Assembly: GCA_964016885.1 (NCBI GenBank) | Contig: OZ024740.1 | Span: 143,468,001 to 143,532,000, forward strand | Source: Eledone cirrhosa | Taxonomy: Eukaryota | DNA: 64,000 nt | Direction of reading: 5' to 3' | Shown here: in pieces, positions 1 to 64,000 of the stretch | How the letters are laid out: each line of letters starts with the position of its first letter | How positions within the stretch are numbered: position 1 is the first letter of the stretch | Translations under genes and position numbers: made by a program | The notes under the pieces: generated by a model | The model's input: the letters and a program-made list of their open reading frames with translations, nothing else | Databases searched by the model: none | Told to the model about the DNA's origin: nothing

Positions 1-735
1 CATTGGTCTCTAGGAAGTGTGCGGTGTAGGAGACCTGGTCCTCTGCCTTGCTGCATTTTTTTCCAGGAATGTGTGAATTTATTCTTTATGTATCAGGTTT
101 TAGCACCAATGAGCAAACAGGTCTCTGCAATTGGTTTTTCTGTAGAAGTTATGGATGTCACCTTCTGTTATCCTGAGTTGGTAGTCAAGTAGAGACAGGG
201 ATCCAGGGCAGTTATGGTTTTCTACGCTGAACTACATGTTATCATCCTTGTTTATGAACATGGTAGATATTCCATTGGCCTCTTCATCAGAGAATGTGAG
301 TAAGAGTACGTCATCTATGTATCTAGTGAAGAAGGTACAGGAGCGACAGGTGTTGAACGTTTGATGTTCTAGCTGGTCATGTAGGTGATGGCTAATAGGC
401 CTGAAAGATTGGATCCCATGGGTAGACTTGTTGTTTGTTTGTAGGTGTGGTGATGAAAGGTGAAGTATGTGTTTTCTACAATACTGATAGGAGGTGGTGA
501 GGCCAAAGTTGTATAGGTCGGAAGAAATGATGCAATCAATCACAAGGTTGACCACTGGGTGAGTGGGTACTGATGTGTAGGAGACAACATTGAGGCTAAA
601 GGTGTATCTGTTAAGTTTAAGTTGACCTGTATTTGTTAGGAAGTTGTCTTTGCCTACAGATATCAGCCTAGACTCTGTTAATGTGGTCTTCAATTTGGGT
701 TGATGTTGTCTATTATTTCCGAAATAATCCATTGT
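1..735 (-). mobile_element. Penelope-like retroelement RT fragment (degenerate)
   Basis: FSLNVVSYTSVP, FFTRYIDDVLLL and downstream LLDYQLRI..FYRK match PLE RT motifs; frameshifted. Confidence 0.7.
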
Positions 736-1039
736 TGCTGTGGTATTCAAATACCAGCTTGTTGTAGATGTCACAAGTGACAATGCAAAATTCTTTCCCT
801 TAATACACAAATTAAGGTACAAAGCAACGTATATATACAAAAATTATGTGTCAGTGTATAAACAGAAACTAAGTACATTTCATAATTTCTTTGTTTGTTT
901 TTTGTTTTTTTTATTTTCAATATATAGATACAATAGAAAATAACTTTTTTCCTGTTTCCACCATTCATCTATGGTTCTTGTGATGTTTTGTGTTCTTCAG
1001 ATTCACTTGTACAAGATATGTAATTCCTGTCATTTTCTC

Positions 1040-1770
1040 TGCTGAAAGATGGGGCAAACAATGCATGCAAAGACAAGGTGAACTCTCTAACTGTTAGAAT
1101 ATTTTATATGAATAGACTACACAAAGTTGTGACAAAGTTCTTTGACATGTCTACTACTGCTGGTCCTGATTGTGGCAAAGCAGAAATAATATATTAAAAA
1201 TTTCAAGATACCATGGGTCAACTGTGTTGGCTTGGGGGTAGACAATTGCTGCATAAACATGGGACAACCTAATTTAGTCATGTCTAGAATTCACAATATA
1301 AACAGTGCTTGATTTTTATTAAGATACCCTTGTCATCTCATACATGACATTGCTTCCTTTCAGTCGAATTTAAAGATGTATGTGGTTTTTGACTTTTGCA
1401 TTGATCTATTTTACTTTTTGGATAAGAGTACAAAATGAAAGGAGGAGTTAGAAGAGTTTTGTTGCTTTTACGATAGAGAATATAGGGGAATTTTAAAGAA
1501 TGTCAACAAGGTGGTTAAGCCTAGAAATGGCAATTAATTGGGTTCTACTTTTTGATGCACTGCAGTTTTTTTCATATCCTGTGATAAGCATCTCAACTTT
1601 ATATGTTTGAAAGCACCCCTTCTAAACTCTCATGTTAAAAATATATTTACTATTCTATCAGGTTGTTCTGCCATCTTTCACCAATTTTAATAAAGACCTT
1701 TCCATTCACCTGCTAGACTGAATTACATTCTTTTTTGGTAGAAACTTTTAAATAAATTTATAAAGTCGAA
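1040..1770 (+). mobile_element. Degenerate hAT-family DNA transposase fragment
   Basis: Manual translation gives WVNCVGLGVDNC, PCHLIH, DLFYFLDKSTK and WLSLE, resembling the hAT CxxH and RW motifs; many stops. Confidence 0.6.
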
Positions 1771-1775
1771 AGCTA

Positions 1776-2610
1776 TCTATCTATATATATAAAACTGAGG
1801 ATGTGTGTGTGTATGTGCATACCCACATAACTTCCACAGTTTGCAACCGACTTTCTTCAAATTTGGAACAAACATGCATTATGTTCCCAGGAGTGTTTTG
1901 GACTCATAAATTTCAAGTTTTTGTCTAATGTGGCCCCTAGATAAATATTAGTTGGTTGCATGAAAACTACACACATACATATACATCTAAAGAGAGAGAG
2001 AGAGAGTGAGATAGGCCGTTATACAGAGAGAGATAAAGATATTCAGATAGAGAGAGAGAATGGCGACGAACGCTGGTTTACACACGCACACACATAAAGA
2101 GAGAGATATCTGTGCGTTCTTGATTGTTCTTCATTCTGTAGAGAAAGAGAGAGAAAGATAGAGAGGGTATGAGAAAAAAGAGAGAGAGGGGTTCAGAAAG
2201 AAAGAAAGATTGTAGGGGGTTGGGGAGGGAAGAAAATGATAGCAGCGTTCAATAACTTTAACTTTTATTTATTTATTTATTCTTTAGAAACTAAAAAAAA
2301 GAATCAATCTGTGGACACAGAAGTAAATATTTTTTTAAATGTTACAACCGAAGGAAACCAGGAAGATAATACTTTCGTTCGTGAAGATGTTCCCTGGCAA
2401 TAAATGGGAAAAAAGCGAGGATAATTATGTCGTTGTGTGGGGTGATGAGAACAATGTCTTGCAAAGACAAAAACACGTTTATGGTTTAAATGGAGACGTT
2501 AGACTTATATTCTATTTAGAATAACTGGATGATTCTCGGCTCCGGAGTTTAAGAATAATGTAAATAAAGTTGTTAAACGGAAATGACAGAGGCTATTAAA
2601 ATAGTAAAAG
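1776..2610 (+). mobile_element. Non-autonomous Helitron-like element (5' end clear, 3' end not seen)
   Basis: A|TCTATCTATATATATAAAA followed by (GT)n. Internal sequence is homologous to 25420-25530 and 46825-46990. Confidence 0.5.
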
Positions 2611-2614
2611 TAAA

Positions 2615-2803
2615 TAATTGTTTTTACTTTTTGGCACAAAGCCAGAAATTATTCCAGTGTATACTGGTACTTTATTTTATCGACCCCGTAAGGATGAAAG
2701 GCAAAGTTAACCTCAGCGGGATTTGAACTCAGACCATAAAGAGCCGTAACCCTTTGTTGCAAAGCATGGCGTCAGGCTCTTTACCGATACTGCCAATCCT
2801 CCG
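2615..2803 (-). mobile_element. tRNA-derived SINE with Deu/Nin-like central domain
   Basis: Reverse complement has A-box TGGCAGTATCGG, B-box GTTCAAATCC, then CTTTGCCTTTCATCCTTACGGGGTCGATAAAATAAAGTACCAG. Several copies occur in the window. Confidence 0.85.
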
Positions 2804-2984
2804 ATTTAGGCCAGTGCATAAATATGCGCTCACGCATACATACGCATCATACATATATATATGCACACACAAATATACTTATATGAGCAGCCAGTTTGAA
2901 CAGAAAAAGATGAGAGAATTCTGGTCAGATATGGCTGGTTTATGCTAGTGTGGAAGATAGACGTTAAACGATGATGATGATGAT

Positions 2985-3222
2985 GATATATATATAATAT
3001 ACTTACATATACACACATATATACATGCACACATACACATATACAGATACACACATACATATACCTACATGTATAGGCCTAAAAACACATATATATATAT
3101 ACACACATACACAAATTCACATATGTACATACATACATATGCATATATACATATAACACATACACATACATATATATATATACATGCATATATACACATA
3201 TTCATATACATACATACACATG
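2985..3222. repeat. (AT/AC)n compound microsatellite
   Basis: Read directly; shorter in copy B. Confidence 0.9.
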
Positions 3223-3409
3223 ACTGCTATTTAATACCCTCTGCTAGTTTTAAGTAGAATATCTTGTTTGAAAGAAGACTATGTAAAAAAATAAAGAAAA
3301 TCATATGAGCTGTATGGATGTCTTTATTGGAATTATAACTCTCCTAAAACACAGAGTGAGTTTCTAGAGAATGCATCTCTTGTTTTCTGACACTTCCATA
3401 TATATAGGT

Positions 3410-4450
3410 GAGCTATGAGGCCCTCTTACCAGCACTTTCCCTTCCACCCACACACGTCAGCCACCCACCCCTGATGCCGCTTGGTGCCCCACACCCCATC
3501 CCCCATCCCTCCAAGCTGACACCTGCTGCACTTGCAGCACCACTAACAAACGAAAGAGGGGCCGGAACTGTTTGGGGTGCGGCTGCTTCCACCACCTCAC
3601 CTGTGTTGGCTTGACTCGTCGAACTTCCAATGCCCTCGCAGCGTGGAGGTGCAGGAGCTGCCCTTCCCCACGACTTCCCAGCCACGGCCGTCTGGCACAC
3701 CACCACATGGGACATGGAGCTTGCCTGACGCCCGAGCCTCGCTGGTCAACATCGCTCGGCTCAGGCGGTTCCGGAAGATCACACTCAGGATCCCGAGAGC
3801 GGCACAGGTGCCGGTAGCTGATGCCCTCGCTTCCTCAATTGAGAGCGCCCTGGACTCCAATCGAGCCAGTGACTGGGAGCGGCTGTTCTATTTCACCCCA
3901 CTTGCCTTCGGCCTCCCCAGCTCTGGCGCTGAATGGGGCGGCCGGTCAACAGCAGCCTTCGTCAAGGCAATATCAAACACCCTGGGCCACCCACTGATCT
4001 CAGACCCATACCCCCACCCGACTCCCACTTGCTCCTTGTGGCTTCTGATGCAGACATCAGGTCCTTCCCAGCTAGCAGCTGTGGAAGTGATGATGGTCTC
4101 CGACCAGGCCACCTCAAGGAGTTGACATCCCCCCTCTCCGCTGAGGCCGGGTGGCGCTCACCAATAGGCTCATCCATGGTGCCCTGGACTCTTACGCCCG
4201 AGGCCTCTTTTTTGGGGCCAGCCTCACCGCTCTCAGGAAGAAAGAGGGTGGCATACGCCCCATTGCTGTGGGCAATGTCTTCCGGAGGCTGGCTGCCAAG
4301 GTGATCTGCAAGTCCGTAACACACAAACTGGGTGTCGGCATGTCCGGTGGCTGTGAGGGGGCCGCTCATGCAACCAGGCAGTTCTTCAACAGCTGCCGCT
4401 TGGAACCGGCATCCAGGGACTCCAGGCACCTCATTGTCAAGCTTGACATG
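3410..4450 (+). mobile_element. CRE-clade (RLE-type) non-LTR retrotransposon RT fragment
   Basis: DGLRPGHLKEL, GASLTALRKKEGGIRPIAVGNVFRRLAAK, GVGMSGGCEGAAHA, VKLDM; GC-rich. Confidence 0.85.
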
Positions 4451-5265
4451 AGGAGAATCTTTGCCGTTGAATGATGATTTTTTGAGTTGTACAGGTTTTA
4501 CTTGTAAAGTATACTTTGTTTGAAGTTTTACATGATAAAAATATAGGTTGATGCTGAAGTAGTTGTGTTTTTTGTTGTTTTCTTAATGTTATATATACAT
4601 ATCACAATGTCCACAATAGCTTATACAGCAAACTATTTCTCACATAATCCATATCCATGGGTTCACTTCTCTGAAGCACAAGCCTCATCAGGGGGTTTTG
4701 TAGAAGACCAGCAGTTACCCATGCATGCAAGTCTACCCTCTATATGATACCAATGTTGTCAAAGGCAGAGGCTGGTTACAGCTTGACACTAGTGTTGTCA
4801 TTTTTCCAGCTAAGTTAACTGGGGCAACATAAAATAAAATGCCTTGTTTGAGGACACTATGCTGTCTGGTTCAGGAATTGAACTAATCCACATTCTTCAC
4901 AAGTTTTAGAAGCGTGTGATAACAAGTCAACTAAACACGGCAAATCTTACTGCCGAATTGTTGATTTGAGAAATGTAATGTATTCAGTTCATTTTCATGT
5001 CGTCTCTACATGTTTCTTGGTCCATTTACCTATCAGTATTTAAATTGTTATTAATCTGTTATATGTTTGTTTAACTTAGAATCTAATCTTTTCAATATTA
5101 TCGATAAATCTGTCGGACCCTCAAAAATAATCTTCTCGCATTTAAACTCCTATTATTTGTTATACGCTCGTTTAACTTTTCAATAATAAATTTGAATCTG
5201 TCAGACCTTTATAAAAATAATCTTCTCGTAAACTTTCCCATTTCTCCCCCCCCCCCCTTCTTTGA

Positions 5266-8128
5266 TAATGTCAAAGGTAAAGATAAATTCACCTCCTGTT
5301 GTCGGGCGAGAATGCAAGAACTCCTCTTTATTTCAGGCACGGATGGCCAAAATAATCCCATCTCCCACACCCCTTCCTGTGCCTCCAACCTATCCCTTCC
5401 ACCCACCCAACGAAATCCAAAACTTCAGAGTTGGTACCATGAATGTAGGCACTTTGAAAGTTTGCTCTAACGAGGTTGTAGAGATGCTTGAACGTAAGGA
5501 AGTTGATGTTTGTTGTGTTCAAGGACTAGATTCATTGTGGGTAAAAAACGATGCTATAAACTTTTCTGGGTGGGGTGGGGTGGTGTAGGAATTATGTTAG
5601 CAGAAAAATGGGTAGATAAGGTAATGCCGTAAATAGAGTGAACGACAGAATAATTAAAATAGGACTAGTCCTAAATAGAAGTACTGTGACAATAATATCT
5701 GCTTATGCATCTCAATCTGGCCTACCTGATGTTATAAAAGACAGATTCTATGAGTCGTTAATGCTCACTACCTCCCAAATAACTGACAGTGACTACATAA
5801 TTATTGGTGGTGACCTTAATGGTCATGTTGGACAACATTGTGACGGTTATGACGGGATCCATGGAGGCTATGGGTTTGGTACTAGAAATGAGGACGGCTT
5901 CAGAATCCTGGAATTCTGTGATGCTAATAACCTAACTATCTGTAACACAAACTTCAAAAAATGAGACAATCACTTGATCACTTATAGATCAGGGGAACAC
6001 ACCAGTCAGATAGATTATATCCTTACTAGAAGACGTGACAGAGTGTCTGTTGTAAATACTAAATCCCTCCCCCATGAAGAATGCACCTCCCAAGTGCACC
6101 GCCTCATAGTTAGCAACCTCATACCCAAGACTAGACATACTCGACAACAGAGGAGAAGAATATGGAAGTTGAAGGACCCCACAGCCTGTAACAAATTTAA
6201 AAGTATATTACTTGATGCTTTTGACAGTAAGAAAGAGCAATTAGAGACGTACAGCATCTGGAATGGTGGGACACACTATGGTCACCTGGATAGTAAACCA
6301 AGTAATACAGAATGGAATCATACCAAATGACTGGCGTAGCAGCATCATCATTAACTGCCACAAGGGTAAAGGAGATGCTCTAGATAGGGGAAATTATAGA
6401 GGCATTAAGTTAGTTGACCAGGTCATGAAGGTCACAGAAAGAGTTATAGTGCAACTAATCAGAGAGCGAATTGATCTAGATGAAATGCAGTTTGGGTTTG
6501 TGTCAGGTAAAAGTACCACACACTCTTTTCATTGTACGACAACTACAGGAGAAGTACCTAGATAAAAGTAAACCCCTCTACTTAGCTTTTATTGACTTGG
6601 AGAAAGCCTTTGACAGAGTCTCCCCACCCCCCTTCATTATCTGGTGGACTCTTAGAAAACTTGGTGTTGATGAATGGCTTGTGATAGCTATACAAGCCAT
6701 GTATAGAGGAACAGTTAGCAAGGTTAGAATTAACAAAAAATATAGTGAAGAATTTAGCATCAAAGTTGGTGTTCATCAAGGCTCTGTCCTTAGCCCCCTC
6801 TTATTTATTATTGCCCTTCAAGCTATAACAGAGGAGTTCAAGACCGGCTGCCCATGGGAACTTCTATATGCAGATGATCTAACTCTCATAGCTGAATCGA
6901 TGGCTAAACTAGAGAAGAAATTCCAAACATGAAAGCATGGCCTAGAATCAAAAGGCCTTAAAGTTAACTTGTCTAAGACTAAAGTTCTAGTATGTAGAAA
7001 GGAAAATAGGACACAGGTGCCCTCTGGGAAATGGCCATGCTCAGTGTGTAGGAAAGGAGAAGGCAGAAATTCCATTTTATGTCCCAAATGCAAACTATGG
7101 GTACATAAAAGATGTAGTGGGATCACAGGTAAATTATCTAAGAACGTAGATTTTATATGTGGTCGATGCTCAGGTTCAATAAGTAGCAAGTGCCCACAGG
7201 ATACTAGCTCCTTCTATTGCCCAGATGGTTCTATAGAAATAGTGGACACTTTCCGTTGCCTGGGTGACAAAATCAGCAGTGGTGGAGGGTGCTCTGAAAG
7301 TACAGTAGCCAGAGTCAGAACGGGATGGAAAAAGTTCAGAGAGCTTATACCATTATTGGCCACTAAAGGTTTCTCTCTAAAAATGAAAGGTAGATTGTAA
7401 GATGCCTGTATGCAAACAGCAATGTCTAATAGTAATATACGCGAATGGCAAAAGATAAATGAACTAAGTGAGAAATTAGGAATAAGAGGGATCAGATGCT
7501 GTTTACTTCAGAGAAGACTATGTTGGTATGGTCACGTGATGCACATGAAAGACGACAGCTGTATTAAAAAGTGCAGGGCGATCAAAATTGATGGAAGTTA
7601 CAGAGTAGGTAGACCCAGAAAAACCTGGGATGATTTGATAAATTCCGACCTTACACACTTACACCTCTCTAAGACAATGTTACTGGACCGAGATCTTTGT
7701 GCATAGTGAAACCTTCAGTCAGTAGGCACCGCTTAACCAACGCCTTGCCTATGTGCATAGTGAAACCTACAGTCAGTAGGCACCGCTTAACCAAATATAC
7801 ACCCTATCATACTATCCCCTACTCCACCCTCCCACTCCCGCCAACACCACCCTTTCTCTGTAAAGTTATGTTGGTACCACAACATCCACTCCAAAATAAA
7901 TGAGGTTGTGTAGGTCTCATGATAAAAAAACACAGTCCACGCTGTAATGTGGCCGTGTAGGTAACACAGTAAAAAGCTCCCAGTCCACACTGTAAATGTG
8001 GTTGGTGTTAGGAAGGGCATCCAGCCGTAGCAAACCTGCCAGCCAGTCCTATACGAGCAAGACACGGTCACTCGACCGTCTAAACCCATGCTAGCATGGA
8101 AGATAGACATTAAACAATGATGATGATG
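5266..8128 (+). mobile_element. RTE-clade LINE, degenerate with internal deletions (APE endonuclease, RT, PHD-like finger, (ATG)n tail)
   Basis: GTMNVGTL, GGDLNGHVG, SQIDYIL, DLEKAFDRV, GVHQGSVLSP, LLYADDL, CSVC..CPKCKLWVHKRC..CGRC; tail ATGATGATG. Confidence 0.93.
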
Positions 8129-8525
8129 ACATTTCTTGTATTCAAAGACAAACAGAAGAGTAAAGACTTCTGGTTATGAACATCAGAAAGAGTAAAGAAC
8201 TTGGAGAAATTAATGGATGTTCATTGATTTCATCTGTCCAGTAAAATCGACTGCAATAATATACAAACGGTGTAAAATATAAACTTCAGGTATCAACATT
8301 TACATATGACTCATTTTTATTTGAGTATTGACAATAAATCATCATCATCATTTAATGTCTATTTTCCATGCTAACATGGGTTAGACGAGTTGTCCCATTT
8401 GAAGCAAGTCAGATAAGATGTTACAGTGTTTCTCTCATTGATAATTCGACAATCACAAAAATAATGTTTAAAAAAAAATCTTGTATTTTGAACTAAAATA
8501 TTTTGCTTTTTCATTTTTTCAGATA

Positions 8526-8565
8526 ATGAAGATTCTACCACTACTCTATTTGCTGGCAATGACTT
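8526..8565 (+). CDS. Coding exon 1 (signal peptide MKILPLLYLLAMT)
   Basis: Acceptor ttttcattttttcAG at 8521-8522, ATG at 8526, donor T|GTAAGT at 8566 (phase 1). The acceptor implies an upstream non-coding exon. Confidence 0.85.
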
Positions 8566-11500
8566 GTAAGTGATTTATCACCATCACCATCAACATCATC
8601 ATCACCGTTTTACATCTGCTTTTCTATGCTTGCATGGGTTGGAAGTGTCTTTTCTAGCACAACCTCCTTCTACTCATTGTGGTACTTCGTCATCTCTGGT
8701 ACCTTCAGCAATTTCAGATGAGCACTCAAAACCTCTGCCCTGATCTGCCTTGGACGCTTAATGCAGCTTTCTTCCACTGGCATTTGTGCATCCAAACGGA
8801 AGACGGGTAAATTCGTATATTCGGCCACAGGCTTCGAATGCAGTCAACTTAAAGTCGGAAGATTTGATGGGTATTTGGTGATAAGCTGCCTTTAGATCTA
8901 TTTTCGAGAAATATTTGTGTTTTGAAATTTTGTTGAGTAGGTCTTCGATTATGGCTTTAGGGTATGAATCTAATGGTGTGTAACGATTTATAGTGCCTGA
9001 GTAGTCTATGACAAGCCTTTTTTTGTTTTCTTGATCTATTACGAAACACTGCGCTCTCCATGGGCTTCTGCTCTGTTGAATTATTCCAGCTTTAAGCATT
9101 CTGTCGATTTCCGTTTTAATGAATTGCTGATCTTTATTGTATTTTCGAGGAGGTATAGATAATGGTTTTAATTTTGTAGTATCGATTCCAGGCATTAAAT
9201 CATATTCTTCACAATTCAGAGTTTGCATTGACATACATATCGTGACTGCTCTCATGTCCCCTGCATATTTTATTGTTAAAGACTTATGCCTTTTAAGTAT
9301 ATCAAGAGCCATAACTACTGGAGCAAAGAGTTTGTCAACCACCATTAGATCGATGTGGTATTCTCGGCCCTCCCATTCTAATGTTGTTTCAAATGTACCT
9401 CGTATTATGAGTTTACTGTTGTCGGCTAAAATTACACTCTTATTCTTAGTTTTCTTGAATTTACTTTGCCATTTCGACAAGTGGTTCATGTCAATGAAAG
9501 ACTTGTCTGAGCCTGTGTCAAGTAAACCTTCTGTTTTATGTGAATTGACATAAATTGTTAAAAAGTTTGTATTATGATTCACGGAAGCAAGTTTATAGCA
9601 GGCAGCAAGATTACTGCCATCATTGGAGCCCTCGTTATTATTCAAGACTGCTGCGTGTTTTATCTTCTTTAGTACCTTCTTATTTTCAACAAAACATACT
9701 GTTGCCCAGTGGCCTTTCTTGTGGCAGAAATTGCAAGTTGAATTTTTTGCAGGGCACTCTGATTTTTGGTGACATGTACCACCACACCAGAAACATTTTA
9801 ATGAAGAAGCAGCGAATACGGGTTGTGACGGCGGTTGTATTGTTGTTGTTGACAGATTTTGTGCGTCTTCTATTGCCAGTTCTAATGTGAGAGCGGTTTG
9901 GAATGTTTTATCTAGATTTTTGAAACTCCTACCTGTATCTTGAATACATCACTAAACTCATTACCTGCTCTCATTTTACTGACAGCACCTTTGTACATAG
10001 CTTGCATGGCTCTCATAACCCACTCATCTACACCCAGCTTCCTTAAGGACCACCAGATAACAGATCAATGTATAATTCTCTCTACAAGTATTAAATGTGT
10101 TATTATTCTAACAAAAGTAGAAATCCAGTTTTTCTTATCTGTAATTCAGCAACAAGCCTTTTAAGACCATTTTCCTTGCTATATTAAGGGTTATCCCTTC
10201 ATGGCATCCTTTTTGAGGCAATATTTTACAGCCACATTCCCTTCCTGTTGAAACCTCTTTTAGTCACCTCTTACAACACACATGGTTATGTAAAATCTGA
10301 AAATATATTTTCATCTTTTATAGATATATCAATGGTCAATGCAAAGCTTAACATTGAAGCAAATGGTAATTGTATTATAAAAATCTTTGATTTTAAAACC
10401 AGATGCTATCTTTTCTACTCTGCTTTCTGCTTCTTTGTCATAGTTAATAATGTTTAGTCACTAAATATATTTCCTCCTTTGAATGGGCAAAATTTCATCT
10501 TCAGAGCCCAAAAGACAATAATGATTATAAATATGATTGTGATTATAATATTGATTGTAGTAATACAAACTGTTATCTTAAAATATCAATTTGACAAAAC
10601 TGTAGAAAGTAACTAAAGACTATTTAGTAAAAACAAATGTATATATATATATATATATATCAGCAGCAGCAGCAGCACTTAACATCTATTTTCCCTACTT
10701 TTGAGGATTGAATAGGTCGTTATAGAATAAGTCAGTACTTAATTGAAGCCAATAGCCTCTCAACAAGTCAGGTATCACATCTCACTTACATACATTCCTG
10801 AAATGTACATGTAACAGATGCATTTTATCATGGCACCAGCTCTAGAGGGGTTTTTGTACCCTTGATAAAACTGAAGAGGCTTCACAACTCTTTGTTGGCC
10901 CAGTTTTCTATGACTGAATACCCTTCCTATCACCAACCACCTTATAGAATGTACTGGCTGGTTTTCTCATGTTGCCAACACTAGAGAGGTTTTCATGCCC
11001 TTAACACAACTGAAGCGTCCTCTTGACCCTTTTTTGGTGTGGTTTTTCCAGCTGGACACCTCTCCTATCACTAACCACCTTACAAAGTGTACTGACTGCA
11101 TCTTTTGTGGCACCAGCACTAGGGCAGTAGTCACGGTGTAGTCCTACAGATGGAAGCTCTTCCTAACACTAACCACTTTGATGGGGGAGGTAAGAAGGAT
11201 GATGTATATATGTGCACACACATACATATTACATATATGAATACATGTTCAGAATTCTGTACATTTTTGGAGACACTTGTGATCTGTACATAAGTTGGTA
11301 TAACATGTGAGTAATGTAGCATGTCATCAGGGTCATGGTCCTTGAAAGACTTTCAGTTGTCTCCAATGGTAACATAACACAAGATGATTAAAACTTAAGG
11401 ATCTGCTGCAATATCTTCCGTCTTCTTCATCATTATGTGAGTTAATTTAACACCTGCTTTATCACTATTGAAGATTGAAGACAATGAAACGCATTTAGTC

Positions 11501-14192
11501 TGAATCCTCACCCTCAACTTTGCAATCTTTAAAGACCCTACTAGGAGGACAAACCTTCTGATGACATCACTGTCAAGGTCTGATGAACATGCAAGCTTCT
11601 CCACCACATCATAGTAGATCTCTCATTCAATTTCTCATTAGTTCTGATAATCTTTATTATATATTTTTACTTTTAATTTCCATTATAAATATATCAAAGC
11701 TGATAAAAACTTAAACTTAAATCAATAAATTTAATATATCTATTTCAGGAACAATTTGGTTAGGGGAAGAAATAACTCTTAAAACTCCAATCAGTGCTAA
11801 TACTGCGGCTATTACATGGAAAAGTGAAGGAAAGAATATTGCATGTGACAAAAGTTGCGATGGGAATGAAGACTACAAAATTACTAGGGGAAATGGTTTA
11901 TCTACCCTTTGGATAAGAAATGTTTCTTGGCAATATCGTACATGGACAGTTATTGAAAATGATTTGGAAACTAATGACTTCACTATGGATATAAATGGTA
12001 AGGAAATAATTTCTGATGATAATAATCATGGAGCAAGTATTTTATGGTGTTAAATCAAAGTCAACATTTGTATTTTAATGATTTATTTTCTATCTTGAAT
12101 TGTAATATTTCTGTAATATATAATAATGTGGGATAGTTAACTAAATGAACTGGTTAGATTAACCCCTATGTCCTTGTTCTAATATCTTGACCACATTTCC
12201 AATAATTAGGTGTCTATATTACCACTTAATTGTTATATGGTTGACAATCTTTCGGTATCTTCTAATATCTTAATCACATTCCCAGTGGTCACTTATCTAA
12301 TGTTATATAACCCCTATAAAATAAGCTAATTTGTCAGACTGCCATATTTGTGTTAAAAATGTTTGTTTTTTGAAATTCAGATGTTATGTTGATTTTATTT
12401 TTTTTTTTTTTTTATATAGAATTTTAAATAATAACATTCTTATTCCTTTTCTATCTCTAAGAATGATTCCACATTCCTTAGTACAGATGTATTGGAAGGT
12501 TTTATCTCTGAATGGTTTAGAAATCATATAAACACAAATTTAGCAGTATGTCTTATTTTATATAGTTTTCACAGAATTTTTAATCTCATAACTTGTTTGG
12601 TTTTAATATTGCAGTGAACTTTGTATATTTTCTGTTAGCCATGTGATGTTATAGACTATTTCCAACTCTCCTTATTTTCTGATAACTTTTTCTTGGAGTT
12701 GAAAACTGTGAAAACAACCACACATTAAGAAGACCCGCTTAACATTTGCAGAGATAGGAGAAATCAATCTAAATATACCTACAGACTAACAAAGAACAGT
12801 CTGTCTGAGGAACAATTTGTCCTCTATATATGATTATATACACTTACAGACTGATGAGGATTCTTTGTTACTAAAATATACATAAAACAACTTTATACTG
12901 ATATTATTCTTGTTTTTTTTCTTTCCTTTTTTCAATTCTTGAAATGACAAAGAAATTGGTCTTATTTTTCATTGATCAGAACCTTTTTCCAAATTCTCAC
13001 TGCAAACAAATCTATTGTAACCAAATCTTGACAATACAGTGTGGGAATAAAGAATCTGTAAATTAAAAAAATAGCTTGTGGTAGCAATAATAATAAAGGC
13101 TTACCTTGCTTCCAGAATTCACTTAGAGGAATTTTTAATAGCAGCTCTTTCATGCTAAACAGCTTAAAACACCACACTTTTCTGTGAGTCTCACACTCAC
13201 ATACACACGCAACCATACTTTGAAAAAAATTCTATGTTGAAAGAGGATTGGAGTTCTGTTCCTTCACTAACCTGGCACTATTTCCCTCTCATACTTCTGG
13301 CTCTTAACCCACAATACTACATACATTTTAAAAGACGGTATCATAGAAGCAACTAATTCATTATCGCTGGCAGGGCCTATGAGAGGGGGTCCAACTAGTA
13401 CTTTGTTCCGGGGGCCCAAGACCTAAGAAGGTCCCACAGCAACCATGCAACATCCATTTTGAGAATTTGCCTGCTTCAGAGCAAAATTTCTCCTGGAAGC
13501 CCTGATCGCAGGCACAGTTTTTTCTTTGGCAATTTCAGTATTGAAAAGTCTTCTAGTAGATGTTTCTCAAATGAGATGGAGGTGGGTGCAAATATTCTAA
13601 AATGCTGCTATTCGCACCAGAAATCAACATTCTCTGTTAACTGTTCTCTCTCATTTTCTGCATCATCATCATTGAACAGCCATTCTCCCTGGTAGCAAGT
13701 GTTGGACAGGTTATTACAGAATGAGTCAGTGCTCAAGTAGAGCTACTGACCTCTCAGATGGGTCAGAGGCCCACATCGTGCTTACATATATTTCCATACT
13801 CTATAGAGTGCACTTTATTGTGGCGCCAACATTAGAAAGGTTGTCATGACTTTGACACTGCTGAAGAAGCCTCTCAACCCTTTATTTGACCAGTTTTCTA
13901 TGACTGAATACCTTTCCTATCACCAACCACCTTTCAAAATGTACTGAGTTTGTTTAATTAAGTCACCAACACTAGAGAGGTTGTACCTTTGACGTAACGG
14001 AAGAATTCTTTTGACTCTTTTTAACACGGTTTCTATGACAGGATTCTCTTCCTATTGCCAACCAAGTCACAGGTTGTACTGGGCGCATTTTTTGTAGCAC
14101 CAACATTAAGGAGGTTATTGGTAATTGAGTTAACTGAAGATCCCTCTCTACTCTATGGGAGGGGATGTTAAAAAGGATGGTAAGTATAATGC

Positions 14193-14228
<36 letters not shown>

Positions 14229-17200
14229 GTGTGTGTTTGTATGTATAATATGTACACACGATATATTTTGCAGTGAAGCCAACAATTCATTTTGAAATCA
14301 AACCAAATTGTGACTACAAAATAAAAACGACTTGTTCTAAACCCAAGGCAGATATAAAATGTCTCTACGATGTAAGTAAATGGAATTGGGTTTTTACCTG
14401 TTTCTCTTCCTATCATTAACCTATTCAATTATGTGCTAGGGAGTGGATTGCTTAATTTTATTTAAGGTAACTGGAGTGAGTAGGGTGTATCTTGCTTAGA
14501 GACACAACACAATTACTCTAGTACAGTATTTGTAATTCTAAGTCGGGACATATCAGTTCAAAATGAGATTAACAAAAAAAGATTTGACTATGGTATTTTA
14601 AGAAATGAACTGAGCATCAAATAACATTGTGACATTTACAGTGTGGAACTTGCTTGATTAAAAGTTTTTTATCAGTCCAGTAATGAAGCAAAAGAATCAT
14701 CATCCATCATATGTAATATTTTCCAGTATTTTCATGTGTAAGTACAACAGTGGCACTGATCCATGATCATAACAATCTATGAGCTGACTGAGAGCAATGT
14801 TAGACACTTTTGTCTATGTTGATCAATGTTCACTTGATGCCTAAAAAAACACATTTTTGAAGCTGTGCACTCCATCAGATTTTAAAAATGGAATAATTCC
14901 ATAGAAAATGAGATTTACAATTGTGATTCATAAAGAGCGGGTTTTCCATTTTGTTTACAATATCATATAAGACATGGGAGGACTTTCGGGTTAAGTTAGA
15001 ACCTGACATTTGATCAGTAAATGAAATATTTTGGCAAACTATCTCCTGACTTCATTATAAGAAGTCCTCCTCTACACCTGCTTTCAAGAACTTGTCTGGG
15101 GTTCTTGTTTCTGAAGAGAGGTGCATCCTCATAAGCTAGAGAGAGTACTTTGCTGATCCTGGGTCACAATAGTTAATGTACATGAGTAGTGTCTAACCTT
15201 GTGAAGGCTGTGGTCACCAGAGCAATTAAAGTGCTCAAATGTGGCAAGGCCTCTGAGGAAGATGAAATTGGGCCTGAGGTTTAAAACCTTAAATAGAAAA
15301 GGTATGTTCTGGCTGACTCATGTGTTAGGTGGCCTGAATCTCTGTGAAGGCACCAAAGCACTAGCAGCAGGGAGTGATACAATTTTAGAAGAAGTGAGAT
15401 TGCTCTAATTATTTGTTGTTAACACAATATAAACTATAATAAAGTAAGAAGCGCGGGATTGCTTAGTAAAATAAGTTGGTTTACTTTGAATAAATAATGA
15501 ATGAATGTTACATAATTTATCTACTAAATTTCGTGGCTGTTCATTAAATATATTTTATTATTTATTTAAAGATTCGCTTCTTTAAAATTTTCAAATGTAA
15601 ACACTTCCGATCGCTTAAATAAATACTCATATATTTCCTTCACTAATTTTCTCCTAATGCAGTTTATATATAGTATCGTCTTTTTTAATGTATCATGGAT
15701 TACATTACTGATTAAATAAGACAGTGTAACACAGTCTTCGTTCAATTTCTGTGTATATTGTCAATTACGATTTTATTTGATGTATCATATCTACATGCAT
15801 ATATACTTGCGTAAAATATCAATATACACACTAAACGTACTAGCAGAAAACCACCCGAAGGGTGGTTTTTCTGCTAGTTTATTTAATGAATATGATTTAC
15901 AGAATAAACAAATCAATAGAAATTAATTAGAGAAAGAAAAAACAAAAAAACAAGAGAAGATGGGTACACTCAATTGCATGCTACAACAGGGAATGTTCGT
16001 ATTTCCCTAAAACATTTTGAGGTAATCAAGACACTCATGACATTGCTGCTGGAATAGCCAAGCACTCTTATGAGCATCACCTGATACTTCAGTAAGATGA
16101 GCTGCCAACAATGACAAGAACCTTATTGTCAGCAACCCTGCTACCACCAAATATTTTGAATGCTTCAGGCTGAAACATGGATTACCAATAATTCACTGTA
16201 TTTCAGAATTTTATTTCGTTTGGCTATGGTTGCAGTGACCCCCATTTTTTCTGCAGCATCTAATATATGAGGAGCAAAAGCATCACTGACTGTGGTGCCC
16301 CATAAGACGCATCTACTTTTAGCCTGAGGGCAAAGAGTAAGACGAATGAGCCTCTTTCCATTAACCCTGGACAATCCATTTCTAACAGAATTTGGAATTT
16401 CAAAATATTTTCCACTTACTATAGCTAATCTTCCAGCTCTAATCATATCATCTAGATAGAAAAATATATTTACTATTATCGATGGGGAATGGGGCTGGAG
16501 TGTTGTAACACTTTTCTGCTTGTTCGAGTTTAGGGTGGGGGGAGGTAGTGGATTAGCTAACCTGCTTCTGCTGCATGCATTCCACTTGCATGAGAGGCGA
16601 GTTCTTCATATTACAGAATTTTTCTGTCCTGGATCATCTCCTTTATGGGATTTAACTGCATGAGGTCGGCCTTTATGACACCATCTCATCACAGAATTTC
16701 CTAGGTCTTCCTCTTCCAAGGGTTCCTTTGACTTCAGGAGCCCTACATTTCTTTATGCAGCTGTCATCCTTCATACATATTACATGTTCATACTATCGCA
16801 ATTTCTTCTCATGAACACTACACATGATGCCTCTTATGCCCAGCTTTACTCTTAGCTCATTGATATTTCATCGCTCTTATATATTACTATTATACATTCA
16901 TCGGAGCATGCTCATCTCATTTCTTTCCAATCTTTGTAAGTCCTCCATACACAAAGCCAAAGTCTAACTACAATGTAGCATTGCTGTTCGTACACAAGCA
17001 GCATACAGTCTGCCATTCACTCTGAGGCAGAAACCTTTTGTAGCTAGCAGTGACAGTAGCTCCCTGACTTAACTTTTTCCAACCAGTCCTTATTCTGGCT
17101 ACTGTACTTTCAGAACACCCATTCCCACTACGAATTTGATCCTCTAGATAGCAGAAACTATTGACTATTTCTAGGAAGCCCTCTGAACATTTAATAGGGC

Positions 17201-20200
17201 GTTTCATGTGTGCTCTTGTTACTTACTGCTTCTGTGCATTGGTTACATACAAAGCCTACATTTTTAACCTGGTGTAAAACCAAACTGCATCTTGTCTATG
17301 TTAATTCTATCCTGAATTAGTTGTGCAATAACTATTTCAGTAACTTTCATGACTTGGTTCATCAACTTGATGCCTCTTTAGTTTCCTCTGTCTAGTGTGT
17401 CTCCTTTGCCCTTGATGCTGCTATGCCAGTCATTAGGTATGACACCATCCTGTATTACTTGATTTACTATGCACATAGTGTGTGCCCCACTCAACCAGAT
17501 ACTTTTGGCATCTGAGCTACTATCCCTGATGGCCCAGCTGCTTTACTTGTCTTCATATCCTTCATTGCCTTACTTACTACACAGTTGCTAACTTGGCTGA
17601 CCAGACCCTCTGTTGAATCTGCTTGAGGCAGGCCTTCTTTCTTCTCAGCAACAATGAGGGCAAGTCAACCACTGTCATTTTGGACACAATTCTCCCCAAC
17701 AACATCTTGATTTTTCCCTCACATCTTGCAATCCTGAACACCTCATGCCTATGGTCCCCACAGTGCAGAACATGCACACATTTCTTGTTTTCTGCTTTCC
17801 TCCTTCCTAAGTATACCTGTCACTTGGCTTCTCTTCTACCATCTTGATACTGTTCTCTGCTTCCCCCATTTTGCCAATCTTTCCATGTCTGTTTCTTAAT
17901 TCTAACTGTCTCATCCACTCTTCTATTCCACCACCATGTCACTCTATGGCATCCAGGGGCCTTGTTTTGAAGTATATGGGGACAGGGAAGGTTCTGTGGT
18001 ATGAGTTAATTGGATTTGGTGCCTGGGATGTAGTGAGTTTGCAGTCATATTTCTGAACATGGTGTGGTACTTCAGCCCCTTTTCTAAAATGATCTACCTC
18101 ATTTATATCGCTTATCCAGATTGATCAGACAGAAAACTGTTGGTGGTGGAAAGGGGATGGAAGAGAGGTTTCTGATGAGGTTTAGGGAAGAGGAGGAGAA
18201 TAGAATTTAGGAAAAGAAAGATGGCAAACATGGATAAAATAGAACAGGACAAGAGAGATCTGAAGAAGTAAATTTTAGGGAAGAAAGATGAGATAGATTG
18301 AAAACAGCAAGCAAAAATAAAATGAAATATTTATGAACAATACAAGAGAGAGAGTGAGAAATGAATTGTAGGGAAGGAAGAAAAATGAGAAATATATAAT
18401 GTATATGGCAGAATTTGCAGAAAAGAGGAGAATAGGATTTAGGAAAAGAGAGATAGCAAACATCACTAAAAATAGAATATTCATAAGATATAAGCTTTAA
18501 GGAAGAAAGATGAGATAAGAAGAAAATATATACTGTATATACTCAAATATAAGCCACCACCCCTATTTTATGTCTGAGAAATGAGCAAAAATCCAACTGA
18601 TCAACACATTATGTTTAGATAGAATGGTTTTGAAATTCTCGTGATTATAAAATATAGTTACAAAGTTTTAATATTTTGATGTTTAAAATATAGTTTTTGT
18701 TTCACACCTCCATTGGGTAATGAGTTTCCATTACGCTAAGTTTCAACAAGTTTCTCAAATGTTTGTTTACTTCTGGCCACTCACATGCTACAAGTACTTT
18801 GAAAGCAAGAAATCAACTAAGAAAGCATTGTATTAGAATAGAAGAAGGAGGGGGTGACAGCAAGTGAGAGATGGCAATAAAATAATATTAGAAGAAAGAT
18901 TTCAATTTTACAGAACATTGAAAGAAAAAGTATTATTAAGTCAGAGAAAAACATGTATGTGTGTGCACATGTGCATGTGTAATTCTGTATAAGATATTTA
19001 TGTATTAAACAATTCAAATTATAAAACTTTGTTGGAAATATTTTCATGGGAATGCATAAAAAACACTAATGATGATGTAAATGAAGCAAAACAGTTTCAT
19101 TGTAAAATAATCACTCCATATATTTTAACACCTTATTTCTGGTGAAAATCAGCAAAATATAAGCTGACACCCATTTTACCATTGATTCTTTTTGTCACAT
19201 ATTTATTAGCTTATATTCAAGTATATATGGTATATGTGACTGTGTTTGAAGGAAAAGGTGAGGGCTTACAAGAATTAGTCACATAGTGTTATGTATATGC
19301 GGATGAAGTACAGAGGATATTATATGTAATATATTCTTGATTTGTGTAATGTTTATATTTTGGTTTAATGAAATTAAGCTATATCGTCAAGCACTTATTT
19401 CAGAATATTTGCAAGCTCTTTTAGTAATGGGGAATGAACTTTGACACGGGATTGGGGATCAAGTTTCATGTGACAAGGCCTAGTTTCAAAAAGGGATTTA
19501 TATCATGTTGGTATCCTCTATATAGAAATATGTATAATGAGTGTTCTACCACATTCAGACTATAATCACTGTACTATGTCCAGCTCCACCACTTGTTCTG
19601 TTACCAATATAACAGAACTTATCAATAATATAGAAGATATCATTGTAAGCCTTGCATGTGTCATAGTTGAAATTATGGTAACTTTCCAGATTGTCTCAAT
19701 AATGTTATACCTTATGACTGTTTGAACAAGCTAAGTAACTTAAATAGAAATAAATTAAGTATTAAATGTAATAAAGTAAAAGTTTAGTCCTTGAAAATTA
19801 GTTACTGGGGAAAAATCATTTGAGCCAGTCAAAATCTCACAAAAACTTTGAAATTCACTTTTATCATTTATTTATTGTTGTCAAACTTTTCCTTGCATTG
19901 ATTATGACCAAGTTACTGACACAGTTTCACTGATAAATATAAAATGAATTTAAGTTTCTTAAGTCTCAACACAAGCTCAATCAAGTCACATACCAACCAA
20001 GTACAACTCTGAAATTAATAATGATTTCTTTAAATATTCTTTTTTATTTTACTTTCTTTCTCAGAAAGATCTGAAACTTACATACGAATCTGAACGTTGT
20101 AATAATCGAAGTATTAAATTAAACCCTCCTGATGTAAAGTTAATACACCAATCAACTACACCTGGGAAAATCAAATGTGATGTCCATCTTGATAGTCTTT

Positions 20201-20896
20201 TACACTTTACTGTAAATAAAGAATTTGAATGTAAGGGCATGATTTTATCATTTTTATAAATAATATTGGAAATTGTTTTCAAATGTTCTTTGTTTAGATA
20301 TATTCACTTCTTAGAATCTGCTCCCACCATCACTGTACTCCCCCAATTCCACCCCTTCCACTCATCACCCTGTCAAACCCCAGCACACCTATCTTATACC
20401 CATAACATATTCTCTTCACCTTTTTACTTCCTCACATCACCACTTGAAGCCAGGCATGGAACCTGTCACTCTCCACCTCTTGTCACCTATGATATACCTA
20501 ATATCCTTTTTACATCCTTCATCGTCTCTCCCCAAATAAGTTGAGTGATTGCATAAAGGCTGCATCATTGGCTCTAAAGGACTGTAGCATTACTTCTTCA
20601 CATGAAGGTAACTTAGACAAACTATAACCACTTGATTTCTTGCAGCTATTAAATAAATAACAATATATTGGTTTTCTTTTGCAGGCACTAGCTCTTCAGT
20701 GAAGCCTCTTACTACAATGACAGAGGATATTACTACAATGACAGAGGATATTACTACAATGACAGAGGATATTACTACAATGACACCTTTTACAATAGCG
20801 TCTATTTCAGGTAATAGTGCAAAATCATGCATTTCCAGAATTTGGATGGAACTTATTATTGGGATCATCATTACTGTTATCTGTTTAAGATATTAA
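8526..20896 (+). CDS. Six-coding-exon gene for a 264-aa predicted GPI-anchored surface protein: signal peptide, 2 Ig-like domains, Thr-rich stalk, hydrophobic C-terminus
   Basis: join(8526..8565,10324..10365,11749..11997,19559..19644,20065..20230,20685..20896) = 795 nt. All introns are GT-AG, with phases 1,1,1,0,1 and no internal stop. Protein: MKILPLLYLLAMTYISMVNA-KLNIEANGTIWLGEEITLKTPISANTAAITWKSEGKNIACDKSCDGNEDYKITRGNGLSTLWIRNVSWQYRTWTVIENDLETNDFTMDIN-DYNHCTMSSSTTCSVTNITELINNIEDIIKDLKLTYESERCNNRSIKLNPPDVKLIHQSTTPGKIKCDVHLDSLLHFTVNKEFEC-TSSSVKPL(TTMTEDI)3TTMTPFTIASISGNSAKSCISRIWMELIIGIIITVICLRY*. The Ig and GPI calls are inferred from sequence pattern. Confidence 0.82.
8760..9890 (-). mobile_element. 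Ty3/Gypsy LTR retrotransposon gag-pro-RT fragment, intronic
   Basis: Gag knuckle CNFCHKKGHWATVC, protease LLDTGS, RT SPW..RLVIDY..KIDLKAAYHQI..YEFTRLPFG. Truncated before YxDD; no LTRs seen. Confidence 0.9.
9930..10060 (-). mobile_element. RTE RT fragment
   Basis: Reverse complement gives IWWSLRKLGVDEWVMRAMQAMYKG, homologous to 6640-6720. Confidence 0.8.
10324..10365 (+). CDS. Coding exon 2 (end of signal peptide, YISMVNA|KLNIEAN)
   Basis: Acceptor tttcatcttttatAG, donor G|GTAATT, 42 nt, phase 1-1. It is needed to avoid a TGA at an exon1-exon3 junction and supplies a V-N-A signal peptidase motif. Confidence 0.8.
10830..11180 (-). repeat. Degenerate tandem repeat (~140-bp period) derived from the SINE body
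   Basis: Recurrent CTTCCTATCACCAACCAC at ~10923, 11062 and 11159; complement of the SINE GTGGTTGGTGTTAGGAAGGG segment. Confidence 0.55.
11749..11997 (+). CDS. Coding exon 3 (Ig-like domain 1)
   Basis: Acceptor tctatttcAG, donor G|GTAAGG, 249 nt open, phase 1-1. Ig strand pattern GEEITL..ITW..YKI..STLWIRNVS. Confidence 0.88.
13810..14150 (-). repeat. Second array of the same ~140-bp SINE-derived tandem repeat
   Basis: Same motifs (GTTTTCTATGACTGAATACC, CACCAACACTAGAGAGGTT). Confidence 0.55.
14740..15410 (+). mobile_element. Old LINE fragment (endonuclease-RT linker)
   Basis: RAIKVLKCGKASEEDEIGPE resembles the KAxGxD linker motif; heavily decayed. Confidence 0.45.
15839..15878. repeat. 40-bp near-perfect palindrome resembling a Helitron 3' terminus on both strands
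   Basis: ACTAGCAGAAAACCACCC-GAA-GGGTGGTTTTTCTGCTAGT; one extra T in the right arm. Confidence 0.8.
15980..16450 (-). mobile_element. CRE-like RLE endonuclease C-terminal fragment
   Basis: GLSRVNGKR..LTL..VLWGTTVSDAFAP..KRNKILKYSEL resembles the decayed RPD..WD RLE motif. Confidence 0.65.
16640..17970 (-). mobile_element. Decayed RTE LINE fragments
   Basis: EVFRIAR, KAAGPSGI, ESTVARIRTGWKK and RGRPR, homologous to the other RTE copies. Confidence 0.8.
18533..19230. mobile_element. Tc1/mariner-superfamily MITE with TA target duplication
   Basis: TA|CTGTATATACTCAAATATAAGC ... GCTTATATTCAAGTATATATGG|TA, imperfect ~22-bp TIRs. Confidence 0.7.
19559..19644 (+). CDS. Coding exon 4 (N-half of Ig-like domain 2)
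   Basis: Acceptor acattcAG, donor ATT|GTAAGC, 86 nt. Only the phase 1-0 frame is open. Confidence 0.75.
20065..20230 (+). CDS. Coding exon 5 (C-half of Ig-like domain 2)
   Basis: Long pyrimidine tract plus tctcAG, donor T|GTAAGG, 166 nt, phase 0-1. F-strand-like GKIKCDV. Confidence 0.85.
20685..20896 (+). CDS. Coding exon 6 (Thr-rich stalk and GPI-signal-like tail, stop TAA)
   Basis: Acceptor gttttcttttgcAG, same frame as ORF 20699..20896. Small residues SGNSA are followed by hydrophobic LIIGIIITVICL with no cytoplasmic tail. Confidence 0.85.
20709..20785 (+). repeat. Perfect 21-bp coding minisatellite (TTACTACAATGACAGAGGATA x3.7) encoding TTMTEDI
   Basis: Read directly; the units are identical. 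Confidence 0.95.
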
Positions 20897-20989
20897 AAAG
20901 TAATAGATAGAGATGGTATGTATTATCCACTATTTTTTTGCATGAATTTGATGGGTTTTCACCCTCACAGCTTACTTTCAACTTGCTCC

Positions 20990-21280
20990 AACAATTTGAG
21001 ATCAGCATCTCACCACTTCAGTCAAAGTCTTCCTTAGTCTTCTCTTCCACATCTTTCTTCCTTGGATTCTCTTAGTTCTTCTTGACCCAACGATCATTAT
21101 GCATCAACATCACATGTCCTTACCAGTGCAATCTTCTCTCTTGCACATTTGATTCAACTTATGCCCAGTTTTTCACTTAATTCATTTGTGCTTCATCATT
21201 CATGCATACTAACATTACACATTCTTAAAGAGCATGTTTGATTTGTTTCTCTGCAGTCTTCACACATTCTCTGTATTCAC
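20990..21280 (-). mobile_element. RTE LINE 3' fragment
   Basis: Reverse complement resembles RRLHWxGHV..GRRxKxT, the RTE C-terminus. Confidence 0.6.
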
Positions 21281-21289
21281 TGCCCATGT

Positions 21290-21812
21290 CTTACTACAAT
21301 GCTGTATCACACTTAAGAGACGTGCAACCAAGCAAATACCCTCCATCAGGCATCTACCATACTCTGAATGCCTTGCTTCCCTGGGCATGGATACATTGAA
21401 GCTCCGACGTCTGGCAATTGACTTGGTAAACACCCACAAAATTATTAACCATCTGAGCACCTTTTTGATTTCCATGTGTCTAACACACATGGGCATGCCT
21501 ACAAAGTCAGAAAACAGCACAGCTCCCATGACTTTCGGAAAAATTTTTTCATGCTCAGAGTTGCTGAAGCATGGAACAAACTCTGCATCAGTTGTTAGCT
21601 GCCGAGACACAACATGCTTTAAAACCTCCATGCTTCCTGAAATTTGCCAACACTATACTTGATATCCCTCCTCCATACACATGCACACATATATATCATG
21701 ACTCATACACTGTTCACTTTCCTGGCATTTGTACATCATTCTATGTACTATAAATGCACCTTTGATGAATCATAGTGCACCTGAGCACTGTACACAATAA
21801 ATTCATTATTAT
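21290..21812 (+). mobile_element. CR1-clade LINE 3' fragment
   Basis: RRATKQIPSIRHLPYSECLASLGMDTLKLRRL; (ATT)n tail. Confidence 0.8.
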
Positions 21813-21823
21813 TATATATATAT

Positions 21824-22175
21824 AATGAAATTATTGTGTGAAGTGCTCAGGTGCACTACAACTCGTCAAAGGTGCATGTATAGTACATAGAATAATACAC
21901 AAATGTCAGTGAAGTGAATAGTGTATGAGTCATGATATACATGTGTGTATTTGTATGGAGGGGGAACATTAGGTGTAGTGTTGGCGAATCTCGGGAAGCA
22001 TGGAGGCCTTAAAGGATGCAGTGTCTCGACAGCTAACAACCGATGCAGGTAGTTTGTTCCATGCTTCAGCAACTCTGAGCGTGAAAAAATGTTTTCGAAA
22101 GTCATGGGAACTGTACAGTTTTCTGACTTTGTGGGCATGTCCACGTGTGTTAGACACATGGAAATCAAAAAGGTA
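21824..22175 (-). mobile_element. CR1-clade LINE 3' fragment, same family, inverted
   Basis: NTRGHAHKVRK..FRKHFFTLRVAEAWNKLPASVV..FK. Confidence 0.85.
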
Positions 22176-22336
22176 CTCAGGGTTGTTATATGCAGGAATC
22201 ATACAATCTACGCTTCAGATGTAGAGAAAAACCCTTGTTATCAACAAATATTTCAGTGTTACCTCTTTTCTCACTATTACCTCAGACAAAGAAGAATCCA
22301 TCTTTAAAAATTTATAAATAAATTTTTTTTAATGAA

Positions 22337-24330
22337 ATCATCATCATCATTTTACGTCCGCTTTTCCCTGCTTGCAAGGGTGGGACGGGTCTTATTCAGC
22401 ACAGCATCTCTCCACTCGTCACGGTCCCTCGTCATCTCCACAGTGAGCTTCAATGATCTGAGGTCTGTTCTCACCACCTCCGCCCATATTTTTCGTGGTC
22501 TACCTCTACCACGTCTTCCTTCAACTGGCATTTCCTGGCACTTCTTCACCCATCGGTCATCCTCCATGCGCATCACATGTCCATACCACCTCAGTCTCCT
22601 CTCCCGTACACTACATTCTATCCCTCTCAGACACAGTTTCTCTCTCAACACATTTATGCTGGGTCGTTCACGCACATTTACACTGCACATCCAACGGAGC
22701 ATGCTTGCCTCATTTCTCTCCAGCCGTCGCATATCCTCTGCGGTTGCTGCCCATGTCTCACTACCATGCAGCATCGCGCTCCTCACACAGGCATCATACA
22801 ACCAGCCTTTCGTACGCAGGGAGAAACCCTTCTTCGTCAACAGAGGATGGTCCGGCCGCCTTACCATTTTTCATTTCCCTAATCGCCTCTTGGACCCTAT
22901 ATTCGTCAATCTCAATAGCTGGTCCCTCTGTCGGATCTACCAAGGGTAATTTCTCTCTCTCCCATTCGTTCTCCACATTCATCAGTCTCTCATAATGACA
23001 TTTCCAGGCCTCCTTTTTCTGGTCATTCGTGACACTAAGTACACCGGCATCATCCCGGACACATTTATCTCCAACAACATCCTGATTTGCATTGACACAC
23101 TGCCTTGCAATGTGGAACACCGCACGCCTCTGATCTTCCCGTCGCAGAACATTGGCAAACCTCCTACTCTCTGCCTCCCTGCGTGCTAAGTACACCTGAC
23201 GTCTAGCTTCTCTCTTAGTGGCTGTATATTCTTCCCTACTCCCACCCTTTTTCCAAGCCTTCCATGCTAGTCTTTTGTCTCTAATAGCCTTATCTACTGT
23301 GCTGTTCCACCACCAGGTCACTCTCTGTCTGGTTGGAGCTCTGCTCCAGCCACAGGTTTCATCAGTAGCCTGCAGCAAGTTGTCACGTAAGAACTTCCAG
23401 TTATTATCTATGTCATACGTCTCTAAATTGTCTTCTTTTTCGTCATATACATCTTGAAGGGCTTTCCTAAATTTGTATTTTAGTGAAAGGTCTTTTAGCT
23501 TCCAGACCTTTCTTCTCCACACCTTCCTATATGTCTCATTCTATCTCTTGCTTACTGAGATATCACTAACAGCTAACCTATGCTGTGGGGTACATTCTTC
23601 CCCAGGGTATGCCTTGGTATTAGACACTATCTGCCTGTCCCGCTGCCTAACTAGCAGGAAGTCAATCTGGCTTATGTGCTCACCAGATTTGTAGGTTATT
23701 AGGTGATTGGCAGGTTTCTGGAAGTTTGTGTTGCAAATAGTCAATGTACTCGCATCACAAAATTCAAGAAGTCTCACTCCTTCTTCATTTCTTGAACCGT
23801 AACCGTGCCCACCATGTACCCCAGTGTAACCATCCTGGAGCTGTCCAACATGACCATTGAAGTCTCCTGCTAGCATAACGATGTCTCCGTCCTCTGTCAT
23901 TGTGGTTGTTTGCAAAAGTTGCTCATAAAAGCAGTCTTTCTCATCTTTGCCTAGGCCTGCTTGGGGAGCATAGACCGAGATGATTGTCAGTAGTCTCCTA
24001 CCTACAACTAATCTAAGCTTAATTATTCGATTACTAACTCGAACTACCTCTATTGTCTTATTGATCCATTTCTCAGCCAGGAAAATGCCTACTCCCCCTA
24101 ACTCATCATCATTACCTACCCAGAATAGCTTATAGCTAAGACGCTTGCCTACAACTAGTCTCGCAGAGGCACCTCTCCATCTCACCTCTTGCACGCAGCA
24201 CACATCCACCTGCCTTCTCTCCAGCATCTCTGCTATTTCAGCAGATCTACCTCTGAGAGTGCCAACATTAAGTGTTGCAACTCTGAGATGCGACGTCTTC
24301 ATATTTTCCTATGCTGTTTTGTTGCTGTGC
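22337..24330 (-). mobile_element. RTE LINE with the whole RT domain deleted
   Basis: Endonuclease ORF 23541-24302 and linker to KAAGPS are joined directly to the post-[30 protein letters not shown], then (ATG)n. Confidence 0.92.
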
Positions 24331-24529
24331 TGATAAGCTTTTTGGCATTGATACACTGGTTGGATGCCCTTACAGCATGGACTGGGTGCTTTTATTTGTG
24401 CCACCAGCACTAGAGAGGATGTCTTACTAGACTCAAGGGCCCTCTCTACCCCTCCATTTTACAGCATGGTCATTAAAAAAAAAAAAAAAAAAAAAAACTT
24501 ATTGACACGACTCACACACCAATACTCAT

Positions 24530-25080
24530 GCATTGGCTGCTTCAATTGTGATGACTGAACTTTGGATTCCAGGTTGTACCCATATGCTCATATCTCGTCT
24601 CTAGTTATCACAATATTCAGGAACTCAAAATCCTTGTTAGCAGTATCCAGCAGGTCCAGTGCAACTTCAAGATGAAGTTTTGTTGCTCCCGAGAAAGCAA
24701 CTTGGGCACAAATTTTGCTGCTATTCTGCACATGACCAAATCCTTTCTTAAAATTGCATATGCAGAATTTTTACTGATCACAGCCTTCATCACAAATTTC
24801 CCACACTGTCAAATGATGATTCTTCATTATCAAGTTCTGCACTTTCTCAATAATAACTGCCTTTCGACCTGTTCTACCATTAGTAACCTGCATGTTGAAT
24901 TTTACAAATTATTTCTGCTTGGATATATTTTGGAGAAAAATTTGATACAAGCTCATTGCTGTTCTGTCAGCATGAACAAAATTGAAATGGCTCAACAAAA
25001 ATCATGCAGCTCCATTTTGCATGCTTTTGTCTCCCTAACATCACTACTTCTCACAAGAAAAAATAAGTGTGATATGGTTT
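24530..25080 (-). mobile_element. Mariner transposase remnant
   Basis: Reverse complement FLNIVIT.DE..AYGYNLESKVQSSQ and upstream KFVPKLL match mariner WVPxxL / TGDEKW regions. Confidence 0.65.
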
Positions 25081-25297
25081 TGACAAACATTACATATAGT
25101 TTCATAATATTCATACAAATTTTGTTATTCATTTTTGTTAATTTCAAGTCACTGCAAAGACATAAGGAATGCTTAAAGACTTTTTAAATAAAGACTTTTT
25201 AAATAACTGTGTTTTAGTTACTCTCAATTCTTGAATAATCTGGTATGGGTGTCCCGTTTACTTGTTCCAGCCATCCGGCTGAGGCGACCGCAGATTA

Positions 25298-25853
25298 TCT
25301 ATATCTATATACTACTAAAACTCTGTGATTGCTTGCTTGCCTGTAATACATTACAAAAAAGCTGAAGTGAACGTGACCCAACGGTTCACGGGTGGTCTAG
25401 TATAATATAAAAGAGAGATATTTATTAGTTGGTTGAATCACACAAAAACTACACATACATCTAAAGAAAGAGAGAGATAGGCCATTATACAGTGAGAGAT
25501 ACAAGTGTTAAATATTCAGAGAGAGAGAGTGACATCCCACAAAAGTATAGAATCGGCTTAAACTATAGATGCTTTGATCCATAAGAAGGTTTAACAATAT
25601 TGCATTAGCTTTTATAAAGTAGTTTTACAGTCTTTGATTTTACAGAACAAAGAAAAATTGATATTTGAAATTAATTTACCCTCCAGCTTGTATCCATATA
25701 CTACTTACAGTCTGTACTAACGGAGCAACACTTCAGAAGCAATGGTGCGTTTCAGATGACGTCCTTTGGAGCTGAAAAAGATCATACTGACTGGTTATTT
25801 CACATTTAAAATCCAAGGCCAATGCTACCATTTAATCAGCAGTTTACTCCTCC
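25298..25853 (+). mobile_element. Helitron remnant with RepHel protein fragment
   Basis: NGAFQMTSFGA (25741) and frameshifted FTFKIQGQCYHLISSLL match the conserved Helitron FQMTSFGA..FKVQGQVYH motif. Confidence 0.75.
25304..25400 (+). mobile_element. 97-bp complete mini-Helitron
   Basis: A|TC start, hairpin CGTGACCC-AAC-GGTTCACG at 25372-25390, CTAG|T end, no TSD. Confidence 0.8.
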
Positions 25854-26762
25854 ATCTAATCCATGCTAGCGTGGAAGAACGGACGTAAAACGGTGATGAT
25901 GATGATGATCTACACAGTTTTGGTTACTAATTATCATCTGCAGTAGCATTTAATATCCACTTTCCATGCTTGTGTTGGTTAGACAGATTGTCACGTTATG
26001 AGACAAGACAGGTCAAGTAACCAGGACTGGATTTAGACCATGGGGGTACCCCCTTCCTTACACAAAATGCAAAAAACTGACCAATAATACATAAATATAA
26101 TAGAGATACATACATAGACATTAAATGGAAATATACATAATATATACACAATAGGTAAATGTTAAATATTATATATAAATGTAGACATATTAGTGTCAGA
26201 GCTGGTACAAAGATTTTCGCATATATGTACTAGAGGTTTTGGCCAAAGCGTATCAAACCACCATAATGTGGTTAAATGCATCTATCAATGAAAATCTATC
26301 GTTGCCTAAACTAAGTACAGTAAGTTATATCTACATATTCAGAACACTGCTCTCTACATCCTGTAGGGAGAGAGCACTTAGTATTTTGTGGGTCATAATG
26401 ATTGTCAGTTAAATCTTTATGAGTGCTAATTTGCTGAATGATCTCTCTCCTGAACTCTTTACTATCAAATATATCATAAGAACTATATCAACACTTGGAA
26501 AGGTATCAGCAAGCCAATCATAGAGTAACACTGCCTGTTGAGATGGCATGAGACATGACCTGAAAGTTTTAATCAAGGAATTGAATATATTTTAACCATA
26601 AACCCTGTAATTTTGACATGTACTATATTTCTAATCTGAAGAGAATGATGCATTCATCCCACAGAAAGATGAGCCTTTGTAATTTAAACTTGTATAAGGA
26701 AGAAAAAAGGGAATAAAAAGAAAATTTATTGTATATAAACTTTGTTGCACTTACTGACATTA

Positions 26763-27099
26763 CATCATCATCATCATTTTACGTCCGCTTTTCTCTGCTT
26801 GCAAGGGTGGGACGGGAACTGATTCTGGCTTGATTTCTACAGCTGGATGCCCTTCCTAACACCAACCTCATTTACAGTGAGTGCTGGGTGCTTTATTGCC
26901 GTGGCACCTCCAAGACCACTTTGCAGTGGAATGATATGGACCCCAGTCCCTATCATCTCATTTCTACAGCTGAGTAAACTGGAGCAATGTGAAATAAAGT
27001 GTCTTGCTCAAGGAAACAACACATCACCCAGTCTGAGAATTGAACTCACAACCTTATGATTGCAAGGCCAATGCTCTAACCACTAAGCCATGTGCCTCC
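26763..27099 (-). mobile_element. tRNA-derived CORE-type SINE with RTE 3' tail
   Basis: A-box TGGCTTAGTGG, B-box GTTCAATTC, CORE-like CCTTGAGCAAGACACTT, (ATG)n tail, flanking CATTACA direct repeat. Confidence 0.88.
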
Positions 27100-27329
27100 A
27101 TTACACATGTTTAAATTTTAGAATATAGGCCTTGTTTTGAGCAAAGTATGAGATTTCTAAAAAAAAACATCCCTAAACTAATAAAAAATGAAAATCTGCA
27201 GTTCAAACACAGCATCAAAGTTTCAAATCCTTTTGAGAGATGTCTGGGAGAAATAGAGACAGATTTACCACAGTATTTAAGTAGTTTATTCTCACCTCCA
27301 CTCTAGAAGAGAGATTTTTCAATGTTCTT

Positions 27330-27545
27330 TATACGTTCATAGCAGACAGTTCTCCATTTTCCAGTCAGCAGCTAGGGCTTCAAACGAAGTAAGATATGTT
27401 CCCTGATTTAAAATTGTACTTCAGTTTGTCTTTTTATCTGAATAATAGTCTGCTTACATTACTTGCACCATTATGAAGTTGACTGTATAACAGTACCTTG
27501 GGTGTGCTGTCGTCAATCATACATAGAACATGACCAGCCCATATA
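27330..27545 (-). mobile_element. RTE/BovB-like 3' fragment
   Basis: Reverse complement WAGHVLCMIDDSTPKVLLYSQL. Confidence 0.65.
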
Positions 27546-28019
27546 TATATATGTGTATAATCATTGATATATATGTATACTGAACCTTAAGGACATCAAA
27601 GCACATGTATATAGAGTGAGTCTGCAGTGCTGAGACCGGGGAGTCCACTAATCATGAGAGTGTATATATATATATTTATATTTGAAAAAGGAGTAAGGTT
27701 CTATACAAAACAGGTTATAGAGAAAAAGTAGGATTGGAAACAGCACAGGAAATAACGGGAAATAAATTTAAAGAATCTGGGTTTTTTTTACTTCTTTGAT
27801 CCGTCAATTTGAAAAATGTACTGTCAATGTACTGTCTTAGCTATAAAGATGTCATAATGTGTATAAATAATAGAATTATGTCCCTCTTTAAGAAAACAAG
27901 AATAGTATAAAAGTAAAAACCCAATTTATATAATAAATATGATTTTCAAAAGAAACAAATCAATAAAAATCAGTCAATGAAAAATAACAGAAAGCACACT
28001 TAATGACAAACTACAACAT

Positions 28020-28185
28020 AAAATGCTGGTATTGCCCTCTAAAAATGTTTGAGGCAAGCCAAGACAGCATTACTGAGAGTGATAGTGAGGCTAAGATGCT
28101 GGAATAGCCAAGTGTCCTTATGAACATCATCTGATAATTAACTGTCAACGGCCCAGCTTCCCTTAACATTCTCAAATGTTACAAG
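28020..28185 (-). mobile_element. CRE-like C-terminal fragment
   Basis: Similar to 16010-16150 (GCTGGAATAGCCAAG) and ends in an RGNTSI-like motif. Confidence 0.45.
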
Positions 28186-28979
28186 CTAAAAATGTCATTC
28201 ACTGATAAATCACAGTATTTCAGTAATTCATTCTGTTTATGAAAAGATATAACAACATTAGAAGATATTTCCTTGTGACTTTTATGAACAGTATAATACT
28301 TTTCAAATTGAAATGGTTGATATGTTATATTTGAAAACCCAGAGTCGACAGTTACATGTGATATAAAGAAAATTAAAGATTTAATGAACATAAGTAATTT
28401 GAAATTGCTAATCAATATTAATTCTATTCTCCACCACAATCTGAAGTCAGTGATTAATCAGATTGTAATAATACATGTCTATGTATTTAGTTTTGTTTTA
28501 GATCTTTTATCTAAAAATATTTTAATATATCGTTTGTAGTAACTTGTGTTTGGGTGACACTTCATCTGTAGTAAGACTATCCAAGCAGTTAAATATTTAA
28601 TAACTTTTGAGAGAGAAACACTTTAGAAATGTTTACCAGTATTATTAGGCTTCCATTAGCAGAAACTAACTTTTCTATATAATCATACATAATAGTTTAG
28701 AGAATGATCTAAAATAAGCTTATTGATTTATCTCATTGTTTAATCACTAATTTCAAATTTTGTAGCTTTGGTTAGATGTTCTACATATTAAATGATAATA
28801 TAATAATTTAAGAGTAAACCAGATTTATTAAAATTACAGGTTACTAAAATTTATTCTAAAAGAGTGATGCAGTAAAAATTAATGATTCAGAGCCTCACAG
28901 CTGAGATGACAAAAGGTTGAGGAAATGTGGTGATATCATTTAAGACAGATATGTCTAACTAATACTATTGATGTAGTCA

Positions 28980-29545
<566 letters not shown>

Positions 29546-30134
29546 CTAATATGTTTTCTTTTAGCACAACATGGATACTTTTTTTGTTTTCTTTCTTATA
29601 TATTATTGTGTTAATGAAAATATTCCTCCTACTGTATTTTCAACAACTGGTTTTTGTTGACATTTGAAGATGGTTACAAAAACTTTTACAAGTTTAATTA
29701 GAATGCATAATCATTTTGTATACATTTCCAGACTGTAGAAGGGAAATGTTGCTATTAATCCCTGAGTAGAAAATATTTCATTGTAATTCTACCAGAGATT
29801 TATATAAACAGGGCTATATCTTCCTTTAGTCTTTAAATGATAAATATTGATGATGTATTTCAAATACCAAAAAATTCTGTTATGCCAATATCATCTGAAA
29901 TTCTGAAATAATAGAAAAACAGAATAAGATATAAAAGATACTGAAAGTGAAGATTTAACAGTGAAAATGTTACTACATTTCTCATTTCTATATTAATAAA
30001 CTGTAGATATAAATCTTTAACTGAACAATTGAACTTTACTTTTTAATTTATTACAAAAATTACATCATACAATTTTGTTTAGTGTTTACATATTTGTAGA
30101 CTACCGCTACACCTTCAGATAGTGTAACATTATA

Positions 30135-30270
30135 TGGGTTACGTCCCTTTATGATCTGAGTTCAAATCCCGCCGAGGTTAACTGCCTTTCATCCTTACGG
30201 GATCAATAAAATAAAGTACCAGTAATACACTGGGTAATTGCTGGCCTTGTGCCAAAAGTAGAAACAATTA
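30135..30270 (+). mobile_element. Deu/Nin-type SINE, 5'-truncated
   Basis: GAGTTCAAATCCCGCCGAGG..CCTTTCATCCTTACGG..GTACCAG. Confidence 0.8.
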
Positions 30271-31599
30271 TATATATTTCTGAGTGTATCTAATTTAGAA
30301 CAGGTACACAGTATCTCTGCATGTCATAAGAGGAAACTAAAGAGAGTTGGCCCCGGGAAGAGCATCCAGACATAAAACATTGCCATAAGTATGAAACCTG
30401 TCATGGAGCCCACATAGCTAAACTCTGCTCTAGAACATCACCAAATAGGAGTCACATGATCATTGGCAAGCTTGGTGCAGTTTTTTCTTCTTTAAAGATT
30501 GTTTTTAGTATTCATTTCCAAAACAAACTAGTCTCATGTACTTTAAAAATTTTCATTTGTAAGGCAAGTAGCAAACATGGAGAATTAAGTAGATGTATAT
30601 CTTCCACTCATTTATTTGAAAATCTTTGAATATTTTCCATAATGCTGGCTCTATTCCTAGCTAATTTTGTAGCAACTGAATTTGTTACACTTTGAGAATT
30701 TCTTCGCCATCACTACAAATTGTCCAACCCATACCAGCATGGGAAATGGACATAAAAATTATGATGATATTATAAAATATACTGTTGGTGGGTTATCACA
30801 CTAATACATCACCTTTTCTGTGTAAAAATATTTATAGGTATATAAAATATTTCTTTTCATGGAATGAATTTTGACAATACAGCAACACATACTACTTGAA
30901 TTTTGGTAAATACTAGATATATCAATGAAAAATGAATTGAACAAAATTATGAATGTAAAACACATGACGTAGTGCTTTTATCTCAACACAGGAGATTATG
31001 AATATAGATACTTTCTCATGTAAGGAATATTTGAAGCAACGTTTTTTGGTTGTTGAAGAGGATGATAAACACGACAAATACAATAATTTGGGTTAGATAT
31101 ATAAAGTTTGATGGTAGCACTCACAAATGAATACAGTGTTTAAAAAAGGCTTCTGTGTTGTGCTGGAGAATCTTGTTTAATATGCTACATTGATTGCAAA
31201 GTGACAAGTTGTAGTCAGACAGTATTAGCATCTGTGTGTTAAGGCCACAGGACAGCCTATTTATAATGATGGCTAGTCATTTTTGATAAATAACAGATAG
31301 TTCTAGGATATGTTCTCCTTCATAGGAATGGTGCTGTAAAATTTAGCCTCTGGAGAATTTATCTGTTGTCTTCTCTGTGAGGTCGCAGGTCACTTCTTGG
31401 TGGCCGTGTCTGTAAGAGATTACCAGGGGAAAATATTTCTTTCGCTACATGTTGATAAAATTATTAGATTAGAGCACAGAAAAAGATCAAAATTCATTTA
31501 AAAAATTAGATATATCCATGAGAAAAAAGGAAAGTTTCCTCTAAACAACAAAAATTAAGTATTAAGCTGGCTGTGCTGTATTTGTCACATCCAAGATGT

Positions 31600-32100
31600 T
31601 GGCATTAATACAGTTAGCCTTCTCTATGTATGCATAAATCTAATTATGTGATTTATATGAGAGAATGATTTACCACAGATGTCAGTGATGTGGCTTCTCT
31701 CCTGTATGAATGCATTTGTGAGTAACAAGAATGATCCCCCACAGATATCAACAATATGGTTCCTCACCTGTATGAATACGCCTACGATTAGTTAAGTGAC
31801 CAGTTTCAGAGAATGATTCCTTACAGATATCACAGTGATATGTATTTCCTCCTGTATGAATACATTTGTGTTATTATTTATTTTAAAGAATGATTTACCA
31901 CAGATATCACTGATATAATTTCTCATTTGTATGAATATGTTTGTGTTTAAACAGGTTACTTTTTCAGAGACGTATGTTTTATAAATATAACATTGGCATG
32001 ATGATTTTCCTATCTTTATCGGTATGTCTTCTGAAAAGAAACAATCCTTTAAGTTTCTCATTGAATTAATTTTCATATAATTTCCTTTTCCTACCACAAC
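31600..32100 (-). pseudogene. Second, more decayed C2H2 zinc-finger pseudogene (~5 fingers)
   Basis: Repeated GATATCTGTGGTAAATCATTC and ATTCATACAGGAGAGAAGCC with many frameshifts. Upstream flank 32100-32350 is homologous to 29570-29840. Confidence 0.8.
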
Positions 32101-32594
32101 ATTTGGATGTTTTTCTTGTTTTCTTTTTTATATATTCCTACAGTGATGGAAATATGTTTATGAATTGTGTTCTTTGTCGGTATCTGAAGATGTTTGCAAA
32201 CTACTTTGTAAATCTATCACAGTTCAATTAAAATGCAAAATCATTTTGAACTGTAAGAAAAGAAATGTTGCTTTTAACCTCAGTTTAGAAAAATATTTCA
32301 CAGTATTTCTACTAGAGATTTATATACCTGTCGTGTATAACATCTTCTTAAAGTCTTCACAAGATGGTATGTATTAATAATTTCAGAATTTTGAACTTCT
32401 CAGAGGAAATGAGCAATGAGTGCAACAAGTGGTGAGATGTTTTGGAGAGGAGAAACCAAAGCCATGGAAGCATGGAAAAGCAGACTTAAAAATGATGACA
32501 ATATATACATGATTGGTTCCATTGTATGGCACCTGGGGGAGGTATCTCCTACTATAACTCCACGATGACCAATGCTTTGAGAGTAAATTTGCTA

Positions 32595-33682
32595 GATAGA
32601 ACTGCATGGGAAGAAATTAGTTTGCCCCAAGTCGACCCAACAGAGAAACCGGCTGTGCAAGTTAACAGTAGTATAGTAAGTAAGGCAATCAAGGATATGA
32701 AGACAGGCAAAGCAGCTGGACTTTCCAGGGTAGTTGCCAATGGGTCACACCATAGTCACCTGTATTATAAACCAGGTACTACAAAACAGTGTCATAACCA
32801 ATGACTGGCATAGCAGCACCATTGTCAACTGCTACAAGGGCAAAAGAAATGCTCTAGACAGAGAAAACTATAGAGGCATTAAGTTAGTTGACCAGGTTAT
32901 GAAGGTCACAGAAAGAGTTATTGCACAGCTGATTAGGGACTGAATTAACCTAAATGAAATGCAGTTTGGATTTGTAAGGCAACTACAGAAGTACCTAGCT
33001 AAAAGCAAACCCATTTACTTAGCTTTTGTTGACTTGGAGAGAGCCTTTGACAGAGCATTCCGCTCCATTATATGGTGGGCTCTTAGAAAACTTGGTGTTG
33101 ATGAATGGCTTGTGAGAGCTATACAAGCCATGTATAAAGAAAACTAGGAGTAGATGAGTGGCTTGTGAAAGCCATGTATAGAGGGAAAGTCAGCAAGGTT
33201 TAGAATTAACAATGAATATTGTGAAGAATTTAGTGTAAAAGTAGGTGTTCATCAAGGCTACGTCCTTAGCCCCCTCCTGTTTATTATTGCCCTACAGGCT
33301 ATAACAGAAAAGTTTAAGACTGGCTGCTCATGGGAACTTCTATATGTAGATAATCTAATTCTCATAGCTGAATCTGTGGCAAAACAAGAGAAGAAATTCC
33401 AAACCAAATAAAGTTAACTTGTCTAGTATGTAGAAAGGAAAATAGGGCCCAGATTCCCTCTGGGAAATAGCCTTGTTCAATACACAGGAAAGGAGTAGGT
33501 AGAAATTCCATTCTATGTCCCAAATGTAAACTATGGGTACATAAAAGGTGTAATGGGATCACAGGCAGGCTATCAAAGAACAGGTTTATATGCAGCCGAT
33601 GCACTAGTGCAGTAAGTAGCAAATGCCCACAGGATACTATCTCCTTCAATCTCCCAGATGGTTCTATAGAAATAGTGGACAA
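32595..33682 (+). mobile_element. RTE LINE RT/PHD fragment
   Basis: ENYRGIKLVDQVMKVTERV and DLERAFDR; same family as 5266-8128. Confidence 0.9.
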
Positions 33683-33689
33683 TAGGTGG

Positions 33690-34200
33690 AGAATGAGAGG
33701 TCGGAGGCTGACCATTTATCACATAGTCGTTCCACCAAGCAGGTCTCTTGGTCGTTCGACGCATGCCACCGCCACCTAGAGTGGACTAGGTTAAAGTGGT
33801 GGCAACTTTAGCAATTGGTAATCGCCGGTGATAGTTCGGTCGAAACATCGGCCACCGGCGGGTTGAACGAATACCTAGGTGGGCTGTGCACGAGGACGAA
33901 GTAAGGGGTGAGCAAGGGGAGGGATAGAAAGTGGAGAAGGGGTGAGAAGATTATGAGTGCGTGGAGATGAGTGTGGTCATGTGAGAGACAGTTAAATACA
34001 GTGGGAGAGAAAGAGCACTGAACATGCAAAGAGAAGGAAAATAAAAAGGCTAGAAATACAAACTCTAAGGCTGTGAGTTTGCGAAATAGTTCGCATGGGT
34101 AAATCCGCAGTAAAAACCGAAATTGTGAGTTTGTGTAAAAAATAAAAAAATAAAAAAAACACATGGGCAAGACTTCAGTAAAATCAAAACCTGAATGATA
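33690..34200 (-). mobile_element. Probable retroelement terminal fragment
   Basis: RRTTKRPAWWNDYV resembles the Gypsy integrase C-terminal RRxxR..PxxxxDYV motif; class uncertain. Confidence 0.35.
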
Positions 34201-35039
34201 GTGACACAAGATGTTTACAATTACAGAGTGATTACATTACTGGACCTGAATTCTATCAAGTGGTCAAAGCTTCTAATTCTGTGAAATAGAATGGAAGTCT
34301 GGATTGACCTTTCAGTCACACCTGACTATAAATAGATTCAGGTTATTTGAAGAGGGAGATGGGATGGTGCCATGTGTAATCTCTTCTTGTGAAGCTAGTG
34401 GTAGTTCCTCACCATTTATAATTATTTATTTTTATTTTATATTTGGGGGGTTTGTATTTGAAAAATTGTAAGTGTATGTTAAGGAGGAATGTATAATTGT
34501 GTGATACAATTGCTCCAGGTTGGTTCCCTGCGTTGTTACCACAACCATTCCTTTAAAATTTTGTTTTTTTCCTCCGAAGATCTGTTGTTCTCTGTCTGAA
34601 TTTCTGGATTTGTTTTTTTCTTTCCAGCGTGGTGGGGAAAATAAGGTGTTTCAGATATATACAAGTACAAATTCCAAATATAAAATGACGATAACTTATA
34701 TATATCAATGTGATTGATTTCTTGTTTTTGGTGGGTAGTCGCACGTGGCTGTATGTGTTGCTTATGTTGACTTTGTTTGAAAGTAATCAAGATTTTGGAA
34801 GGATTTAATTAAACAACCTCTCCAATATCTAAAAACAGATTTGTTAATTCACATATATATAGTATGTTTAATAATGGAGAGATCCCTGTGGAAATTTCAC
34901 TAAACTAAAGACTAGTTTTTAATGTGGTGCAGCCATAGTGAGGGTTTTTTTTTTTCTCTCGTGTATATATTTTTTATGTTGCAGATATATAATCCACATT
35001 TTCCAAAATGCAGATTACGATTATAATTCTTATATATAT

Positions 35040-36065
35040 AGTGGTAGAACACTGGAAGGTAATATCCATAGTGGTAGAGCACTCAGTCCATGGGTCGAGT
35101 TAGGTAGAAGTGGTTACACAACAGTTAGTTCACTATACCTAGAACAATTGTTTCACCTTAGCGGATCCTCAGCTCGTGATGGACATGGTTATACGGAACA
35201 GGAAGACAACCGTACGAACGCGCATGTGCAGAAACGATCACTTCACACAGGCAATACTAAAATGCGTGCGAGAAGTGTAAGGGAGATAACTGCGAAAGTC
35301 TGAAAAGTTTCTAGTTGATAAGAAAATTAGGATGTTGTTGTTATTCAATCCGGAGCTTTGGAGTTATGTAAGAGATGTTTCGAGACATGTGGACAACGTG
35401 TGAAAAATTCATTTCTTGCGTTTAGGAAATCTCTATTGCGTAATCTCTTTAGAATATTTATTCATTCGTCGATACATAGTCCACACGACGGATTGCCCCT
35501 TGCGTATGGCTTGGACTTAGTGATGGCTTTCCATTGAATGGAGTAGTCTATACTTGAGTCCTTGAGGGACCACACATGGCTCGCGAGTTTCATGGATGAA
35601 CATCTTTCCGGGTACCTAAAGGTCAACTGGTGGTTCAGGAAGCGTTCCTTAAATCGGCCCTCCGCCATACCCACATAGGATTTGACCTCCTGTGGTTGAT
35701 TTGGTCGGTTGGAAGTGACCACAGCTTCATAAACTACAGCGGGTGTGTTGCATTGCTGTTGTAGGGGACAAGCTTCAGGCTTACAGCAAGAGCACCCTGG
35801 TGGGGTGTTGCTCTTAGGGCTGTTGGTGATGTGGGCCTTCATGTTCTTAGCGCAGGAGTATCCTAGTTTTACTTTGTGTCGGTTAAAGATGGGGTGGTAT
35901 TTATGACCAATGGGAAAGTGTCTGTCTAAGAGGGCTAAACATTTTTTGCCTACATTGGTTTTAACGTTGAGTGAGAAGGGAGGAGAGAACCAGATAGTTT
36001 GTCTATTGTTACGCTTTCTTATCTTATGCTGTTGTTGATAGTGGGTGAGTAAGTGATAGGTTGCG
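35040..36065 (-). mobile_element. Penelope-like element 3' part (GIY-YIG endonuclease and pLTR)
   Basis: IWFSPPFSLNVKTNVGK, CSC..CPL..C, VVYEA..YVGMAEGRFKERFLNH, CGLCIDE; hammerhead in the 3' pLTR. Confidence 0.9.
35139..35176 (-). ncRNA. Minimal hammerhead ribozyme motif in the Penelope pLTR
   Basis: Reverse complement CGAG CTGAGGA TCC gctaa GGT GAAA CAATTG TT CTAG; palindromic helix III. Confidence 0.6.
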
Positions 36066-36309
36066 AGAATATATATATATATATATATACACACATACAG
36101 ACACACTTCTTTGTCAATTTTTCAAAAAAATTAGATATACTTTCAAAAATTTAAACACAAGTCTAAATATTTCCTGCTTTTTAATTATAGAATTTTTTCA
36201 TACAGTAATTACCTAAGCCTGACCTACGCCTTTATAAGATGCACAGTGATTTTGAGGGGCAAATTTTGGAAAAAAAACAAAATATATATATATATAGAGA
36301 GAGAGAGAG

Positions 36310-36550
36310 GTGGGTAGAACACTGGTGGCTTATATCCACAGTAGTAGAGCACTCAGTTCATGGGATGAGTTTGGTAGAAGTAGTGCCACACCATTTCTGA
36401 GAACAATGTTTCACCTCAAACGGATCATCAGCTCGGTTTAAATGAGATATACGGAAAAGGAAAACCATGGCACAAATAGACATGTGCAGAAGATATTCTA
36501 AAAGGGGAGATAACTCACGTTAGATCGATGCATGGAGGTAACTGCAAAAG
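36310..36550 (-). mobile_element. Second Penelope pLTR-like copy, with hammerhead at 36399-36435
   Basis: Diverged match to 35040-35300; GAG CTGATGA TCC gtttga GGT GAAA CATTG TT CTC. Confidence 0.65.
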
Positions 36551-36577
36551 ATCAGAATACAATCATTCATGATACTC

Positions 36578-38656
36578 GGTCTATAGATGTGCTAGAAATA
36601 ACGGCTACATCAGCTAAGCAGGGGTAACATCAGGTCTATATGTGTGCTAGAAATAGCAGCTAAAGGGGAGGGGGGGTTTATGGTGGTCCGTAGGTGTGCT
36701 AAAAATAGCAGCTACATAAGCTAAATAGAATGTACCTCATTGTGGACGATAGGTGTGCTACAAATAGCAGCTAAATAGGAGGAACCTTATGGTTGTCCAT
36801 AGGTGTGCTAGAAATAGCAGCTAAATAGGGGGAACCTCATTGTAGTCTATAAGTATGCTAGAAATAGCAGCTAAATAGGGGGAGGGGCGTTATAATGGTC
36901 CGTAGGTGTGCTAAAAATAGCAGCTACATAAGCTAAATAGAATGAACCTCATGGTGGATGATAGGTGTGCTCCAAATAGCAGCTAAATAGCCTTATGGTT
37001 GTCCATAGGTGTGCTCGAAATAGCAGCTAAGTAGGAGGACCCATATGGTGGTCCATAGGTATGCTAGACATAACAGCTAAAAAAACTTCATGGTGGTCCA
37101 AGTGTGTGCTAGAAATAGCAGCTGCATCAGCTAAAAAAGGGAATCTAATGGTGGTCTATAGGTGTACTAGAAATAGCAGTTAAATAGGGGGATCATTATA
37201 GTGGTATATAGGTGTGCTACAAATAGCACCTAAATAGGGGGAACCTCATGGTGGTCAATAGGTGTGCTAGAAACAGTAGGTAAATAGCGGAACCTCATGG
37301 GAGTACATAGGTGTGCTAGAAATAGCAGCTGCATCAGCTAAACAAGGGAATCTCATGGTTATCCAAAGGTGTACTAGAAATAACAGCTAAATAAAGGGAA
37401 CTTCATGGTGAACTGTGTCCTAGATATATTAACTAAATACGGGGAACCTCATGGTGTTCCATATGTGTGCTAGAAATAGCAGCTATATAGGGGAACCACA
37501 TGGTGATCCATAGGTGTGCTAGAAATAGAAGCTGCATCACGTAAACAGGGGGAATCACGTGGTAGTCCATAGTTGTGCTAGAAATAGCATCTAAGTAAAG
37601 GGAACCCATGGTGGTCTATAGGTGTTCTAGAAATAGCAGCTAAATTAGGGGAACCTCATAGTGGTCCATAGTTGTGCTAGAAATAGTAGCTAAATAGAGG
37701 GAACCTTATAGTGGTCTATAGCTGTGATAGAAATAGTAGTTAAATAAGAGGAACCTTATGGTGGTTCTTAGGTGTGCTAGAAAGGGCTGTTACATCAGCT
37801 AAGCAGGAGGAACCTTATGGTGTATGTAGGTGTGCTAGAAGGAGTAGCTAAATAAAGAGAACCTCATGGTGATTCATAGGTGTGCTAGAAATAGCAGCAA
37901 AATAGGGGGATCCTTATGGTGGCCCATATGTGTGCTAGAAATAGCAGCTAAATACGGCGATCCTCATGTTGGGCCACACGTGTGCTAGAAATGGGAACTA
38001 CACAGTGGTTCATAGGTGTGTTAGCAAAAGCATCTAAATTGTTGTAACCCTTTTAGTGGTCGATAGGTGTGCTAGAAATAGCAGCTGCGTCAGGTAAACA
38101 GGGGAATATCATGGTGGTCCATAGGCATGCTAGAAATAGCATCTAAATTAAGGGAAACCCATGGTGGTCTATAGGTTTCCTAGAAATAGCAACTAAAAAG
38201 GGGGAACTTCATGGTGGTCCATAGGTATGTTAGAAATAGCAGCTAAATAGGAGGAACCTTATAGTGGACCATAGATGTGCTAGAAATATCATCTACATCA
38301 GCTAAACAGGGGCAACGTCATGGTGTCCATAGCTGTGCTAGAAATAGCAGCTAAATAAGGTCAACCTCATATGTATCCATTTGTTGTGCTAGAAATAGCA
38401 GCTAATAGGGGGAACCTCATAGTGGTACCTATGTGTGCTACAAATAGTAGCTAAATAGGAGGGACCTTATAGTGGTCCATATCTGTGCTAGAAATAGCAG
38501 CTTGATGGAGAGGAACCTGATGATGGTCCATGGGTGTACTAGAAATAGCAGCTACATCAGCTAAGCAGGTGGAACTTAATGGTTGTCCGTAGGTGTGCTA
38601 GAAATAGCGGCAAAATAAAGTGAACCTCGTGGTGGTCCATAGGTGTCCATAGGTGT
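36578..38656 (+). repeat. Tandem satellite, 50-bp unit (59-bp variant), about 39 units
   Basis: Consensus ATGGTGGTCCATAGGTGTGCTAGAAATAGCAGCTAAATAGGGGGAACCTC; the variant carries an extra RCATCAGCT. Confidence 0.95.
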
Positions 38657-38759
38657 CTCTTCTTTGTCAATTTTGTTATACTATACCATAGGGGAGTAAT
38701 TAACAAATCAATTTAAGATCTATATATCTATAAACAAGTATAGACATATGTTCAAGACC

Positions 38760-40112
38760 ATGCTGACAAAAACCTTCCTAACAATGCTTAGCAGCAAGAT
38801 GCCTTGGTAACTATTGCAGTCACTTCGGTCACCTTTGTTCTGAGAGAAGGTGACAATGATACAGTCTCTCATGTCTTGCAGGACTGTTCTGTCTTCCCAG
38901 CACTAACACAGTAGTTTCAACAAGGGGCTAATTAGCACTCCCTTTGCACACCTGATGACCTCTTGGAGGATGCCGTCAGATCTTGGTGCCTTCCCAGCAG
39001 GTAAACCAATCAATGGCTCTGCACAGTTCTTCAGCAGTCGACAACACATCTAGCTCCTCCATGACAGCTAGGTGTTTCATGGTGTCTAGCATGTTGTCTG
39101 AGATACTTTTTTTCCTTGCCATACAGTTTGAAGTAATATTCCACCTATCTCTCCAACCGCTCTCTTTTTCCTTTGATGACCTCACCTGTTCTTGATTTGA
39201 ATGGAGGAGTCTTGCTCTGGGTTGGGCCAATGGCTTTCTTGATGCCCTCATACATTCCCCAAATGTTACTTGTGTCAAATAACAGCTGGATGCATTTGAA
39301 TAACTGTAACCAGTAGTCATTTGCACAGTGACTCGTAATCTTTTATGTCTTGTTCCGAGCTCATCTCAATACTCATAGTGTTGCTCTGGTGGGTGAGTGT
39401 TTATGCTTCAACAGGGAGCATGCTTCTCCTCCATGGTCGCATTGAACTAGTCATGTGTCATTCTTCGATTCTTCCTGAAGATCTCTTCAATGCAGTGTCA
39501 TGGATGGTGCGTCTGAGAAAGTTCCATCTTTGCTGAACACCACCTTCCAGAGGTTCTGCAAGGAGGATGTCTTCCAGTGACTTGAGGAATACAGGTACTT
39601 TGACTGACTGCTGGGTCACAGTAGCCTTGATATGCTGTATGACAAGAGGCTTAGCATAGTGCATTTTTGGTTGGAGTTTGAGATTGCAGCAAACCAGGGA
39701 GTGATCTGTGCCAAAGTCAGCGCTCCAAAAGGACCAAGTCAAGAGTACATTTCTCAAGTGGTTGTGTCTTATGAGGATCAGATCTAGCTGGTGCCTGTGC
39801 CCTGAGCGAGGATAACGCCAGGAAACTTTGTGTTGAGCTTTGGCCTGGAAGTAGGTGTTGGTGACACATAATCCATGGAGCATACAGAGCTCAAGCAGTT
39901 GTTGCCCGTTGTCATTCATGTTACCGACCCCATGCTGTCACAGTTACCCTGTCCAGGAGTTGCGGTCGGCTTCCACTCTGGCATTGAAGTCACCAAGTAA
40001 CACCAGCTGTTCTCCATATGGGATTGCCTGTATTTTTCTGGAGAACTGATTGTAAAACTTATCCTTGTCATCTTGTGTGTAATAGAGGGTTAGGGCATAA
40101 GTACTGACAAGG
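38760..40112 (-). mobile_element. RTE/BovB-like LINE endonuclease-linker fragment
   Basis: VLLGDFNARV, NDNGQQLLELC, HQLDLIL, TDHSLV. Confidence 0.85.
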
Positions 40113-40392
40113 TTGACAAGACAGGAGCCTCCCAAAAGTCAGCTTGAAGGTAACACAGAGGAGACTGAGGTTAACTGGACATGCTCAGAGTTGACACTGC
40201 ACTCAATGGTCCTGTGGGAGCCCCTACATGAACACACTAGAAGAGGGAAACCAAGGATGACATGTATTGATACCCTAAGGACAGACACTGGTCTCTGGGA
40301 GACACAGGCCCTGGAAGCGATGATGAAGAACAGAGACCGCTGGAGAGAACTCGTACATGGATCTCGGGAATTTTACCTGCCCTAGATAGATA
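40113..40392 (+). mobile_element. RTE-type LINE 3' end with (TAGA)n tail
   Basis: VLWEPLHEHTRRGKPRMTCIDTLRTDTG..MKNRDRWR. Confidence 0.75.
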
Positions 40393-40451
40393 TATATGCA
40401 TATATATATGTGTGTGTGTGTGTAATTATGTGTTTTATATCAAATAATAAT

Positions 40452-40638
40452 TGTTTCTACTTTTGGCACAAGGCCAGCAATTACCTAGTGTATTACTGGT
40501 ACTTTATTTTATCGACCCCATAAGGATGAAAGGCAAAATTAACCTCGGCGGGATTTGAACTCAGAATGGAAAGGGCCGTAACTCTATGAGTCAAAGCATG
40601 GCGTCTGACCCTCTACTGATACTGCCAATCCACCGCCC
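40452..40638 (-). mobile_element. Full-length Deu/Nin-type SINE
   Basis: A and B boxes plus central domain; flanking TATCAAATAATAAT direct repeat. Confidence 0.88.
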
Positions 40639-40745
40639 TATTATTATCAAATAATAATAATATTCGATTTGTTTGCAAGCAGACAGTCTCATTACGCTAT
40701 GTTTAGTTTTTTATGGCCATCGTCATCCGTTCAACAGCAGCATTG

Positions 40746-40797
40746 AAGAACAATCAACAGGTTTCTGGGTTATTGTTCTTCATCAGGACTGTACTTC
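40746..40797 (-). ncRNA. Decayed minimal hammerhead motif
   Basis: Reverse complement GAAGTACAGTC CTGATGA..CCCA GAAA CCTG TT GATTGTTCTTC. Helix I pairs; helix II is damaged. Confidence 0.45.
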
Positions 40798-40999
40798 TCT
40801 GCTACTCGTTTGAACTGTTGAAAATATATAGTATTTTCTAAACTATACATTGGCTGATTAGCCTCATTTGCATAACAAGTGATTTTACAGCTGGGCTTGC
40901 CGAAAAACAAAATTAGAATTTGATTTTCTGCTCTAACATAGCAGATTACATAAATGTAATTATGGATTTTATATTGAATATTAATAATAAGGTCAGCCG

Positions 41000-43380
41000 T
41001 AGAATTGCTTGGTATGCACTATTCTTGTCATTAACCAACAAACCTAATACAGCTGCTTCACTAGCCTCAATATATTTTTACTTAATACACAAAGTGTCAG
41101 CCTTTTCATCAATGCAGAAAAATGGAAGATCCAATTCTTTGAGGTTTGGGTTACCAACCATCCACACCATATCCCTTTCTTCATCCTAACTGAGACCCAT
41201 TTTAACGTCTCCCACTTGGAAACTGAAGTGAGGGTGAGAAATTTTACAACCATCTGCGTGGATCATGTTGGCAGAAGAAAAAAACAAAACTACCATTTCC
41301 TGCATGATTCTTTTATGGCTGATGAAAATAACATATTCTCCAATGGTTATTATGAATCAGTTTCTGTGCACAACAAAGCCAATGATTTGATTGTAGCTTG
41401 GGCTCTATAAGCCTCCCCAAACACCTCTACCGTGCTTCAAAGAATGCCTCAACAGCATTAGGTGTTTTATCCAACAGTGTGATTCTGGGGGATTTGATAG
41501 GTGACTTCAATCTACCCTGTGTTGATTGGTCTACAAACAGTTGAAATCAGGTCCTTCTTCCTCAACCCCTAAGTAGTTTTTCCTGTCCTAACTTGTGCTT
41601 GCACCAACAAGATATCACAAAAACATTTTAGATTTAGTATTTAGTAACCACACTAAAACTATCCGCATTATTGCAGTAGTAAAAGCTCTCCTCTCAGACC
41701 ATGACATGGTACTTTGTAACTTGAGGTTCCACCAGCCAAAAGTTTAACCTGATGATTCTTTCCAGACCACTTATGTAATAACATTGATCATCATAATGTA
41801 AACTGGTCTTTCACACACAGCCACCAACATCAAAACATGAATGATGACCTTCATCAATAACCAACAGACTGAGTCATTGACAAAATTAAACTCAAATCCA
41901 AAATGTTCTTTCCATTTGCCAAAAATCACAAGACTGCTGTCACAACCATTGGGCTTCTGTTTGATGAAAATGGCACACTCCAAAAGAATGCTAAAAGCAT
42001 GGGTGAAATACTGCAGAAAAAATACTGCTCTGGGCTGTATCAGTGATATTAACCCCCTACACACCATATCTGACATAACATTTGCTGCCCCTGATATCTT
42101 AGTGACAATAAACAAAATTAAACACAACTCAACAATAGTCTCCGATAAGCTCCCTGCTACTGTCCTGAAGGTGTGTTGACACCAGCTTGCACCCCCTATA
42201 CCTAATGTATGGAAGAACTCGCTGGATGTAGCCTATTTCCCTGAAGATTTTGTATCCCAGTTTATCATCCCAGTTTTCAAAAAAGGATACAAGTTCTTTG
42301 CTGTAAATTACCATCTGATAAATAGCTCACTACCTTGAAAACAACACCCTACTGAACTCCAACTAGCATAGCAACATTTGAGTATGTGGAAAACTACTAT
42401 AGTGGATTAAGTGTTTCCTAACAGATCTCACTATGTTGTGATTGAAGGAACATGATCAAGCTCAACCAAAGTCTGAAGTAGTGTCCCACACGGCACTGTG
42501 TTGTGCCCACTTCTCTTCATTATTTATATCAATGACCCTTTTACGATCTGAGTTCAAATCCCGCCGAGGTTGACTTTGCCTTTCATCCTTACGGGGTCGA
42601 TAAAATAAAGTACCAGTAATGCACTGGGTAATTGCTGGCCTTAGAAACAATTATTTATATCAATGACACAGTTGTCATCAAGTACAGCAAAATAAGAATG
42701 TTCACAAATGATTCCAAGCTCCAGAAAGTCATTAACAGAGTGGGATACTGGGCATGCCTTCAATCAGATATGTTTGCTGTTATCCAATGTGTGAAAAAAA
42801 ATAGTGTGCTACTAAACGAGGATAAATTTGAATTAATCCCCTTTAGAAAAGAGGATGCACTGAAGTTAACATATTATCTTCCCTCAGGTGAAATCCTCAT
42901 AGCATACAACACCAGAGACCTTGGTGTAAATGTTGATAGCAACTTAAGCTGGAATACTCACATAAACAACAATGTTGTCATGACCTGCGGGATGTGTTCC
43001 TGGATTCTCAGAATTTTCCATTCGAGAGATATCCATACCATCATCCTTCTCTTCTCTACTTTTGCCTGGCCTCACCTTAAATACTGTTGTCCATTGTGGT
43101 ATCCTCACATGAAACAAAGTATTATGAAAATTGAAGTACCTCAAATGTAATTACAAAAGGAAAGATGGTTTGACTAGAAAAGCTCAAACTCTACTCTCTC
43201 CAATGCTGTCATAGCACTACCTTACCTTCATGATGTGGAAAATATTCCATCATCATTGCCCAGATGATGTTGGCATCACCTTTAAAATTCACATAGGGCT
43301 ATCTGCCACTACAAAAATCAAACTCGCATCACATAACAACATTATAGTAGAATTATTTCACCTCAACTTGTCCAGCTCTC
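41000..43380 (+). mobile_element. Decayed CR1-clade LINE (endonuclease and RT)
   Basis: GDFNLPCVDW, ILDLVFSN, SDHDMV, VPHGTVLCPLLFIIYIND, MFTNDSKL, RDLGVNVDSNLSW, PHLKYCCPLW. Confidence 0.85.
42537..42650 (+). mobile_element. 5'-truncated Deu/Nin-type SINE inserted in the CR1 RT
   Basis: Flanked by a 17-bp TSD, TTATTTATATCAATGAC. Confidence 0.85.
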
Positions 43381-43429
43381 TTATTTACTATATATATACA
43401 CACGTATATATATATATATATATATATAT

Positions 43430-45520
43430 CGCAAAGCCACTGCTTCGGCTACTACTCCTTCAGTTTAGACCTGGCTGTTTTCTGGTATGCTAAATGGACT
43501 ACAGAGTTGGAGAGTCTGAGCACTCAATGACAATGTCAAAGATAAAGATAAATTCACCTCCCCCTGCCGGACGAGAATGCAAGGACTCCTCTTTATTTCA
43601 GACATGGAAGATCAACATAATTCCGTCACCACTCCCTGTGCCCCCAACCCATCCCTTCCACCCACCAAGCAAAATCCAAAACTTCAGAGTTGGTACCATG
43701 AACATTGAAAGGTCGCTCAAATGAGGTTGTAGAGATGCTTGAACGTAAGGAAGTTGATGTTTGTTGTATTCAAGAGACTAGGAGGAGGGGTCGGTCTGCC
43801 AGATTCATTGTGGGTAAAAAACAATGCTATAAACTTTTCTGGATGTGAAATGACAACGGGCTGGGGGAAGTAGGAATTATGTTAGCAGAAAAATGGGTAG
43901 ATAAGGTAATTGCCGTAAATAGAGTGAACGATAGAATAATTAAAATAAGACTAGTTCTAAATAGAACAACTGTGTTGATAATATCTGCTTATGCATCCCA
44001 ATCTGGCCTACCTGATGTTATAAAAGACAGATTCTATGAGTCGTTAATGCTCACTACCTCCCAAATAACTGACAGTGACTACATAATTATTGGTGGTGAC
44101 CTTAATGGTCATGTTGGACAACATTGTGATGGCTATGACGGGATCCATGGAGGCTATGGGTTTGGTACTAGGAATGAAGAAGGCTTCAGAATCCTGGAAT
44201 TCTGTGATGCTAATAACCTAACTATCTGTAACACAAACTTCAAAAACCGAGACAATCACTTGATCACTTATAGATCAGGGGAACACACCAGTCAGATAGA
44301 TTATATCCTTACTAGAAGACGTGACAGAGTGTCTGTTGTAAACACTAAGTCCCTCCCCTGTGAAGAATGCACCTCCCAACATAGCCTAGTAGTTAGTGAT
44401 CTAATACTCAGGACTAGACGTACTCGATGACAGCGGAGGACTACCTTGAGGAGAAGAACATGGAAGCTGAAGGACCCTACAGCCAGTGACAAATTTAAAA
44501 GCTTATTACTTGATGATTTTGACAGTAAGGAAGAGCAATTAGAGACGTACAATATAGAAGCACAGTAGGAATTCATGAAAGTTAACCTGCTGAAGGCGAC
44601 AGACGAAATCTGTGGCTGGAGCAGACCTATAGGCAGGAGGAGATTAACTTGGTGGTGGAACAGTAAAGTGGAGGAGACAATGAAGGCTAAAAAGCAGGCT
44701 TGGAAAGTATAGCAGGATGGGGGTAGTAGAGAACACTATCAAGTGTCCAGGAGAGAAGCTAGGAGACAAGTGTACCTTGCAAGAAGGGAAGCAGAGCATA
44801 GAACGTTCAAGCATGTTCTACAAAACGAGGACCAAAAACATGAGGTGTTCAGGATTGCAAGACAATGTGTCAAGGAAAACCGTGATATTATCGGGGAGAA
44901 GTGTGTCTGTAATGATGATGGTGTACTTGCCCTCACTGATACTGATAAGAAGGTAGCTTGGAAGTGTCACTACGGGAGACTACTAAATGAGGAGAATAAG
45001 TGGGAAAAAAATAGTCTGCCCCAAATCGATCCAATAGAGGGACCAGCGATGCAAGTTAAAGGTTGTATAATAAGTAAGGCAATCAAAGATATGAAGACAG
45101 GCAAGGTGGCTGGGCCTTCGGAGATAGTTGTTGAGATGTTGAAAACATTTGGAATGATGGGACATACTATGGCCACCCGGATAATAAACCAAGTAATACA
45201 GAATGGGGTCATATAAAAAGACTGGCGTAGCAGCATCATCGTTAACTGCTACAAGAGTAAAGGAGATGATCTAGATAGGGGAAACTATAGAGGCCCCTCC
45301 AAACCAAACATACACCCCAACCCACTCCCACCAACACCACCCTTTCTCTATAAAGTTATGTTGGTACCACAACATCCAGTCCAAACTAATGAGATCGTGT
45401 AGGTGTCACGACAAAAAAGCTCCCAGTCCACTCTGTAAATGCGGTTGGTGTTAGGAAGGGCATCCAGCCGTAGAAAACCTGCCAGATAGTCCTATACAAG
45501 CGAGACATGGTCACTCGACC
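43430..45520 (+). mobile_element. RTE LINE with 5' UTR, endonuclease and linker; RT deleted and fused to the 3' UTR
   Basis: Same family as 5266-8128; ..GNYRG is joined to the 3' UTR at ~45294. Confidence 0.9.
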
Positions 45521-45525
45521 AATCT

Positions 45526-46010
45526 TGCTGGACACCACCAGAGGGTGTTAGACGCTGGTGTTTGCATAGTTACGGCTTCCTAAATGTTTCCTGTAAACAT
45601 ACCGTGTTTCTTTAGAAATACGAAATTTCTATAAATATTTGCATAAAGTTGTACTTGAAGCAAAATCCTATTTCTATTCTAGTTGAGCCAACTTATGCAG
45701 CTTCATATACAAATGAGATTAATCACCTCATTTACACAGATGAGAAAACTATATATTCTCGACTGTTCTCAAGTCCAGCAGTTGCAAGCGGTGGGAGGGA
45801 CCATCCTGACGAAGGCCAGTCAAGCCTGAAATGCATAGACGGTTGTCCTCCTTGCTTCTGCTGGACACCACCAGAGGGCGTTAGCATCCAGTGTTTGCAT
45901 AGCTATGGCTTCCTAAATGTTTCCTGTAAACATGCCGTGTTTCTTTATAAATATAAAATTTCTATACATATTTGTATAAAGCTATGCTTGAAGCAAAATC
46001 CTATTTCTAT
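45526..46010 (+). repeat. 1.5-copy tandem repeat (333-bp period) containing a hammerhead; retrozyme/pLTR-like
   Basis: 45526-45677 recurs at 45859-46010. Confidence 0.8.
45794..45851 (+). ncRNA. Minimal type I hammerhead ribozyme
   Basis: GGAGGGACCATC CTGACGA AGGC cagtcaa GCCT GAAA TGCA TA GACGGTTGTCCTCC. Intact CUGANGA/GAAA/UH core, 4-bp helix II, palindromic helix III, long imperfect helix I. Confidence 0.8.
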
Positions 46011-46102
46011 ATATATATATATACATAGATATAGATATCGATATATATAATAATATAATTATTATAAAGAATGAGGAATCACAATTTATTAACATATTAC
46101 AT

Positions 46103-46400
46103 GGCGGCACATGGCTTAGTGGTTAGAGCATTGGCTTTGCAATCGAAAGGTTGTGAGTTCAATTCTCAGACCGGGTGATGTGTTGTTTCCTTGAGCAAGA
46201 CACTTTATTTCACATTGCTCCAGTTTACTCACTGCAAAAGTGGTTGTGGAGGTGCCACGGCAAAAAAGCACCCAGCACTCACTGCAAATGAGGTTGGTGT
46301 TAGGAAGGGCATCCAACTGTAGAAATCAAGCCAGAATCAGTTCCCGTCCCACCCTTGCAAGCAGGGAAAAGTGGACGTAAAATGATGATGATGATGATGA
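46103..46400 (+). mobile_element. Full-length CORE-type SINE with RTE tail
   Basis: A and B boxes, CORE-like segment, tail CCCGTCCCACCCTTGCAAGCAGGGAAAAG.GGACGTAAA(ATG)n, flanking ATTACAT repeat. Confidence 0.9.
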
Positions 46401-46476
46401 TTACATATGTTTCTCCATCGATCAGCTCGAGACAAGATCTGTTATAGATCGAACCCGACTCTGTATTCGAAGGATC

Positions 46477-46506
46477 TATATATATATATATGAGTGTGTG
46501 TGTATG

Positions 46507-46604
<98 letters not shown>

Positions 46605-46669
46605 CACACATATATATATGTATATATATAAAAAATATATAAAAATATATATATATATATATATATATA
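46477..46669. repeat. (TA)n microsatellite
   Basis: Read directly. Confidence 0.95.
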
Positions 46670-46911
46670 GTAATAATAATAAATTTGAAGACTAAAATCC
46701 AAAGAGGGCTCGATAAGAATAAATATATATCAAATATATAAGAACCGTAGAGCAAATATTTATTAAAATAACAGATTAAAGTTTAAGCAAAGAATCGCTG
46801 CTTTCACCCTTAACGGGATCTTCTGAAACTAAAAAAATCAATCTGTGAACGCAGAAGTAAATATTTCGAAAAACGTTGCAACCGAAAGAAGACAGGAAGA
46901 CGATACTTTTA

Positions 46912-47087
46912 TTCGTGGAAACGTTCCCTGCCAAAGAACGTAAAAAAACGAAGATAATTCGTCCTAATTTGGAGCGGTGAAAACAATTACGTGGTTTTGT
47001 TTTTGCGTGTAATTGTTTTCAAAGCACCAAATAATGACGTATTATCTTCGTTTTTTTACGTTCTTTGCCAGGGAACGTTTCCACGAA
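46912..47087. repeat. 47-bp inverted repeat (46912-46958 / 47041-47087)
   Basis: One mismatch, 82-bp spacer. Confidence 0.9.
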
Positions 47088-47099
47088 CCAAAGAATTGA

Positions 47100-47699
47100 C
47101 GATGGTTGCTGGACACTACGGCTTAATACGGGATGTTTGTTTACAAACACACCGAGCATTATAATAAATGTTCGGTGAATCCATACGTACATATATATAT
47201 ATGTGTGCATGTATGTATATATATATACATACTACTGTACGTCTGTATACATATATGTATGTACGTGTACATACTTATATTTAAGTAACAGCCGTACTAA
47301 GAGTGGGAAATGAGATTTCGTTTCATTTTTCCCGTTTATCGTTTTCGGTGCACCCGGCCGATTAACCCACTCGATATGCAAATTGGGCTACTCAGCCGTT
47401 AATATGCATAAGGTAAGTATATACGTTCAGCAATCTGGCAGGAAGGTATACGTTGCTGACGATAGCTAATAAGCTTGAAACTAGTACAGCGTTCCTTTGT
47501 CAGTGTTGAACAAACGAGCAGCGATGGTTGCTGGACACTACGGCTTAATACGGGATGTTTGTTTACAAACACACCGAGCATTATAATAAATGTTCGGTGA
47601 ATCCATATGTACATATTTATATGTGTGCATGTATGTATATATATATACATACTACTGTACGTCTGTATACATATATGTATGTACGTGTACATACTTATA
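47100..47699 (+). repeat. ~178-bp direct duplication (47100-47279 / 47522-47699)
   Basis: Near-identical CGATGGTTGCTGGACACTACGG...GTACATACTTATA. Confidence 0.9.
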
Positions 47700-47999
47700 C
47701 ATATTTGTTATGTTATACTGTAACTCTTTGCTCTAAAGATGGCGTCAGACTCTCTACCGATACTGCCATTCCACCACCACAGTTTATATTTGTTATTTAA
47801 GCATTTGTAAAGTTATTTGTGTATATATTTAAAACATATTTGCTATGTTATTCTATCGTAAATTTATTTATATGCTTTGTATATATTATGTGTTTATATT
47901 TTCATTTTAATGTTATTTATACAATTGTGAAGAAATATTACACCAAAAATTGAAAATAGGAAAGTTAGGCGCAAGTAGTATCTCCTGCTGCGAAAACAA

Positions 48000-50900
48000 T
48001 TCATAGTGCATCAGATTTAAATTCCAAGCAGTCAGGAGAACGGTTGTCTCTAACCGGAGATTGCATGACGGGTGTCGGCGAAAGTCTCAATGAGGAAGCC
48101 GACATCCTGAGGACCAGAATTCTGTCTGCAAAAACAACCACACGTATTGGATATTGGAACATAAGAACTATGTACCAACCATCCAAACTTGCGCAAGTTA
48201 TCGGAGAAATAGAGGCCTACACAATTAACATCCTGGGCCTCAGCGAGGTCCGCTGGACTGACTCTGGGAAGTTTGTCCATGAAAACAAGACCATCCTGTT
48301 CTCAGGCCGTCAGAACGGGACCCACCGAGATGGAGTTGCAATCATCATGGACAGGGCTGCCAGCGGTGCCCTTGAGGAGTGAACTCCTATCAACGAACGC
48401 CTAATGACAGCAAGATTCACCACATCACATGCAAAGGTCACCATAGCTCAGTGCTATGCTCCAACCAACGAACATAACGATGATGACAAGGACGCTTTCT
48501 ACCAGCAACTACAAGATGTTGTAAACAAAACCCCACGTCATGACATCCTGATCATCATGGGAGACATGAACGCACAGATCGGGGGAAGCAGGGTTGGCTT
48601 TGAACATGTCCTTGGCCCCCATGCTTATGGAAACCGCACGGACAACGGGGACAGGTTTGTCCAGTTCTGTGCCATGAACAATATGAAAATCGGCTCGTCA
48701 CTATTTGACCACAAGAACACCCACAAGGTCACATGGGCTTCGAACGACCACAGGACCAAGACGCAAATAGACCACATTGCGATTGGCCCAAGTTGGAGAG
48801 CTCCTTGCCTGCAGGACGTCCGAGTCTACCGGGGCGCAGATGTCTGCAGTGACCACTATCTGTCTGTTACCAAACTTAAAATCAGACTGAGGAAGCAGAA
48901 AAAGAGAGCACTCACTACAAGGCGTTTTGACACTACCAAGCTGAAGAACGGTGACACAGAGGCACAGTTCGAGGCTGCTTTGAGGAACAGATTTGCTGTC
49001 CTTGAGGAGTCTGCACCAGGATCGGTCAATTGGTGGGAGGAAATGAAGAAGACCATGGAAGCTGCAGGGGAAGAAATCCTGGGCTACAGGAAGTCCCTCA
49101 GAGAAGCTTGGGTCAGCGACAACACCTGGCAGCTGATTAATGAAACGAAAACCCTACATCAGCAGAGGCATGCCACTACCCCAGAGGCCATCAAGGTATA
49201 TCAGCAGTATGTTGACAAGGACAAGGAGGTGAAACGCAGCGCACAAAAGGACAAACGAATGTGGCTTGAGGGTAAGGCGGAGGAGGCGGAAGCAGCTGCG
49301 GCACGCAATGACATGCGCTCTGTGTACCAAATTGCCAAGAAAATCACCGGCAGCTCTAGAGCTAACTCAGGCCCGGTGAAAGCGAAAGATGGTACGCTGC
49401 TTTCCAAGGGTGAAGAAAAGTTAGACAGATGGGCTGAACATTTCAAGGAAGTCCTCAACAGGCCGGAGCCACGTGTGCCAGCAGACACTAAGGAACCTAC
49501 TAGTTTGTTGCCTATCAATACTGATGACTTCACCGAGAAGGAAGTCCGCATGGCCATAAAAACCCTTAAGAATAACAAGTCACCAGGTATGGATGGCATT
49601 TCTGCTGAAATGCTGAAGTCAGGAGGCGAAAGCATGGTCAAGTGGATGGGCCACTTATGTAATCTCGTGTGGAACACGGGTGAAGTCCCAGAAGATTGGA
49701 GAAACGGCGCGGTTGTCTGTATCCCCAAGAAGGGCAACCTTGCCGATTGTGACAACTGGAGGGGAGTGACACTTCTCTCCATACCAGGGAAGGTCTATTG
49801 TCTGATGATCCTGAACCGCATACGTGGCATGGTAGACCGGGAACTGCGAGAACAACAGGCAGGGTTCCGACCAAAACGTTCCTGTGCAGAGAAGATCTTT
49901 ACGTTACGCCGCATCATTGAGAGGTACAACGAATTCCAGAGGCCCCTCGCCGTCAGCTTCATCGATTTCTCCAAAGCATTCGATAGCTCTCATCAGCCGT
50001 CACTCTGGAGCACCATGCATGAGTATGGTCTGCTCCAGAAAGTCATTTCGGCAATCAAACAGATTTACGCAGACTCCAAGTGCTGCATACGGACAGAGGA
50101 TGGTTACAGTGACTGGTTTGAGGTGGTTACTGGTGTGCGTCAGGGTTGCTCGCTCTCTCCAATTCTCTTTGCCATAGCCATTGACTGGGTACTAAGAAGA
50201 GCGTCTAAAGACCAGGGTATATCTTGGGTGGGAGAGCAAAAGTTGTCTGACCTGGACTTTGCGGACGATATTGTTGGACTTGCAGAGAGCACAGCTGACC
50301 TGCAAATCATTATGAACAATATCAATGTCGAAGCAGGAAGCTTAGGTCTCAATATCAGTGCTAAGAAGACCAAAAGCATGTTATCTGGGACACACCCATC
50401 ACCAACTGGTGTTTTCATTGAACAGGGGGGGGGGGGGAGATAGTGGACAACTTCACCTACCTAGGAAGCTCCATTGACAATGGGGGCGCCATGGACAGTG
50501 AATTGCAGTGTAGAATGGGAAAGGCTTCAGCAGCATTTAACCAGCTTGTCAAGATCTGGAAGAGCAGGAAGTTCACCCTCAAAACAAAGATGAGATTCTA
50601 CAACAGCAACGTGCTGTCCACACTCTTGTACGGAAGTGAAACATGGCACCTTAAGACCAGCCAAGAGAAGAAGTTGGACGCATTCGATTCCAGGTGTCTG
50701 CAAAAGATCCTGGGGATTAAATGGAGTGACCATGTAACAAACCAGGAAGTCAGGAACCGCACCAACCAGCAGCTGGTCTCTTCTGCCATCTGCAAGCGAC
50801 GCCTGGGCTGGTTTGGACACGCTTTGAGACTTCCCCCGGAGAGACTGGCGAACCAAGTACTTAAATGGAACCCACAGGGAAGCAGACGGAGAGGGCGACC

Positions 50901-51077
50901 CAAAATGAACTGGCGCCAGACAGTTGAAAGGGACCTGCGAGCGACAAACAGACAATGGCGGGACGCTGTACAACTGGCTGCTGACCGAACGCGGTGGAAC
51001 ACTATGATTGCCTCATGTGTCGCAAGACGCGGGAGCTTCTGAGTCAGAGTCTGAGAGAGAGAGAGAGAGAGAGAGAG
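48000..51077 (+). mobile_element. Near-intact full-length RTE-clade LINE (ORF 48065-51042 with two visible lesions)
   Basis: GYWNIRT, LSEVRW, MGDMNAQ, QIDHI, SDHY, DFSKAFDS, GVRQGCSLSP, LDFADD, LLYGSETW. TGA at 48380 and a frameshift at the G13 run 50425-50437; (GA)n tail. Confidence 0.95.
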
Positions 51078-51294
51078 ATGATTGCGACGCAAACGAGTAA
51101 GTAATCCAATTCGTTTAACTCTTTTGGCTATATAAAACTAAATATATACATACGTAAACATGTCTTATGTCCGTATTTCTTGCAGTAATGTTGACTTTCG
51201 TGCCTCTTGTAACAAGTGAACGGTTTACTTGTGTTGAATCGTATTTTCTTTCGTTTTCTTTTTATATTTTTATATCCTGGATATATTTTTTATC

Positions 51295-51600
51295 CTGGAT
51301 GCTGCGATTAGGACGAGAGCCATAGCTTCCGCAGCAGAGCGGAATAAGACCCTCAAATACTCTGATCTGTCGGTCAGCTACATTTTTCAGCCTGTGGCTT
51401 TCGAGACGTTTGGGGGGAGTCGGACCCCTGACTGCGAGGTTCCTCTCTTCACTGGCGGCTCGCCTAATAGAGGTAACTGGCGAATCTCGCGAGGGCGCTT
51501 GACTGTTCCAGCGCATTAGCCTCGCCATCATCCAAGGCAACACTGCGAGTGTGCTGACTTGCCTCAAAAAGTCATTAGAGAGGTTGCCCAGTACTCCTCG
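51295..51600 (+). mobile_element. CRE-clade RLE C-terminal fragment
   Basis: AAERNKTLKYSDL..FQPVAFETFGGVG..LFQRISLAIIQGNTASVL. Confidence 0.8.
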
Positions 51601-52657
51601 CGACGCTGCTGTCTTTTGCTCTGGTGTTGGCTCGGTTGTTCACCCCTTTCTTTACATTTTCTTTAATATTGCAACATTAAAGGAATATATCCTTCTGAAA
51701 GAATCGCGAGCAATTTATAATGTTATCTAAGCATTTGTAATGTTATTATACTGTAAATTTAATTATATGCGCTGTTTATATCATATGTGTTCGTATGTTC
51801 ACTCCATATGTCTAAACCGTGTATAATAACACAATAATATAAACTCATTGAACAAAAATAAAGGAAGGAAAAAAAGGGGGGGGGGGGGTTCACCACCAAG
51901 TGTGATATTCGGCCAGACCTCACACTATATCAATCATGTAATTTTATTTTGTATATAAATATCATTACAAATAATTAAAAAAGAGAAAGAAAGGGGAAAG
52001 TAAAAAAGAAAGAAAAAACACACATACATCTAGGACCACATACAACCAAAGGCAGGCGAACGAGGTGGACACGAAGAAGATTCAACACAATAAAATAAGG
52101 GCAACTAGTTATATTTATGGATTATACCTCTATTTCAAAGAATTAGAAGCCACGGGTAGAATTAATTTTTGAAGCAAGCCAACACTCTATTCGTGCTGCC
52201 TTCTAGCTTATTCTAAAGTCTATAGAAAACGTTTGCTGGTGTTGGTTTAAACAGAGCTCCTCGCTCCAAAAACTGTTTAAACCAAAACAAAAATCGAATA
52301 GATATTTCTGACGCTGTTTTATATGAATGCCCTCATTTATTATAATTCTTTAATGTAATTACAATTCAAGAACATGTTTGATGACCCTGTGATAAACAAG
52401 TGAAACTCAGAGTAACAAGACTCCCTATTTAGCCCTAATAAAATTAACATTATAACTCTACTTCGGTATTGAGTACTCCTTTCTCTTAGTCGTCAACCAC
52501 ATAGGGATATATATATCCCTATGTCACACGAAGTCGTCTTCCTCACTGATTAACTTTTAAGTTAACACTCTAATCGGTTGGGTTCGAATTTTAATAATTC
52601 CACAACTATATATCTATGTATAAATAAATAAATAATTATTTATTTATTTATTTATTA

Positions 52658-53333
52658 TCTATGTATATATATAAAGTTGTAGTTCCTGTTTGTTTGTTTG
52701 TTCACGAACTCCTCATATGGTTTTCGAGATAGACCCCCTTAACCATATATATTCTGAAACTACATTGCCCAGGGTACTTGGATAAGTACATTTTAATCAA
52801 CCCTCGTTGAAATTTTTTTCCTTTCGATTTATATGAGATTTAAACCATAGGTAAATGACAGGATAAGATGCCTATTCACAAAAGTTTTGAATTGATATTT
52901 TGAAAAAAATTATTTACAAGAAAGAAAATAAGAATAAGATTTAATAATGTAATTTTGATTTGATATATTACAAAAAATAATTGTTTCTACTTTTGGCACA
53001 AAGCCAACAATTATTCCAGTGCATTACTGGTACTTTATTTTATCAACCCCGTAAGGATGAAAGGCAAAGTTAACCTGGCCGGGATTTGAACTCAGAATGG
53101 CAAGGGCCGTAACTCTGCGTCAAAGCATGGCGTCCGACCCTCTACCGATACTGCCAATCCGATATTACAAAAAATAATGTTTTCCAATTTTTCATGCATT
53201 ACATTTTACATTGAGTAATATTGAAATGCAGAGTTTTTCTCCATAAAATTATATCACTGATTTAAAATCAATCATCATTTTCTTACAAAAAAAAAATGTG
53301 TGAAACGCAGCAAGGCGCGGGTAATTCGGCTAG
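52658..53333 (+). mobile_element. Complete non-autonomous Helitron
   Basis: A|TCTATGTATATATATAAAG start, (GTTT)n, GC-rich subterminal hairpin remnant, CTAG|T end. Confidence 0.75.
52982..53161 (-). mobile_element. Deu/Nin-type SINE nested in the Helitron
   Basis: 17-bp TSD ATATTACAAAAAATAAT at 52965-52981 and 53162-53178. Confidence 0.9.
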
Positions 53334-53859
53334 TAAATATATATACTTCGTTTTTGTATTTGTTTTTCTAGATTTATTATCTGAAAACGTGTGTTGAAAT
53401 AGATATTGTTATACTTTGGGAGGGTCATTCTGCCAATAAAAACATGCACCTCCTGGTTTTCATTTCAATTTATTATATAAACTTTCAGTCAGTTCATTTA
53501 ATAACTGGATGGTTGTTTAGGTCTTGAATTTCAAAGCTTTTCCGGCACACATTCTGTAACTTCAGTGACTACCTTTGTTGTTATTTTGTGTCCCGCCTTT
53601 GTTCTGTCCTACAGAATTTTGTTTTTGTGAGCTGTGTACTTGGGCTGTGCATGTATTATATCTAGGTTTGTGTGTGTGTGTTTTTTTCTTTATACGTTTA
53701 TTTACTTGTCACTAGTTGGTTGCTTGTTCTATCTGTGTGTGTCAGTCGAGATGTCATCCTCTGTTCAGTTAAGAAGGCCCCTCAGCTTTACCACTTTGCT
53801 TGGCAAGCTTATCAGGAGCCCTCCTACTTCTCCTTCGGTGACCATTTCATCCTATCTGC

Positions 53860-54460
53860 CACAGGGGTCTGACGGTGACACGCTCAGACCAGCTGGGTAT
53901 TGATGACGTCACCAAGATGGGAGTTGACCTGGATTTGAATGTCTGGTATCTGGATGATGCTTGTTTGGGGTGTTCTCCAGATAAGATTCATGGAACCGCA
54001 AAGACGATTGAGGAACTGAGTTGCAGGGGCTTTCATGTCAACAGTTCCAAATGCGAGCTCTGGTCCCTCAACCACCCAGCTTCACATCAACAGACTGTTG
54101 ACCTGTTTACAGAGTCCTTCCCCTCTATCACGGTTCCTCCCTCATCAGCGTGGTGCTCTCTTGGAGCCCTAATTACTGACCAAACCTTCGAGTCCATCTT
54201 TCACTCTAAGTTGGCTAATCTTGAGCAAATTTTAAAAAATCTCGAAGCTTCACCAAAGTTTTTTTATACTTATGAATTACATCAATTCCTAAATTGTTGT
54301 ATTTCATCAGAATTAGCCCCTCTTACAAAATTTCGTCAACTCTCCAATACTTTGATGACTTAATATTCAATGAGCTCAAGGGCTTGGTCAATGTCTCTCT
54401 CCAGAATCCCACAACCAGGCTCCCTTGCCTAAACAGTTTGGAGGTCTGAGAATTGCTATC
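53860..54460 (+). mobile_element. CRE-clade RT fragment
   Basis: LDLNVWYLDDACLG..GFHVNSSKCEL..LGALI. Confidence 0.8.
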
Positions 54461-55084
54461 ACTTGATCCTTTTCTTACTCATGTCTGCGATGAACATGAC
54501 TTATATTCCTTTCTGCATATACTGTAATGAAACAAAAAACGTTTTTCAGCTATGGCTAGCCACAATGTTCATGCAACACACATGAAAGTTGTTTAGATGA
54601 AGCAATGCCTGTGCTTGAAGCTTTTTTAAGAAAGACCTTGCACTGGGCCAATCCCACTCTGAACAACTGTGATAGGTATCCAGAAACAAGAACAGGTCAA
54701 CATCATTGGCTGCCATTGAGTCACAGGTTTTACATCAGTTTTCCTTCTAGAATGATGTCCTAACAAGGCCTAAGGGTCTCACACTCCCGGTGGGCTAAAC
54801 ACACACTCAGGCACCAAACCGAGTACTCAAAGTACCTGCATATATATTATATTATGTATATATAAGAGAGTGTTGTAGTTTGGTTGAAGCATTGTCTGTA
54901 GTGTTATTTGAAGGCTATGACAATGCAAAATGAATGATAAATTTTTAAAATGAAAGCAAAGAAGATTTTTGTGTTACCTGGTAGTTTATTTATCAGTCTT
55001 TATATTTCAGGATTAAAAAAACAAACTAGTTCAGAGCTGTACATTTTGTTTGTTATAGAATCGCCATCTTACTTTCTTTGTTTG

Positions 55085-56090
55085 GAAACGATGGTTTATT
55101 TATAACTGCCAGAAATGGTGGAAGATTGGCATTATATGTGGACTACTATATGTGTGTACATTTTTATGTCAAATATAGGTTTCCTCGTAGTGAAGGGCTG
55201 GAGAGAGCTAACTGTGTATCTAGTCCCTCCTTGCAGATCACCATGGTTATTTTTTTGCTGAAGTGTAGTAACTTCAGAAAGCAGGTGTTGGAGGAGGTCT
55301 TACATTTCCAGCATTTTGGACCCCGAAGACGACTTTTGATGAATGTTGGATATTCATTGGTCTCTAGGAAATGTGCGGTGTAGGGGACCTGGTCCTCTGC
55401 CTTGCTGCATTTTTTCCAGGAATGTGTGAATTTATTCCTTATGTATCAGGTTTTAGCACCAATGAGCAAACAGGTCTCTGCAATTGGTTTTTCTGTAGAA
55501 GTTATGGATGTCACCTTCTGTTATCCTGAGTTGGTAGTCAAGTAGAGACAGGGATCCAGGGCAGTTATGGTTTTCTACGCTGAACTACATGTTATCATCC
55601 TTGTTTATGAACATGGTAGATATTCCATTGGCCTCTTCATCAGAGAATGTGAGTAAGAGTACGTCATCTATGTATCTAGTGAAGAAGGTACAGGAGCGAC
55701 AGGTGTTGAACGTTTGATGTTCTAGCTGGTCATGTAGGTGATGGCTAATAGGCCTGAAAGATTGGATCCCATGGGTAGACTTGTTGTTTGTTTGTAGGTG
55801 TGGTGATGGAAGGTGAAGTATGTGTTTTCTACAATGACTGATAGGAGGTGGTGAGGCCAAAGTTGTATAGGTCGGAAGAAATGATGCAATCAGTCACAAG
55901 GTTGACCACTGGGTGAGTGGGTACTGATGTGTAGGAGACAACATTGAGGCTAAAGGTGTATCTGTTAAGTTTAAGTTGACCTGTATTTGTTAGGAAGTTG
56001 TCTTTGCCTACAGATATCAGCCTAGACTCTGTTAATGTGGTCTTCAATTTGGGTTGATGTTGTCTATTATTTCCGAAATAATCCATTGTT
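55085..56090 (-). mobile_element. Penelope-like RT fragment (copy B)
   Basis: Duplicate of 1-735, extended on the left; RYIDD. Confidence 0.7.
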
Positions 56091-56394
56091 GCTGTGGTAT
56101 TCAAATACCAGCTTGTTGTAGATGTCACAAGTGACAATGCAAAATTCTTTCCCTTAAATCACAAATTAAGGTACAAAGCAACGTATATATACAAAAATTA
56201 TGTGTCAGTGTATAAACAGAAACTAAGTACATTTCATAATTTCTTTGTTTGTTTTTTTGTTTTTTTTATTTTCAACATATAGATACAATAGAAAATAACT
56301 TTCTTCCTGTTTCCACCATTCATCTATGGTTCTTGTGATGTTTTGTGTTCTTCAGATTCACTTGTACAAGATATGTAATTCCTGTCATTTTCTC

Positions 56395-57125
56395 TGCTGA
56401 AAGATGGGGCAAACAATGCATGCAAAGACAAGGTGAACTCTCTAACTGTTAGAATATTTTATATGAATAGACTACACAAAGTTGTGACAAAGTTCTTTGA
56501 CATGTCTACTACTGCTGGTCCTGATTGTGGCAAAGCAGAAATAATATATTAAAAATTTCAAGATACCATGGGTCAACTGTGTTGGCTTGGGGGTAGACAA
56601 TTGCTGCATAAACATGGGACAACCTAATTTAGTCATGTCTAGAATTCACAATATAAACAGTGCTTTAATTTTTATTAAGATACCCTTGTCATCTCATACA
56701 TGACATTGCTTCCTTTCAGTCAAATTTAAAGATGTATGTGGTTTTTGACTTTTGCATTGATCTATTTTACTTTTTGGATAAGAGTACAAAATGAAAGGAG
56801 GAGTTAGAAGAGTTTTGTTGCTTTTACGATAGAGAATATAGGGGAATTTTAAAGAATGTCAACAAGGTGGTTAAGCCTAGAAATGGCAATTAATTGGGTT
56901 CTACTTTTTGATGCACTGCAGTTTTTTTCATATCCTGTGATAAGCATCTCAACTTTATATGTTTGAAAGCACCCCTTCTAAACTCTCATGTTAAAAATAT
57001 ATTTACTATTCTATCAGGTTGTTCTGCCATCTTTCACCAATTTTAATAAAGACCTTTCCATTCACCTGCTAGACTGAATTACATTCTTTTTTGCTAGAAA
57101 CTTTTAAGTAAATTTATAAAGTTGA
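56395..57125 (+). mobile_element. hAT transposase remnant (copy B)
   Basis: Duplicate of 1040-1770. Confidence 0.6.
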
Positions 57126-57131
57126 AAGCTA

Positions 57132-57935
57132 TCTATCTATATATATAAAACTGAGGATGTGTGTGTGTATGTGCATACCCACATAACTTCCACAGTTTGC
57201 AACCGACTTTCTTCAAATTTGGAACAAACATGCATTATGTTCCCAGGAGTGTTTTGGACTCATAAAATTTCAAGTTTTTGACTAATGTGGCCCCTAGATA
57301 AATATTAGTTGGTTGCATGAAAACTACACACATACATATACATCTAAAGAGAGAGAGAGAGAGTGAGATAGGCCGTTATACAGAGAGAGATAAAGATATT
57401 CAGATAGAGAGAGAGAATGGCGACGAACGCTGGTTTACACACGCACACACATATAAAGAGAGAGAGATCTGTGCGTTCTTGATTGTTCTTCATTCTGTAG
57501 AGAAAGAGAGAGAGGGGTTCAGAAAGAAAGAAAGATTGTAGGGGGTTGGGGAGGGAAGAAAATGATAGCAGCGTTCAATAACTTTAACTTTTATTTATTT
57601 ATTTATTCTTTAGAAACTAAAAAAAAAGAATCAATCTGTGGACACAGAAGTAAATATTTTTTTAAATGTTACAACCGAAGGAAACCAGGAAGATAATACT
57701 TTCGTTCGTGAAGATGTTCCCTGGCAATAAATGGGAAAAAAGCGAGGATAATTATGTCGTTGTGTGGGGTGATGAGAACAATGTCTTGCAAAGACAAAAA
57801 CACGTTTATGGTTTAAATGGAGACGTTAGACTTATATTCTATTTAGAATAACTGGATGATTCTCGGCTCCGGAGTTTAAGAATAATGTAAATAAAGTTGT
57901 TAAACGGAAATGACAGAGGTTATTAAAATAGTAAA
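57132..57935 (+). mobile_element. Helitron-like element (copy B)
   Basis: Duplicate of 1776-2610. Confidence 0.5.
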
Positions 57936-57941
57936 AGTAAA

Positions 57942-58130
57942 TAATTGTTTTTACTTTTTGGCACAAAGCCAGAAATTATTCCAGTGTATACTGGTACTTT
58001 ATTTTATCGACCCCGTAAGGATGAAAGGCAAAGTTAACCTCAGCGGGATTTGAACTCAGACCATAAAGAGCCGTAACCCTTTGCTGCAAAGCATGGCGTC
58101 AGGCTCTTTACCGATACTGCCAATCCTCCG
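57942..58130 (-). mobile_element. Deu/Nin-type SINE (copy B)
   Basis: Duplicate of 2615-2803. Confidence 0.85.
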
Positions 58131-58641
58131 ATTTAGGCCAGTGCATAAATATGCGCTGACGCATACATACGCATCATACATATATATATACACACACAAA
58201 TATACTTATATGAGCAGCCAGTTTGAACAGAAAAAGATGAGAGAATTCTGGTCAGATATGGCTGGTTTATGCTAGTGTGGAAGATAGACGTTAAACGATG
58301 ATGATGATATATATATATAATATACTTACATATACACACATATATACATGCACACATACACATATACAGATACACACATACATATACCTACATGTATAGG
58401 CCTAAAAACACATATATATATATATACACATATTCATATACATACATACACATGACTGCTATTTAATACCCTCTGCTAGTTTTAAGTAGAATATCTTGTT
58501 TGAAAGAAGACTATGTAAAAAAATGAAGAAAATCATATGAGCTGTATGGATGTCTTTATTGGAATTATAACTCTCCTAAAACACAGAGTGAGTTTCTAGA
58601 GAATGCATCTCTTGTTTTCTGACACTTCCATATATATAGGT

Positions 58642-59705
58642 GAGCTATGAGGCCCTCTTACCAGCACTTTCCCTTCCACCCACACACGTGGGCCACCCAC
58701 CCTTGATGCCGCTTGGTGCCCCACACCCCATCCCCCATCCCTCCAAGCTGACACCTGCTGCATTTGCAGCACCACTAACAAACGAAAGAGGGGCCGGAAC
58801 TGTTTGGGGTGCGGCTGCTTCCACCACCTCACCTGTGTTGGCTTGACTCGTCGAACTTCCAATGCCCTCGCAGCGTGGAGGTGCAGGAGCTGCCCTTCCC
58901 CACGACTTCCCAGCCACGGCCGTCTGGCACACCACCACATGGGACATGGAGCTTGCCTGACGCCCGAGCCTCGCTGGTCAACTTCCCTCGGATCAGGCGG
59001 TTCCGGAAGATCACACTCAGGATCCCGAGAGCGGCACAGGTGCCGGTAGCTGATGCCCTCGCTTCCTCAATTGAGAGCGCCCTGGACTCCAATCGAGCCA
59101 GTGACTGGGAACGGCTGTTCTATTTCACCCCACTTGCCTTCGGCCTCCCCAGCTCTGGCGCTGAATGGGGCGGCCGGTCAACAGCAGCCTTCGTCAAGGC
59201 AATATCAAACACCCTGGGCCACCCACTGATCTCAGACCCATACCCCCACCCGACTCCCACTTGCTCCTTGTGGCTTCTGATGCAGACATCAGGTCCTTCC
59301 CAGCTAGCAGCTGTGGAAGTGAGGATGGTCTCCGACCAGGCCACCTCAAGGAGTTCACATCCCCCCTCTCCGCTGAGGCCGGGTGCCGCCTTCTGAGTGC
59401 AATTGTGGCGCTCACCAATAGGCTCATCCATGGTGCCCTGGACTCTTACGCCCGAGGCCTCTTTTTTGGGGCCAGCCTCACCGCTCTCAGGAAGAAAGAG
59501 GGTGGCATACGCCCCATTGCTGTGGGCAATGTCTTCCGGAGGCTGGCTGCCAAGGTGATCTGCAAGTCCGTAACACACAAACTGGGTGTCGGCATGTCCG
59601 GTGGCTGTGAGGGGGCCGCTCATGCAACCAGGCAGTTCTTCAACAGCTGCCGCTTGGAACCGGCATCCAGGGACTCCAGGCACCTCATTGTCAAGCTTGA
59701 CATGA
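58642..59705 (+). mobile_element. CRE-clade RT fragment (copy B)
   Basis: Duplicate of 3410-4450, retaining 22 bp lost in copy A. Confidence 0.85.
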
Positions 59706-61274
59706 GGAGAATCTTTGCCGTTGAATGATGATTTTTTGAGTTGTACAGGTTTTACTTGTAAAGTATACTTTGTTTGAAGTTTTACATGATAAAAATATAG
59801 GTTGATGCTGAAGTAGTTGTGTTTTTTGTTGTTTTCTTAATGTTATATATACATATCACAATGTCCACAATAGCTTATACAGCAAACTATTTCTCACATA
59901 ATCCATATCCATAATTCTAAAGTTTAAAAAGCTAGAATAAAAAGGTGCATTATATATGAATACATACAGTAATGTACAAAAGTAGCTAAAAAGTATAAAA
60001 CACTTATTATTATGCTAATTGTTTTTCAGCATTTCTGCTAACCTTTTCAAGCATTTACTACCAATTTTTAGCATGCCTGGAAGGTTTTTTCCAGCATTTT
60101 CATTCAAGCTGGTTGACATCTTATGTATGTGTGTGTGTGTTCTGAATGATTTATTATTAAGGATAAATTCCAACACTGTTTTAGAAAGGTGTTATAATTA
60201 AATGCAGTCTTGTCAAAAATCATGTCACAGGATTTCCTATAAATAGCTTCAACACTGTGATCATTTCGGTACAGTATACCCCAAAAGATTCCATGTTGTT
60301 TGTGCAAACCCCAGTATCAGGGTTTACGAAATAATGCAAATGGTTAACCGTTTCAAAGATCAGCCATGTTTACCTGTGAGTGTCCAAGCTATAATTATCT
60401 GGCCAACTTTGGTTATGTAGCAAAATTATCCAGATGAGAGTTTAGAGTCTTCACTGTTTTGTCAGGTTTGTTATATTGGCCTATCAGAACATAGTACCCT
60501 GTAAGCAATTTTTTGGCTATTTAAGAGAATGCACAGCTGCCTTGCCACCTTTCCCTTCACTTGTATCCATGAGGAAGCTATCTCTTGCTTAATTTCTCCT
60601 TCAACAGAATAACTTTTACTGGTTCGAAAACATGTGACAAAGGGAAAGGAAGAGAGCCACCCACCCATGGGTTCACTTCTCTGAAGCACAAGCCTCAGCA
60701 GGGGGTTTTGTAGAAGACCAGCAGTTACCCATGCATGCAAGTCTACCCTCTATATGATACCAATGTTGTCAAAGGCAGAGGCTGGTTACAGCTTGACACT
60801 AGTGTTGTCATTTTTTCCAGCTAAGTTAACTGGGGCAACATAAAATAAAATGCCTTGTTTGAGGACACTATGCTGTCTGGTTCAGGAATTGAACTAATCC
60901 ACATTCTTCACAAGTTTTAGAAGCGTGTGATAACAAGTCAACTAAACACGGCAAATCTTACTGCCGAATTGTTGATTTGAGAAATGTAATGTGTTCAGTT
61001 CATTTTCATGTCGTCTCTACATGTTTCTTGGTCCATTTACCTATCAGTATTTAAACTGTTATTAATCTGTTATATGTTTGTATCACTTAGAATATAATCT
61101 TTTCAATATTATCGATAAATCTGTCGGACCCTCAAAAATAATCTTCTCGTATTTAAACTCCTATTATTTGTTATACGCTCGTTTAACTTTTCAATAATAA
61201 ATTTGAATCTGTCAGACCTTTATAAAAATAATCTTCTCGTAAACTTTCCCATTTCTCCCCCCCCCCCTTCTTTG

Positions 61275-63940
61275 ACAATGTCAAAGATAAAGATAAATTC
61301 ACCTCCTGTTGTCGGGCGAGAATGCAAGAACTCCTCTTTATTTCAGGCACGGATGGCCAAAATAATCCCATCTCCCACACCCCTTCCTGTGCCTCCAACC
61401 TATCCCTTCCACCCACCCAACGAAATCCAAAACTTCAGAGTTGGTACCATGAATGTAGACACTTTGAAAGTTTGCTCTAACGAGGTTGTAGAGATGCTTG
61501 AACGTAAGGAAGTTGATGTTTGTTGTGTTCAAGGACTAGATTCATTGTGGGTAAAAAACGATGCTATAAACTTTTCTGGGTGGGGTGGGGTGGTGTAGGA
61601 ATTATGTTAGCAGAAAAATGGGTAGATAAGGTAATTGCCGTAAATAGAGTGAACGACAGAATAATTAAAATAAGACTAGTTCTAAATAGAAGTACTGTGA
61701 CAATAATATCCGCTTATGCATCCCAATCTGGCCTACCTGACGTTATAAAAGACAGATTCTATGAGTCGCTAATGCTCACTACCTCCCAAATAACCGACAG
61801 TGACTACATAATTATTGGTGGTGACCTTAATGGTCATGTTGGACAACATTCTGACGGTTATGACGGAATCGATGGAGGCTATGGGTTTGGTACTAGAAAT
61901 GAGGACGGCTTCAGAATCCTGGAATTCTGTGACGCTAATAACCTAACTATCTGTAACACAAACTTCAAAAAATGAGACAATCACTTGATCACTTATAGAT
62001 CAGGGGAACACACCAGTCAGATAGATTATATCCTTACTAGAAGACGTGACAGAGTGTCTGTTGTAAATACTAAATCCCTCCCCCGTGAAGAATGCACCTC
62101 CCAACACTGCCTCATAGTTAGCAACCTCATACCCAAAACTAGACATACTCGACAACAGAGGAGAAGAATATGAAAGTTGAAGGACCCCACAGCCTGTAAC
62201 AAATTTAAAAGTATATTACTTGATGCTTTTGACAGTAAGAAAGAGCAATTAGAGACGTACAGCATCTGGAATGGTGGGACACACTATGGTCACCTGGATA
62301 GTAAACCAAGTAATACAGAATGGAATCATACCAAATGACTGGCGTAGCAGCATCATCATTAACTGCTACAAGGGTAAAGGAGATGCTCTAGATAGGGGAA
62401 ATTATAGAGGCATTAAGTTAGTTGACCAGGTCATGAAGGTCACAGAAAGAGTTATAGTGCAACTAATCACAGAGCGAATTGATCTAGATGAAATGCAGTT
62501 TGGGTTTGTGTCAGGTAAAAGTACCACATACTCTTTTCCTTGTATGGCAACTACAGGAGAAGTACCTAGATAAAAGTAAACCCCTCTACTTAGCTTTTAT
62601 TGACTTGGAGAAAGCCTTTGACAGAGTCTCCCCACCCCCCTCCATTATCTGGTGGACTCTTAGAAAACTTGGTGTAGATGAATGGCTTGTGATAGCTATA
62701 CAAGCCATGTATAGAGGAACAGTCAGCAACGTTAGAATTAACAATAAATATAGTGAAGAATTTAGCATCAAAGTTGGTGTTCATCAAGGCTCTGTCTTTA
62801 GCCCCCTCTTATTTATTATTGCCCTTCAAGCTATAACAGAGGAGTTCAAGACCGGCTGCCCGTGGGAACTTCTATACGCAGATGATCTAACTCTCATAGC
62901 TGAATCGATGGCTGAACTAGAGAAGAAATTCCAAACATGGAAGCATGGCCTAGAATCAAAAGGCCTTAAAGTTAACTTGTCTAAGACTAAAGTTCTAGTA
63001 TGTAGAAAGGAAAATAGGGCACAGGTGCCCTCTGGGAAATGGCCATGCTCAGTGTGTAGGAAAGGAGAAGGCAGAAATTTCAAATGTCAGAAATTTCAGA
63101 AATTTCAAATGTCCCAAATGCAAACTATGGGTACATAAAAGATGTAGTGGGATCACAGGTAAACTATCTAAGAAGGTAGATTTTATATGTGGTCGATGCT
63201 CAGGTTCAATAAGTAGCAAGTGCCCACAGGATACTAGCTCCTTCTATTGCCCAGATGGTTCTATAGAAATTGTGGACACTTTCCGTTGCCTGGGTGACAA
63301 AATCAGCAGTGGTGGAGGGTGCTCTGAAAGTACAGTAGCCAGAGTCAGAACGGGATGGAAAAAGTTCAGAGAGCTTATACCATTATTGGCCACTAAAGGT
63401 TTCTCTCTAAAAATGAAAGGTAGATTGTAAGATGCCTGTATACAAACAGCAATGTCTAATAGTAATATACGCGAATGGCAAAAGATAAATGAACTGGACC
63501 GAGATCTTTGTGCATAGTGAAACCTTCAGTCAGTAGGCACCGCTTAACCAACACCTTGCCTATGTGCATAGTGAAACCTACAGTCAGTAGGCACCGCTTA
63601 ACCAAATATACACCCCATCCTACTACCCCCGACTCCACCCTCCCACTCCTGCCAACACTACCCTTTCTCTGTAAAGTTATGTTGGTACCACAACATCCAC
63701 TCCAAAATAAATGAGGTTGTGTAGGTGTCATGATAAAAAAACACAGTCCACGCTGTAATGTGGCCGTGTAGGTAACACAGTAAAAAACTCCCAGTCCACA
63801 CTGTAAATGTGGTTGGTGTTAGGAAGGGCATCCAGCCGTAGCAAACCTGCCAGCCAGTCCTATACGAGCAAGACATGGTCACCCGACCGTCTAAACCCAT
63901 GCTAGCGTGGAAGATAGACGTTAAACAATGATGATGATGA
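61275..63940 (+). mobile_element. RTE LINE (copy B)
   Basis: Duplicate of 5266-8128; LLYADDL and (ATG)n tail. Confidence 0.93.
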
Positions 63941-64000
63941 CATTTCTTGTATTCAAAGACAAACAGAAGAGTAAAGACTTCTGGTTATGAACATCAGAAA

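Follow-up and report, generated by a model that had tools for sequence, protein, structure and literature searches.

Tandem copies of an intact, spliced gene encoding a likely GPI-anchored protein with two predicted Ig domains in Eledone cirrhosa

Organization of the locus

We analyzed a 64,000-nt window of Eledone cirrhosa contig OZ024740.1, whose features are collected in Table 1. An initial annotation had proposed a young tandem array of an Ig-like gene here, and the array is larger than proposed: exon 3 matches nine times on the contig at a spacing of 48 to 61 kb, marking nine head-to-tail units over ~0.5 Mb, of which the window corresponds to the fourth (gene copy c4). The region is contiguous, with no N across 584 kb, and the units differ from one another by 0.07 to 0.83%. 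A repeat length of ~55.4 kb, as given earlier, holds for the window unit and not for the array in general, where units run from 47.7 to 62.0 kb. The bulk of each unit is transposon remnant, and the open reading frames of at least 150 codons in 11 flank stretches appeared transposon-like or of low complexity by eye. The window edge was considered as a unit border and rejected; the breakpoint lies near the (TA)n tract at ~46.5 to 46.7 kb, and sequence resembling the left flank of the array restarts near 47,100.

It had also been noted that the 8.2 kb upstream of the first coding exon recurs 55.4 to 55.8 kb downstream. BLAST bears this out, aligning positions 1 to 8,189 with 55,355 to 64,000 in four pieces at 95.6 to 97.6% identity and offsets of 55.2 to 56.0 kb; mismatches occupy 94 of the 7,837 aligned columns, giving 98.8% identity. 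Each copy has private deletions, as reported: copy A lacks 756, 22, and 22 bp (copy B positions 59,909 to 60,664, 59,383 to 59,404, and 63,083 to 63,104), and copy B lacks 219, 91, and 33 bp (copy A positions 7,463 to 7,681, 3,097 to 3,187, and 2,144 to 2,176). The second copy of exon 1, predicted at ~64,340, has its ATG at 64,335 (OZ024740.1 position 143,532,335). This exon does hold the ATG but is only the first coding exon: a splice acceptor precedes it, and in all nine units a likely leader-exon donor lies 12 to 15 kb upstream, which places the recurring 8.2 kb within an intron. The LINE insertion in front of the copy B leader donor precedes six of the nine copies.

Table 1. Features of the 64,000-nt window
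Feature	Position	Strand	Remarks
Recurring segment, copy A	1..8189	+	3' part of c4 intron 1, mostly transposon remnants; BLAST
First coding exon	8526..8565	+	ATG at 8,526, signal peptide, splice acceptor in front; joined to 10,324 in RNA-like contig
Coding exon 2	10324..10365	+	End of signal peptide and start of domain 1; GT..AG joint in run X4
Coding exon 3	11749..11997	+	Ig-like domain 1 (V-like), with the Trp but neither of the canonical B/F cysteines
Coding exon 4	14274..14371	+	First half of Ig-like domain 2
Coding exon 5	20065..20230	+	Remaining half of domain 2; exon with the most variation
Last coding exon	20685..20896	+	Thr-rich stalk, GPI-signal-like hydrophobic end, stop
3' untranslated region	20897..21732	+	Common to retrocopies, 6-8% diverged
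C2H2 zinc-finger remnant 1	29009..29700	-	In-frame stop in first linker, degenerate fingers; 6/9 units
C2H2 zinc-finger remnant 2	31640..32130	-	Frameshifts, stops; 6/9 units
(TA)n tract at inferred duplication breakpoint	46477..46669	.	Last array unit ends at equivalent of 46,521
LINE, 3.1 kb, broken	47982..51078	+	Endonuclease and reverse transcriptase; ~20 bp upstream of copy B leader donor
Likely 3' end of untranslated leader exon, copy B	51079..51096	+	GT donor after 51,096; similarity to retrocopy leader, 9/9 units
Recurring segment, copy B	55355..64000	+	Intron 1 of next gene copy, c5; BLAST

Gene copies and transcripts

Open frames and GT-AG introns are present in all nine copies, which encode nine distinct proteins with eight distinct ectodomains. 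Across the nine copies, exon 5 carries 13 variants in its 166 bp, and the Thr stalk holds a 21-bp repeat whose number varies among copies; an alternative acceptor at 20,811 removes the stalk in frame. Contigs from run X4, which we took to be RNA-like from its spliced joints, join the exons across four of the five coding introns and include the stalk-less form, with depths of ~500 to 1,850 on exons and 5 to 15 in long intron contigs. At six diagnostic sites, the allele type of c2, c3, c6, and c8 was not found among these contigs, which lose rare variants, and expression of every copy is thus not required. A-to-I editing was rejected as the source of those A>G changes in X4 that were checked, the same changes existing in genomic copies.

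Zinc-finger genes had been described as passengers of the unit. They do ride in six of the nine units, although as broken remnants, and both are missing from units 1, 5, and 7; neither remnant contains an intact C2H2 open frame. We reject the idea that they are co-selected partners.

Copy number

Contig depth was 51 to 73 on the gene, above single-copy level and as expected of real paralogues, and 7 to 12 on the flank, the latter from three contigs in ~2 kb, since most of the flank used for single-copy depth consists of repeats. Depth per assembled unit was 7.4, against a flank depth of 11.0 (run X1) or ~9 (three runs pooled), that is, 0.68 to 0.82 of what nine copies on both homologues would give. 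This is neither the half depth that the initial annotation had associated with false duplication nor full depth. Rough as it is, the read depth supports ~6 to 7 copies per haploid genome; the homologues may differ in copy number, or the duplication may be false in part. The RAD-seq runs X5 and X6, with depth near 1 over exons, are uninformative for copy number.

An assembly artefact would concern the copy number and not the array itself: haplotypes of four and five units might have been placed in tandem, or c5, c6, and c7 might be allelic duplicates. Such an artefact would account for the low depth per unit and for the way in which the units pair up (c1 with c5, 0.07% apart; c2 with c6, 0.18%; c3 with c8, 0.36%; c4 with c9, 0.34%). 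We nevertheless regard it as doubtful: had two haplotypes simply been doubled, the ratio would be 0.5; no two of the nine units are identical over more than 7.0 kb, a distance within the span of long reads; c4 is followed by c5 with no intervening flank; and the promoter types of c1 and c5 differ. The two members of this closest pair differ at 61 sites over ~59 kb, of which 7 are amino-acid changes within the 166-bp exon 5. Even in the worst case, at least four units are structurally different.

Retrocopies and homologues

The family comprises 15 loci in this genome. A second cluster, on a different chromosome, consists of four intact, intronless genes in tandem. Their coding sequence is joined at the exon borders of the parent and is accompanied by leader and 3' UTR, a structure that identifies them as processed retrocopies; at least two separate processed insertions exist besides this cluster. 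With all nine array copies and all four retrocopies intact, the two clusters hold 13 intact genes.

A HMMER search of 1.84 billion representatives returned 18 matches, all coleoid or in unnamed records, in agreement with the earlier view of the locus as a clustered cephalopod expansion. The homologues are 25 to 34% identical (E values of 1e-25 to 8e-4) and have a pattern of cysteines and tryptophan in common; they include LOC106876057, LOC106876058, and LOC106868859 of O. bimaculoides, LOC115225115 and LOC115232395 of O. sinensis, GAB1602345.1 of Argonauta, and CAE1289077.1 of Sepia. All coleoid homologues are uncharacterised, without functional names. Word-indexed protein searches yielded none of 16 candidates for exon 3, none of 89 for a retrocopy, and four proteins only when the family profile was used. 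None of 12 homologue LOC identifiers occurs in the searched paper texts, nor any of six in three supplement files of PMC9712504, and the gene is so far undescribed. The Eledone copies lie outside the starred clade of Octopus and Argonauta, so the expansions are private to this genome. Domain architecture differs among the Octopus relatives, which show as many as four domain 1 repeats and signalling-like tails; one O. sinensis relative combines a membrane span with a tail bearing two SIYNMM tyrosine motifs, as in paired-receptor families.

Predicted fold and membrane anchor

The ectodomain is predicted to be a V+C tandem of two Ig domains belonging to the immunoglobulin superfamily. An AlphaFold2 model of a retrocopy ectodomain (47 to 50% identical to the spliced protein of the window, as are the retrocopy proteins) is all-beta with a pLDDT of 83.9 and matches Ig tandem structures at a Foldseek E value of ~1e-8 and a VIA Z of up to 13.8, which backs the Ig-like fold named in the initial annotation. 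The best matches were butyrophilin, Neph1, CD200R, PD-L1, and nectin (Z of 13 to 14). Structures of the B7/butyrophilin, nectin, CD200R, CD2/CD48/CD58, and IgLON families share the V+C tandem (Z of 11 to 14, rmsd of 3 to 4.5 over ~160 to 179 residues), but identity is 8 to 18% and many families are tied, so the fold gives neither membership nor function. Pfam I-set matched domain 1 below the cut-off (E = 0.016), and Pfam assigned no family to any of the four retrocopy proteins. Of the residues that form the canonical V-set pin in domain 1, Cys(B), Trp(C), and Cys(F), the octopod rows of the family alignment retain only the Trp; cuttlefish relatives keep both cysteines.

The protein begins with a signal peptide and ends in a small-residue site, a spacer, and a hydrophobic end without a cytoplasmic tail; the stalk-less splice form begins just before the small-residue site. 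The GPI anchoring named earlier is likely as a reading of this GPI-like tail, with a tail-less membrane span as a possible alternative.

Selection and conversion

Among the nine copies, nonsynonymous variants per ectodomain site (29/427) exceed variants per site in introns 2 to 6 (82/10,615) 8.8-fold (P = 1e-16). They exceed those in intron 1 (284/11,043), where misaligned repeats raise the baseline, 2.6-fold (P = 6e-6). The initial annotation had named an excess of dN in domain 1 as support for diversifying recognition. A focus on domain 1 appears in the retrocopy cluster; in the array, both domains show the excess, domain 2 (10.3-fold over introns) more than domain 1 (6.7-fold). Against synonymous sites, dN/dS within the nine copies is not significant (29 versus 3 changes, P = 0.076). 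Ectodomain synonymous sites also lie above introns (3.4-fold, P = 0.06), with a dS of 0.19 versus ~0.07 in the 3' UTR, and homogenised flanks may therefore inflate the fold figures.

Between array and retrocopies, dN is 0.405 and dS 0.191. Pairwise GY94 estimates cover six pairs: for the five between clusters, ectodomain omega is 1.77 to 2.33 (P = 0.007 to 0.064, four of five below 0.05), and for the one within the retrocopies it is 1.56 (P = 0.44); signal plus tail gave 0.09 to 0.20. Second codon positions mismatch at 25 to 28%, versus 6 to 8% in the 3' UTR (P ~1e-12 in all four pairs). Variable residues avoid the hydrophobic core of the family (3/42 versus 55/138, P = 2e-5), and they create or abolish N-glycan sequons. 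These comparisons indicate that the ectodomain is under positive or diversifying selection in both clusters. At least 19 recombination events were counted among the copies, and conversion appears to shuffle exons among them.

Neutral segmental amplification, in which transposon-rich DNA carried the gene along by chance, would suit units that are mostly transposon remnant with dead zinc-finger genes inside. We consider it highly improbable, given that every copy in both clusters is intact and that, in each of two independent clusters, the ectodomain changes faster than neutral sequence although signal peptide and tail stay conserved.

A candidate recognition family

Our tentative proposal is that the array of this intact, spliced gene encodes a likely GPI-anchored two-Ig protein whose ectodomain has been diversified, most likely, by the binding of microbes or parasites. 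A microbe or parasite would bind the ectodomain, and the animal would benefit from showing several different versions; since its exposed parts outpace the surrounding DNA, the protein is likely a recognition molecule in an evolutionary arms race. Unequal crossing-over that started from two types of junction could have enlarged the array, with exon-sized tracts exchanged among copies by conversion. Because a lipid-anchored protein would be unable to signal alone, it might serve as a decoy or as a target for adhesion, like the GPI-linked CEACAMs. CEACAMs have a cysteine-less N-terminal V domain, and some members are GPI-linked. The available text of PMC8860441 reports selection combined with conversion in CEACAMs, and the likeness lies in clustered Ig-superfamily surface proteins with ectodomain selection and conversion among paralogues. 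The duplication of whole 55-kb units and a domain 2 that keeps pace with domain 1 set the Eledone genes apart from CEACAMs. The Atlas score of CEACAM clusters was only 0.89, and CEACAM homology was found neither among the 18 HMMER matches nor among six PDB profile matches, which included weak ones to CD2 and to GPI-anchored neurotrimin (E = 0.002).

Gamete-recognition and allorecognition proteins give the same selection signal. In self/non-self or kin recognition, the proteins would bind like with like between cells, for example in skin or suckers, and the set of variants would be an identity code. A precedent is Hydractinia Alr1/Alr2, which bind in this way. The Alr genes too form an invertebrate, lineage-specific Ig cluster, and the V-like domain of their products, set on a second Ig domain, likewise lacks the canonical cysteines (10.1101/2022.03.04.482883). 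The adhesion proteins nectin, Neph1, and Rst are among our best fold matches, and the changes sit on exposed positions. We nevertheless think this unlikely: as described there, an Fn3-like fold and a membrane span are part of the Alr proteins, frequently together with ITAM/ITIM tails, whereas the Eledone protein lacks an Fn3-like segment and a cytoplasmic tail, keeps the Trp, and has two Ig domains and a Thr stalk; moreover, the membrane-proximal domain 2 is selected as strongly.

Sexual selection on a sperm, egg, or spermatophore protein is a further alternative. An omega near 2 is typical of molluscan fertilisation proteins and is found here over the whole ectodomain, and germ-line expression would explain the retrocopies, since the processed insertions and the retrocopy array need germ-line or early-embryo transcripts. 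The varied architectures and signalling-like tails of the Octopus relatives look more like a receptor family, and we judge a role in gametes or the reproductive tract no more probable than self/non-self recognition.

For the neural or sensory role raised in the initial annotation, a wiring or sensory code comparable to clustered protocadherins, we found no support and rate the chance as very low. The neurotrimin profile matches, the fold matches to Rst, Neph1, SYG-1, and sDscam, and the tandem arrays of brain genes in coleoid genomes (PMC9068888, available text) would agree with it. However, ~50% amino-acid over ~7% neutral divergence probably lies well beyond the pace to be expected of wiring molecules, and the family is small here, with very young copies.

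Studies of gene clusters in cephalopods have dealt mainly with protocadherins, zinc fingers, and crystallins, and no diversified Ig recognition family in cephalopods is described in the searchable literature (open texts and a few supplements). It is plausible, although we hold this with somewhat less confidence than our proposal on microbe or parasite binding, that a coleoid-specific Ig family is a counterpart of CEACAM and Alr, diversified twice in parallel in this octopod by 55-kb duplications and by tandem retrogenes, with exon-sized conversion, different domains selected in the two clusters, and inhibitory-motif receptors in Octopus. If so, it would offer a molecular handle on how octopuses distinguish self, kin, or microbes. 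The 13 intact genes, the selection signal, the predicted fold, and the homologues in O. bimaculoides and O. vulgaris make cephalopod immune or self recognition testable, and one selected family fed by two duplication routes, segmental duplication and a retrocopy array, is a clean case. The coleoid protocadherin, C2H2 zinc-finger, and S-crystallin arrays in the available text of PMC9068888, the main text of which does not contain the word "immunoglobulin," are likewise same-direction tandem duplications of full genes, but they span multiple megabases with tens to hundreds of genes, versus nine copies less than 1% apart here. Supplementary Table 4 of that paper contains further unknown squid arrays, which may bear on novelty.

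A tandem array of the Ig-like gene

The initial annotation had noted that the 8.2 kb directly upstream of coding exon 1 recurs at the far end of the window, and comparison of the window with itself confirmed this: copy A, the first segment, returns as copy B in four pieces of 95.6 to 97.6% identity, far above the 65 to 90% matches that dispersed transposon remnants gave in the same comparison. Identity over aligned columns is 98.8%, and private deletions occur in both copies, as described. A second ATG had been forecast at ~64,340 and lies five bases from that position. We searched the 3.0-Gb assembly, in which the window occupies C1:143,468,001-143,532,000, with a 601-bp probe spanning exon 3 and detected 15 loci, nine on the contig of the window (C1; 99 to 100% identity, 48- to 61-kb spacing) and six on another chromosome (C2; 68 to 75% identity); these 15 were also what each of three protein probes recovered. 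Within the 584 kb examined around the window, which contain no N, nine units (c1 to c9, the window copy being c4) run in the same direction, are 47.7 to 62.0 kb long, and differ by 0.07 to 0.83% in substitutions, bearing out the proposed young tandem cluster.

Since the last unit stops within a (TA)n tract and left-flank-like sequence starts again beyond it, we place the duplication breakpoint at the (TA)n region. A second junction type lies upstream of c4 and c9. The pattern of similarity among units (c1 with c5 and c7, c2 with c6, c3 with c8, and c4 with c9) suggests that several units may have been duplicated together, as a block.

False duplication in the assembly was weighed against read depth. 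In X1, one of three DNA-like read runs (X1 to X3), eight long contigs over the gene had depths of 51 to 73, and three exact-match flank contigs had depths of 9 to 12 (7 to 9 in X2 and X3). Depth per assembled unit, which was corrected for words shared between units and is not a direct copy number, was 7.4, or 0.68 of the X1 flank and ~0.82 of the pooled flank. This rough depth over a 2-kb flank baseline corresponds to about 6 to 7 copies per haploid genome. Thus, multi-copy status is secure, but full nine-copy depth was not reached, and the presence of nine copies on both homologues is not secure. The longest identical stretch between units is 7.0 kb, and the promoters of c1 and c5 differ; this speaks against a simple chimeric join.

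ZNF genes had been proposed as passengers of the array. Remnants are indeed present in six units, but they are broken, one by a stop in the first linker with degenerate fingers and the other by a frameshift, and both are missing from units 1, 5, and 7. Their relatives occur at many places on other contigs at ~80% identity. The remnants are hitch-hikers in the array.

Locations of features in the window, on its contig (C1), and on the chromosome carrying the retrocopies (C2)
Feature	Location	Description
Copy A of recurring segment	window 1-8,189	
Copy B of recurring segment	window 55,355-64,000	
LTR-retrotransposon-like protease/reverse-transcriptase fragment	window 8,758-9,948 (-)	truncated; intron after first coding exon
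Stalk-removing joint	window 20,230 to 20,811	second acceptor at 20,811
Degenerate satellite	window 36,567-38,646	2 kb, unit ~50 bp; within array unit
End of last array unit	equivalent of window 46,521	
Restart of left-flank-like sequence	equivalent of window 47,100	
420-bp repeat, internal junctions	window 47,100-47,700	~two copies
420-bp repeat, left flank of array	C1:143,287,000-143,293,300	ten or more copies, some inverted
LINE	window 47,982-51,078	3.1 kb
Second ATG	window 64,335	
Nine-unit array	C1 ~143.293 to ~143.797 Mb	
Palindromic element	C1:143,293,663-143,294,445	783 bp
Element with 252-codon transposase-like frame	C1:143,812,500-143,814,100	depth of ~300 in three DNA-like runs; about 30 copies, ~97-98% alike
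Retrocopy cluster	C2:173,847,280-173,877,147	
Broken processed copies	C2:357,995,987; C2:72,291,500-72,291,900	

Gene structure, transcripts, and retrocopies

Six coding exons encode 254 to 268 residues, laid out as a signal peptide, two ~90-residue domains (the ectodomain), a Thr-rich stalk, and a hydrophobic end. All nine array copies have an open frame and GT-AG sites; they encode nine distinct proteins with eight distinct ectodomains, and the stalk repeat number varies between them. X4, a run not recorded as RNA but RNA-like in its spliced joints, yielded contigs that join exons across four of the five coding introns and show a loose end corresponding to the first coding exon; its depth was ~500 to 1,850 over exons versus 5 to 15 in long intron contigs. 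Use of a second acceptor removes the stalk in frame (X4 depth of 480 for the stalk-less form versus 559 for the full form).

Retrocopy leaders indicate an untranslated exon, whose donor is present in all nine units 12 to 15 kb upstream of the ATG; the recurring 8.2 kb is therefore intron 1. The LINE lies immediately upstream of this leader exon in six of nine copies. The other three, c1, c4, and c9, carry farther upstream a palindromic element that shows an 8-bp target duplication; c1 has the whole element, and c4 and c9 each have half. Four c9-private alleles were present in the main X4 contigs. Six alleles characteristic of c2, c3, c6, and c8 were all absent from these contigs, from which rare variants drop. 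This pattern, in another sample, gives a hint that expression comes mainly from the LINE-free copies.

C2 carries four open retrocopies without introns, arranged in tandem 7.5-kb units. They are continuous across the exon borders inferred for the array gene and encode, from a shared ATG, 241 to 251 residues that are 47 to 50% identical to the window copy. The 3' UTR common to array and retrocopies (804 to 832 aligned bases) shows 6 to 8% divergence. Between retro-array units, the coding kilobase is 89 to 90% identical versus 94 to 98% for the flanks. Two further processed copies are broken by stops, and one of them starts with the leader motif of the retro-array.

Selection and recombination

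Ectodomain variants among the nine array copies comprise 29 nonsynonymous and 3 synonymous changes, an excess that was not significant when nonsynonymous and synonymous sites of these copies were compared alone (P = 0.076). Relative to introns 2 to 6, ectodomain nonsynonymous variation was 8.8-fold higher (P = 1e-16), with 6.7-fold in domain 1 and 10.3-fold in domain 2; relative to intron 1, where misaligned repeats inflate the count, it was 2.6-fold higher (P = 6e-6). The ectodomains of the four retrocopies carry 50 nonsynonymous versus 4 synonymous changes (P = 0.006), mainly in domain 1, which exceeded the flank in 6/6 pairs (domain 2 did so in 2/6). A focus of amino acid change on domain 1, which had been named beforehand as a possible mark of diversifying recognition, is seen in the retrocopies; in the array both domains show an excess, the larger one in domain 2.

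Between array and retrocopies, dN was 0.405 and dS was 0.191. Pairwise codon likelihood gave an ectodomain omega of 1.77 to 2.33 (P below 0.05 in four of five pairs) and an omega of 0.09 to 0.20 for signal plus tail, and second codon positions mismatched at 25 to 28% versus 6 to 8% in the UTR. Since conversion may homogenize flanks more strongly than exons and ectodomain dS exceeds UTR divergence, we regard omega as the conservative measure here. Variable residues shun the hydrophobic core (3/42 versus 55/138); the six hot spots common to both clusters are not beyond chance (P = 0.41).

The four-gamete test was failed by 858 of 4,278 site pairs, indicating at least 19 recombination events. Over ~59 kb, 61 sites distinguish c1 from c5; seven of these lie within the 166-bp exon 5, and all seven change amino acids. 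We are highly confident that the array is both real and positively selected.

Protein fold, possible partners, and relatives

The model of one retrocopy ectodomain, built with a 13-row alignment, contains two beta-sandwiches (pLDDT 83.9). Its top structural matches are V+C Ig tandems (butyrophilins, Neph1/Rst, CD200R, PD-L1, and nectins), tied at Z of 13 to 14 with 8 to 18% identity. Domain 1 keeps the Trp and lacks the canonical cysteines; these are still present in cuttlefish relatives. The gene would work like a diversified Ig cluster of the CEACAM (PMC8860441) or Alr (10.1101/2022.03.04.482883) kind, but it belongs to neither family. The accessible portions of a review of invertebrate Ig proteins (PMC11999971) contain no occurrence of octopus, cephalopod, or squid, those of PMC13428168 and PMC11703226 say nothing about this family, and none of 12 homologue ids was found in the literature text searched.

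With regard to mechanism, the analysis showed duplication by two routes (segmental array and retrocopies); intact frames, splicing, and exon-scale shuffling among copies; and faster-than-neutral change on exposed residues with conserved trafficking signals. The proposed product would be a lipid-anchored surface protein without a signalling tail, whose partner changes quickly. We tentatively place a microbe or parasite first as that partner, at somewhat less than even chances. Self or kin recognition ranks below it and is unlikely, gamete recognition is equally so, and neural wiring appears very improbable.

HMMER, run against 1.84 billion representatives, returned 18 matches. Sixteen are uncharacterised proteins of Octopus sinensis, O. 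bimaculoides, O. vulgaris, Argonauta hians, and Sepia pharaonis; the others are a Logan record grouping with Sepia and an unnamed one. In a midpoint-rooted tree of 26 rows, which included 8 of the 13 intact copies of the Eledone cirrhosa genome, a starred clade unites the proteins of Octopus and Argonauta and leaves out the E. cirrhosa copies. The C-termini of the relatives range from GPI-like ends to membrane spans. O. sinensis LOC115232395 has a membrane span and a tail bearing two SIYNMM tyrosine motifs, which we take to be ITIM-like, and other family members have two to four tandem domain-1 repeats.
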